From assembly GCA_002189035.1 (NCBI GenBank), contig NEEC01000015.1, positions 1-64,000 of the forward strand: a stretch of 64,000 nt of DNA. Direction: 5' to 3'. The notes beneath the pieces were generated by a model. That model saw nothing but the letters and a program-made list of their open reading frames with translations. It did no database searches and was not told the DNA's origin. Both the position numbers and the translations under genes were made by a program. Below are positions 1-64,000 of this stretch, in pieces. Position 1 is the stretch's first letter; the number at the start of each line of letters is the position of its first letter. Source of the DNA: Utricularia gibba. Its lineage: Eukaryota; Plantae; Magnoliophyta.

Positions 1-426
1 AACCCTAAACCCTAAACCCTGAACCCTAAACCCTAAACCCTAAACCCTAAACCCTAAACCCTAAACCCTAAACCCTAAACCCTAAACCCTAAACCCTAAA
101 CCCTAAACCCTAAACCCTAAACCCTAAACCCTGAACCCTAAACCCTAAACCCTAAACCCTAAACCCTAAACCCTAAACCCTAAACCCTAAACCCTAAACC
201 CTAAACCCTAAACCTGAACCCTAAACCCTGAACCCTAAACCCTAAACCCTAAACCCTAAACCCTAAACCCTGAACCCTGAACCTGAACCCTAAACCCTGA
301 ACCCTAAACCCTAAACCTAGTGAACCCCTAAACCCTAAACCCTGAACCCTAAACCCTAAACCGTGAACCCTAATGAACCCCTAAAACCTCGTGAACCCCT
401 AAACCCTCAGCCCTGTACCCTAAACC
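1..426 (+). repeat. Telomeric repeat array (CCCTAAA)n with variant units; degenerate at the proximal end
   Basis: About 45 near-perfect CCCTAAA units from base 1 to ~315. CCCTGAA at 17, 129, 226, 268, 275, 295, 340; CCTGAA at 213 and 282. Degenerate units 317-426. C-rich strand at the 5' end marks a chromosome terminus. Confidence 0.99.
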
Positions 427-765
427 GCAAATGATGATACTTTAAAAGCCTTATCACCGAGTTCTAAACGTTGCAACTTGTGTTTTGAATATTAATCTCT
501 GGTCACTGAACCTGTTGTGTTAAAAACTGCATGCATAAACGATGAATCATAAGTAATGTCCGTACGTTAATCCATAATATGGCTCTAAAGTGTATGTGCA
601 GAATTTTTAACCCTCAATCTCCATTCGCAAGTCTCAAATAACATTCAGGGTAATGGGAGTTTTCTTGAAGGTTATATGGTGGTGGAAGCAAACTTTAGGA
701 ATTATGGATACCGAGAAACTTGTTATAGAATACAATTTAATGGTCAATCTCAAATCCAACATATC

Positions 766-905
766 TTGTGCACCTAAAATCCGAACAATTCAAACTTGTC
801 ACAAAATATAACTAGATGGTAAATCTCATACCAAGCATCTATTGTACATCTAAAATCCTAACAATTCAAACTTGTCACAAAAAAAGGACTACATGGTATT
901 TTCAA
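766..905 (+). repeat. Imperfect two-copy tandem repeat, period ~76 bp, in the subtelomere
   Basis: ttgtgcacctaaaatccgaacaattcaaacttgtcacaaaa (766-806) vs ttgtacatctaaaatcctaacaattcaaacttgtcacaaaa (842-882), each followed by actaSatggta. Confidence 0.8.
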
Positions 906-1357
906 ATTTCGTAACCCTTCTCAAAGCGTGGAATAATTTCATTTACTAGACAATGAATGAAATTGGAAAATGGAAACGATCACCTTCTCGAGTGCGCAGG
1001 TGAAAAATTGATCATCGCACATCACAAAATCGTCGAGCAGGGACAGGCGTATAAGGAAAATGGGGAGAGAGCACCAGCCGGAAAAGCTGAGATCAGTTAG
1101 TTATCACTGGACCTGGGGATGCGTTTTGCTTTCGTTCTATTTGAATTGGGCGTCTTCTTCTGATAAAAGGATTGGGCTTCATTTTTCAAGAAAAGACACT
1201 ATATAAGAGATTTTGAAATCTGAGCTGCATATTAAAACCAACAAGTTTGGGGGGGCAAGACATCAAACACAAAAAGATGCGGGATGTTCAAATTTCAGTG
1301 AAAGTAGCGATCCCTTTCGACAGGGTTTCATTGAATGTACATTATGATATCACCAAC

Positions 1358-1975
1358 TTACAAATCGTAGACTTGCTTCCCAGTGAACTTCACCTCAATC
1401 GGATTGATATTCTTACCAATGGACCGGAAGTTCTGCCCCACTCCGGTCCTACCAGCATTCACCTTCTCCGGGTAGACCCCGTCCTTGGGGTGCAAATACT
1501 GCACCTCTCCATTAGGAAACACTCGATAAAACTGGTACTTGATCTTGTACTTGGATCTCAGTCTCGTCCCCAAGGCCAGGCACTGCTCCTTTCTAGCCAA
1601 CTTCAGCAGGTTCGGACCTTGGCGCATGATGGCGGCGCCGCCTGTAGGCATCTCGAAGACTTGCTCCTTGGGGGAATCCCAGGTGATGACATAGAATTCT
1701 TCGACCTGGGCCTTGCGGAGAAGCCCTCCAGTGCTACCACCGAATATTGGAGACGGTGTGCTGGGATCGAGCTCCGGTGGGGTGAATCCTGTGGGAGCGT
1801 CGGCCGGCGCAGCCACAGATGCCTCCTCTGACATGGCTCGGATCGGGCGGTGGACAACGGAGGACGAGATAGGCTTCACGGTGGAGAAATGGAAGAGTGA
1901 CTGCTGCTTCCACGCAGGGACCAGCCGACTGGTGGTTGCTAGGGTGGATGCCAACGCAGAAGCTTGGGATGCCAT
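1358..1975 (-). CDS. psaD: Photosystem I reaction centre subunit II (PsaD), chloroplast-targeted, intronless
   Basis: [10 protein letters not shown] transit peptide, then [61 protein letters not shown]...[15 protein letters not shown] at 1975 is the likely start rather than the ORF-track start at 2092. Confidence 0.98.
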
Positions 1976-2080
1976 AGCCTGACTGCTTGATTTTCCGCAG
2001 TCTGTGGTGATCTGTGTGTGAGATTCCAGAGGGCTCTGATCTACTTTGTATGATTTTGTGGCGAGTCTGGATAACGGGAG

Positions 2081-2133
2081 GATAAGCCACATCTAAGTGG
2101 ACCAATGAGATTCTCTGCCACATAAGACGTGGC
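2081..2133. promoter_or_regulatory. Light-responsive-type elements upstream of psaD (I-box GATAAG, CCAAT, G-box-like GACGTGGC)
   Basis: GATAAG 2081-2086, CCAAT 2102-2106, GACGTGGC 2126-2133, 100-160 bp upstream of the psaD ATG. Motif match only. Confidence 0.45.
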
Positions 2134-2537
2134 AACCTCATTGCCGAGCATCATCCAACTCTACAAATGGGCTAGCTACTGGGCGGAGGAGCTAAAAAAC
2201 TTCAACCCAACTGGGTAGGAATTTCCATCATAAGGAAGAGTGATGTGGGCCTCATAAATCCATTTATTCCTCCTCTTGCCACCAGCCCAATTCATGCAGA
2301 AGCCTATGCAGCCGGCAAAAAAGTTGTAGTCGGTGATTTAACTTATCGATGGTAGAGAGATGCTCGCGTCGTGAGCGTGGCACAAAGTTCAGCGCGCACG
2401 AACGGGACTTAACAGGTTTGCCGCGTCGCTTCCTTTGCGAGTAGGAAGGGAAATTCGGCCCCTACATCATCCTGGGTCTACGGACTCGTAACCTATATCT
2501 GCCTACGAATCATCCAAAGCAACCATGGACTGAGTGA

Positions 2538-2659
2538 TGGGCCTGTAAATCGATTAGTGATCACTGATGGGCCCTTGTAAGTTAGATGTCCTCCAACTTT
2601 ATCATGGGTTAGTCAATATGGTTGCAAAGGCCCAAGTATCCTTTGCAAAAGCTGGCCCA
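2538..2659. promoter_or_regulatory. Cluster of four site II (TGGGCC) TCP-binding motifs upstream of HIGD
   Basis: TGGGCC at 2538 and 2568, GGCCCA at 2629 and 2654. Site II clusters are typical of nuclear genes for mitochondrial respiratory proteins. Confidence 0.6.
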
Positions 2660-2813
2660 TCGATAATCTTGTTGCTGTGAGGGCCGTGTTCGTATCTCTT
2701 ATTTTTAGATAAAATTCCGTGTTCTTCCTTCTCCTGCGAGCAATATAAAGCTCGTCAAAGCCAAGGCCAGGCGTTTGAGTTTCAACATTGGAGGTGGAGA
2801 AAAGTTACCGAAA

Positions 2814-3765
2814 ATGGCTGAAGACAAGGGCAAGCTTGAATTGATCAGGCAATGGGTTGTGGAGAACAAGCTTCGAGCTGTTGGTATTCGAAGTTTCTTC
2901 CGTTCATTCTTCTCTCCCTATTTTTGTAGGATCTATATTTGATATATTGGGAGGGTATCTCGATAACCATTTTTATTGAAAAAAGGGGCATTATGGGCGA
3001 GCGGAATCATTGGATCCTTGGCGTACAATTGGTCTCAACCCCATATGAAAACTAGCGTCAAAATTATTCACGCGAGGTGTGATTTCTTGTATCTCCATGA
3101 TTTTTATTTACTGAAGTTGTGTGCCCGTCGGAAAATAGCAGCACTGTTGATTGTTTTCTCCATTAAAGCTTTTCCGTTTTATTTTCTTTATATTATGTCT
3201 CCATTAGTAAAGATGCCGCCTTTTTAGGAAGGAGATTAACATGCTCGGTTCTTTGGTGGGTATAGGTCTGGGATAAGGGGTGACTAGGACTATCCATCAC
3301 TTCTTTGTTCAGATTCCGTTTAGCGTTCGCGAGTAGTATCGTGCCAATCACTTTAGCAGGAACCTACCCATCTTTGCTCTATTATTGGATTTTTTTTCAC
3401 ACATGCAAGGTATTTTGTTTGCGGATTTCTTTTGTTCTCGTTATTGGTATGCCCAACCGTCAGGTAAATATTTCCAGGGTGTGCAACAAATATGAGAGTA
3501 ACATGGTTCCTGCTTTAAGAGGCTTGTTTATTATTTTATGCATTGTGATGTCTTTGATTAAATTCTACATATTTTCCTTTGTCATCTACTTCTGAGTTCT
3601 GACGCCCCCACAATCATCAGGTTGCACGCTCAAGCACTCACACTTGCCGCATTAGCAGGGGCTGCACTTGTTGAGTATTATGACCATAAATCAGGTGCTA
3701 AAGCTGAGCGGGTGGCAAAGTTCCTGGAACTCAACAATCATCCGCACACAGATAAGAAGCCATAG
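2814..3765 (+). CDS. HIGD: Hypoxia-induced gene domain (HIG1/HIGD) mitochondrial protein, 3 exons
   Basis: Spliced MAEDKGKLELIRQWVVENKLRAVG-ALWASGIIGSLAYNWSQPHMKTSVKIIHAR-LHAQALTLAALAGAALVEYYDHKSG...; GT-AG introns; TAG 3763-3765. Confidence 0.92.
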
Positions 3766-4694
3766 CTGAAGTACATTACGCCGTTCTAATTTCAATAAGT
3801 TCCGCTATGAAATAGTAGTTTCCTCTGGATGACCAAATATGCTTTTTTATCACGTAAAATCCATGACTGCACGCACTACTTGCAGTCACGAAGGTTGGAA
3901 CTAAGATCCATTAGTGGAAATTGGAGCCTCTGTTTTCCCTAAAACTGAAGCTAATGGAATTAACTGAAATAACTTTGATTTCCCTTGAAGTTATGATGAT
4001 TATTGCCTGTTGCTCGGGTGATATCAATTCCCATTGCCTGGTTCTGCTCTGCTGATGCCCTAGCCCAAATGTTGGTAAAAAAAAAAAAAAAGTAGGTGCA
4101 ACGAACTTTGTCCATGGCCAGTGATCCCCAAATGGTAGCCTTAACTTGTGGTTGGAGAGAGAAGCACCTTGTATTGAGCATCACGTCATGACTAAACGTG
4201 TCACTGTATATCTTCCTGTTAATTTGCCAGGAGGATGATGATACGAGCGTCCAACAAATCTTTTAATTCTTCCTTGTTTTCATAAAGGAGAATGAACATT
4301 CCATCACAGACTGTGTGCAAGGGGAAGAGGTTCAAACCAAATGGTAAAGAACGAAAAATTATGAAAATTGAGCTCTCCAAGCCGTTCACTGGAGGGCAAA
4401 ACCACAGATCCCCCTGGTCATAGCATTTGTTATCATCCACTCGTCAGGAGAGGTGTGGGACAAAACTTTCACCACGCTTAGTTGGTATTTGTCGTACAAA
4501 ATCTCAATTCAAGGCACACTATGATCAGGTTGAAACTCAGCTTATAGCATCAGAAAGCATTGTCAACTGAATGTCCAGTTCCTCTGTACCAACAAGGATT
4601 ATGACAATTCTTGACTCGAATGTGAATATTATGAGTATATCCCCCTTCAAGTCTTTATTAACCTTTCACCAACTCCCCTTCAAGGATTATCGCG

Positions 4695-8935
<4,241 letters not shown>

Positions 8936-10031
8936 CTTACAACTTCGCGATTCTTGTCTTCGGGATGGGATGGTGGGATAAGGAGCTAGAATCACAAGTT
9001 TCGCGTCAAAAATGAAACGCTACTCGAAATCGTTATGTCCAAATTCAATTTCGCTTTATATTGAAGGGCTTCTTAATCTTGTTGATTGACGAGGAAGCGG
9101 CACATTCCCCGACGTAATCGTCTTCTAACCTTATCCGAATGTTAACTTCACGCCTCACGCATACAAACATATATAGCTGATAATAAATTTTTCGGCATCT
9201 TAATTTGTAAATTCAACGATTGGTAGGTTTGAGAATGCACGAAATTGGGTACAATCAAGATTTGATCCAAAACTTGAGAATTATATAAACAATTTGAAGA
9301 TAGCATTAAAAGATTTACTCACATTATACATTGTTTTTAATAACCTTATAAATACATCATTTCCTAATCATTCTATTTGAATTCAATATTTAAAATCTCT
9401 TCTCGATCATGGAAATTGGATTTAATTGTTATAAAAAAAATTACATAAATACATTATACATAATATTTAAGTATAAATTTATATATATAGTTATTAAAAA
9501 GTATCCAGCCCCGATGATAAGTACTTTTCTAAATAAAAAGTACCAATGCGTAGATTTATAAATCAATCCCCAAAATAAGTAGTTTTCTAAATAACCCACA
9601 AGCCCTCCCCTAATCGATCAAGTTCAAGGAGGTGACTGCTTTTGACCGGCACTCATTTAGCATACGATCTGTTGGATCTCTTAAAAAATATTCCCATCCG
9701 AAGGAACTAGCTCTAGCCCGAAATTTTCAAATGTCCTAACGTTCAAGGCTCTTGACCTTAAAGCATCATGCCTTGTCTTGCATTAAGAAGAAGAATATTA
9801 AATCAATTAAATTGTGTCTTGTTAGACATTTGCCCAAGTCTATCTAGCAGACTATCAAAAATTGTGATTTTTGTTACAAAATATTATGATAAAGCTGCGT
9901 ATGTCTGAATTTGATTGTTGATTATGAGCGAATAATGGAGAGTATGTTTAGAGTTTTTTAGATTGTTAACATAATTTATTTCAACAATCATTTAATATTC
10001 GAGAAGCATAACGATTTACTCAGGTCAGAAC

Positions 10032-11802
10032 TCAGACGGGGGTAATGCCGCCGATACGGGAGTAGGGAATCCCTCGCTTCGCGATCCAATTGTCATTTCC
10101 GTACGCATTTATGGGTGTCCATGCCTCAGCAATCTCAGGTGTAATATGACGAATACCTTTCCATGTGACACGACCAGCAGTATTGGAGCCAGCTCCAGTG
10201 TTGTTGTACTCGCCATAGTATAACGTATCCAACGCAAATTCTCCATCCCATGTGGCCCATCCCTCCGGCGCTATGAACCCACCGATATCTGTTTTCATGA
10301 TGATGGTTCGAGACAACTCTTTCCATGGCCTTCCAAGGTAAGCTCTAGGGGTTGGTACTGTTTCAAGGAAGTGTCGATCAGCAAATATGACACCGGAATC
10401 GATGATGATGGCGCCGGTACTTCTTGGGTCGATCCGGCCTTGCGCAGTGGCCATGCATGCTTGGTTGCCAAGTGGCTTTCGGACGACGAATTTGCAATTC
10501 TCAAAGATGGCCAGGGCGTCCCCAAAGACGAAATCGATGGTGCCGGATATCTTACAATTCTTGTAATATTGGCGGTAAGCATGGACATAGAGTGTGTCTT
10601 GATGCCCATCAATGTGGACATTGTAGAAAACTGCACGATCACCAGAGACGCGAAGGGCTACCGCTTGAAACTTTCGGGGACCAGCCGTATTTTCGAAAGC
10701 AATGTCCTTGGCGAAAAAGTCGAAGGCGTCAACAGCTAGAGAAGAAAATTTCCAGTTTATTTTAGATCCCGCTATTAAAAGAAAAAGATAAATCAAGCGA
10801 GCATACTGGCACTTACAAACTGTGGCTGTTAGGAATGTTTTCACACCATCGGCGAAGTTCTTGTTGCCCAAGATTTTGGTCTTTGTTGGTCCCTCTCCAA
10901 TCAACATAATATTGGTCTTAGTCTTGGGAACCACGACATACTCCTGGTACTTACCAGCCTTGACGTAAATGAAAAATGGTTTACCACTGTTGTCGGGGGA
11001 AGACATAATCGCATCGTTGATGCTCTTGAACTGCCCACTACCATCAAGGGCCACCACGGCGTTGGGTGTTGTTTTTGAGGCCTCTAAAAGCCTTCGCTGC
11101 CAACCATAATTATGTGAATCAGAGGACATTAGCTTCCGGTTGGGGTTAGTGTTGGTTTCGAAGCCCAAGCCTCCAAGCTGAAGTTGTGCAATCGCAGATG
11201 AAATATCGGTCACGATAGCAAGACCATTGCTTGACATTTCCCTGGCCGTTTTCATAAGGCGCTTCATCTTATCGCCGGTGTTAGTGGTGGTGTTTTCGAA
11301 AGCATCAATGCAAGTTTCTTGGTTGGTGATCACGGCACTAAGCCAAGTCTTGACGTCAGTGACGTACTCATTCATCCTGCTTATGTCAAATTCTCCAACT
11401 TTGACAGAAGATCTTCGAAGATCATACATGGCGACGTCAAGAACATCTTGGCATACGAACAAGGCCTCTTTGACGCTGCTGTCATTTGTGGCTTCCTCCA
11501 AAAGTTTGGACTGCTTGAACATCAAAGCCCAATTGGATGAGATCCCTTGTGTCGGTGGTATTGGCCTGGGAAAGGCTCTCTTCGCATGTTTCTCGGTAAT
11601 CAGTCGGGGAGCATAGGGCTTCCACTGCCTTTCTGACGGTTGCCGTGGTAGTAGCCACTTTATGTGCGGCTTCGCTTTGGTCCTCATCGCCATATTTCCG
11701 AGTGATATCCACAACAACTGCTGCCACCATAGCCACCAAGAGGATGGAGGCTATCGCAATGATAGTGATCTTCCTGTTGTCATGCATGGAGGCCTCTCCC
11801 AT
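10032..11802 (-). CDS. PME: Type-I pectin methylesterase (PMEI pro-domain + PME), copy 1; frameshifting deletion in the pro-domain, possible pseudogene
   Basis: Signal anchor [41 protein letters not shown], processing motifs RKLM/RRLL, catalytic [20 protein letters not shown]. Intron 10736-10816. Frame break at ~11520. Confidence 0.9.
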
Positions 11803-13652
11803 ATTATTCGTCTGATCAGATCCTGTCTATTTTCGTTATACTTAATTGGGGAAAGAATTTGCAGGATAGGAGCTCTTTCTCCCCCTAGCCTGCCTGCTCT
11901 TAGTCGTTTCCCCTCCCCACAGCGAATATGGTGAGCGTAGAGCTATTATTATACCCAACCTCTGGACGTTACCACCACTGGCTAAAAATAGTATTGAGAA
12001 AAAGTCAACAACCGTTAAATAAAATGAATCCACCTTTTATTTTCTCCCTTCATCTCTTTAATACTAAAAATAATATATTTCGTTTAGTGTAGGAAACTCA
12101 AGCTTGCCAAACGATCTTCTCGCGGTGGTCCTTTGACTTAAAAATAACATTTTCTTCTCGTCTAAAATAAAATTTGTTTTTTACTTGGCTATTATTTTCT
12201 ATTAAAAAGGAAAAAGTCGAAAATAAATATAGTTTATATATTTTAACATTTTAGTGTTAATATATATTTTTTAGTATGCATGGCATCTTTCTCGCTATTC
12301 TCTCTCGTGATCTAGAGTTTTAGGGGCATCTAATGGTCATTTATTAGTGATAAATATGTAGCTTTGGTTTTTTTTTTTTTTTTTTTTTTTTTACTTTCAA
12401 TCAAAATGATATGCAACATTGCATATCACACCTAACGGAGCAAATATTCAATTTTATAGTTAAATAAGCAGCACAAACACTTTCCAATGTTGATTAAACT
12501 TTAGAATGGATTTACGGTAGCACAAATAAATAATGTATGAGAGAGCCTTGGGAGGAAAATATTTGCATTCTGCGGTAATTTTTAAACCAAAGCATTAGAT
12601 AGTCCACAACCGTAAAAAAAAACATAAAACAAAAATAAATCTAACTACTAGTATCCTACGTGACCAACACCAACCAAACACTAGTAGTTTTTGAGAGTAA
12701 GAAGCATACTAACTTATTTGAAACTGAAACACCTGCCTTCTAAGCTGCACCTATGCTTCTAATGGAGAAACAATTATCAACGTCAAGCTAAGGTGAGAAA
12801 CCTTGTCCTTCATCAAGGTGCCTACATGAGATCCACCCGTGGAAGAATCCTAAATAAATGTCACATTCATTATGGACTCGAGATGAATAAATGTTCATGT
12901 ACATTACATGAAATTTTTTTTTTATGAAAAATAATAAAAATTAAATATTCAAAAAGAGCAATATAACATAATAAAAACATGAGTCATTATATTTACCATC
13001 AAAGCCATATGAGGTTCAATAATCAATTATAGATGAAATGAAATAAAATGCTTTATAATAGATTTTTTTTCAAGTACAATGGAATTTTTTTCATATGAAT
13101 TCTAAACATAAGCATGTTTACTCCAAAATAGTTTGATTTGGATGTCGAAAATGAATAATATGGATCTTTACGCCTACCAGCCAATTAGGCTTTTTACTGT
13201 GACTCATGTGTTCCTGCATCGGCAGATTGTGTTGTCTTATGGTGGAGTATTGTCAGACGCTGAGGAGTACCAGTGTACCACGGCTTCAAAGATATCTCGT
13301 ATGGGTTATGGATACCTAAAAATACTTTTATGATTTCTAGGGAGGGTTCCTTATAAATTTATAGTCGTCAGTTCTTTTGGCCCATCCAATATCGTATTTC
13401 AACATATTGACATTTGCGGTGGGTTTTGTCTCATACTAATAGTAATTCTGTCAAATTGAAACTCGGTGCTTATTGAGTGATATTACTGGAACGTATAAAT
13501 CTAATGTGTGGATTTTTCAAAGCGCATACACGAGAATATTTAATGGTGGACATTGCATAGGATCATGGTTACCGGGATATTGACGAAATTTATTCCCCGG
13601 AACATTATTCTAACCCTCAACAAGAATAAGGAAAAAGAAATAACTAGGCAGG

Positions 13653-15391
13653 CTAATTATTCATCATCCCAGGAACATAGGGAATTCCTTTATCCTTGAT
13701 CCATGCATCCGTTACGAAGGCTGTGCTAGGTGTCCAGCTCTCAGCAATCTGTGGTGTGATGACCTTGATTCCCTTCCATTTGACACGATTGGCAGTGGAG
13801 GAGCCTGGTCCTTTGTTTTGGTACTCACCGTAGTACAATGTGTCCAATGCGAAGTCCTTATCCCATGGAGCCCAGCCATCGGGTGAGATGGAGCCCCCAA
13901 TGTTGGTATGCATTATGATTGTCCTGGAGAACAGCTTCCATGGGCGCCCGAGGTAGGTCTTAGGACGTGGATTGGCAGCGAGCAACGCGGGTTCTGCTGT
14001 GATGTCCCCGTGTTGAATGATGATGGCCCCGATGCTGCGTTCTTCCACTCGCCCTTGGGCGGTGACCATGCAGGCTTGGTTAGGCATCGGGTTACGAATG
14101 ATGAATATACAATTCTGGAAAATAGAGAGAGCATCTCCAAACACGAAATCGATGGTGCCGGAGATCTGACAGTCACGGTAGAATTGCCTGTTGGCGTGAG
14201 CATACAGGGTATCCTGATACCCATCCATGTGGACGTTGAAGAACACAGCGTTGTCGCCAGACGCACGAAGGGCCACAGCTTGGTGTCCCTCTGGACCAGC
14301 CGAGTTTTCAAATGCAATGTCTTTTGCAAAGAAATCTCCCGCGTCTACCGCTGAAAAAAAAAAAAAAACAAAGGGCAATGTGATGATATCCTCTTAACGG
14401 CCGGTGAATGAATGAATTAGAGAATACTCACCGACTGTGGCGGTGTGATATGTCTTAACACCGGCGGCATAGTTTTTGTTGCCTGTGACTCTCGTCTTCA
14501 ATGGTCCATCTCCCACCATTATAATGAAGTTCTTCTTTTTAGGGACAACAACGTACTCCTCATACACACCCGCCTTCACATGAATCACAAATGGTACGGT
14601 GTTCTTCAAGGGAACAGTTGCGATGGCGTCGTTAATTTTCGTGAACTGACCGCTTCCATCGAGTGCCACAACTGCATTTGGTTTCATCTCTGCGGCGGCA
14701 AGAAGCCTTCTTCTCATCTCATCATTATACTTGTTTACCAATAGCCTCCTTCTGGTACTGGCGCCCCCACCACCACCAATATTCCCAATTTGTAGCTGAC
14801 CTAAAATAGAAGAAATATCAGATACCATGGCTAGACCATTGCTTGACAATTCCCGAGTCGTTTTCAGCAGATTTTTCATCTTTTCTCCAGTATCGCCCGT
14901 TGTATTCTCAAAGGCATCAATGCATGTCTCCTCGTTGGTTATCACAGCACTGAGCCATGTTCTCAAATCTTCTACATACCCAGCCATGTCACCTGCACTG
15001 AATTCGTCCATTTTATCATAAGATTTCCTAAGATCATCCACTGCGGTCTCCAGCACCTGGTTGCACACATCCAGCGCTTCCTTGGTGCTAGAATCCGCGG
15101 CGGCTTGTTTCAATAGGGTAGAGTTCTTCAAGACATCGCCGACATTCTGGATGGTGGCTTCAAACGTGATCTTAATAAGCTCCTTTGGATTTGTAGTGTT
15201 GGCCTTTGACAAGGTATTCTCGCAAGTTTCCTTGTAATTTGTGGGGAGCAGATCGTCTGCACGGCCTTAGTACTCGTGCCCGTACCTGAAACTTGGCCAT
15301 TGCTCTTTGTAACATTAATTGCCACCGCCACAACCATTGCCACCAGCAGCACCGATGCTACCCCTGCAATTGCCACCTTCTTTGCCGACAT
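13653..15391 (-). CDS. PME: Type-I pectin methylesterase (PMEI-PME), copy 2
   Basis: [43 protein letters not shown] x2, [20 protein letters not shown]. Intron 14351-14431. One C missing in a C run at 15243-15246 (CSPTNY), probably an assembly error. Confidence 0.93.
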
Positions 15392-16417
15392 TTTTTTTGA
15401 CGTATCCTCCTCTCTTTGATATATTTGTCTTCTTCTTCTTCTGTTTTTTTTTTCTTAGGATGCCTTGATATTTATTGTATGCTTCCGTATTTGAACTGGC
15501 GATGTATGACCGTAAATTCCGCTGCTAATAGTGTGGACGGATGATAGGAAGAAAAAACAAATGAAAGGCTCAGCGTTAAACTAGAGCATTCCGAATGTAA
15601 GGATATCAGACATACCTTAGAAAAGTAACACATATAAAAGTTTAACCAGTCGATCAACAAATGGTAGGATTTAGGGTTGGTATCATGGTGCTTACAATCC
15701 GCACAATGTATGTTCCGGACAAAAGAAAAAAAAACACCAACTCTTATCAACAAGAGAAATAATTTATATAAAAATTTCATTATTTTTAAGAAAATAGAAA
15801 TCAATCTTATTCTATTTTTCCCCGATGAGTCAAAGGAGTTAAAATTTACTTTTAAATGGACGGAAGATAAAACGCATAGTTAAAATCAAGCTAAGGGGGA
15901 GCGGGAAATGCAACAAGGATTTCATATGTTTTTCTTTCTTTTTTTAAATGGCATTGGCACTATAACATATTTCTTCATAGCCACGTAGTAAGTTTTTAAA
16001 CTGGGGCTGGTAAACCCTCTATTTCAATTATACGGAATATGAATCTTATAAAGGAATAATTAAAGTATTAGCACATCTTAAAGCTTGCACAAAACGAAGA
16101 GAAAAATAAAACTATTAATTTGTCTATAACGAGGGGAATTTACGAATGCTAAAAAAAGATTCTAGGTTGAATTTATAATGGCTAGACCTCGATCAGCGCC
16201 AGTTAAAAAAAAAAAAAAAAGAATGCTACCCGTATACCCTCTTCGTCGTTACGAAATGCGAAGGTATGCTGCCGCTTCTTTTCGCATCTTTTCCAGCCAT
16301 TCTCCGGTTTCGTTTTCTTTCGAGTTTTTTCAGATATACTTTTCGTTCATTCTAATCCCGAAGTTTCAGATTCGTTCTGCAGTGTACATCACGGTGATTA
16401 GAATCATCTTCAAAAAC

Positions 16418-16494
16418 CTCGTTGGAATTCCAGCGTTCACGCAATCTCGTTGGAAACAAGGTATAAAAATCATGAATTCCAGCGTTCACGCAAT
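16418..16494 (+). repeat. Overlapping short direct duplications at the 5' end of the TPR pseudogene
   Basis: gaattccagcgttcacgcaat at 16425-16445 and 16474-16494; ctcgttggaa at 16418-16427 and 16446-16455. Confidence 0.9.
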
Positions 16495-17622
16495 GCATTT
16501 GATTTCGATCTCGGCCTAGGTCCTGGCCGGCGGCAATCTATGAAGGATCTCAAATATCAGGCGACGACGAATAAACATAATACTTCTGCATCCACCTGGA
16601 ATCAACGTTCCAGCAAGCCAGCGTGGACTCATCAGCCTGTCATATCGGTTGAGTCAGGCATGAAGGGCTCTCTTTCCTCTGTCAGCGATTGCAGGGGATA
16701 TATGTGGGAAGACCTGGAATTCCTCTCCTGAGTACTGTGGGACTTGTGGATAGCAAGAACTCAAATATGTTTGTGATCTGCTAAGCTCTGCAACTGGCCG
16801 GAAGAAGAACGGAAATGGTCTACCACTTGAAAACATAGCAACCATTGCGGGGCAGACTCGTTCTCCATGGGATCCTTCGCCGCCTCGTTGCCTAAATCCA
16901 TCGATTCAGTTACTCCAGGCATTCAGTCATCACTACAGAAATCAGTGCCAAATGATTTTGATTCACTGTTTTCTTCAGCTCCCAAAAGTGGAGCTACAAG
17001 AATGGAAGAAGTTACATTCCAGAGGTTTTCAGATGATTGGGGAATAAACTCAGATTTTCCTGGAGGGAATCATACGAATGTAGCCACTGGCATAGAAGGA
17101 CCTTCTTCCTCTCCAGTGGGGACAGTTTGCTGACGCTATCAAATGGTTATCTTGAGCGTTTATTCTTCTTGAGAAAACCGGTGATTTAAATGGACTGACT
17201 GAGGTTTTGATGAGCAGGGCTTCATGCTACAAGGGAAGTGGGGAATACGAGAAGGCCGTGGCTGACTGTATCAAGGTAAAAATGCCTTCAAATGACCGCT
17301 TGTTCTACGATTATGGCTACTTTCTGATAGGCTGGCGACGTGCAACAAAAGTTGCCTTTCTTTGGAGAAATTTCATGTTTGTCGTGTTGCTTCGCAAGGA
17401 GTATTTATTGCTAAATCTCATGGCATGGAATTGGGGGATATTGTTTGCAGGTTCTGGAACAGGATAGTAAAAATGTAACTGTCCTGGTTCAACACGCTCT
17501 TCTATATGAGCATGGAGAAATACAAGCTTGAAGCTGAGGATCTCATAACCGTCATGCAACTTGGTCCTAGTAACCGTGTTGCAAGAAGCACAAGTCGTCG
17601 CTTGGCGAAGCTGGCCGAGTAG
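16472..17622 (+). pseudogene. Pseudogene of a C-terminal TPR protein (At3g16760-like)
   Basis: Recognisable blocks AFDFDLGLG, KPAWTHQP, GQFADAIKWLS*AFILLEK (TGA for Trp at 17153-17155), SRASCYK..EYEKAVADCIK|VLEQDSKNVTVLVQHALLYE, MEKYKL..EDL. Several frameshifts and an internal deletion. Confidence 0.85.
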
Positions 17623-17974
17623 GTCTTCTCCGACTATATTTCATTTACAACCTGCATGGCTTATATTCACAACGTTCCCATTTCATCTGATATTTCCCAA
17701 AATCTTCGTTACTATTTCCCGTGTGAATCGGGATGTTTCATTGCCCCGTCTCTCGTTTTGCTTCGTGTATCATCCGTTAATACAATAACGGCTCAATCAA
17801 AAAGCGATTTGCATATGAATAGTCACCGACATTTCTCTGAATGATAAAATTACAAGACGCCAAAACTATCATTTTTCTTGCAACCACATCCAATTGAAAC
17901 AAAGTATACACGTAGACACAGATGCGACGGCCTTGTCATTCACTGCTCCATGGGCAGCATTTGATAATCGTCCA

Positions 17975-20900
17975 TCACTTTTTTTGTCCTTTGACCGTAC
18001 CCTCTGTCTGGGGGTGAGCGAGGTAACCCCCATCTACTAATGGTTGCAACTCGCCTTTGGCCAACTCATTCACAGCAGAATTCGAGGATTCCAAGTACGC
18101 ATTGATGACCTTGGAACTGACAAGAAGCACAGAAAGAAAGTTACCATGAAGGCCGGCTAGAAATCCGGAAGACTGCAAGCCATATCATCTTACCTATGGC
18201 CTTTGCACCAGAAAGCACATTTTCCTCTCAGAGCTTTATCCCATAAAATCGAAGCAAAGTCGGGGCATTCCAGAATAAGTTTACGGATGGCTCTGCTTGA
18301 ATGGAACTGCTCCAAAATATGCTCTTCAGCTGCTTCATCCGACTTTGGAATGGCGGCCATGGATGCTATAGCTTCATGCAATCCACACAATTTCTCGCCC
18401 AGTGTAGGAAGAAGGACACCGTCAGCACCTCCACGAGCAACCTGATTATCAATCCAAAAAGTAGAGTTACCAGCATAAAATTCAGCCTCTGAAGAACCAA
18501 ATACTTAACCAATCAATTGCAGAACGCATTAAAAGAATGTAAATGCAAGAAACTTTAGCCGCTATAATATAAAAAACAGCGGTTGACATCACCCCTAGCC
18601 CCACCCCCACCAGCCCTAAAACAGGAATAAAATAGAAAGTAAACATAACAAGGATCCTGACATTTAAAATACCCAGGGAATTGGAGCATACCTCGAATAT
18701 AACTTCCTTTCCATAATTTGATCTGAGTAAGCTGTGAACCATCTCACAGCAGGCATCAACAAGTTTCTGGGAATAATGAAAAATTAGCCAGTTTTACCAC
18801 AAACTAGAAGCAAAACAACATATTTTAAAGGATGCAGGACAAACATCAGCTAGACCACTCTTGACCAGCAACTCTTGCCTACGAATAGGGGATTCTTTCT
18901 TCCCAAGCTCATTGACTTGGATGCCTATGACTGAAGAATCACCCTTGGAAGGAATCCTATTTTCCACATCTCCAACGACTTCTGATTCGTTCTGACCAAA
19001 AGAGCAAATATGCAATGAGAAAAATCTAAAAGCAGTGGATATAGATGGTTGAGATCCAAATGGATAGCAAGAGAAATATGAAAACAAGACCATTTTGCTG
19101 AGAGAAGGAATGGAGAAGCTCAAAGATTCTAAATCATCAGGGCCAAAGTATCGGGAACAATCGGGATGAAGAAGATGGAGAAAAGGACGCCTTCCGTTCT
19201 GCAAAACCAAAAACTCAATATTCATTCCGAACATTTTTTAAGCCTTGGATTAGTATTCTTTTTCGAAATGAAAGAAGCAAAATACTACAATTCTGGCATT
19301 AAGGTGTGTTCATTAAGCAGGAAAGTTGTAAACATACAGAATTTGGAAGAACAATATCCAGCCACATTAAAATTCAAGAACCTGATCCACAAGAAGTTCC
19401 TTCAAGTCTTTTTCAAGCTCCCGCATGATAACCTATGGAAATAACAACACAATAGTCAGCGTACTGGGCAATGCACCAAATACTCTTTACCTAAAACACA
19501 CCCTCTTACCTTTGAGACAAGTTTTGTGTCATCAACAACTGAAAATACGCACACCAGCACCTATAAGTCATTAGTTGAGGATTCAGCAATATTAAAGCTG
19601 TTTTTTGAGCTAAGCAACACGGTCATTCTGAATATTTTTCACATAAACAGCCAAGAACGTAAAAATAAAGAAATGACTAGCAAATGATACCATACTCCCA
19701 TACTTGTCCCGAGCTATTTTGCTAACATGGCCCTTCATGCCTTTGATAATTTTCTTCCGTTCCTAGTTGGGTACAGAATTCATGACTTTCCAAGGATAAG
19801 TTCAAAGTTCAAAAAAAGAAGACTAACTATATAGATAGAACCATATAAAATTTCCAACAGAAGAAAGATCCTTCGATTAACCTTTGCACTTCCGTGTCTA
19901 ATACACAGTATAGCTAATCTACATCCATCTTTTGTGTGAATCATTCGAACAATGGAAGAACCTGGGAGCTGTTGCATTATTTCTGCAGCAGAAGTCTTCA
20001 AAATATTCTATTTAGGCCAAGAGACGAATGGATAAAGTACAACTTCTTCAAAAGAATTTCCAGGCGCAAAAAATACCTGATCTGCAATGCTCAAGTACTC
20101 AATTAATGCCCTATGAACAATGGAATGGTCTAATATCCCCTTCTCAATTATTGGTTGAAGAACAGATGACATGTGGCGTGCAACAGACGACCGTTGCAAC
20201 TGAAGCTTTGATATTACATCTTGCAAACTGAGAAGATATTCATAAATTGTAATTGCCAGAGTACCACATGGATTCCTCAACATTAAGAAACATAATACCT
20301 TTTCTCTTTCATCACAGGCGAATCTTTGAATAACTGAAGCTCTGGTGAGAAAAGTTCAAAGAGAAGAGCATGCTTCTGATTTCCATTCCCTAGGTTATAT
20401 GCATGCTCAATGACTGCAAACAATTATCCGAATCATTTATTGATTGATAGCTGGTAAAGCAATTCAAGAATCTAGATGCAATGTGAGAGCCATTGCCATA
20501 CACACTCCATTGTCTAAAGTTCTGAACTTGTTCCGCATTTTTAGGAAATTTCAGATTTTATTAACTCACAAATACGGATGAATAGCTATAAAGTTTTATT
20601 GAGCAACAAAAAAATAATTCATACCTAGTGAGCCAACCATGTGTCGGAGAAGTGATGCAACATGACCATGAAGAGAGGAAATAAATTCTGCCAACAGCTC
20701 CTTTGGTGCTGGTAATGAAAATATATCAGTATAAGCAACTTTATGCACAACTAATTTGTAATCAAACCACCATTCAAGAATATAAGCAATATGTATGATC
20801 ATATCACTGTGGTACTAAGACAGCAACAGGAATGCGTACCATGATCCAGCATTTTAGTAACTAGATGGACTGCATACGTATTGCTTGCAAGAAGAATAAA

Positions 20901-22021
20901 ATTTGGACGAAGCTCCGTAAAGACAGAATGCTTTTCTTCTGGTGTACAATGCTTCACACAAGTCTGAAAATGAGTACAATTCAGCAACTTGTCTTGAAAT
21001 AGGGGAGTCAGATCATATAATCAGCATACAATAACAGGATAGAAAAGCAGAAGAACGATACCTGAAGAACACGAGAAGACACGTGTGAACATGCAATTTC
21101 AGATATCTTTCCCTTCATTTTGTTAAGTGCTTCACTTACTAACCTGTTAAAGGCAAATCCCGCTTACATTCTTCCTTCTTTTAGAGGAGGGGAGGGGTGG
21201 CATCAATCAAGGAAACCCTGGAAACTAATATACGACTAGTAAAGGTCTCAAGCGTCTACAAAAAAACATGCCTTGATCTGTCTTCTTTTGAAATGTTTCG
21301 ACGACGCATCCTCTCCCACAGCAAAGCAAGTTCCTAACAACCCCACATACGTAACTTTAGGCATCTGATACACACACATGCAAGTATTTAATACTCAAAA
21401 TCTGATATATTGTGCGAATTGAGATTAGCCATCTTCACAAACACTGATAAACAGACTAGCATAACTTCAACTGTAAACTAAAATCCACACAGAACTTTGA
21501 AAACCAAAAATAAACAAGAAATTGTAGCTCAATAAAATAAGGTAAAGAGATAACCTGTTCCAATGAGTAATGCTTTTTCCTCTTTTTTTTCCTAGCTTCC
21601 GCCAGCTCCTGAAAATGATATCAAACAACCGTAAGAAATTAAGCGGTGAATGGACACCCAGAAAATAAATTCTGCTGAGAAGGAACTTTGTCACCTCAAA
21701 AAGCGCGGCCTTCTTTCATCCATAAAAAATATAAAAACACAAGGAGCAATGACTGAAAGATCGAACCTTTGAACGTAAACGACCTAGCTTCTTAGCGCCC
21801 TCCACCTCATCTTGTTTCTTGCCGTGCGTCTGTGAGTCCTTTTTCTGAATATTAGGCACATTCTTCGTGTACACGCATCTGGAATCGCTGGAAGTAGATT
21901 GACTGTTGGTCGGATTGAAGTTTAATTTACGCTTCTTTGAAATAAATCCTCTTCCCTCAGATTCCTGCTTATGGAGTCTCCTCTTACTCGATTCTCTGCC
22001 TTTCTGGTTCACCGCCGCCAT
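17975..22021 (-). CDS. PUM24: Pumilio homolog 24 (Puf6/PUM3 family, CPL domain), ~17 exons
   Basis: Exons trace in frame: ELAEARKKKRKKHY, HVSSRVLQTCVKH, HMVGSLVIEHAY, LEQFHSSRAIRKLILEC, ALRGKCAFWCKGHS. One intron (21144-21271) has a GC donor. Confidence 0.95.
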
Positions 22022-22462
22022 TGATGGGCGTGATTTGATTTTGCGTTCCTCCCAGAGCGACGGTATCCAAAATATATATAGGGATTACATTGCTTAGCTG
22101 CCGGGCTTCCTGCGAAGCTGCCCAGGGCATAACTGGGCTCATGGACCATTCCTTTAAGGAGGGCCGTGTCTTTCGGACAAGGGCCGAGGGTCATTTGAAA
22201 TAACTTGATTTGGGGGTTCTCTGTAAATTACTTCCGGTTTCTGTTTTGCTTTTTGCGCCAAGCCGCAGCGGCTTGAATATGTCCATCAATGTCCCCGATG
22301 GCGATATTGCCGACCAACATAAACCCCCTAAAACCTTTTAGGGCATGTTTGGTAATTTGAATTAAAGTTATTGGAAATATTGGATGAATTTATAACCTAA
22401 GCCATCTATCTGAATATGTTCATCCTCCTCACAACTCCAAGGTCCAATATCCATGTGCTTCC

Positions 22463-22915
22463 TGTTGGGCTCAGCTAAGTAGTTCGTATTGGGCCAGAAT
22501 TACCTAGCTGAGACCCAAGTCAAGCTGATCCAAGACAGCAAGGTCCAAGTCAAACTACATGTTCTCAACTAACCGGAAATGGAGGGATAAGAAATTGTAA
22601 TAGACCCATGACCACGAAGGGGAGGGAGATAAGACAGCAGGGTTCTGGTTTTTTTGTTTAAATCACCGTTACGTAGATGAAGCAGATGAGAGCTTTGGTT
22701 TTCTCTTCTAGATTGCACATTGAAGAGCAACTAGATAGGGGTTTCTTCTTGCTGATCATATCTTGTATTGTGTATACAACACCTCTTTTAGTGGATTCCC
22801 GTAGTTCGGGGGGTGTGGCCCGAACCCAGGTTTTTCCCTTTACGGGTTTTCCTGGCTAAAAAGTTCTGGTGCATTTGTTTGATTCTGCATACACAAAACT
22901 GCACAAATCCCTACA
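22463..22915 (+). mobile_element. Solo LTR (453 bp) of an LTR retrotransposon
   Basis: TGTTG...CTACA termini with identical 5-bp flanks CTTCC (22458-22462, 22916-22920). Internal gtagttc...gccc-gaacc...gggttttcc block resembles plant LTRs. No internal coding region. Confidence 0.85.
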
Positions 22916-23844
22916 CTTCCTAGCCTAACCTCTAAATAGAAGCAGCACTTGTGAGCAGGTAAAAGCCTAAAAGCAGCAAGAAAACGTGCAGCAAATACCA
23001 ACATCATATTTTAATCGAACAGAGCACAGCACGAAACAGAAACTGTCACCCCAACTTTTCCAATACAACCGAAATTACATCCAAGAGGCTCCTCTCCACG
23101 AAAGCAATCTAAATTTCAGGGTTCAAAACTGAAGCTCAAAAGAGCCCACAGGGAGAGAATTGCATCACATGCTAAGAAGGGCCGGCCGGATAAAATGAGA
23201 CATTCCAACCCGAATCAGGTCAAGAACTTCTACGATGAACAAACATAAACAGAACAACAGAACCTAGACAAAGAAAGTGGAAAGCCCATATAAAAACACT
23301 ACCTAGACAGACATCGGAAAGACACAAAAGACAGAAGCTTACCGTTTTCAGGCAAGCAAGCTCCACGGCAGCATCTGAGGCCGCATCCAGCCGTGAAACG
23401 TCAAGAAATCATAGAATGATTCCAGGGTATACGAAGGCACTTCAGGGTGCGAAGGCGAAGGTGGCTTGACAAAGGACCTCGGCTTCTGCGACCATAATTG
23501 CTTTCCTTTACTGAAAGACTTTCCAGAATCAAAACGATATCGCGGATGGCTTACTATCATAGACCTCAGATTTGTGTTACCGTGGACGACGGAGGGGAGA
23601 GAATTAGTAGTCCACGCTTGAAATCATCACGTCGGTTGGGTCCCGAAAGCCTCTTTGTCGACTAGGGATTCCAGCTACACAGGATCATATTACCAGGTAC
23701 GCAATACTAATATATATTCGTTTTGTTTTTCTAGGCCGTTGATTTTCGTGGTTGTGTTGCGCCACTTGAGCGAACGTCTGCCCTTCCCTCAATCGATGTT
23801 ATTCGCCCTCCGTTTTCTCTGTGCGAAGGACGGTTGCTGCTTCT

Positions 23845-25727
23845 ATGGCGGTCAAGAAGGTTCTGCAGGGAATCTCCAAGGGGATGCTGGAAGAAGTCCA
23901 CCGATTTGGGGCCATGAAACAAAATGGCGTCAGCCTTCGCTATATGTTGGAATTCGGCTCCCGGCCTACCCCCGGAATCTTCTGATTGCTTCACAGTTTC
24001 TTCACAAGGAGTTGCCCATCAGGATCGCGCGACGTGCTATTGAACTCGAATCTCTCCCTTATGGCTTGTCCCAAAAGTCCGCCGTTTTGAAGGTCTTGTC
24101 AATTTTTTTCCGGAATTAATGGCCCTGGATTCTTCCTTCTAGCATGTGATGTGTTCATATTTGTAGTACAACAGAAAGGGCGAGGGTGCCTACTTTTCTT
24201 CCTGGGTAGATGGATGGCCTTGGATTTCCTTCGTTCTAGCATGTAATTTTGACACGCTGAAGATAGTTAATTTGCTGCTCTTATTGTAATTTTTATGTCT
24301 TTTTCTTTCTTTCTCTCTCTGAACAGTCTGGTCAGTTGAATTGATGCATTTCCTGCTTCTTCATTAGCTAATGCGTGTGTAAAGGTAGCTGAATCCTCTT
24401 AATGGGAAGGGAGTAGGATAGTTTAAGGATAGCTGCCTGCATGTATCTGAATTCTTGCCGCATGATATTTCTTGTACAGGTGAAAGACTGGTACTTGGAA
24501 TCCTTCCGCGAGCTTAGGAGCTTTCCGGATATTAAAGATAATGCTGACGAGCTGGAATTCACAGAGATGATTAAAAGGATTAAAGTTAGACATAATAACG
24601 TGGTTCCTATGATGGCCTTAGGAGTTCAGCAGTTGAAGAAGGATCTCAATCCCAAACTTGTTTATGGAGACTTGAGTGAAATTCATGAGTTTTTAGATCG
24701 ATTTTATATGTCCAGAATTGGGATTCGCATGCTCATCGGTTTCTCCCTTTTCCACTTCTACACTGCCATAAATGCCTTACATTTCTTGTGTGGCTGGAAG
24801 TTGCATGCTTCTCATTAGCATAACAATGGTATGCTAAACTAGTATTTTCTTGTGAACTCAGGGCAACATGTTGCGTTGCACGATCCAAATCCGCCCCCTG
24901 ATTGTGTAGGGTATATCCATACAAAAATGTCACCGGTGGAGGTTGCAAGATCTGCGAGTGAAGATGCTCGGGCTATTTGCCTGCGTCGATATGGAAGTTC
25001 GCCCGACGTTCGTATTTATGGCGATCCCGAGTTCACGTTTCCGTGAGTGATATATTACTTGTTTTTTCTCCTTTGTTATTGCAGCTTCCGTGGTCGTGGC
25101 TTATGTTACTTCCATTATGGGCAGTTATGTGCCTTCACACTTGCATTTAATGGTGTATGAGTTGGTTAAAAACTCACTTCGAGCTGTTGAAGAAAAATTT
25201 ATGAACTCGGACAAGGTTACTCCTCCTGTCCGGATTATAGTTGCCGATGGGCTGGAGGATGTCACCATAAAGGCTGGCTTTCGCATCAACCCTTCCCGTC
25301 ACATTTCTTTTCTGCAATGTAAACTAGTTTTTAAATCCCAACTTTTGTTTCTGTTGTAGATATCTGACGAAGGGGGTGGCATTCCTAGAAGTGGCCTTCC
25401 GAGGATCTTCACTTACCTCTACAGTACAGCAAATAACCCTCTGAATGAAGTCTCTGAAGATGACATCGAAACATCCATGACAATGGCTGGTTATGGATAT
25501 GGCCTTCCCATAAGCCGCTTGTATGCAAGATATTTTGGTGGGGATCTGCAGATTATATCCATGGAAGGATATGGTAACTTGATCCTCCCGAATCCTCACA
25601 CTTTCGGGAGGGACTCGTAACCCTTTTCCCCTGCGGCTGCGTCGCTCAGTTTTTGCTTGTGGTTGCAGGTACAGATGCTTACCTTCATTTGTCGAGGCTG
25701 GGAGACTCCAAGGAGCCGCTTCCTTGA
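23845..25727 (+). CDS. PDK: Mitochondrial pyruvate dehydrogenase kinase, 6 exons
   Basis: [99 protein letters not shown]. One C missing at 23969-23973 (likely error). GC-AG intron 25273-25359. Confidence 0.97.
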
Positions 25728-26565
25728 AATATTCAAGGCGATCCAGGCGTGCTAGTTGCCCCCACCCTGTATGGGGTTGTTTCACGACCCATCCATCACC
25801 GAGATAAAATAAAAGGAAAGACGCAGGTTTGTTGTGAACAGCCGCCGTGTCCTGGTCTTCCTTCCCGGAGAGTGTCACAATTCGTACCTCATTTCTGATG
25901 TCTCAAATCTCATGGAGCCTAGGCATTTTTTCAGCGTTCCATCTACAATTGAGAGTGGAGGGTACCCACGACAGGCCTTGACAGGCGAAAAGCAGAAGCA
26001 CAGCCGAGAAGAGTGACCAGGTGGCACCTGATCTTAGGCTTGGGTATAATGGTATCAAGAAACACAAAGACCCATCCTTTCCTGAAATCCTTCCCCTGAA
26101 GCCAGGGGTTGGATTGCATTGGGGTTTTTAGCCATGTTTGAAATTTGAATCATTGAATTTTGATTTAAAAAATCATTTGGATTGCCAGTTTTATGACGAA
26201 GAAACTGCTACTGACTGGCATGTCCTAACGGCATTTGATGTCCACTTCCTTCGACCGTCCTCCTCTTTGGCTTATCAATCAAATGAATGATTCTACCTCT
26301 CCCCTGCGCAGCCCTGTTGCTTCACATTTTTGAATTTGAAATTTTGCCGGCTGCTGGTGCGGATTTGGGATTTGGACACTGGGAAAAGATGGAAAGAAAG
26401 GGACTCATATTTGGCTGGGTTTTGTTCTGTTTTGAAGGAAGTTTCTGTAATCGTATCTGTATTGTTCATTTGTTTGTATGCTAGCACTTCCCTTGGTTGT
26501 TCAATTGTTTTATACAGGCATACCAGGGCACCCAAACAACAACGAGGCTACTTGTCAAGAGGCAA

Positions 26566-27300
26566 CTAATCCCTTCGTCGATGTCGTCTTCTCTTTCTTC
26601 CATTGCTGGTCTCTGCAATGGTTTCCAGCTTGGGTCTCCAAGTGGGGCGCATCCCCACGAGCAGGTCGTGTTCCCGCCGTAAACGTGGAGTCGTGCAAAT
26701 TCTGGTGCTCGATAACACCTCTTCCGCTTGTTCGCTGCTGGTATCAATGCTCTCCTTGATCCGCAGCTTTCCAGAAGGTGTCAGCTCCACCTGGAAATTT
26801 GGCATACACCGAATGAAGGTGACGAAGGAGACGGCGGACTGGGAGAAGACTGCCGGCAGGAGAAAGTAGCATTGCCCCTTCCGAAGACGGTGGTCGCCGG
26901 GAAGGGCAGGGGCTTTTTGGCCTATGAAGAAGCAGTCTGAGAGGCAGACCATGTGCTTGGGGAAATCTTCCATCACCTCCCAAACCTTCACCGCTCGCTC
27001 GTAGATATTAACTCCACCGTCGCAATTTATCAGCCGGATCACGTCACCCGTCTCAGACGGCGGGGGTGCATGCAAGCGATGAGGTGGAACAAAGGACGGG
27101 ATGAAAGGGCGATCCGCATCATCTTCATCTTCTTCAGGTTCATGTTGAAGAGTTGTTGTTTTAGTCGTAGAAGACAGGAGGCGCACAATGCATTGACAGG
27201 CGGAGCACAGTGTAAAAAAACTTGGACTCACATGCGTATATATGCTGCTGATGCATGCATCGGAGAGGGAATGGCATAGCAGACCGTCAACACAAAACAT
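26566..27300 (-). CDS. DUF4228 / PADRE-domain protein (start uncertain)
   Basis: VIRLINCDGGV..YERAVKVWEVMEDFPKHMVCLSDCFFIG..L..GQCYFLLP, C-terminal WRPKLETIAE. The canonical MGN start is not seen. Confidence 0.8.
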   Translation of the reverse strand: MFCVDGLLCHSLSDACISSIYTHVSPSFFTLCSACQCIVRLLSSTTKTTTLQHEPEEDEDDADRPFIPSFVPPHRLHAPPPSETGDVIRLINCDGGVNIYERAVKVWEVMEDFPKHMVCLSDCFFIGQKAPALPGDHRLRKGQCYFLLPAVFSQSAVSFVTFIRCMPNFQVELTPSGKLRIKESIDTSSEQAEEVLSSTRICTTPRLRREHDLLVGMRPTWRPKLETIAETSNGRKRRRHRRRD

Positions 27301-28014
27301 GGTGATAAGTCAGAGCTTGGTCAAATGAAAAGAAAAGAAAACACAAGAATAAGAATAAAAAGCTTCATACAATATAATTAATTGTAGGGAAAATATTCCA
27401 AAATATTATCTTGTTTACAGAATTAATAGTAACTATATTGTTTAAAAATCAAATCAAATTTCATTCATAAATAATGATTAAATTAAATCCCGTCATACCT
27501 AGAATCAGCAAATTCTTATTGAAATTCAATAAAAGTGGCTGGCTTGCACTTTGACTGGTAATGAGGAGCAGCAGCGTCGGATTGTGGACTCAGCAGGCCG
27601 GGGTGGGCCCACTGTGTGCGACTGCTGACGGGCTTTTCCATTCCTTTGGGTTGGGGCACGGACCCGCCCACTCCTTATATTTTACCTACCCACTTGCTAT
27701 TTATTCCTTCGGCTGTCGTACGTCACACGAAAGGGAGGACCGTACATTGTTCTTTTTTGGGCACGGTAAAATATAACTCATGAGTAACGTGTTGTTATTC
27801 ACTTCTTTGGTTTCCCATTCACGAAACCCGGGCTTTTAGATGGCTCTATCACTTGACATTCTTATTTACTTATGTTAGTTTCCCATCGAACAACTCTCGG
27901 CATGGTGTCCTTCCTTAACTCACCCTTACGCCGTGTACCGAGATTGTGATATCTTACCGTTGCTTCGGTTCGGTAACTAACAAATGTGCTCGCTCGCTCG
28001 CTCATTTAATGAAG

Positions 28015-28183
28015 CATCTGGAGATGCCCTGCACATTCATGGCACCAACTCGGTTGTGTCTGAGAGAGTGACAGCGAGAGAGCGAGTGCAGGTAAAAACA
28101 TCTGGAGATGCCCTGCAGATTCATGGCATTAACTCGGTTGTGTCTGAGAGAGTGACAGCGAGAGAGCGAGTGCAGGTAAAAAC
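28015..28183 (+). repeat. Two-copy tandem repeat, 84-bp unit
   Basis: catctggagatgccctgca...gagtgcaggtaaaaa starting at 28015 and 28099, with 3 mismatches. Confidence 0.95.
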
Positions 28184-28214
28184 GATTCATGATTTATCTT
28201 CTTTTCCCAGTATA

Positions 28215-28284
28215 TGCCAAGAATTCACCTGTGTTTACAGTTTTCACTCTGCCAAGAATTCACCTGTGTTTACAGTTTTCACTC
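28215..28284 (+). repeat. Two-copy perfect tandem repeat, 35-bp unit
   Basis: tgccaagaattcacctgtgtttacagttttcactc starting at 28215 and 28250. Confidence 0.95.
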
Positions 28285-28306
28285 CCCAACCCAAAGCCAT
28301 TCCAGC

Positions 28307-30775
28307 TCATGACTTGAGGTATCTTGGTCCAGTAGAGGTGGAAATGATCCACTCAACGATCGTATCTACCAACTCTTCCACATCCTTGGGATATCCTCCT
28401 GACCGAAGAATGCCGGACTCGGATCTAAACGAATTCCCCAAGTCTCTTGCAACTGGCTCCCATGGTGTACCCGCAGCAATGGAAGCCAAAAGCTCACCCC
28501 CACGGCTGACCGCATCTGCCATGGCAGGGGGGACATCTGGGAAGACCTGCAAATTTGATACTATGCCAAATAAGTCACTCCAGCCACTAAAATTGGAGGA
28601 AACACTTGAGTCCTGCAACACCTGTTGTAAAGGCAACCCATGATCACCAGGTAATGAGCGGATGGACATATCAAGCATGGAACTTATAGCTGCTTCCGAG
28701 CTTAGAATCTGGGCTAAGGTGGGACTTTCATCGATTGTGTCATCTTTGAACTTTATCAGTAAGTTTTTTGAGATGCCATAGTAGGATTTGACCTGTGAAA
28801 TCAAATTTGCTTTCATGTTCAGAACCCCAAGGACCCTTTGAAGATAACACAAAATGCATTTGAAAACGTCTGAAAATCAATTTACCAGTCTCCGCGTTTC
28901 CTCGGGCTTTGGAGAAAAATCTTCCCTTCCATTCGCCAATTCCGCATACAATGGTGGCAGCTGTTCCACAAGAGGAAGGACTTGCTTTAAGATGGAAGGA
29001 CTGAGGTTCTCAAACTGCTTTCTAGTCATCTCGGCCTACAAACATGTTGGAAACTTGAGAAAAATCAAATTTATGCGGCTGCGACAACATTGCTGCATTT
29101 CTTTATTTTTTTAAGGGGAGGTGCGATGTTGTTTAACAGACAAGATGAATCAAAGCTTACACCCAGGCGAATGGTTGGGGATGCTGCTAGCTGTGATAAA
29201 AACGGCCCAAGACTTTGAGCCATGGGGATCAGAACAGGTGAAAACAACGGAATGGCTAGACTGGCCTCCTGTAATGGAAAAATGGCGAAGAAGCTCAATT
29301 ACCCGCTTTTTTTTACACACTATATGAAAAATTCTTCTGAAAGTACGCCAATACCTTGCAGTTAAATGACATCAGTACATTTCCTCTTCTCTCAACAGCA
29401 TACCTAGAGCCTGGTAACCCAGAGCTTGTCATCAACAAGAGATTCCACTGGCAATATTTAACTAGTATTAAAGGGCAACCTATGAGCAGATGAATGACGG
29501 ATCCCAAAGAGTGGCCAATACCAAAGGTAGGAAGACCATCAGCCTATTAGTGCACACGAATAAAAAATTCTAAATTAGGAAAATTCATCAAACTAGAACA
29601 TACAGATTATGGTCATATCACCTCCTGAAGAAAGCGAAGACACCTTTCAAATTTGAAATGCACTTCATCCGCGATTCTGAAGTGGTCAAACCCACTGGCA
29701 TAAGGCGTGGCAATAATTAACACACCCCTGCCCCATGAAAAAACGAAAACCATGATCAATTACTCCTCACACCAGAAATTCAACCTCCTAAACTACCTCA
29801 GAAAAGGAAAAAAATTGGAATAAGGCAGAGCATTCATCATTTGTAAGCCATTACTAAACAACAACATGCCAGATAATTGCAGGCAAGCCCTCACTTGTTA
29901 GCGAGACGCTCGAGGAACAACCGATAAGTAAGCTGTGGGGCAGCCCCTACAAAAATGCCACCCACGAAGTGCACAACTGATGTTATGCTGGCCTGCTTTG
30001 GTCTCAATACCCAAGCTCCCTATAAAATTCATACTGTACCAATCAATAAAATCCTGCACCGGCAAGACCTTGCTTAATGGGGACTGTGCAGAAAGACCTT
30101 AATGGAGCCGTTAAGACACGCAATATGCCCTTCTGATGGGTTATGAAATTACAAACATGGCATTTTTTTTGCATACAAAGCTAAGAGCCAAGTCATATTT
30201 TCATAACAAACTAAACATAAGTCAGATTAAAATACAAATAGCCATGTCCTAACGGGCGTAGCACATAAAAGCCGCTTAAGAATTGCCGATAGATGAGGCC
30301 TAAATCAGCTTCAGACAACGTTCAAGTTATTAGCATCTTAAAAAGAGCATACCTCAACCTCAGACCAATCAGATGAACCCCAACTACCTTGGGATTGCCT
30401 TACAGTCTCGGTAAGAATTCTGTGGAACATCACGAACATCATATACCCAAGTTAAGGTATTAATCACAAGTGTTTTTTTTTTTTTCTCAATACGTGTTTT
30501 GACGGACACTTCAAGGGAACCCAAAGTAAGACCAACCTCTCGATATCTTGGTATAGCTGAATACCCGTGTTCTCTCTTTGATTGCTGGAGTCAATGCGGT
30601 CATCGTAACTGCAACATATGCTAGAGGGATGACTGGGGACTCCTCGGCGAACGGATATGACCCGATGACTGCGACGATGTTGAAAAGCGTAGGTACTCCG
30701 GTGATAACCGGAAATCGAAGAGGGCAAAGTAAATAACCGATGAGGGGTTGCAGAACATGCTGAGCTCGTCGCCAT
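28307..30775 (-). CDS. DUF1350 alpha/beta-hydrolase-like plastid protein (At5g47860-like), ~10 exons
   Basis: Transit-peptide-like MATSSACS; VVHFVGGIFVGAAPQLTYRLFLERL, ATPYASGFDH, GIGHSLGS nucleophile elbow, NLLIKFKDDTIDES, LPGDHGLPLQQ. All introns GT-AG. Confidence 0.9.
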
Positions 30776-31523
30776 AGCCCAGAAATATCTCCGATCTGTA
30801 TTGAGGAACAAGAGTAAGGTTTGCTTCCAAGTTTGGGTTTCTATGAATTCTGCAGGGTTTTCATTTGATAATACCCCCAGAGTCGCTGTTTTTGTCCAAA
30901 TTCGGCTAGCCAAGTCCTTCACCTGTTTCTTGAGGCACTTACTATCGTGCGCAGCGGACTCGGCTGCCGGCCACGGGAGGGGTCCAGTGCAGGACGCCGA
31001 CCGGTGCGCCTCCCGAGTCAAGTTCCGTTGCAAAACAAACTTTTGATCGAGCTACTGGCTTGGGCTGCGCGAGTAGCCCAGTGGGCCTCCAAAACCACTT
31101 CATGGACATCGGTCGGTTGTAGGAAAGAAAAACGAGAAACTCGACGAGGAATAGAGCAATTGTTTGCACTTGCGAGAGAACATGAGAAATTCTCCATTAG
31201 AATTATTAAATTCCTGATGAAAACAAGAATTGATTGTATTCTATCATTCAATAATATTTAATAGATTGCTTCATGAGCAACAGTAGGGGCTGGAGCAGGA
31301 AACTCATTTCTTGTGCAAGTTGTTGATTCGGGTTTGGAGCAAGAACTCCTTTGAGCTCGTTATCAGCAGAAAGTTCGTCGATTCAACTAAACAACTTTAC
31401 TTCCTGTGTCCTCTGCAGAAAGTTCAGAATTTTTCTTCATTGAGTTTCATAAAAAAAAAACAGTAATTTTGGAAATAAGAATAACAAAATAATCATCTCT
31501 TCTTGCTCGTCCACTATTGCTCA

Positions 31524-33033
<1,510 letters not shown>

Positions 33034-33304
33034 TGTTGTTGTGCTGCTAGCACGGCAGCAGTAGTTGAATGGAAGTGGCCGGCACTTGGAAGGTGCTGGG
33101 AATGTGGGATGGTGTTGCACTCAGTTTTGTAGTATCGGGTTCACACAATTGGATATGAAATAATATGACGTTGTAAAGGTTATCAGAATGGGGTGTGGGT
33201 GTGTATGGATGGAATGAAGGGGAATGGATCAGGTTTGGGAAGGGATGAGGTTTTGTGGACGAAGGAAGATTTGCTCATTGTGTGGCTGTGGTGTTCGGTG
33301 GATT

Positions 33305-33331
33305 GATGATGATGATGATGATGATGATGAT
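33305..33331 (+). repeat. (GAT)9 microsatellite in the GAPA upstream region
   Basis: Direct read. Confidence 0.95.
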
Positions 33332-34102
33332 AGCTTTTCAATGTTATGTCCTATGATGGATCATGAATAATTATTTGGGTGTGGCTGAAATATTATTCTA
33401 ACCGAGCCCGACCCGAGGATTGAGGAGATACTGGGATTCCCAGGGTCGTGAATCTCACCAAAGATGAGGCCCTATACGCAAGGCCCAACCCATAACTGGT
33501 GCAATTGGGTCAGGTCTGAACCCCCCGACTAAACAACCTCCCCCCTCCGCCCATTCCGAGTTGAAAGGAACGCGGTGGCCGGACAAATGCAGTAATTGAT
33601 TGAGGTCCTATTCACTCGATCCCATCTGCTCCGCTCTATCTCCGATTTTCCAGAGTGAGCATCTACGGTAATTCATTTTAGGTTCGAAGCTTTTGCGGGT
33701 GGATAAGTAGATAGCAGAAACAAAGTGTGTGTTTCAAAAATTGCAAATGCTATTCATTTCAATCCATTGTTCTCAGCGTATATCAGTATAAGCAGTTTTT
33801 GTTGAATAAAAGAACAGTAGTTCTCATGCCGCTACATCCAGAAACTCTGGCCTTTGGAGTAGGATTAGTTTTGACTTGTAAGCAATGAGTCAAGATCACA
33901 AAGGCCTGGATTACTTTTGACTTATCCTGGCAGTGTGTGTGTGTGTCTTATTTTAAAGGGTTGGGAAATGGGCTGTTGACTAATTCTAGTAGTAGCCTTG
34001 ATCTTGTGAGACAAGGAATAGATCCAATCAATTATTGTCATAAATTAATTTCATGGAGCACAAACATATAGTTAAAAAGTGCATTATTTTAATATTTTTC
34101 AG

Positions 34103-35070
34103 ACATTCTTGGTTGGTGTTAGCTTCATTTTTGCTCCAGACGCCAGGTCTCTCTTTCTGATGTTTTGTCTACTGATGTTGTTCTGGGCATTCATTCCCAA
34201 GAGCGTCATTACTGCTTTTTCAAGAAGTATGGGGGTTTTTCTTGTTGTTCTCTCCGTTGTATTCGTTCTAAATGTGTTAATACTGACGAAGTTTGTGGCT
34301 GAACACCTACGTGTTTCAAGAAGTTAATGCGTATGATCGTGGTTGCACATTAACCTTCTTTTTTTAAATTCAGATTGCTATTTTTCTCATGATGACTCCT
34401 GGGAATGATCCTGGCACCATCCCCAGAAATTCCCATCCAATGGATTGGATAACTTGGATAATCTCCATAGCATTTCAAGCCAGTGCAAGTGGTGTTTTAC
34501 CTTAGAGAGACATTACCGTCAATGGCATAATTGTGAGATCAAATATTGCCAAATATGCATGCTGTATCGCCCTCTCCCGCTGCTCAATATTTAATGACTA
34601 TGTGGAGCGTTATGATCACCATTGCCCCTGGATAGGGAATGGATTGGATAAGGTATATCTGTTTTCTTGCTCTATATTTCATGCCTCTGCCAGTCTTTTT
34701 TTTTCTTACTAAACAGAGTTACGGAGGAATTACACATATTTTTTGTGCTCGTGGCCGCAATACCATCCTGTGCTTGTATGTCCTGGGTTCCTGGTTGATG
34801 AACAAACATCTCATGGATATCGGAATGTATGTTCTGGAGGGCTATCGGAAAATCCCGTCTCTGGGATTCTCATCCTATATGCATTCTTTGTGTGTTGGTT
34901 TGTTGGTTGCATCAACCTGTTCCATATACGCTACATCGCCACAACCCAGGTTTTCTACATATTCCTTGCCCTTGCTTCAAATATATATATTTTTTGTTTT
35001 ACTCTGCGTTGTTTGGTTTTATCTGTTTTTGATTCAGAGATACCATGACAGCCATAATACGAATAATCCT
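34103..35070 (+). pseudogene. Pseudogene of a DHHC protein S-acyltransferase (PAT)
   Basis: Blocks FIFAPDARSL, DPGTIPRNSHP, KYCQICMLYRP, VERYDHHCPWIG (DHHC at 34614-34625), WFVGCINLFHIRYIATTQ. Frameshifts, loss of part of RCSHCS, Cys->Phe/Tyr, no start exon recognised. Confidence 0.85.
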
Positions 35071-35208
35071 TTTTTTTTTTTTTGAAGATCTAGAGCAAGG
35101 GTGCATTTTTATTTGATTTCCTAGGATATTGACCCCTGAGTGCTGTACTTGCCTACTTGGCTGGATACTACGGGTACATTGTTTACCAAGCTAAGCAAAA
35201 GGGAGAGA

Positions 35209-38185
35209 TCAGATCTCATATGTCATGCCCACACGAAGAAGCCTATCTCGAGGTATAGCCAGAGTCTGATCTGCTTGACGGAAATTCTTCCTCAGGAAGT
35301 GGTATGCTTTGTTGATCACAAATTTCCTGAAGAAATTCGAATTATGATGTGCTACCACCTCCGTTTCTCCGATCAGGTAGAACACGCCGCTCTCCATTGC
35401 TCTCTGCAAAAACTCGATTTCCTGCTCCATGTTTTGCTTGTTGTTCTGACTGATGATGTGGACTTCACCGTTGGAGGAGGATGAGCTTCTAGCTCCAGGT
35501 GCTTGCTGTTCCAAGGTCTCTGGCGTCACATCGGTAGTGCTTTGTTCTGACTCGAGCATGTAAGCCTCATTGCGAATGAAGGATTTCAGCTTCTCGACAA
35601 GCTGGATCTCGAATTCACGTGGCTCAATGATGTCATTGTATCCGTACCTGGCCACACATCGGAAAACTCTGTATTCCTTTGGCTCCACCTGCCGGAGAAG
35701 GAATCGCTCCTCCGGCAAAACCTTGCTAATGGAGATCGGCTTTACAGAGACAAGAACGATAACAGAGTGCACTGAAGGTACATTGCGAACGAAGTGAGGG
35801 AAGATGGGAGGTATCCCTTGAACGAGCTCCGAGTAAAGAAGTCCAATGCCTGGGATTCTGGTGATGCTTGCATCGTTAGCCAAGTCCTTGATGTAGTCGC
35901 CAGAAACCTTGTTCGAGAGTTCGTACAAGTATCGCTGTACATAGGTGTAATGCCAAATCCCCATGATCGTCATCAGGACTATGGAGAAGGCGAAGGAAAG
36001 GAAACCTCCATGAATGAACTTGAACAAAACTGAGGATAAGAATACTGCCTCTACGGAAAAGAGAAGGCCGAAGAACAGCAGGATCAGCCATATACTCGTC
36101 TTCCATATCACGAGCATGATGAGAGTGACCATGGAGGTGGTGATCAACATCACAGTAACAACAGCGATTCCTGGCAGAAGAAGTGTGTGGGTAAGTCACC
36201 CCCACAGTATAACAGGAGTGAATTTCAAAAGAAACATTACTCACCATAAGCATTTCCTATGCTTGTCGTGGTTTTAAACGCTAACGTCACAGCGATACAG
36301 GCAATCATGAGAAGGTAGTTGATTTCAGGGATGTAAACTTGGCCTTCATGCTTGGCGGAAGTGTGGACGACTTTTACTCTAGGAAAGCAACCCAGACTCA
36401 GGGATTGTGAGACTATAGAGAACGTGCCTGAGATCATTGCCTGGCTAGCTATAATGGACGCCATGACTGCGCTCACAAGCACGGGCCAGTAAATTGGATC
36501 TACCAGGCAACACACAAATTAGTAAGACTGGACCATGCATACCATGGGGAGGAACACACGGAAACAGTAAACGCTGTAGTGAATGATGTAACCTACTTGG
36601 TGTAGAGGCATAGAAGGTGTTGGCAACTTGTTCAGGGAACCTGGTTAGATAAGCACCTTGACCGATATACGCCAGGGATATTGCTGGGAAGACGACGGTC
36701 GAGAAACTTATTTGTATGGCAGGGACATTGAAATGGCCCAGATCCGCAAACATGGCTTCAGCTCCTGGTCCAAGTACAGGCGACGATGATCAATTCAATG
36801 GTAGTAGAAATACCAAAAGAAAACCAAGTTGTGTGTTAGTACTAGCCTGTGATGCAGAGAATGACGCCGCCTAGGGATACCCAGCCCTCCCTGCCGTTTC
36901 TCCTGAAATAATCGACGATGTACTTGGGATTGAAGGCACGCAGAACAGTGACATCGTATTTGAACAAGTTGTACACCCCGATTCCTCCTATGAAAGCAAA
37001 CCACACGGCGATCGCAGGAGCAAAGGCGTATCCAACTTTATCTGTCCCAAACCGTTGCATCCAGAAGAGAATGATCAATATGGCGGTCGCGATGTACACC
37101 TTTGACTCTGAGACAACAGCGACCGGATTCAGGAGGCAGTTTTATGAAGTATAAAATAAAAAGAAAAAGCCCGCTCGAGGGGATATAAAACTGTGGTTAC
37201 CCCCGTGAAGACCCTTCATTCCTTCGACGGCAGAGAGAACTGGAAGCAATGCGCAAAAGTCAAAATAAGAACCAAACCGACGTACCAAGGACAGAGAGAA
37301 CCACCATACTTTGTTTTCTTGTTTTTTTTTAAAAAAAAAAAAAACATGCCTGAGATGCTCGGTGTGAGAACACCATCTCCGATTACCATAGAAGTTCCTA
37401 GAATTGTGGCAACAAAGAGCACGATTTTGGCGGCATTACTGGACTCGAGCACCTTTTTTATTTTCTCCGATCGCCCAAGTCGAGATGATGGCACTTCTAG
37501 ATGATAATTTGACAGCTTTTTATCCTCCGGTTGTTGATTTGGTATAAGACTAACATTTGCGTATCGGCAGATTTTGGAGTAGAGGGCAAACGTTCCTCCT
37601 AAAGAAGGAGAGAAAAAAGGCATGAGCTTTTGTTCATCTGCGGTGTTACTATATAGCGCTAAAATAAAACAGATAAGTAGGCGTGCTGCATACCATCTCC
37701 CTTGTCGTTAGCCGCCAAGACGATGAGCACGTATTTGATCAAGGATATTAAGATCAAGGTGTAGAGAATGAGGGAGAGAACACCAAGTATATCGCTCCTG
37801 TGTTTGATCCCGTTTTGGAAGGTACTTGAATACACGTACAAGGGCGAGGTTCCAATGTCGCCGTAAATCACGCCAATGCTCTGAAATGCCAACTGCATCG
37901 TCGTCTGCCAGCTCGCCTATTCCATCCCAGTAAAATTATGTATGAAGGGGGGGGGGGGGGGGGGGGGGGGGACGGGTGGTCTCCTAGATAAAACGGGAGA
38001 GTTAAGAAGAGGGAGGTTTGACTCACCGGTGTTCCGGCATGATGCCCGTGAGCTGATGAAACCACTCCTGCCTCCACCTGAAGCGAGTCAAAACGGCGGA
38101 GCCGCCCCACTGAGCTCCTCCTCTGGGTAGTTACGGGAACCTCCTGATGGGAGGTCCTTGCCTGCAGAGCGTTGGCGTCGCCCAT
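35209..38185 (-). CDS. HAK5: KT/HAK/KUP potassium transporter, HAK5 clade, tandem copy 1 (8 exons)
   Basis: [82 protein letters not shown]. Confidence 0.97.
37947..37971 (+). repeat. G25 homopolymer in intron 1 of HAK copy 1
   Basis: Direct read; exact length unreliable. Confidence 0.9.
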
Positions 38186-39965
38186 TTTTTAAAAGTCACC
38201 GCTCCGCCACCTTTTGTTTGTGGTGTGTAGTCCAGTAGTGGAGTACATTTATAGAGGACGCGGCAAGGGCATCCCAGATACATGCATGACATGTGTACCT
38301 GAAAATGAAATCAAACTTGGCAAATTTCGATTTTTCATCCCATGGGCATTTTGAGTTGACCCAACATCTATCTAACAATAAAATATATGCATTACTAGTT
38401 TGTATCATGTATGTGAGATGAAAGATGAAGCACAATGTGCGCATGTATTGTTGCCGAGAAAGATGACACCACAGCTCCAGTGGGTAAAAATACGTGAAGT
38501 GGGATGTTTTATTTCAGTAGGGAAGGGGATGGGGAAGGGGAAGTTCTTCCAGAATTGAATTATCATTCTCTTTTTCTGGTGCCCTATCTGAAGGTAGGGC
38601 GGGGCGGGGAGGATGCCCGCCGTTGTAAAATATTTAAATGAAGGTCATGAGGTGACAGCTAGCTATTTTAAAATAAAATATATGTATAAAGCAAGAGTAC
38701 TTTTGGTTTGTGGTTAAAATACTGAATGGAACGTCATGCAACATGCTCGATGGAAGTCCGAGCGCATTCTGGAATCTGGATGGAGCCGGAGGGGAATGTG
38801 TATGATCCGGAGAGGATGTCAGGAGTGTTTTGGATAGTTGTGTGTATACGCCACGCCATACGCGAATGCAACAACAATAATGCGAGTAAAGAATCTGAAC
38901 TCACCAACGATCCTTTCTCATTATACTATACTAAAGCAGCTTTGACTTTCCAGTTAGGTAGGGTAGGGTAGGGGTAGGGTGCAAGCGCCACGTGTCACCA
39001 AGCAGCCTTGGTTTGTCAACGCGTAGCAGCTCTGCCCCGGATGCGACCTTTACTGCTTGGATCCTCCTAAGCGAGGGGCCGGGGAGGGGAGGGACGGACA
39101 TCGCCGCATCTGGCTTGGGTTGTCGGTGTTCGCTTCCCAAGTGGAGCCACAGTCATCCCATCCCATCCCGCCCATTTTTAAATTGAATTGTTGCCTGACA
39201 TGTGATCAAGTCCACGCCATTAATTAACTAATCGCAATTAACTAACACTAAACCCAGTGCCCATCCCAGATCGCCCCTCCCCTCCGCTACTGTATTGCGA
39301 CTTGTTTGTCTTACTCTTGTCCCACACAAACACAATCCCCCGTTTGGTTGGTATCGGTGCCACTCAGGAACACACGTCGTCCACCATCTCCGGCATACGA
39401 TTTAACCATGTTCGGAAAATCTGCACAGCAGACGACATAGTTCACAAACCCCATGTATGAATAATAAATAATTTGGGCGGACTAATTGCCCAAGAACCAG
39501 AACCAGAACCAGCACACCCACCCGGCAAGATCAGATCATCCAAGGCACCGCCCAACCTAATCTCATCCCCTGGTCCTCTTCTGTCCACGAGAATTCACTA
39601 TTTACCATCTATTTACATGAGCCGCGTCAGATCTTATCTATTTAGTATCGGATACCATGGCATGCATGGTCATGCTCCAAACCACACATGTGATGTAACT
39701 ATATTATTATATTGTTTCCGTGAAGAGCCAGCCCAGCCCAGCCCAGCCCTCTTGGCGGTTGACTATTAACTGTCATTTTCTCTCGTATCAACTTTCTTAA
39801 ATCTTGATGTCTGTGTCTGGCTGTGTGCCTTCATTAACAAAAGTCTTTGGAAGAGGTTTATTACTAGTTACTTGGTCATTCTGTTGGATCGGATGCAAGC
39901 ATGTGTTGGGCTGGGATGGGATAGGCTGGGCCGGGCCGGGCCGGGCCAGTCTTAGGGGTGTGGGA

Positions 39966-42874
39966 TCAAATTTCACAGGTCATGCCCACCCGAAGAAGCC
40001 TATCCCTGGGTATGGCCAGAGTCTGACCCGCTTGCCGGAAATTCCTTCGCAGGAAAGGGTACGCGTTGTTGATCATGAACCGACGTAGGAAGTTGGAATC
40101 GCGATGCGCCACCACCTCCGTCTCTCCGATCAGGTAGAACACCCCTTCCTCCATTGCTCTCTCCACAAATTCTATATCCTCTTCCTCCTCCTCCACCTTC
40201 TTTCGAATTCGCGGACTACTGTTGTCGTCCGTGGAGATTTCTGCTCCAACCACTTGTTCCTCCACATGAACCGCCGTAGAGTATGGCCTCACCACCAAAG
40301 AAGGATGTGGAGGACCTTCGATGCTCTGATGGTCCGAGTAGGGCATGAAATTGTCGTGACGGATGAAGGATTTTAGGCTTTCCATGAGCTGCATTTCGAA
40401 TTCCTGTGGCTCCTTAATGATATCATTGTATCCGTACCTAACCACACACCTGAAGACTCTGTATTCCTTGGGCTTCACCCGCCGGAAGAGGAATCGCTCC
40501 TCCGGCAGGACCTTGCTGATCGGGATGGACTTTATGGAGACCAGAATGATGATCGAGTGAACCGAGGGTATGTTGCGAACAAAATGGGGAAAGATCGGAG
40601 GTATCCCTTGCACCAGCTCCGAGTACAGAAGCCCGATGCCGGGGAATCTGGTGATGCGTTTGTCGTTGGCCAGCTCCTTCACGTAGTCACTAGAAACCTT
40701 GTGCTTGAGCTCATACAAGTAGCGCTGCCTGTTCGTATAATGCCAGATTACCATGACCGTCATCAGCACCACTGAAAAGCAGAGAGGAAGATAACCCCCT
40801 TCCACGAACTTGAACAGAACTGAAGAGAAGTAGGTCAACTCCACGGAAATGAGAACCAGGAAGAAGATAGCGATCAACCAGATGCTCGTCTTCCATATCA
40901 TGAGCATAATCAGAGTGAGCATCGAGGTTGTTATCAGCATCACGGCAACAACAGCAATTCCTGCAACACCAACAGGCAATTCATGTTTTTGTGTTGTCGA
41001 TGAGCACTAGCAAAGCAGCTGTGGTTGTGTACTACACCATAAGCGTTGCCGATATGGGTGGTGCTTCTGAAGGCTAAGGTCACTACAACACAGGCGATCA
41101 TGAGAAAGTGGTTGATTTCGGGGATGTAAACTTGGCCCCCGTACTTGGCGGATGTGTGTACAACTTTGACTCTAGGGAAGCAGCCGAGGCTAAGGGACTG
41201 AGAGATTATAGCGAAGGTGCCGGAGATCATTGCCTGGCTGGCTATGATAGACGCCACGACTGCTATGATAAACGTGGGCCAGTAAATTTGTCCTGCAAAC
41301 GCATTAAAAAAGGTGATTCCTTTAAGAAATTCAAGCCACCGAGTGAGTGGGGGGAGGAGCGGCAGAGAGTACTTGGCACAGAGGCATAAAAGGCGTTGCC
41401 AACATGGTCTGGGAATTTGGTGAGATATGAAGCCTGGCCAATGTAGGCGAGTGAGATTGCTGGCAAAACCATTCCTGTGAAACTTATTTGGACAGCGCGG
41501 ACATTGAAATGCCCCAGATCAGCAAACATGGCTTCGGTCCCTGCTTCAGGGAACAAGACGCAGTTAGGGCTTGCCAGCCAATGTTCGGCGGACAGAAGCT
41601 GAAGTTAAAACTACTGGCCTGTGATGCAGAGAACAACGCCTCCCAAAGATACCCATCCTTGTTTGCCGTTTCTTCTGAAGTAATCAAGTATGCACTTTGG
41701 ATTAAACGCGCGTAGAACGGTTGGATCGTACTTGACCCAGTTGTAGAAGCCAATCCCTCCTATGAAAGCAAACCACAAGCTGATCGCCGGCGCAAACGTG
41801 TATCCAACTTTGTCGGTTCCGAACCGTTGGCCACAGAACAGAAGGATCAATATGACTACGGAGATATAGACGGTGGATTCTGCAACAACAACACAATAAA
41901 AATAAAAAATAAAAACTTTGGCCTTTCTCGCAGTGTTGTGTCCATTTGTTCAGAGGGAATAACATCAACATGCTGTCACTCACCATTGCTTAGACCCCTG
42001 ATCCCATCGACCGCCGAAAGGACTGCATGAACAGCGAAACCACCATATAACATCTATCTGAGATAATCTTTCCATTGAAAAAATTTGACTGTTTAGGAAG
42101 CTTGCCTGAGATACTAGGCGTGAGAATACCATCTCCAATCACCATAGAGGTTCCTAAAATTGCACAAAGGAAGAGGATAACTTTAGCAAAACTGCTGGAC
42201 TCTAGTTGCTTTTTTATCTTCTCGGAGCGTCCAAGTCGAGATGACGGCACCTCCAGCTTATAATTCGACAGCTTTTTGTCCTCTGGTTGCTGATTTGGTG
42301 TGAGATTGACGTCCGCGTAACGACAAATTAAGGAGTACAACGCAAATGTTCCTCCTATGAAGCAAGGCGACTGCTTTTTATTCCCTTAGTAAGGATTCAA
42401 ATACTGTGCGATGAGAAAAAGGGCTGGCTGCATGCATACCATCACCGTTGTCGTTAGCCCACAAGACGATGAACACGTACTTGATCATAGGGATCAACAT
42501 GATAGTGTAGAGTATGAGGGAGAGAACCCCGAGTATATCGTCCTTGTCCTTGATTCCCTTTGAGAAGGTACTCGAATATACGTACAAGGGCGATGTTCCA
42601 ATGTCTCCGTAAATCACGCCGATGCTCTGGAACGCCAATTGCATCGTCGTTCTCCAGCTCGCCTGCCATACAGAGGGCTCCTTCAACCCAGATGATAAAT
42701 AAATATACACCACAACAACTCGTTAGAAGATTACCGAAACATTGACGTTGTGAGCGGCGTGCGTTGATGAGAACTTCCCAGCTTCAACGTGGAAGGAGTC
42801 GTCGAGGCGGCGGAGCGCGGTGCCTGGTGTCTGGTTGGTCTTTTCATCGAGGCTTACTTCATTCCCTCACCCAT
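39966..42874 (-). CDS. HAK5: HAK5-clade potassium transporter, tandem copy 2
   Basis: MGE(G)[16 protein letters not shown]; this start needs one extra G at 42864-42866. [37 protein letters not shown]. Confidence 0.95.
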
Positions 42875-43855
42875 TTTGATCTGGGCAAACGGCTGAGCAG
42901 TGCGGTTGCATTTTATAGGAAACTCGTGCAAATCTATAAGACGGATAGCTTCAATTCTGATGAATCCTTGTTGTACGTGTGGGTGACCATCAGCCACCAT
43001 TTCTTCTGAGGCGCATTCATGAATGCGTTGACCCGGGGCGACTGCAAGTAAATGGCTGGCTGTTTATAAATCCCCAGTTGGGTGATTTTGTTTCAATCCC
43101 AATAATCTCCATTTGATCCAAATGGTGGTTTGTTTTCATTATTTTCTCGGCCTAGAGTTTCATTGAATTTGCAATAGTGGGTCGTAGGGTTGATGAATTT
43201 TGTATTTTAAAATCGAGATCCATTATTCAACTGCTGGTATTTCCCCGGGTTCCCAAAAGGAACTTTTGGTAATGTGGGAAAAGGTTGCCACCAACCCAAC
43301 CCATAGGGATGACTAACGAGTCGGGTCTTCAACAGGGCGACAAGAAATGCAACTGCTGGATTGTGTTGTTCCCTCGGCAACGTCACTTGCATGCCAACAA
43401 GTCACATACTCTGGCTGAGTTGCACCTTCATTGGATTAATTTCCTGAGATAATAGAATTAAAAAAACCTGAAAATGTAATTAAATCTGAATTTTAATAAA
43501 TTTCATACTAAATATATATGCATATATTTTAGAATTATTATAAATATACAACCCTGCTACATATTTATGTATAAACCACGTCTACATATACTTTGTAACT
43601 ATTTATTTTTACATATGGATGCTGGTGCATAAATGATGTTCACGTGCTTATTTGAATTAAATCAACATGCAGTTGCACTATACATATATATGCACGTCTG
43701 TGGTCTAGTTGGTGTACAATTTGACTTGGTTGCACGAGCGTAGACAAGGGTGGCATGGGGTGTCCATTCAACCCTTTCCGTTGATGCTGAATCGTATCAA
43801 AACACCAACGTCTCCCCCCTTGCTCCCTGGTTCTAGCCGCTTGGTGGTGTGATTC

Positions 43856-44241
43856 TGTTGGACAGCAGACAGCATTGAAGCCAGCTCAGAGTTAAGTGGA
43901 CCAGATGCTTAGCTAGGCGGCTAGCTGAGGGTAGTGCAACACACCCCGGGCCCTGGAGCATGAGCAGGAGCATAGCAGCAAGGGTGCGTGCATTAGCATG
44001 ATTACATACATTATCAAGGCCACGAACTCACCCCACTTGCTGTGCTTCCTTTCTTGTCGCTGTCTTAGCTTTAAAACCAGTTTGTGTGTTGTGTCTTCTG
44101 TGCATTGAAGTCCTGTTTTATCAGTTGATCATGACTTGTTTCTTCTGAATCAAATTAGGATACAATCGCATCAGCAGAACTATATCTCAACCAAAGATAA
44201 GAAGCTAACTTTGCACAATCAGTGATTTCTTGGGTCCTACA
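43856..44241 (+). mobile_element. Solo LTR (386 bp) between HAK copies 3 and 2
   Basis: TGTTG...CTACA termini with identical 5-bp flanks GATTC (43851-43855, 44242-44246). Confidence 0.82.
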
Positions 44242-44385
44242 GATTCAAGCGTGTACCATGAGGGGGCTATTGCACCCCTCGCTTGCTTTAAATATATCTC
44301 TACTGTAACAAATGGTCATGTAGGGATGGATGGGTGCTTCATACACACTTCTGGAGAGCCTGTTCCTATCAAGTGTTTTTGTTTT

Positions 44386-47039
44386 TTATATTTCATACGT
44401 CATTGCGACACGGAGAAGCCTATCTCGAGGTATAGCGAACACTTCGTCCGCTTTGCGAAAATTTCTGTGTAACAAGTTGTAAACCCTGTTGATCATCAAC
44501 TTCCTCAGAAGGCAGGAGTCCTCAACGGCTACCACCTCCACTTCCCCCATCAGGTAGAACACCCCTTGATCCATAGCCCTCTGCACGAACTCCACCTCTT
44601 TCTCCCCAAGGACGAACGATTTCAGCTTCTCCACTAGTTGCATCTCGAACTTGTCCGTCTCCTTTATCACATCCTTGTACCCGTATCTGATGATGCACTT
44701 GAAAACTCTGTCTTCTACCTGCTGGAAAGTGAATCGTTCATCTGCTGAAACCTTGCTCACCGGAAGCGATTTGATTGAGACCAGCACCGTCACGGAGTGA
44801 ATCGAGTGCATGTTACGAACAAAATGCGATAAAATCGGAGGTACGCCGTGAACCATCTCTGACAAGATGAGTCCGATGCCGGGAAGCCTGTTTATGGTAA
44901 CGTCCTTGGCCAGGTCATGGAAATAGTCGTCTGAAAACTTGTGTTTCAGCTCGTACGAGTAACGTTGACCGTACACGTAATGCCAGAGTCCCATCATCGT
45001 CATGAGTAACATGGAAAAGGCCAGAGGAAGGTAGCCACCCTCGACGAACTTGAATATGACAGACGAGAAGAATATGAGTTCTATGGATATGAAAACCAGG
45101 AAGAAGGAAAGGATCAGCCATATGCTAATTTTCCATATCAGGAGCATGATCAAAGCTGCCATGAAGGTTGTTAACATCATCACACCGACAACCGCAACAC
45201 CTGATGCATGAATGGCATTAGAAGAAGGTGGCAGAGACATTTTATAAGCATGACTTTTTTAGAGTTGTTATTACCATAGGCATTGCCGATGTTGGCGGTT
45301 GTCTTGAAGACTAGGGTTACTGCAACACACGCGATCATGAGGAAATAGTTGATTTCTGGGATGTAAATTTGGCCTCCGTACTTGGATGATGTGTGCACGA
45401 CCCTCATTCTCGGGAAGCAGCCGATGCAAAGTGTGTGAGAGACTATGGCAAAAGTGCTCGAGATCATTCCCTGGCTAGCAATGATGGCCGCAATAACCGC
45501 AATCACGAATGTCGGCCAGTAAATTTGATCTGCGAAGCGAATAACACTTGTTTATGTTTCATTTATCCTTCCATGGCATGAGAAAGTATGTTTTACCTGG
45601 TATGGAGGCGTAGAAGGTGTTGCTAACATGCTCAGGGAATTTGGCCAAGTATGCGCCTTGTCCGATGTAGGCAAGGGCTATAGCAGGAAAGACTATGGTT
45701 GAAAAGCTAATCTGGATAGCATGAACACTGAAATGGCTCAGACCAGCATACATGGCTTCAGTTCCTGATGGAGGGCTAAAAGTGTGAAAAAAAAGCTCAT
45801 TTCGTGGTAATGATAAACAGATAATTAGAAGCAACTGGCCTGTGACACAGAGAACCACTCCCCCTAGAGACATCCATCCATTTTTGCTGTTTCTTTTAAA
45901 GTAGTCAATCATATATTTGGGGTTGAAGGCACGTAAAACAGATACATCGTACTTGAATAAGTTGTACATGCCGATTCCTCCTACGAAGACGAGCCACAAG
46001 ATGATTGCGGGAGCAAATGTGTACCCGACTTTTTCAGTCCCAAAGCGTTGCACAGAAAAGAGAAGGATCAATATCATGATGGCCATATAGACCACGGAGT
46101 CTGCAATAAAAACAGGAATTCATGGATGCATCTCACTCCAGGAATAGTCATGTGTACATAGTTAGTTAGTTGGTTACCGCCGTGAAGACCTTTGATTCCA
46201 CCAACAGCAGAAAGAACTGGAATTCATTCATGAAACAGAAAGGCAAGGTGACTATCATGTCAAGGTTGAAGTGATTGTTAGAGTGTCGTGTTTGTAACTT
46301 GCCTGAGATACTGGGTGTAAGAATACCATCTCCAATAGCCATAGAAGTTCCCAATATCGCGCAAACGAACAGAAAGATTTTGGCAAAGCGACTGGACTCG
46401 AGCTTCCTCTTGATCATTTGGGACCTTCTTCCACATGAAGACACCTCAACCTCATAATCTGACAGTTTTTCACCGTCACCCAGCCGACTATTCGTCAGAC
46501 TAATGTTCGCGTGGCGGCAAATCTTCATATACAACGCTAGCGTTCCTCCTAAACGACAACAACGTGAGTAGTTTAGCAGGCCGAGTTGTTGGTGGGTGTC
46601 AAAAGATGGTACCTTCGCCGTTGTCGTTAGCCCACAGAACGATGAAGACGTATTTGATCATGGGAATGAAGATTATGGTGTAGATTATAAGCGACATGAC
46701 TCCGAGCACATCATTCTTGTCCTTGATCCCGTCTCTGAAGATGGTGGAATAGACGTACAGAGGCGAGGTTCCGATGTCGCCGTAGATCACCCCGACGCTC
46801 TGAAACGCCAGGAGCATTACTCTCAGCCATGTCTCCTCCTCATCCTGTTCAGTTAACACAAAAGGGTTCAATAGCCAGCCCAGTTTGAAAAGTAGCCGTT
46901 ATACGTGAAGCACGAAATGAATGGCCACCGGAGGAGAGGGACTGGGGTTGCTCCCGGTTTCCAAGTCCAGAGAGTGAACGACGCGTGGGCAGCAGCAGGA
47001 GAGTCTGGTTTGATGATCATCAGCCGTTTCTTCCTCCAT
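44386..47039 (-). CDS. HAK5: HAK5-clade potassium transporter, divergent tandem copy 3
   Basis: All 8 exons trace without stop or frameshift; [48 protein letters not shown]. Short C-terminal domain. Confidence 0.94.
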
Positions 47040-48372
47040 GGTTGTGGCGTGGCGGGGAAGAGGGATCTCTGTCTCTCCCCCTCATACACTGAAGTGTCCG
47101 TTTTATAGGCATGAAAAAGAAATGCAAAATCACAAATGTGTGCGCACGCTCTTTATTGTTACTAGGAATCTGGAGGGGCTCCCATGTCCCAAGTCCATCA
47201 GTAATCAATACCTTTCACAGAGATTCTACCGGAACTCGTTTGGATTTTATTTATTTTTTTGTTCATTCCCCCCTTTTTCGTCTTGACTCTAGGGTTTATT
47301 AAAGGAGTGTAGTGAGAGGATTAGGTTTTGAATTTGCTAACATGATTGAGGACGTATGGGGAGGAGGAAGGCACACAGAATTGTGCATTGTGAAGGGCAA
47401 TTTGGCAGCCCTGTTGGGGTGGGGCGTCACATAGTCGCGGGAAGTGTTTTGTTCGCGCAGCAAGTCGTATGTGTAATTAATTTGGCCGATAATGACACCT
47501 ATTTTGATTTTATGAATTTACACTGGGGGGCTTTTTAAGGCACTGCATTGGGGGACTGGTGGTGAGTTTCCAAATAAACTAATCCCACGACACCCTCTTG
47601 ACACCTTCTTGGTCTCCTGTCGCTCAAATAAAGTACTTCTTATTACAGTGGCCAGCGATAAATTTGGACCTCTCAAGTCTTAGGTTCCGGTTTCCATTGT
47701 AATAATATCAGACAAGCAGACGTTGGAATTGGATACAGTCCTCCACATGGTGGACTGGACTGCACTTTGGGGCTTTCACATTAAATCATCCGCATTGATG
47801 GATGGAAATGCAGAGCAACAAGGGTCAAAACAATTTCCTACTCATGCCAAAAAGCTTTAACTTCCTACAGGAAATTCCTTGGAGAACTCCAGAGGCAACG
47901 CATCGCTTTGATGCGAGTGCACGTTCGGAATGAGATTGTATACGCGGTTTGTATTGCCGTTTGCCAAGACTGCAATGAATAACATGGATAGATATCCATT
48001 CCTTAGTATTATTCAGTCATCACCTGTGCTTTATATGTTGCGGCTGCAACTCAGCTCAAGCAAACTCGCGATTTATGAAACGAAACAGGTAGGATCGTAT
48101 GAATGGCACAAAAAGTCAGCAATTAAAGTTAAACCAGATGAAAGGCTGAAATGCACCCCACCACTCCCATGATTTGCAAAAGAACGTACCCAATTCGATG
48201 TAACAAATGAAGTTGAAGTCGAGCAACCCCAAACAGCGGCATTCTGATAACAAAATAATAAAAAATCCAAATGTCAACACAGCGGGAGTCACATCCTAGC
48301 TAAAAAACAGAAAATAGAAATCAAACTTTGGCTTCAGGCAGTTCATAGAACCGAGATCAGGCCAACGCTCAG

Positions 48373-48948
<576 letters not shown>

Positions 48949-49005
48949 CTTCGTTCACAGCCAACGTGAACCCCAGTTGATTGCGGATTGCACAGTCAAG
49001 ATGGG

Positions 49006-49116
49006 AAACCCTAGGGTTTTTTTTCGTGCATAGCGAGCCCGTTCGGCAGTATGGTTTTTTTTATACCCGAATTTTATTCATATGGGCCTGTATTTGTTTG
49101 ATCCAAATAAAGCCCA
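49006..49116. promoter_or_regulatory. Palindromic telo-box plus site II motifs in the RPS27/CYP51 divergent promoter
   Basis: AAACCCTAGGGTTT 49006-49019 (telo-box on both strands), TGGGCC 49083-49088, AGCCCA 49111-49116. This combination is typical of plant ribosomal-protein promoters. Confidence 0.8.
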
Positions 49117-49380
49117 AATTTATTTCCTTTCCGACCCACTGGAATTCTTTGGCAATTGCCACCGGCTGGATGTGAATGGATATGGACTGTGGTCCAGGCA
49201 CACGTATCCTTTACAGCTCAACTATTTTGTTTCTTTTCGGCATCCAAGCCAGAATTTGTAGGGTTCTTTCCCTTCTCCAGAGACTGGTTGTGATCAACCC
49301 TTTTTTTTTTCCCATTTCATGAAAAACTTTTCATTCTTGATTTTCTGAATAACAGCTTGAATCGACGCTTTTCAGTGGCG

Positions 49381-50950
49381 ATGGAAGTGGTGGAGTCTTC
49401 TAATTCCAGCAACAAAATCTTGAATGCGGGTCTTTTACTCATTGCCACCCTTGTGGCCGCCAAATTGATATCTGTACTGGTACTGCCTAGATCGAAAAAG
49501 AGGCTGCCGCCGACGGTTGCTGGGTGGCCGATTCTTGGTGGTTTGATTCGGTTTCTGAAAGGACCTGTGGTGATGCTGAGGGAGGAATATCCCAAACTTG
49601 GTAGTGTATTCACGCTGAAACTGCTCAACAAAAACATAACTTTCTTGATTGGCCCAGAGGTGTCAGCCCATTTTTTCAAAGCCACGGAATCTGAGCTCAG
49701 CCAACAGGAGGTTTACCAATTCAATGTGCCGACTTTTGGCCCAGGGGTTGTGTTTGATGTGGACTACACCGTTCGTCAAGAGCAGTTTAGGTTCTTTACT
49801 GAGGCGCTGAGAGTTAATAAGCTCAAGGGTTATGTGGACCAGATGGTCATGGAAGCTGAGGTTATTCCTTATCAAGCCTGAGTGTTTAGTTCAAACCTAG
49901 TCATGTTTCTTCCACTCTTTTGATGCGCATTAATTCTTGTGGTGCTTTCAGGACCATTTCTCTAAGTGGGGTGGTAGCGGTGAAGTGGATCTGAAGTATG
50001 AATTGGAGCATTTGATCATTCTTACAGCCAGCAGATGTTTGTTGGGTGAAGAGGTCCGCAACAATCTATTTGAAGATGTCTCGGCTCTCTTCCATGACCT
50101 TGACAATGGGATGCTCCCAATCAGTGTCATTTTTCCTTACCTTCCGATCCCAGCTCATCATCGTCGTGATGCGGCCCGTAAAAAGCTTGCTCGCATATTT
50201 GAAAACATTATAGCATCTCGTAAGCAAACGGGCGAGGCTAAGAACGATTTGCTGCAATGCTTCATTGATTCCAAGTACAAGGATGGACGGTCCACTACGG
50301 AGGAAGAGGTCACTGGCCTGCTGATTGCTGCTCTCTTTGCTGGTCAACACACAAGTTCCATCACATCCACATGGTCTGGGGCTTACCTTCTATCCAACCC
50401 GAATTGCATGTCCGCCGTTTTGGATGAGCAAAAGAAAGTGATGGAGAGGCATGGAAATATCATTAATTATGATGTTTTGTCTGAGATGGAAATTCTCTAC
50501 CGTTGCATAAAAGAAGCTCTAAGACTTCACCCTCCACTGATAATGCTCCTGAGAAGCTCTCACAGTGATTTCAGTGTGAAAACTAGGGAAGGAGTAGAGT
50601 ACGACATCCCAAAGGGTCACATTGTGGCCACTTCTCCCGCTTTTGCCAATCGGCTGCCACATATCTACAAAGATCCAGACGCTTACGACCCTGACCGGTT
50701 TGCAGTCGGTAGAGAGGAAGACAAGGCAACTGGAGCTTTCTCCTACATATCCTTTGGTGGCGGTAGGCATGGATGTCTGGGGGAGCCATTTGCATATCTA
50801 CAGATCAAAGCGATATGGAGCCATCTGCTGAGAAACTTCGATATGGAGCTTATTTCACCTTTTCCTGAGATCGATTGGAATGCCATGGTCGTTGGTGTGA
50901 AGGGGAAGGTGATGGTGAGGTACAAGCGCAAGGAGCTTGTCCTGAACTGA
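49381..50950 (+). CDS. CYP51G1: Obtusifoliol 14-alpha-demethylase, 2 exons
   Basis: YQFNVPTFGPGVVFDV, LFAGQHTSSIT, KEALRLHPP, heme motif FGGGRHGCLGE; intron 49861-49951. Confidence 0.98.
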
Positions 50951-51311
50951 AAAGGAAAAGGCTTTGTTAGAGTCCTGCACAGTTCGTAATGCCTGCTCTC
51001 TTGTTGATGTGTCAAGTCTTCAATTTTCTGTTCATGCCAATAGTTAATTGTTTGGAATCAGAAGTTCCCATTCCCAAGTCTCACTTTACAGTATAAATCA
51101 CTCAAACGATGCATAAACTATCATAATAAGTTACATCACGGAACACCTCAGATCCTCATTGACATAGACAAAGCCCTTTCTGCATTTCATGTTCTTTCCA
51201 CACAGATCTTCGACAAACTGCCTCATTTGCAAGGATGCTGCTTATCACCATGTCACTGAAATGTGTTGCTCTTTACGATTATAAAAATTATGCACAAGCC
51301 TTCTTCCCAAC

Positions 51312-52402
51312 CTAATCAAGATTCTGAGACGCTTGCTGCTCAATTTTTTGAATCAGGGCCTCTTTCTCATGCTGAGGCAGAGCATTGAAAATGAAGATCG
51401 ACTTATCTCCAATGTCATCCTGTAACACAAGGAGAATCAGATGTAAGTTGGGAATCTGGGATCGAGTTATATATCAATAGGATCATGCCTTAATTGGCTG
51501 GGTGAACTTTCTCCCCGCAAACACAACAAACAATGCCGTCCACACACCTAGTAATGAAAGTTTCACGCCTTGGTCCATCAAACCTGTCTGCAAGTAATGA
51601 ATGTGTTTCACAAGATAAGGAAAACCTAGAGGCCAAGATCATAGTTCTAGTTTGTACCAGGTGACCGAGTAGAAGCGTTGGAATGATAAATGCTAATAAA
51701 GCAGCTTCTAACTTGCCATAGCAAAGCCCTATTGCAATACAGAGTCCAGATTCCATTTACAAAAGATGACTTCTCAATAATGAAGAGAAATTTGAATCAA
51801 GTCACAACGAAAAGAAAATGTATCTTGCCTTCCTTGAAAACCAGTCCAGTCAAAGCAGCAAAAAGTGGACCAACAAACCAAACAGTCGTCGGGTTCTCGA
51901 CGACATACTCCACCAAACCTTTACTCGCAGGATGAGCCAAAGCAGCATATGCTGCCAATGACCCAATGGCACCAATCGCCCAGAGCGCCTGAAGTGCACG
52001 CTTGATCTCGGTGACATAAATGTGAATCAGATAGAGAGAAAGCCCTAATCCACAGCCACCCAATCCGTATAACAAGTCTAAATTTCTGGAGATCAAATCA
52101 ATGACTTCGGAATCGCTATTCCTCAGGAAAGCTGCCGAAGAAGCGATCACAAACGAGGTGGCCGCAGTCACGAGTCCAGAACGGTAAAGTATGACTTCCT
52201 GAATATCGGACTGTTCGACGCTCCAAGGACCGTACACGCCTTGGTAGACAGCAGAGGTAGACTCCGGGGACTGTCCCACCGCCTGGAACTTCACCGAACG
52301 ACGTGAAGCACGATAGTTCCGGAGGGTAACGGGAGGCAAAATGGGCCTGTGGAAAAGACACTTGTGGAGGCATGAGGGAGGAACGAATGTGAGCGTCGTC
52401 AT
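51312..52402 (-). CDS. DUF2301 plastid integral membrane protein (At1g28140-like), 4 exons
   Basis: YQGVYGPWSV..EVILYRSGLVTAA, LIHIYVTEIKRALQALWAIG, FKEG|LCYGKLEA, GRKFTQPIK|DDIGDKSIF. Two GC-AG introns. Confidence 0.92.
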
Positions 52403-52794
52403 CTCCAGAACGCAATCCTTCGGGAGAAGGCAAGGCAGTGGTGACTGGTGAGAGTTAGATATTTTTTATTTTGGGCTTCATCTATTGGGCCTTACACTAT
52501 TACTTTGGGCGGGTTAATGAAGTTTTTCCGGTTATTCATGTGCTTGTGCTCGTTGCTCATGTAGGAGACCGAGGGGTTTGAGTTGTACGTAGCAATGGCT
52601 ACTGAGTTGGTACCTTTTGGTCTACCGCCACTCCGCCTTTCATTCTCCGGTTGAAAACAGCAACACAAAACCAAATTTTGAGAAAAAATGGAGGAACAAC
52701 ACATGTGCACACGAGTCCGAAACTTAAAGGAAAATGGAGGTACTCATCATAATAGACCTGGGACAGCCGGAACAATCAGGCCGATTGAGCATCA

Positions 52795-53663
52795 TCATTG
52801 AAAGCTCCTGCGGTCGAAGTAGATGGTGCCATCACCATAATAATAAGAGCTGTTGCCACAACACAAATCCTCGAGCTTATCCTCCACATAACCCAGATTG
52901 GTATTATTCGGATTCTGGTTGGCAGCAGCAGCATCCTCCAGCAGATTGTGATTATTATCATATCCATAGACGTAAGGAAGATCAACAGCATCATTGGTGC
53001 TAGAAAGCAGCTGCGCGTATTGCTCAAGTCCGGGAAATGTGTTTTGGGGCAAGGGATCCCCGGGGACTTGAAAGCTGCTCCGGCTGCTGCATGAAATTGA
53101 ATGTGAACTTGAATCGCTGGAGGGTTCGACTCGCTCAGGGAAGTTGAGTTTGGCCTTGGAGCCTTTGAACTTGAGGGCGGCAGCATCGTATGCAAGGGCT
53201 GCATCCTCCGCCGTGTTGAAGGTCCCCAGCCAAACACGCGCCGCCTTCTTAGGGTCCCGTATTTCTGCCGCCCATTTCCCCAAGGCCTTTGCCTTACTCC
53301 ACGGTAGTGCCTTCTCAATGTCGCCCCTTGCATCCCAAACACAGTCAAATGTGTTGGATCAAAACGCCTATTCAAAGGGAAGGAAATTTCCCACAACTCT
53401 TTTGACATCTTAGTTGGAAAAATCAAAATAGTTGTGTTTGTTTCTACGTAAATCATGGCAATAACTTCTGCGTATCTGAAAATCATAACATATATATGTA
53501 AAGGAGAGGGTTCTGTGGTTTTTACCTCGTTGGTGTTCACTTGGTTGAGGCGCAGGCAACTGGTGTTGGAATTGAAAGGGGGAGGTGTTCCAAATTGTTG
53601 TTGTTCGAACATTGGGATCAGGACAGGAAAGCCGTGTCCTTCTGGCGGATGGTCTCCTTCCAT
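52795..53663 (-). CDS. AP2/ERF transcription factor, group X (ERF114/115/RAP2.6L-like)
   Basis: [61 protein letters not shown]. Intron 53327-53525. Continuity needs one extra base at 53278-53281 and one at 53578-53582. Confidence 0.9.
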
Positions 53664-55423
53664 GCCGCAGGTTCTACACTCCTGATTGATCAGTACCAAT
53701 TTTTATTTTGTTTGCACACATGTATTAATCCCGGAGTCGCTGGTGGTTGTCAGATGGAACAAACAAACGTTGAAGGATTCAGGAAAGAAGGCAGGGAAGA
53801 TATAGCGGTTCTCCAAGAGAGATATGGTTTTTTATTAGCCACCCAACCCATTTGATCTTTATCTTTTTGTATTGGGCGTGGTTTTGAAAAGTATTCATCA
53901 CATTAGACCTGAAGCTCAAATTTCTACACCGGGGGCAAAAGAAAGAGAGATAAAGATGGGATGGTGGAATATTGAGTACGATATGGCGCAGTAAAGCAGA
54001 GATAATGCCGAAAAGAAAGATTGTGTTGTGTAATAATAGGGTTCCCAGATTGCCCTAATCACGTTAAATAGCAAACGAATCCAATGGCAAAGGCAAAGCA
54101 GACACGAGAAAGCTTGTGCTGGTCTTTGGAAAATCGGATGGTTAGTTTGAAACCACAGATTGCAATCTCTCGCCAAAGTTACACAAGTAGTGAATAAGCT
54201 TCAGAAAAGTAGCTCGATGAGAAGCAAAATTTCGTAGGGGAAAGACAATATAAAAAGGGGGTAGCTGCAAGACAGGCCCTTAATCGAAGCAGAGTTGATT
54301 TCTATACAATGAATCCTAAAGGCAACCCGAGATTGGACAAACAAGGCAGGTTGCCCTAAGCCACTGCAAAAAAATATACGAAGGCACACATATCCTTGTA
54401 GGGTTTGTGCGCATAAATTCACATGATGATGTGCCAATTGCCAGCCATGATTCGACTTTTGAGCAACTGGTTAGACACTTGGCGTTGAAAACTCTCTCCC
54501 CAGTAGAGAAAAGACAAGCAGCGAGGATGGGCTTTTCTTTTTCAAACTAAATCACGCGTAGAAAAACGCCATTTTTGTGGGGATCATCCTTTGAGGCCCT
54601 GGTGGAATTCAAAATGCGACTGTCTGATTTTTCTACAAGTTAGTTGGACTGGGCGGCGCAAACACCGTATCTGCAACGTTGAGTGGCCGTGGAGCTGAAC
54701 TAAACTATTTTTAGAAATGGCTGCCTGGCTGGCTGCCTGCCTGCCTGCCTCTCCTTCTTCATGTGCATCAAACAGTGGTTTTTGTGCCACGGTGGTGTCA
54801 CATCATCGGGAACCGGGAAACCAACCGTATATATAATTAATTGGAACACCATGCCCGGCTTCGCCCATTTAAATACTACCGACGCGCGGCGCTCTGGGGG
54901 TACCAAGACGATATGCACTGCAAGTGCAGGCATGCGCTTTCGCAATATCATTGGTGCTTGGAGCCAGCAGCCAATAGAAGAGATGAAGGCGCCTGCCCGC
55001 CGGTCAGCGATATCCAGAATAAAGAAAGTTAGGTCGGGACTCGGGGCCTGGTATTTTTAATATGCCAACTTTATACTATAAAGCGTCAACAGGAGCTGGC
55101 TTTGCATGCGATTTGCTCTTTCAACACAAAAAAGGGCAGCTCCAACTTCTACTTAGCCAGTTGATGGGGTGGCTGAGCGGGCTCCAATGTTCCGGATGGT
55201 GGTGCTGCTAGACCCATATAATAAATAGATTTATCCACGGCGATTTTTGCGGGCTTCATGATGGGCTCCTTCCGAGGCCCAGCTCGCGCCTTGGCGCTTG
55301 GGTTGGGCATGCTGCTACTGGGTAGGGTAGGCCATGCTCTCTTTGCTAAACTAAACCTGAAGAAGGAAAAAAGGTGGCCACATTTTGGAATCCTTGCTTT
55401 ACATAAATCACGCACACGAGTAT

Positions 55424-55451
55424 GGTTGGTTGGTTGGTTGGTTGGTTGGTT
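55424..55451 (+). repeat. (GGTT)7 microsatellite
   Basis: Direct read. Confidence 0.95.
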
Positions 55452-55492
55452 ATTGGGCATCATCTGCCATCTTCTTGCTTAAATGGGCTTCC

Positions 55493-56211
55493 TTATCGAG
55501 CACCGGAGAAGCAAAAGAGGAATCTTGAACGTCTTCCTCCCTCCGTCTCGGGCCCCGTGCTTTTCTTGCCCTCCACTCCTCCATTCCCAGAATGCTGTCT
55601 CAGAACCCTGTTCTCCTTTCTCAAATCATGAATCACCTCTCTCTTCTGCTCGTTCCTCCTTATCAGCTCCGCCTGCTGCGACAGATTCTCCTCCAGGAGC
55701 ATCGAAAACTTGCTCTGTAAACCTCCGTCTGTAACAACAGGCGTCAAATTCTTTGATCGTACGGTCTCGAAATTGGATGAAACCGAGGACTCCTCGGCCG
55801 TCTGCAAACCGCTTTTGAAAGCCGTATCCGGGTGGGTTTTCGTCAGTTTCCTGAAAGAACTGGATCCGGAACCGGTTTTACAGAAGGATTCCGACTTGAG
55901 GGCATCCGCGAAAACATGGTATGATCCTTGGAGATCCTGTAGCATTCTGATGATCTCAGGCCTTTTGTTGTAGTACATCTCCGCTCTCTGGGCGAAGGTA
56001 TCTCCATCGTCTTCGATCAGATGCATTATTCTCTTTATCTTATCGTCCATTTCTGCGCAGCATGCGAAAAGACAAGGTGATGGCCACAGAGGAAAGGGAA
56101 AGCAGCAGAAGAACGGGTACCTGATATGGTGGAGCCGAAGCGCTGAGAATGGGAGATGTGATTCTGAGTGTCCCATCGCAGCGAAAGCGAAGATGATCGC
56201 TGGTGCTCCAT
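55493..56211 (-). CDS. Small NETWORKED (NAB/KIP1-like domain) actin-binding protein, NET3-like, 2 exons
   Basis: MDDKIKRIMHLIEDDGDTFAQRAEMYYNKRPEI NAB core followed by a short coiled coil (LLEENLSQQAELIRRNEQKREVI). Confidence 0.85.
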
Positions 56212-56630
56212 ATCTCCGACCAAAATTCTTCTCACTAGAAGAATTTTTTCTACAGTGGAGAAGGGAATTTGAAGTGGAGCACAATGAATGGAATTTACTC
56301 CGCCAAAGAAAAGAGAAAAGGAAAAGAGAGGGTGATCAGGTCTTGATTAATGCGCTAATCTCGAGTCCACAAATACGGTATAGTGGTAGTAGTAGTCCCT
56401 GTCTCTTTCCCCTTGGGCCCGAAACGGCCGGCCCAGCCCACTAAAAGAAACCGCGCGAAAGCGTCCACGAGCCGAATCAAACTGCCCACGGAAACTTACA
56501 CGCACACGCTTGTTGAGAATATTTTTCACCTTTCGGCTCCCCCATTATAAATCCATCCTGATCGGATGCCCAACACATTTCATCCTCATTCTCGAATCTC
56601 CTAGCTTTCCTGCTTTCAACGCCTGCATCA

Positions 56631-57535
56631 ATGTCGTCGGCTGCGGAAGAGCAGGTGAAGAAGAAGAAGAAGTTGGGAACTCAGGTGATGGGCCAGCCGG
56701 CGGCGCCCGCCGTGCATCCCGATAATCAGAGGACGGCCCCAAATCGCCCCGCTGGACAGTACTACTTCACCGATCATCCTTACGTCATGTTTTCCCCAGG
56801 CGCCACAACACCTGACAGCAAGCCTCTTGAATACGTGGCCAATTCATTTAACACATGGAGCCGCCGCACCGAGGAGATGGCTCACAACATATGGAACAAT
56901 CGTAATTCCCCACTCCCAATTCATGATACATCAAACTCAGAAAGCTAACATGAGTTTTGTGGTTTGCAGTTAGAACTGGATCCTCTGTGTATGAAGCTGC
57001 ATGGGGGAAGATGAATTTGGCAGCGAAGGCTTTAAACGAGGGAGGCTTTGAGTCTCTTTTCAAGCAGATATTCTCTGTGGAAGCCGACGAGCATTTAAAG
57101 AAAACATTCGCATGTTACTTTTCAACCACCACCGGACCGTCGCCGGGACTCTGTATCTCTCCTCTGCCCGTCTCGCTTTCTGCAGCGATCGCCTCTTATC
57201 TTTCCAAGCCCCTTCCGGCCAGCAGACATGGACTTACTACAGGGTATATTACATGAAAAACAAAAAAAGAAAAGATGTATCCACAAAGTAACAGTGTTTT
57301 GATTGGGTTTAAAAATCTGTTGCAGGTGAGCATTCCACTTGGGAGAATAGAGAGTGTGAATCCCGTAACGATGAGTAAGAATGCTGTGGAGAGGTATATC
57401 CATGTCGGGACTGTGGATAGGCACGAGTTTTGGTTCATGGGGTTTGTGAATTTCGAGAAGGCCTCACATCATCTCCTGGATACAATCCATGCTTTCAAAG
57501 CCACCGCAAATCCTTCCCTCGTTTATGTACAATAG
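56631..57535 (+). CDS. GEM-like GRAM-domain protein, 3 exons
   Basis: AAWGKMNLAAKAL.EGGFESLFKQIF, KTFACYFSTTTGP(V)AGTLYLS..AFCSDR, VSIPLGRIESVNP, HEFWFMGFVNFEKA. One C missing at 57137-57138. Confidence 0.92.
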
Positions 57536-58472
57536 AAACCTTGGATTCTACGTTATCAGTTTGTTTTGTAGTCGCTCTGTTGAATAAACAGAAGGTCTTT
57601 GGGCTTTCCATCGTTCATTGGTCTTCGGGGGTGTCTGCACAAAAATGAAAAGAATAGTGTGTAGGGTTAAGCAGAAAAAAGAAGAGCTTTGGATGGAGGA
57701 GAAATTCTCCGGTCTCCCAAAGTAAAAACCAGCAGCTACTGAGCAATACGTAGTAGCCACTAGCAGGGAGGCTTTTTACGTTATCCATCAGCCTTCCCTT
57801 TCCACTTCGATCCTCGCAACACTCAGTAGGCAGGATTCATGTAAGCTGTATATCAGTAAACTTCCTCCAGATCACACCACACAACACAGCAGCTGAAGGT
57901 GCATTCATGGTTTCCTCATGATAAAAAAAATACGTGAAACGTTTGATTGGCAGGAGAATTAAGGGGCTTGGTGTTGAACTTGAGATTACGGTTCAGGGGA
58001 GAGTCATGCTCGGCTTCTTTTTGGTCATTTCTGGGCAAAGGTCCCATTTTTCGCTGGAATACAAATTAAAGCATCGTCTTAGTCCTTCTCTTCATCTGTT
58101 GTTACTCCCAAATTTCATTCTTTTCCCTCTTGTTATTCTCCTCGACGCCAGTCTCCACATTATTCCACCAGTTACCATCAAACGACACATTCACAATCCA
58201 GAATCCCAAATGTTTCCATGGCACATCACCGTTGTCCACCATCACAAGTTATTCTCCAGCCCATCAGGAATCATGGAAATGATTAGTGATTGGAACTGCA
58301 GCACACCAATACAAGGACGAAAATCCGTGAACAAAGGTCTGAGGGAATCATTATCAACCCAGAGAACTTGTGCGAACAAGTCATCAGGCTGATAAATTTT
58401 CCCATAAAACATAACACAAATTCAAACCCAGATTCTAACGAAATACATAGGCAACAAAGAAATGGAAGAAAC

Positions 58473-59372
58473 TCAGCAGCAGCCGTGATACACTCGATCG
58501 AAATGCAGGAGCTGGCCGCAGCATTTGGGGCAGATTTCATGCTGCTTAGGTACCATGTAATACATCAAGCAGCTTTTGCATCCGGCCACCACGAGAACAT
58601 TAGCAGAAGTAATGCTACTACTCCCAGTCTCACCTAGCTGGTGTTCCTTTTGTTTGAAGTGGTTGTTGTTAACAGTCCATGGCTCTAAAGGGGAACAAGG
58701 AGACTCCGAAGTAGTTGAAGACAAAGACGAAGAATTCACACTCTCATACGAAATGCAATCATCTTCCTCTGAGTCATAACGATATCCGCCGCAGCAAATT
58801 GTTTTCCGAGGATCTTCCTTCGCTTTGATGCCGGTCGTCCAATTTATGTAGTAAACTTCGCCTGTCTACTCTAGTCCAACAAGAACAATACTCAAAACCA
58901 CACTATTCTTCACAAAATTAAAGCAAAAGGACAAACCTTGAAGCCCATGTAAACATAAATAAAAGCAATAAATGATCGCCATAAATGAAGAGGACTGTTC
59001 AGGTGGGTTTGCCCAAAAATCAAATCTTTTTAAGGTTTCAACTTTCAAATCACTAAATGTCCCCCAAACAAACAAACTAACACTCACAGCCATCGTATTT
59101 AATGTTGTAGAAGAAGGGATCTTATATGAAATTCGTTGGTTCCCCAACTCTACCTTCAAATCTAGGCATTGCTCCCAATGTAAAGGAAGCGCGGCTTGTG
59201 AATTTAGTTCCAATATAGAATCCGCAGCCTCGAGCGACGGAGATTCCGCCGGCCCTCCCGTTACATTGGCTGCTGAAGCATTTCCGTTGGTGGCGTGAGC
59301 GCGGCTCAAAGTGCACTTTTTCAAGGATCTCTCGAGAGATGCTGTGATTGTTGCCATATTAGGGGCAGCCAT
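58473..59372 (-). CDS. CFL1: CURLY FLAG LEAF1-like WW-domain protein, 2 exons
   Basis: MAAPNMATITASLERSL, LELNS..LPLHWEQCLDLK|TGEVYYINW (WW), C-terminal VLVVAGCKSCLMYYMVPK..CPKC. Confidence 0.9.
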
Positions 59373-60500
59373 TGCTTCTCCTGTTTTCTTTTCTTTTTTT
59401 TTTTTTCACTGAGTAGCTACCTGGCTTGAACACCCCAGAAAACAGAATCGGGAAGATGAGTATTTCTCGCTGGTTTGTTACACAGCCATTTCAGGAGAGA
59501 AGCTCCTCCTGTCCATAATCGCCAATTTATACTGCAAATTTACATACAACAGGCAGCAAAACAGCAGCTATCAGTGAGATTCATTGGTATAATTTTTTTC
59601 TCACGCTTGACTAAACAGTAGTGATAATTCGAGAACAAAATATTTGAAAAAGTGTGGATGTATTGTTGCTGGGTTAAAGGCATAGGCAAAGCTGAAAGGC
59701 GGAAAAGAAACACAGAGGCTCAGAACAAAGTTACTGGTTAGCAGCGCGCGTGATTTGGTCAATAGAATATTTAAAAGAATCAGCGGCAAACTGATGCATT
59801 ATTTTGTGTGGTTGGGGGTTCACGTGAAGGGCTCTGTGCCTGCGCCTGGGGCTGGGGCTGGGTCTCGGTCCCGGTGTGATCTTATTAGGGTTCTTTGAAA
59901 AGAGGCAGGAGGTAGATGGGGATGGCTGGACTGGACTGGACTGGACGCACCTTATTTCACTGCGGTCACAAAAACTGTACCTCTCCATCTATCTCACGTC
60001 CTCCGTCTTTTTGTCTAATTCCAATCAGGGTTTTGCACCAGTTTGGCCTTCTGCTGGAAATCATGCCACTCAGATCCTTCTCCCTTATTAGGCCTACGGC
60101 AGCTATGCTAGTTTTTAAGACTGGCTTATGAGTTCTTCAATCCAGGGTTTGTGGGGATCCCATCAGATTGGGTGTCTAATTTGCGCTTCTTCAGTACATC
60201 ACATGATACACTTGCCATGTCTTCATTACTTACAGTGTATTCAAAGTACAGGAATAAAAATCGTATTTTTTTTTTATACACAATAAAAGAATGGTGCCCC
60301 AGAAGCGTGAGCGTGTATATATGCATGATCTATCCTGAGACTGCAGAAGCTAAGACAACTCACCTAAATTCCTGCATACCATTCATCACAGTGAAGGATG
60401 GGATCATCTACGATGGAGAGGATGCAGGCAAAATGACATTTTGTGCAGTGTTTGTGTGAGACCGGGGACCTGTCCACCGCCGCCTGGGATCGAATACCTG

Positions 60501-63455
60501 CTAGCTGCGGGTTGAGACTGCCGGTGCCGGTGTGGATGATGCAACCGTCGAGTATTTCGATATGGAAGCAGCTGAGGGCAAGGGGTCATGATTCCTTGAT
60601 GCTAGAGGAGCAGAGTGGGCAGTAGGATGAGACGATCTTCCAGGAGCTGGTGGAAGCGGAAGCTCATGGAGTTCGCTTATCCTGGGAGGTGAGACAAACA
60701 TGGGAGAGTTATGGGAAGATGGCTTTGAGTTCAATGGTGGTTGGGACGACGGGGTGCGCAAAAGCGGCCCGAAAACGGAGGGAATGCAGGGAACTTGATG
60801 GGGTTACTGCTGGGAGATTATGGGGACTTGGCCATCGATTTCCAGTTAGGGGTCCAGAAAAGGACTGCTGCGTCTTCGCTTTTTTGGCATAGGATGCAGC
60901 AGCATTTGCATCTAGTTGCCTGTTTGCAGCTGAAACACTTTCCGTGAGTGGAGGAGGCAAGGGACAGGGTTTCTTTCGGGGGGACTTGTTCTCATCAAGT
61001 ACCGACTTCGCGGTTGAGGTCATCGAACCAGACTTGCCATTGTCATTCCCATCTGAGCTTGAGGACATTTGTCCAGCATTTGAGGCATTCTTCTTCAGAG
61101 GAGTTTCATTCGATAACTTCCCAGAAACTTGCGAATTCCTTGTCTCGTCTGGTGTTGGTAGCACATAAGAGACAAACTTGCAAGATGGGGAAGACCTCAG
61201 AGGCACGCCTCGCTCGACCGAACTTGGTTTTGTTCCTGGAAACAGAGGTGCTGATTTGCTGATTGTTGCCTTCTCTCTGAGGACTGAAAACGGGCACCGA
61301 ATAGCGCTTCCAAAAAGCTCCTACAGACATTCATCAGTATATTGATCAGGCTAATACACAAGTCACCCAATTGTGTTCTTAAATGATTATTTTACAGTGC
61401 AAAGCGAATAAGGGTCCTTACTTTCGGACCTCCAGGCTTGCTCACATGAGAACTTTCCACCGCATTACTGTCCACCTACAAAATAAGTGAAAACCATGCC
61501 ATGGCTCCATCAGTGTCAACTTAATCCAAAATCATGCACCTAACGCTTATGGACGTTGTTTTCAGTATGAAGATATGCATGGATGCTGAACTTACCTCCA
61601 TCGAATTTCTAGACTCAGAGGCGTCCTGGGGTGGACGGTTTCGTGTGTACCTAAAGCTCAATTCCCCAAAATCATGTGTTCCAGGATCATCATCAGTATC
61701 GTCATCCATATCACTTCTATCATCATATTCATCGCAACTTTCAGGGCCACTATCTCTGTGTCCAATAAATTTGTAATCAATATGATACTGTTCTGATAGC
61801 AATTTAACATGTGGTTCAATCGACTCCAGGGACGTCACTGCTCTCCTGAAGAAGGACAGCTGTTGAAAACAGCAAGTAAACGTGAGAATGATGCCATAAT
61901 GACAATGCAGGATGCAGGTATTTTTATGTTGGAAACAGAACAACCTGTGCAGCATGATGCCGAGACGCCTGAGTGAGAAAACTCTGTGATTGTCCTTGCA
62001 TTAGCGATTTCACGCGGAGTACAAATGCATTTGCCTCCTCCTCAAATTCATCTTGAGCCTCTTGTAACTGAGACGAAGAAAAGTAATCATCTTTGCTGTT
62101 ACTCAGCCTCCTCTTCTCTTTATGTTTCCTCTTTAGTTCTTGAAACACTTTCCTGTTAATTCATCATTCAGTAAAGTATACAGTCATCACTTGAAAGTTT
62201 GTAAACAGGACCGTGTCTGACCTTTTATCATCACAATGATTCTTCATCACCTGCATCATAGAAGGAAGGATCAAGGAATACTCGATGGAAATACTCTTAC
62301 GTAAGCTCATGGCCAAATTGGAAAAGCACGTCCGGAACAGAACATCGCACACAAAATGGAAGAAAAATAGGTAACAGAAATTGGTGGGAAAAGAAAGAAT
62401 ACGGAAATTGTGATGAATGGTGAGTACCTCTACAACTTGAAGTTCGTTTACAAGAGCCTTTGATGGAATAGAAATCGTCTTGCATATATGGGAACGCTGA
62501 TAAAGAAGACAAACTTAAGAAAAACAAATTACTCATGGGAAACCAGCACATGCACATTAATTGACACTTACATAAACATCAGCAAGATTTTGAAGTTCAA
62601 ACTGCGCTTTTCCAAGCATTAATAAAATTTTTCCTGCACAATATCAGATTCTGTATAAGCAGAAACATTATGCATACACTACGCGTGAAAGGCTTCAAGG
62701 AGAAAAAACTTCAAAAAGTTCGTGAGCATATTATCACAGAGCTAAAGATATTTGTGATTCAGTTTACCACTCTCTTCATCATCATTCAAGGCTGTTTTCT
62801 CAAGTAGACAATCTCCCATTTCCTTTAGCGATTCTGAAAATTCTGCAAAGTGAGGAAAAGATGGATTATTTGCAAGCACGAACTCCATACTACAAGAAGA
62901 TTTCATCTATCTGTTAATTACCATAGACGCTGTTTGCCATGGCAGCACCTGCCGAATGCAACCTTTCATAGCATTCTCGCATGTCTTTCAAGTTCTGAGA
63001 AAATGCATCAAAACCCAAAATCAGAAATCATGCCATCAGAAAAGCATCAATTTTGCTGTGAAGAATAAAGCAATCCAGTCAACGAAACGAAGTTGGAAAA
63101 AAACGACTAAATGTATCAGTTTCACACTGACGGTACTGGAATCTCCTAGCATAATTCGATAGCTGAACAGAGGAAGCAAAAAAACAGCCATCCTTCGTAG
63201 GATCAAATGGCACACCCAGAACCGGTTATTGACAATTATCATGAAAAAAAAAATCAATGCATAATATCGATTTCCCAAAAACGACAGCAGCCGATCTCCC
63301 ATTCTCGAAAGCAATCGAAACAGCAAGAGAGCAAGGCGCATTACCGTTGTCACTTGGGCAATCTCATCCCCCGCCGCAACAGGGTATTTCTTTACCGATC
63401 TTCTATTGCTCTCGGGTGCCGCAAATTTCCTTAATTTCTTCAACGATGTCATCAT
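60501..63455 (-). CDS. At2g33490-like BAR-domain / proline-rich protein, ~10 exons (3' end uncertain)
   Basis: MMTSLKKLRKFA, DMRECYERL..A.AMANSVYEFSESL.EMG.CLLEK, LTQASRHHAAQL, SKSAPLF, KFVSYVLPTP, SPPRISELHELP. The last exon has apparent frame breaks. Confidence 0.85.
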
Positions 63456-64000
63456 CTCAATCAAATTATTTCTCGTCGGAGCATGAATGTGCGAAATTAG
63501 CACTATAAAGAAGAATCTAATCCGGGATCGGTGCCAAGCGAAAGAGTGCAATCAGTGAAAAAGAAAATTATTCTTGACCTAGATCACGCCCTGAAAACAC
63601 TATAGAGAAGAAGGCAGGAAGAATTTGTGCATGGCACCTTAAAAAGCACCAAGTCCGTGTCCTCGTTTTCTTCGTCGCGTTAAAATCTGAGAAACCTTTG
63701 AAGATTTTAAGGTCCAGTCCAAATTCTTGGATGACCGACCAGTCAAACCTGAAAGCGCGTGCTGCTGGACTCCAAAAAGTCTGTTCACACACTACAAGCG
63801 TAAGCCGTGAAAAGCGATTTCTTGTTTGGGCCCAGAGTCGCTGTTCACACACAAGAAAAATATTTTTAGTGTTGGACCGAGCCGAAGAAGCATCATCATC
63901 CATCCTCAACAAAAACGGCATGACCCAAGTGCAGCTGAATGAATGCAAGAGACAGTATCCTCTGGGCCGACTTGATTTGCTTTTGTAACCCGTAAATCTC

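Follow-up and report, generated by a model that had tools for sequence, protein, structure and literature searches.

Probable excess of derived GC-AG introns, otherwise of ordinary U2 type, in a 64-kb chromosome-end window of Utricularia gibba

The stretch of DNA analysed here, to which we refer as the window, is 64 kb long, lies at a chromosome end and constitutes the whole sample of this study. The genes of interest along it are a PUM24-like gene, a gene for pyruvate dehydrogenase kinase (PDK), three HAK paralogues (HAK1-3), RPS27 (eS27) and a DUF2301 gene (Table 1); the window also carries a PsaD-like ORF. A GT at the start of the intron is among the most constant signals of eukaryotic genes. 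In the window GC takes the place of GT at about one in ten intron starts, where the intron total is a count made by hand for an earlier note on this DNA (~97 introns, or ~82 with paralogues collapsed). That note had listed 11 introns with GC...AG borders, and all 11 indeed have these borders on the strand given in Table 1. It had further counted seven independent sites: six of these, comprising ten of the eleven introns, are solid, while the seventh, in the PUM24-like gene, stays a candidate on account of an in-frame GT alternative.

Table 1. Introns and associated features of the window. The slash in the donor column marks the exon-intron border; residues are those preceding the intron.
Feature	Coordinates	Strand	Donor	Preceding residues	Basis
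PUM24-like gene, candidate GC-AG intron	21144..21271	-	CAAG/GCATGT...AACAG		GC..AG ends
PDK, GC-AG intron	25273..25359	+	AAAG/GCTGGC		protein continuity
HAK1 intron 5 (site a)	36765..36846	-	ACAG/GCTAGT	...GGVILCIT	zero length difference to Salix HAK
HAK1 intron 3 (site b)	37240..37349	-	TCAG/GCATGT	...GVLTPSIS	sequence, orthologous introns
HAK2 site a	41541..41618	-	ACAG/GCCAGT		GC..AG ends, junction vs Salix HAK
HAK2 site b	42023..42105	-	TCAG/GCAAGC		GC..AG ends, sequence
HAK3 site a	45765..45839	-	ACAG/GCCAGT		GC..AG ends, junction vs Salix HAK
HAK3 site b	46217..46302	-	TCAG/GCAAGT		GC..AG ends, junction vs Salix HAK
RPS27 29-nt micro-exon, just after the GC-AG intron	48640..48668	-			sequence, conserved exon structure
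RPS27 (eS27), GC-AG intron	48669..48763	-	CATG/GCAATC	...SPNSFFM	exon structure, RNA of near-identical copy
DUF2301 intron 3, GC-AG	51420..51488	-	TAAG/GCATGA	...TQPIK	spliced contigs X1, X6, X10
DUF2301 intron 2, ordinary GT-AG, internal control	51588..51657	-			joint 51587>51658, CT..AC on + strand
DUF2301 intron 1, GC-AG	51729..51828	-	GAAG/GCAAGA	...LVFKE(G)	spliced contigs X1, X6, X10

The removal of both DUF2301 GC-AG introns from the mRNA is confirmed by RNA contigs from three runs, in which exactly 69 and 100 nt are skipped at the two positions. The placement of these junctions is ambiguous by 3 nt; within that range GC..AG is the only standard border, and there is no GT..AG placement. 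The spliced coding sequence yields a full protein of 283 amino acids. In the case of RPS27 the junction is confirmed by the RNA of a near-identical copy of the gene, from which the X5 and X10 contigs that contain it derive, together with the conserved exon structure: the junction FFM/DVK and the micro-exon that follows match the way in which the gene is divided into exons in Musa and Erythranthe. No alternative GT donor occurs near the GC site, and the last exon at the window locus itself is expressed in X1 with zero mismatch.

The remaining junctions were located by comparison of proteins and gene structures. At all six HAK GC-AG introns the best junctions match the intron positions and phase of Salix HAK with a length difference of zero, and these predicted junctions, placed by conservation of protein and exon structure, may be regarded as solid; HAK3 site b had no RNA coverage in four runs, in which the gene is nearly silent. 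The predicted PDK junction is fixed by continuity with human PDK4 (2zkj_A), to whose residues 226-273 and 274-340 the flanking exons align gap-free (273/274); the in-frame GT alternatives would remove conserved residues, for example VTIK. In the PUM24-like gene the GC-AG intron preserves the frame, but the same is true of a weak GT donor (TTTT/GTAGAC) that lies 12 nt further downstream, at 21259, and would add 4 residues. PDB searches with the two short exons flanking this intron returned no match.

Assembly error was considered as a source of the GC donors and rejected, because GC stands at both HAK sites in each of the three paralogues, diverged as these are; the error rate would, moreover, need to be such as to strike position +2 of 11 donors, which is implausible. 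A U12 origin was rejected as well, as the donors (GCATGT, GCTGGC, GCTAGT, GCCAGT, GCAAGC, GCAAGT, GCAATC, GCATGA, GCAAGA) are without the ATCCTT box.

GC-AG introns make up ~1.2% of plant introns, a value that holds almost everywhere among 121 species (PMC6310983). With this baseline, the probability of finding at least six independent GC-AG sites is P = 0.0005 if the window has 82 introns, P = 0.001 if it has 97, P = 0.01 if it has 150, and P = 0.045 if it has 213, which is an extreme assumption.

We have compared the donors of the window with those of orthologous introns in relatives, namely G. aurea, Erythranthe and Populus for DUF2301, Musa and Erythranthe for RPS27, and Salix and G. aurea for HAK. 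Two gene trees place the window lineage as sister to Genlisea aurea, within the Lamiales, with a very compact genome. Logan contigs 76-79% identical to DUF2301 were set aside, as they come from other Lamiales families and not from close relatives. GT was found in the relatives at each of the five comparable independent sites: DUF2301 introns 1 and 3 have GT donors in all three species; the RPS27 donor is ATG followed by GTAA, GTAT or GTGA in the Musa loci and Erythranthe; HAK site a reads ACAG/GTGCGA in Salix and CACAG/GTTGGT in G. aurea, and HAK site b TCAG/GTTCGA and TCAG/GTTCGT, respectively. Because the relatives have GT at all five of these sites, the GC state is read as derived rather than ancient. 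The excess had been attributed beforehand to lineage-level changes, and the sites would have to be already GC across angiosperms for that attribution to fail; none of the five is shared as GC-AG with other angiosperms, and the attribution stands. The compared genes were picked for their GC donors, and therefore the fact that five of five sites are derived tells nothing about the rate of change.

HAK1-3 form one clade in the gene tree (support 96/94), and for this reason the six HAK GC donors represent two GT>GC events. Both are old, having been retained in all three copies through a synonymous divergence of 0.72-1.17 (4-fold sites). G. aurea has made an independent gain of its own, in a HAK intron at L015:6849-6921 (CCAG/GCAAGT). 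In the annotation of that species the share of major non-canonical sites is 0.8% (PMC6310983 supplement), a low value that is possibly an artefact, as GC donors may escape ab initio annotation.

The GC donors of the window match the U1 consensus at 5.6 of 7 positions; for a comparison set of 16 verified GT donors the figure is 3.8 of 7 (Mann-Whitney test, P = 0.00014, or P = 0.0035 once paralogues are collapsed). Since this match to the standard U1 is above average, it fits an ordinary U1 with compensation, not a re-tuned one. In our judgement the introns described here are probably ordinary U2-type GC-AG introns that occur at an unusually high density. The cause of the excess and its genome-wide extent are inferred. 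The likeliest cause, and on balance a probable one, would be a modest relaxation of the selection that acts against GC donors, under which T>C at donor position +2 would have been fixed again and again in a fast-evolving, very compact Lamiales genome. Such a change would be tolerated at donors whose remaining positions pair well with the standard U1 (AG/GC..G.), and GC donors, once fixed, would be long-lived. Selection may have been weakened by a lower effective population size, a high substitution rate, or tiny introns spliced by intron definition; the family is known for high substitution rates (PMC5749785). By rough population-genetic arithmetic, a rise from 1.2% to ~8% GC at equilibrium would correspond to an approximately halved scaled selection coefficient, and no new splicing machinery would be needed.

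A different explanation, likewise suggested in the earlier note, is an altered splicing machinery in this lineage, by which GC donors would have become nearly equal to GT, either through a U1 isoform with G opposite position +2 or through a modified U1-C, LUC7 or U6. The excess is both large and derived, GC gains are seen in both of the Lentibulariaceae lineages sampled, and two of three DUF2301 donors have flipped, while of 10 silent sites with an ancestral T in the same gene only 2 went to C, all of which is in keeping with such a change. There is also a precedent in compact animal genomes: Oikopleura dioica and Eurytemora affinis have ~10% minor non-canonical sites, with GA-AG more frequent than GC-AG, and a U1 isoform variant has been proposed to account for their GA donors (PMC7072748). 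The window resembles these species in a lineage-level shift of the donor dinucleotide, a compact genome and very short introns; it differs in that it belongs to a plant, that the second base is C and not A, and that the shift is known from one 64-kb window. Against a changed machinery, GC donors still need the above-average match to the standard U1 described above, the classical mark of ordinary U1 recognition with compensation, and an Rfam scan of the window for snRNA genes found no family at threshold. We regard this explanation as unlikely. The same holds for its strongest form, according to which the bladderwort family has shifted its rules of 5' splice-site choice, with ~6-10% GC donors genome-wide, the highest level known in land plants, through a change in the U1 snRNA 5' end, U1-C, LUC7 or U6 and not through drift: as a complete account it has a small chance of being correct.

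A third explanation, GC-biased gene conversion or GC-biased mutation pressure that drives T>C at +2 most strongly near a recombining chromosome end, is quite unlikely. It would agree with the telomere at the start of the window, with a GC3 in Lentibulariaceae above that of other eudicots (for HAK, 0.60-0.67 in the window, 0.79 in G. aurea and 0.52 in Salix), and with the G. aurea genome paper, which reports indications that recombination varies and that conversion is biased (PMC3728226). However, DUF2301 and HAK show no excess of AT>GC over GC>AT at their silent sites (the numbers are small): along the lineage of the window, DUF2301 has undergone C>T at 5 of 7 such sites and T>C at only 2 of 10, and C>T is frequent in HAK as well. 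No GC gradient exists along the window, and G. aurea, despite its higher GC3, has GT at the sites compared there (two in DUF2301 and two in HAK). The idea of conversion tied to the chromosome end, put forward in the earlier note, is accordingly not favoured. Finally, it is very unlikely that nothing lineage-wide has occurred and that the excess is a chance cluster in one window, inflated by the counting of paralogues and by some mis-traced junctions: 6 of the 11 introns are copies of two events, PUM24 is ambiguous and the hand-counted total leaves room for the weakest of the P values given above, but six independent sites are solid, with P ~0.001 at the realistic total of 97, and all five sites tested are derived.

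Repeated fixation of GC under weakened selection can also be viewed in the light of other systems in which GC donors have been described. For mammals, Churbanov et al. reportedly described in 2008 how GC donors build up gradually through GT>GC substitution; the window is similar in that T>C occurred at +2 of pre-existing introns and was tolerated at strong sites, and differs in a far larger scale and in the setting, a plant family with high substitution rates. The U2-type GC-AG introns of other plants (PMC6310983) share with those of the window the GC at +1/+2, the 3' AG, the removal by normal splicing, the strong flanking consensus (AG/GCAAGT-like) and the orthologous positions and phases; the density here is ~6-9 times higher, with 6-7 independent sites per ~80-100 introns, a total counted by hand. 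The homologous positions of A. thaliana GC-AG sites were likewise GC-AG in 9,830 cases and GT-AG in 13,045 (PMC7072748), whereas the five comparable sites of the window are common to no other angiosperm compared. Our search found no literature linking GC-AG introns with Utricularia, Genlisea or Lentibulariaceae, and donor dinucleotides are not mentioned in the G. aurea genome paper (PMC3728226) or in the U. vulgaris transcriptome paper.

A plant lineage in which GC donors, all of recent origin, are several times more frequent than elsewhere would show how far this signal can drift under weak selection or with tiny introns, and would offer a natural setting in which the recognition of 5' splice sites can be tested. 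Gene finders that accept only GT would then mis-annotate a sizeable share of the genes in such genomes. Should a changed machinery turn out to be responsible after all, the bladderworts would be a plant counterpart of Oikopleura and Eurytemora, and a natural system in which to study how position +2 is read.

All 11 intervals in which the earlier note had claimed GC-AG introns have a GC donor and an AG acceptor on the claimed strand, and the observation itself is real. These introns belong to the known GC-AG class; they differ from it in how densely they occur and how recently they arose. With a plant baseline of 1.2% GC-AG introns (PMC6310983), the probability of finding the six solid independent sites, calculated for assumed totals of 82, 97 and 150 introns (the earlier note had counted ~97 manually), is 0.0005, 0.001 and 0.01, respectively. 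No paper linking GC-AG introns to Utricularia, Genlisea or Lentibulariaceae was found in our literature search; the nearest lineage-level parallels are Oikopleura and Eurytemora, whose unusual donors are GA, whereas those of the window are GC (PMC7072748).

The window starts in telomere repeats, and is densely packed with genes whose introns are ~65-130 nt long. The best protein relatives of these genes are found in Lamiales (70-78% identity). The species is distinct from Genlisea aurea, to which the window genes are sister in the trees of both DUF2301 (support 82/87) and HAK (82/70); it would thus be a member of Lentibulariaceae, probably a bladderwort. The first of the two pectin methylesterase genes has an ORF that continues through its intron, which keeps the frame and contains no stop codon.

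Features of the window, with coordinates in nucleotides
Feature	Position	Description
Telomere array	1-426	CCCTAAA interspersed with CCCTGAA and CCTGAA units
PsaD-like gene	1361-1975	apparently intronless; <1 kb from the telomere array
Pectin methylesterase tandem pair	10032-15212	minus strand; one GT-AG intron each, at the usual position
PUM24 alternative in-frame GT donor	21259-21271	12 nt into the intron from the claimed GC donor; would add four residues (HVFL)
HAK5-type tandem triplet	35209-47039	old, lineage-specific
Transcribed region downstream of RPS27	47703-48219	minus strand; 220-nt GT-AG intron at 47970-48189, in RNA-seq run X1 only
RPS27	48041-48866	order ...SPNSFFM, ten residues, TTVFSH...; first junction ATG|GCAATC
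RPS27 3' UTR intron	48244-48326	46 nt past the stop
RPS27 micro-exon	48640-48668	29 nt; conserved
DUF2301 middle intron	51588-51657	ordinary GT-AG in RNA contigs

Contigs assembled from RNA-seq runs were aligned over positions 46100-52099 of the window. For DUF2301, contigs from three runs (X1, X6, X10) join 51418 to 51488 and 51727 to 51828 with a placement freedom of 3 nt, within which no GT..AG placement exists at either joint; the sole standard border is CT..GC on the + strand, that is GC..AG on the gene strand. The spliced coding sequence yields a complete protein of 283 residues, with junctions LVFKE|G and QPIK|DD. The exon structure of RPS27 is identical in the Musa and Erythranthe genes, and its GC-AG junction is present in contigs from runs X5 and X10; these contigs, over the 5' exons, differ synonymously from the window locus, and therefore derive from a second, near-identical copy (a paralogue or another allele). 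The last exon of the window locus is covered by X1 with zero mismatches. The transcribed region downstream of it could represent either an additional exon of the UTR or an independent transcript.

The junctions of PDK and HAK were placed by conservation of protein and exon structure. In PDK, the exons flanking the GC-AG intron align to residues 226-273 and 274-340 of human PDK4, and the in-frame GT alternatives would remove conserved residues. Each of the three window copies (HAK1, HAK2, HAK3) shares all seven of its introns with a HAK gene of Salix, and at two of them (site a, after ...LCIT, and site b, after ...LTPSIS) the donor is GC in 3/3 copies, the best junctions having zero length difference. 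PUM24 is the weakest of the claimed sites, and a candidate only, as the frame is also preserved by a TTTT|GTAGAC donor 12 nt downstream; PDB searches with its two short flanking exons gave no hit.

The ancestral state was determined by mapping the proteins of orthologous genes exactly onto their DNA. The donors are GT at both DUF2301 sites in G. aurea, Erythranthe and Populus, at the RPS27 site in five Musa-group loci and Erythranthe, and at HAK sites a and b in Salix and in one of two HAK genes (gene 2) of G. aurea. Since relatives have GT at 5/5 testable sites, the GC state is derived, which supports the lineage-level change proposed in the earlier note; typical plant GC-AG introns, in contrast, are often conserved (PMC7072748). 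HAK1-3 form one clade (support 96/94) with a divergence of 0.72-1.17 at 4-fold sites; thus, their six GC donors represent two changes that predate an old triplication and have persisted since. HAK3 has the longest branch of the triplet, and nearly no RNA coverage in four runs.

The G. aurea HAK genes form a tandem pair on contig KE530136.1, and gene 2 has a GC-AG intron of its own (6849-6921; CCAG|GCAAGT, phase 1 after NTFYAATP), whose read-through meets a TGA stop; the matching position is GT in all three window copies and in Salix. Among 10 G. aurea introns sampled regardless of state this is the only GC-AG one (P = 0.11), which is only suggestive of a raised rate there. In the annotation of G. 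aurea, major non-canonical sites make up 0.8% (PMC6310983 supplement), a value that may stem from gene finders permitting GT donors only.

As to the cause, GC-biased conversion at the chromosome end is not favoured: DUF2301 silent sites on the window lineage changed T>C at 2/10 and C>T at 5/7, and so are not GC-biased, GC3 is lower in the window than in G. aurea, and the window has no GC gradient away from the telomere. A re-tuned U1 is made less likely by the GC donors themselves, which match the consensus CAG|G.AAGT at 5.6/7 positions versus 3.8/7 in 16 verified GT donors, with G at -1 in 11/11 and A at -2 in 10/11; such a strong flanking consensus is how compensation classically shows itself where ordinary U1 recognizes U2-type GC-AG introns. 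None of the donors is U12-like. On balance, relaxed constraint combined with compensation is somewhat favoured, and the simplest reading is a nearly neutral shift at donor position +2. By rough arithmetic, if the scaled coefficient of selection against GC donors were halved, the share of such donors at equilibrium would climb from ~1% to ~8%, and the high substitution rate of the family would allow a quick approach to the new equilibrium.

Follow-up and report, generated by a model that had tools for sequence, protein, structure and literature searches.

A tandem HAK5-type transporter gene of Utricularia gibba with a retained core and changes at many normally fixed positions: a candidate for altered transport or regulation

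Plants take up K+ at micromolar concentrations mainly through HAK5, which also lets Cs+ in. In a stretch of 64,000 nt of Utricularia gibba DNA, which we call the window, tblastn located three HAK genes lying in tandem, all of them on the minus strand: copy 1 (35209-38185), copy 2 (39966-42874) and copy 3 (44386-47039). Copy 1, of 771 amino acids, has canonical motifs, and copy 2 reads GGTFALY, ADLGHF and SQAMISG; copy 3 differs from both at these sites, and an original prediction made from the same DNA had described it as looking neofunctionalised. The locus raises the question of whether copy 3 is a working transporter with altered properties, a duplicate on its way to loss or a protein that has left transport altogether.

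The gene models of the three copies were built from sequence and genomic alignment. The coding sequence of copy 3 runs from an ATG at 47039 to a TAA at 44388-44386 (2151 nt, 716 amino acids, no internal stops) through eight exons, at 47039-46905, 46844-46613, 46548-46303, 46216-46178, 46100-45840, 45764-45597, 45529-45275 and 45200-44386, with introns of 60-86 nt. The claim that the reading frame is intact was borne out, with neither a stop nor a frameshift. Each of the 14 splice sites can be used, and the sites are conserved among the three genes; copies 1 and 2 also have the same eight-exon structure and the same intron phases. Exon 1 encodes the N-terminal cytosolic tail, exon 2 TM1-TM2, exon 6 TM6b, exon 7 TM8-TM10, and exon 8 TM11-12 together with the cytosolic C-terminal domain. 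Introns 3 (46302-46217) and 5 (45839-45765; 75 nt, GC-AG, in frame and stop-free) begin with GC instead of GT donors. These donors were considered as a sign of decay and ruled out as such, since they are common to all three copies and intron 5 is shown to be spliced.

The evidence for this splicing comes from public contigs of two studies (runs X1, X2 and X3). The contigs of run X1 skip intron 5 (exactly 75 nt) and intron 7 (45274-45201; 74 nt, GT-AG) exactly at the modelled splice sites; beyond these two spliced joints, that the runs derive from RNA is only a guess. Together the contigs cover exons 2, 6, 7 and 8, while exons 1, 3 and 4, most of exon 5 and the codon at the F130 site lie outside them. 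Exon 6 is matched by X1 and X3 contigs and exon 7 is covered by an X3 contig; a 16-residue stretch and the short loop of exon 8 described below are both reproduced by contigs from the two studies, the X1 and X2 contigs across the loop showing zero differences from the window. Six differences separate the window from the X3 contigs, four of them non-synonymous, one of which restores the family consensus Val at V407, a weak observation at the depth of 2-6 of these contigs. Copy 3 is transcribed and spliced, on evidence that is thin and of low depth.

Membership in the family was examined exon piece by exon piece. Pieces of copy 3 match the Pfam K_trans model (PF02705) at profile positions 1-69, 71-114, 133-216, 275-357 and 359-449 of 454, with E values from 2e-6 to 1e-29, and K_trans_C (PF22776) is matched in one stretch over positions 1-151 of 151 (E 3e-29). 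Solved HAK5 chains, named 'Potassium transporter 5', match the same pieces at E values from 1e-19 to 1e-77, and the alignment to AtHAK5 (PDB 25jn and 25le) is free of gaps through TM1-TM12, although identity over these pieces is no more than about 55-60%. The closest named relatives found by profile search are all 'potassium transporter 5'; this search, which ordered its hits by resemblance to the scaffold of the exon alignment, returned angiosperm HAK5 proteins only and no close relative of copy 3. In the protein tree the three copies form one clade (99-100% support), sister to gene A of Genlisea aurea, and nest inside the HAK5 proteins of Lamiales with a support of 99-100%. By these matches copy 3 is assigned to the HAK5 type, in clade I within the KT/HAK/KUP transporters.

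The residues known to be essential are retained. AtHAK5 numbers were transferred through the solved chains (chain number minus 13 gives the AtHAK5 number). In exon 2 (46844-46613), where a 13-residue segment holds an intact motif of the GVVYGD type, the equivalents of G67, Y70, G71, D72, T75, S76 and Y79 are identical, and so are those of D201, T205 and S209, within an 11-residue segment of exon 3 (46548-46303), and of T309 and E312, the latter encoded at 45759-45757. The equivalent of Y450 is retained at 45278-45276. T75, S76, Y79, T205 and S209 are upper-site ligands, E312 is the proton-coupling Glu, and Y450 is the K+-sensing residue or gate Tyr. D72, D201 and E312, the acidic residues that are essential, and the TM1 motif (a 14-residue segment, with GTEAM around the glutamate) were aligned to a solved HAK5 chain, and the original prediction was accurate in listing G67, Y70, G71, D72, D201 and E312 as kept. 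The ion-binding and proton-coupling core is thus complete. The same holds against a more remote reference, the K+/H+ symporter KimA of Bacillus subtilis (PMC6994465), which has the same fold family but belongs to a distant bacterial subfamily without the GVVYGD motif: copy 3 has conserved the equivalents of its D36, D117, E233 and Y377.

This retention bears on the idea that copy 3 no longer transports and serves instead as a regulatory subunit or sensor pairing with copies 1 or 2. HAK/KUP proteins are dimers, every solved HAK5 entry contains two chains and KimA is dimeric; a protein that had taken on another role would be expected to show purifying selection alongside replaced conserved residues, and one of the replacements, D317G, adjoins the proton-coupling Glu. 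However, copy 3 keeps the full set of K+ ligands as well as the gate Tyr and the proton-coupling Glu, none of which would be needed in a protein that does not transport, and we consider such a partner role highly improbable.

Around this core many positions have changed. Relative to AtHAK5, copy 3 carries F130L, F315Y, D317G, G319S, A386G, G390S, Q397H, S398T, V407M, K408R and G780A. At the F130 position of GEGGTFALY the codon CTA (46540-46538) encodes Leu126, where copies 1 and 2 have TTT, so that copy 3 reads GEGGTLALY against GDGGTFALY in its neighbours; Phe occupies this site in 144 of 145 sampled motifs and Leu in only one. In TM6b copy 3 reads AMYAGLSHF, within a 12-residue segment, against AMFADLGHF in copies 1 and 2, whose segments begin with G(A/T), through F315Y (45750-45748), D317G (45744-45742) and G319S (45738-45736). 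The canonical 10-residue motif is therefore absent: of 157 sampled relatives, 156 have its Asp and none has Gly at this site, and the Gly replaced in G319S is present in 151. In TM8, A386G (45470-45468) and G390S (45458-45456) give ASQGMISS against ASQAMISG, and Q397H, S398T, V407M and K408R are further changes within exon 7 (45529-45275). The three motif differences on which the original prediction was founded, namely Leu at the F130 equivalent, AGLSH for ADLGH and SQGMISS for SQAMISG, were all recovered, the first two of them in alignment to solved HAK5 chains, which also places a Tyr on F315.

These sites belong to a broader pattern. We counted changes private to each copy at columns conserved in at least 95% (or at least 99%) of 104 HAK5 proteins. 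At the lower threshold copy 3 has 45 such changes and its neighbours 8 and 8; at the higher one the numbers are 24 against 3 and 2, and the changes of copy 3 are skewed towards conserved columns (Fisher p = 0.008). Copy 3 is atypical, departing from the family, more than chance would allow, at many positions that are normally fixed. In KimA, N237 lies one helical turn past the proton-coupling E233 and, with residues of TM8, lines the cytoplasmic tunnel (PMC6994465); judged by position, the changes that copy 3 has in TM6b and TM8 would fall in this region.

The strongest reading of these replacements is that F130L, D317G, G319S and A386G alter affinity or selectivity, for K+ versus Na+, Cs+ and NH4+, and that the loss of a C-terminal loop frees the protein from CBL-CIPK23. 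In favour of the first part, D317 and F130 occupy positions that hardly vary across the family, the changes lie grouped on TM6b and TM8 beside the proton-coupling Glu, and F130 is a proven determinant of both affinity and selectivity in AtHAK5, as the original prediction had correctly stated: the F130S mutant shows an affinity increased about 100-fold and a changed inhibition by Na+ and Cs+ (Aleman et al. 2014, PMC4151339). That mutation hits the same residue; however, it introduces Ser and came from a yeast selection for tolerance of Na+, whereas the Leu of copy 3 is natural, and bulky and hydrophobic like Phe. Replacing F by L is conservative, unlike F130S, and its effect in copy 3 cannot be read from that mutant. 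Furthermore, the direct K+ ligands are all unchanged.

The second part of this reading concerns the loop. Between KSFVL and EVEF copy 3 has only the three residues GEK (44607-44599), standing for AtHAK5 residues ~654-713 (about 60 residues), whereas the loop is 50 residues long in copy 1 and 60 in copy 2; the lengths first put forward, GEK against about 50 and about 60, were right, and the contigs of the two studies agree with the short loop of copy 3. A second in-frame deletion in exon 8, of three codons (QQV---EDRVF), lies near AtHAK5 residue 613. The region through which CIPK23 activates AtHAK5 lies downstream of residue 633 (PMC8133630), again as had been stated at the outset, and the need for it argues for a regulatory effect of the deletion. 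Nevertheless, the loop is hypervariable. Its length in 104 HAK5-clade proteins ranges from 29 to 113 residues with a median of 83, so the loops of copies 1 and 2 are already short, and that of gene B of Genlisea aurea (about 14 residues) was shortened independently of copy 3. Copy 3 aligns with the whole K_trans_C model even though this segment is missing, and the C-terminal domain of KimA is likewise compact and without the plant linker. The deleted segment is thus a hypervariable insert outside the Pfam C-terminal domain, and a deletion bias in a shrinking genome would explain its loss equally well.

The N-terminal tail offers a better, although still indirect, hint of altered CBL-CIPK control. 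The Ser equivalent to S35 of AtHAK5, the CIPK23 target, is retained at 46973-46971, which speaks against a simple release from the kinase. Its surroundings have changed relative to AtHAK5: within an 11-residue context aligned to the 104-protein consensus LRRVDSLNLEA, the LRRxDS motif has become PRVVHS (L-R-R-V-D-S-L to P-R-V-V-H-S-L), so that the SnRK3-type context is degraded at -5, -3 and -1, in support of changed regulation. Four private changes in exon 1 (47039-46905) fall on columns conserved in at least 95% of the proteins, namely L18P, R20V, D22H and A28T.

Selection was analysed with a GY94 branch model that set the copy 3 branch against the background over 665-702 codons. The whole-gene omega is 0.139-0.151 on the copy 3 branch and 0.141-0.148 in the background (p = 0.96 for the difference), copies 1 and 2 having an omega similar to that of copy 3, and omega = 1 on the copy 3 branch is rejected (2dlnL 105-107, p about 1e-24). 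With Genlisea gene A added as an outgroup the omega of copy 3 is 0.11-0.13, and each of the three topologies rejects omega = 1. At family-conserved codons omega is 0.082 against 0.044 in the background, a borderline difference (p = 0.052), and omega = 1 is again rejected; mild relaxation or a shift of constraint fits this rise as well as adaptation does. No signal of positive selection was obtained at the whole-gene level for the copy 3 branch. With a synonymous divergence of about 1 per site, this branch is long, and the frame has remained open all along it; a shift in composition behind this value was ruled out, GC3 being 0.57-0.62 in all copies. Purifying selection on copy 3 is as strong as on copies 1 and 2. 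The absence of a whole-gene non-synonymous excess weighs against the reading in which affinity, selectivity and kinase control have all been remodelled, and taking the evidence on both of its parts together we hold that reading to be unlikely.

The same data can be confronted with the opposite idea, in which constraint is relaxed, copies 1 and 2 make copy 3 redundant, damage is tolerated on the way to loss, and the open frame and the transcripts are mere leftovers. A five-fold surplus of private substitutions at columns invariant in the family, an omega at conserved codons about twice the background, the non-synonymous nature of 4 of the 6 strain differences, a contig depth that is low throughout and the two in-frame deletions of exon 8 are all in line with it. 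However, omega = 1 is rejected in every partition and topology (p from 1e-18 to 1e-25), all 14 splice sites are usable with two introns shown to be spliced, and the known essential residues are all intact. We therefore regard incipient loss as improbable. The original prediction had named an unexpressed or transport-dead gene with neutral dN/dS among the findings that would speak against it, and copy 3 is neither unexpressed nor neutral, as the splicing of introns 5 and 7 and the rejection of omega = 1 indicate.

Some of the divergence of copy 3 may simply reflect its age. Copies 1 and 2 are 70% identical, whereas each shares only 58-59% identity with copy 3. An early split of copy 3, before that of copies 1 and 2, is preferred by codon likelihood (4-5 lnL units), and part of its extra divergence is for this reason probably age. 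The protein tree does not decide the branching order, a clade of copies 1 and 2 not being rejected (AU p = 0.44). An arrangement seen in that tree, with copy 3 as a three-fold accelerated sister of copy 2, was not robust given this AU value and the preference of the codon likelihood for copy 3 first. In this small genome of the Lamiales, the array would have arisen by tandem duplication within a Lentibulariaceae-like lineage, copy 3 probably being the first to split off.

We looked for a counterpart of copy 3 elsewhere. Genlisea aurea, also of the Lentibulariaceae, has in a tandem pair a long-branch paralogue of the HAK5 clade, gene B (KE530136.1, L001:5475-8126). Gene B keeps GGTFALY and ADLGHF, unlike copy 3, and has Y450F; its donors are GT at the introns that begin with GC in the three Utricularia copies, and its exon 6 is split by one more intron. 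Orthology with copy 3 was rejected: it lies outside the clade formed by the three copies and gene A, joining it to copy 3 costs 33 lnL units (AU p = 0.04) and the intron features differ. Searches with exon 8, by representatives and by word search in collections where close relatives of the species are barely sampled, gave nothing above 60% identity and no orthologue with the features of copy 3. In the literature, our search found no paper on the solved HAK5 structures, on the D317 residue or on HAK arrays in Lentibulariaceae.

Taken together, we propose, with a probability of roughly 60%, that copy 3 is a functional, transcribed HAK5-type gene with an intact core, whose kinetics and/or activation by CBL-CIPK23 are probably unlike those of copies 1 and 2, that is, a sub- or mildly neo-functionalised copy. 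About 45 residues nearly invariant in other angiosperm HAK5 proteins have been replaced and the variable C-terminal linker lost, while the core was kept; the retained residues suggest that the protein most probably still imports K+ with H+, and the replaced ones that its kinetics, its kinase activation or both have probably moved away from those of its neighbours. Neofunctionalisation as first claimed thus finds only partial support. The gene is real, expressed and under selection, with many fixed residues changed; on the other hand its whole-gene omega is not raised, the F to L change is milder than F130S and the lost loop is a variable insert. A more specific proposal, which we offer as a long shot, is a re-tuned HAK5 in which D317G, one turn past the proton-coupling Glu, and F315Y, G319S, A386G and G390S would alter proton coupling or cytoplasmic trans-inhibition, and in which the degraded S35 motif and the lost linker would yield a constitutive, CBL-CIPK23-independent K+ importer, perhaps for nutrient uptake in a specialised organ.

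Since HAK5 is a route for both K+ and Cs+, the residues that set its affinity, its selectivity and its dependence on the kinase are targets for breeding and engineering, and to our knowledge almost everything known about such residues was learned from AtHAK5 mutants made in the laboratory. In copy 3, by contrast, a natural protein tested by selection combines a change at F130, the loss of the family-invariant Asp of ADLGHF and a minimal C-terminal domain, and the adjoining copies 1 and 2 are built-in canonical controls. Judged from its sequence, it is a well-documented candidate for altered transport or regulation. If its kinetics or its dependence on CIPK23 differ, simple exchanges of residues between copy 1 and copy 3 would show which of them are responsible; if they do not, the positions regarded as invariant in this family would be more tolerant than has been assumed.

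A tblastn comparison of the copy 3 reading frames with the window located three HAK genes, collinear and all on the minus strand, at ~35.2-38.2 kb (copy 1), 40.0-42.9 kb (copy 2) and 44.4-47.0 kb (copy 3), for which gene models were built from the sequence, the ORF lists and an alignment of the genomic DNA of all three. Each copy has eight exons, and the introns, of 60-110 nt, are identical in position and phase across the copies. The coding sequence of copy 3, on the minus strand, starts with the ATG at 47039, ends with the stop codon at 44388-44386 and encodes 716 aa with no internal stops; an open frame in which every splice site is usable bears out the intact ORF of the original prediction. 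Introns 3 (46302-46217) and 5 (45839-45765) of copy 3 have GC donors. Because the same two are common to copies 1 and 2, they are an inherited trait of the array and not damage, and they predate the duplications, since GT donors occupy both positions in gene B, a long-branch HAK5-clade gene at 5475-8126 of Genlisea aurea contig KE530136.1, downstream of a canonical HAK gene (gene A). Exon 1 of copy 2 (5' end, 42854-42874, minus strand) is without an in-frame start: the ATG at 42874 reads MGEGMK into a TAA at 42856-42854, and across a G-run the conserved N-terminal frame shifts by one base. Either this frameshift is real, and truncates or kills the N-terminus together with its CIPK23 site, or the assembly is in error. 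A run of ~27 C on the minus strand lies within intron 1 of copy 1 (37940-38000). A telomere array of CCCTAAA units, with scattered CCCTGAA and CCTGAA variants, occupies positions 1 to ~400 of the window, and the HAK array therefore lies within ~35-47 kb of a chromosome end.

Residue equivalences were assigned by aligning the exon pieces to the Protein Data Bank chains named 'Potassium transporter 5', in which the chain number is that of AtHAK5 plus 13. Against these solved chains copy 3 has Leu at the F130 site, Tyr at F315, Gly at D317 and Ser at G319, together with the changes A386G and G390S in TM8. The predicted motif differences are all present: GEGGTLALY, with CTA at 46540-46538 where copies 1 and 2 have TTT; AGLSH in the gene model versus ADLGH in both paralogues; ASQGMISS versus ASQAMISG; and GEK alone between KSFVL and EVEF, where copy 1 has 50 and copy 2 has 60 residues. 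The missing loop corresponds to AtHAK5 residues ~654-713. As had also been claimed, the equivalents of G67, Y70, G71, D72, D201 and E312, shown to be essential in AtHAK5 (PMC8133630), are all kept in the alignment, and so are those of the modelled K+ ligands T75, S76, Y79, T205, S209 and T309 and of the K+-sensing Y450 (PMC11450230). Judged from its sequence the transport core of copy 3 is intact, and we infer that the protein would still act as a K+/H+ symporter.

In a sample of 380 relatives, Phe occupies the F130 site in 144 of 145 true motif matches and Leu in one, the D317 site is Asp in 156/157 and Gly in 0/157, and the G319 site is Gly in 151/157. Compared with 104 full-length angiosperm HAK5-clade proteins, copy 3 carries 45 private substitutions at columns with at least 95% conservation, and copies 1 and 2 carry 8 each; raising the threshold to 99% leaves 24 for copy 3 and 3 and 2 for the others. 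The excess falls on conserved, not variable, columns (Fisher p = 0.008). The private changes are widely spread over the N-terminal tail, TM1-TM2, the TM2-TM3 loop, TM6b, TM8 and the TM8-TM9 loop, with 13 of the changed positions in the C-terminal domain.

Copy 3 is alive, as its open frame and usable splice sites, RNA contigs and selection indicate. Parts of it were found in three public sequencing runs from two studies. Contigs of one run (X1), aligned to the locus, skip introns 5 (GC-AG, 75 nt) and 7 (GT-AG, 74 nt) exactly, and further contigs end at exon borders. The contigs match the TM6b-variant stretch and the short loop without differences, at a depth of 2-6 and with exons 1, 3, 4, most of exon 5 and the F-to-L codon outside their coverage. 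Contigs of X3, a run from a different study, show six coding differences from the window in copy 3 (44914, 45357, 45387, 45407, 45645 and 46815), four of them non-synonymous (D541E, M402V, A345T and M55I), M402V bringing back the Val that is the family consensus at AtHAK5 V407; at this low depth they may reflect either errors or differences between strains. A Goldman-Yang codon model in which omega could differ between branches gave values of 0.14-0.15 on every branch of the three copies (665-702 codons); on this set a separate omega for the copy 3 branch did not improve the fit (p = 0.92-0.96) and omega = 1 on that branch was rejected (2dlnL 105-107). When Genlisea aurea gene A was added as outgroup (353 codons), omega3 was 0.11-0.13, and neutrality was rejected whichever of the three topologies was used. 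Strong constraint therefore acts on copy 3. The possibility of an unexpressed copy with neutral dN/dS, raised with the original prediction, was thus checked against the spliced contigs for introns 5 and 7 and the rejection of omega = 1: the gene is expressed and constrained. Restricted to codons with at least 95% conservation in other species, omega3 was 0.082 versus 0.044 in the paralogues, a borderline difference (p = 0.052), and neutrality of copy 3 was rejected there too (2dlnL 78); at the family-fixed positions constraint has at most become about twofold looser, or has shifted.

Copies 1 and 2 are closest to Lamiales HAK5 proteins (65-67% identity). In maximum-likelihood trees the three copies form one clade (99-100% support), sister to a partial Genlisea aurea gene (gene A), which places the origin of the array inside a Lentibulariaceae-like lineage. 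The copy 3 branch is by far the longest (~1.0, the others being 0.3-0.4). The protein tree groups copy 3 with copy 2, a clade of copies 1 and 2 is not rejected (AU p = 0.44), codon likelihood is 4-5 lnL units better when copy 3 branches first, and shared-derived counts are near balance (25, 16, 16). Since synonymous divergence is ~1.0-1.3 on the copy 3 branch and 0.45-0.67 in the other copies, with GC3 alike in all three, the extra divergence of copy 3 is probably in part a matter of age or of a generally higher rate; what sets copy 3 apart is only that its changes concentrate at conserved sites.

Loss of the loop had been taken as a possible sign of release from CBL-CIPK control. The C-terminal activation region cited for this agrees with truncation data, CIPK23/CBL1 activation being abolished in AtHAK5 truncated at 633, and only partly retained in truncations at 688 and 744 (PMC8133630). 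The stretch deleted in copy 3, however, is the hypervariable linker of the C-terminal domain, and copy 3, which lacks it, matches the whole Pfam K_trans_C model in a single stretch. Loop length is 29-113 residues (median 83) in the 104 proteins, a set selected at 760-850 aa and biased against short loops, and the loops of copies 1 and 2 lie below its fifth percentile; in gene B, on the same contig as gene A, the loop has independently been cut to ~14 residues. Given this variability and the short loops of relatives, a deletion bias in a compact genome is sufficient to explain the loss. Gene B was rejected as an orthologue of copy 3 on its different tree position (AU p = 0.04 against a joint clade), its GT donors and its extra intron, which is of phase 0 and lies within exon 6; it also has a GC donor after exon 6b, and Phe replaces the K+-sensing Y450 (IGNAFG). 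The N-terminus of copy 3 gives a sharper hint of altered kinase control than loop loss does: it retains a Ser at the position of the CIPK23 target S35, and in the near-invariant context KLRRVDSLNLEAG the hydrophobic residue at -5, Arg at -3 and Asp at -1 are all replaced, by Pro, Val and His respectively.

The effect ascribed to F130 was correctly cited: with F130S, affinity for Rb+ is about 100-fold higher and inhibition by Na+ and Cs+ is altered (PMC4151339). The F-to-L change leaves a bulky hydrophobic side chain and should not be equated with F130S. F315Y, D317G and G319S lie beyond E312 on its helix, and TM8 carries A386G and G390S; in KimA, N237, one turn past the proton-coupling E233, lines the cytoplasmic exit tunnel with TM8 residues, and trans-inhibition has been proposed to come from K+ binding in this tunnel (PMC6994465). 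If anything is altered in copy 3, the positions of the changes suggest that proton coupling, release or trans-inhibition would be likelier targets than the unchanged selectivity filter of TM1. The proposed neofunctionalisation is partly supported: a live gene with unusual changes at near-invariant sites speaks for it, and against it whole-gene omega is not raised and the branch-omega fits gave no signal of positive selection on copy 3. A new function is a candidate only; copy 3 is a live gene that has diverged within a known family and carries an unusual set of near-invariant-site changes, and its canonical neighbours, copies 1 and 2, make it an attractive natural experiment.
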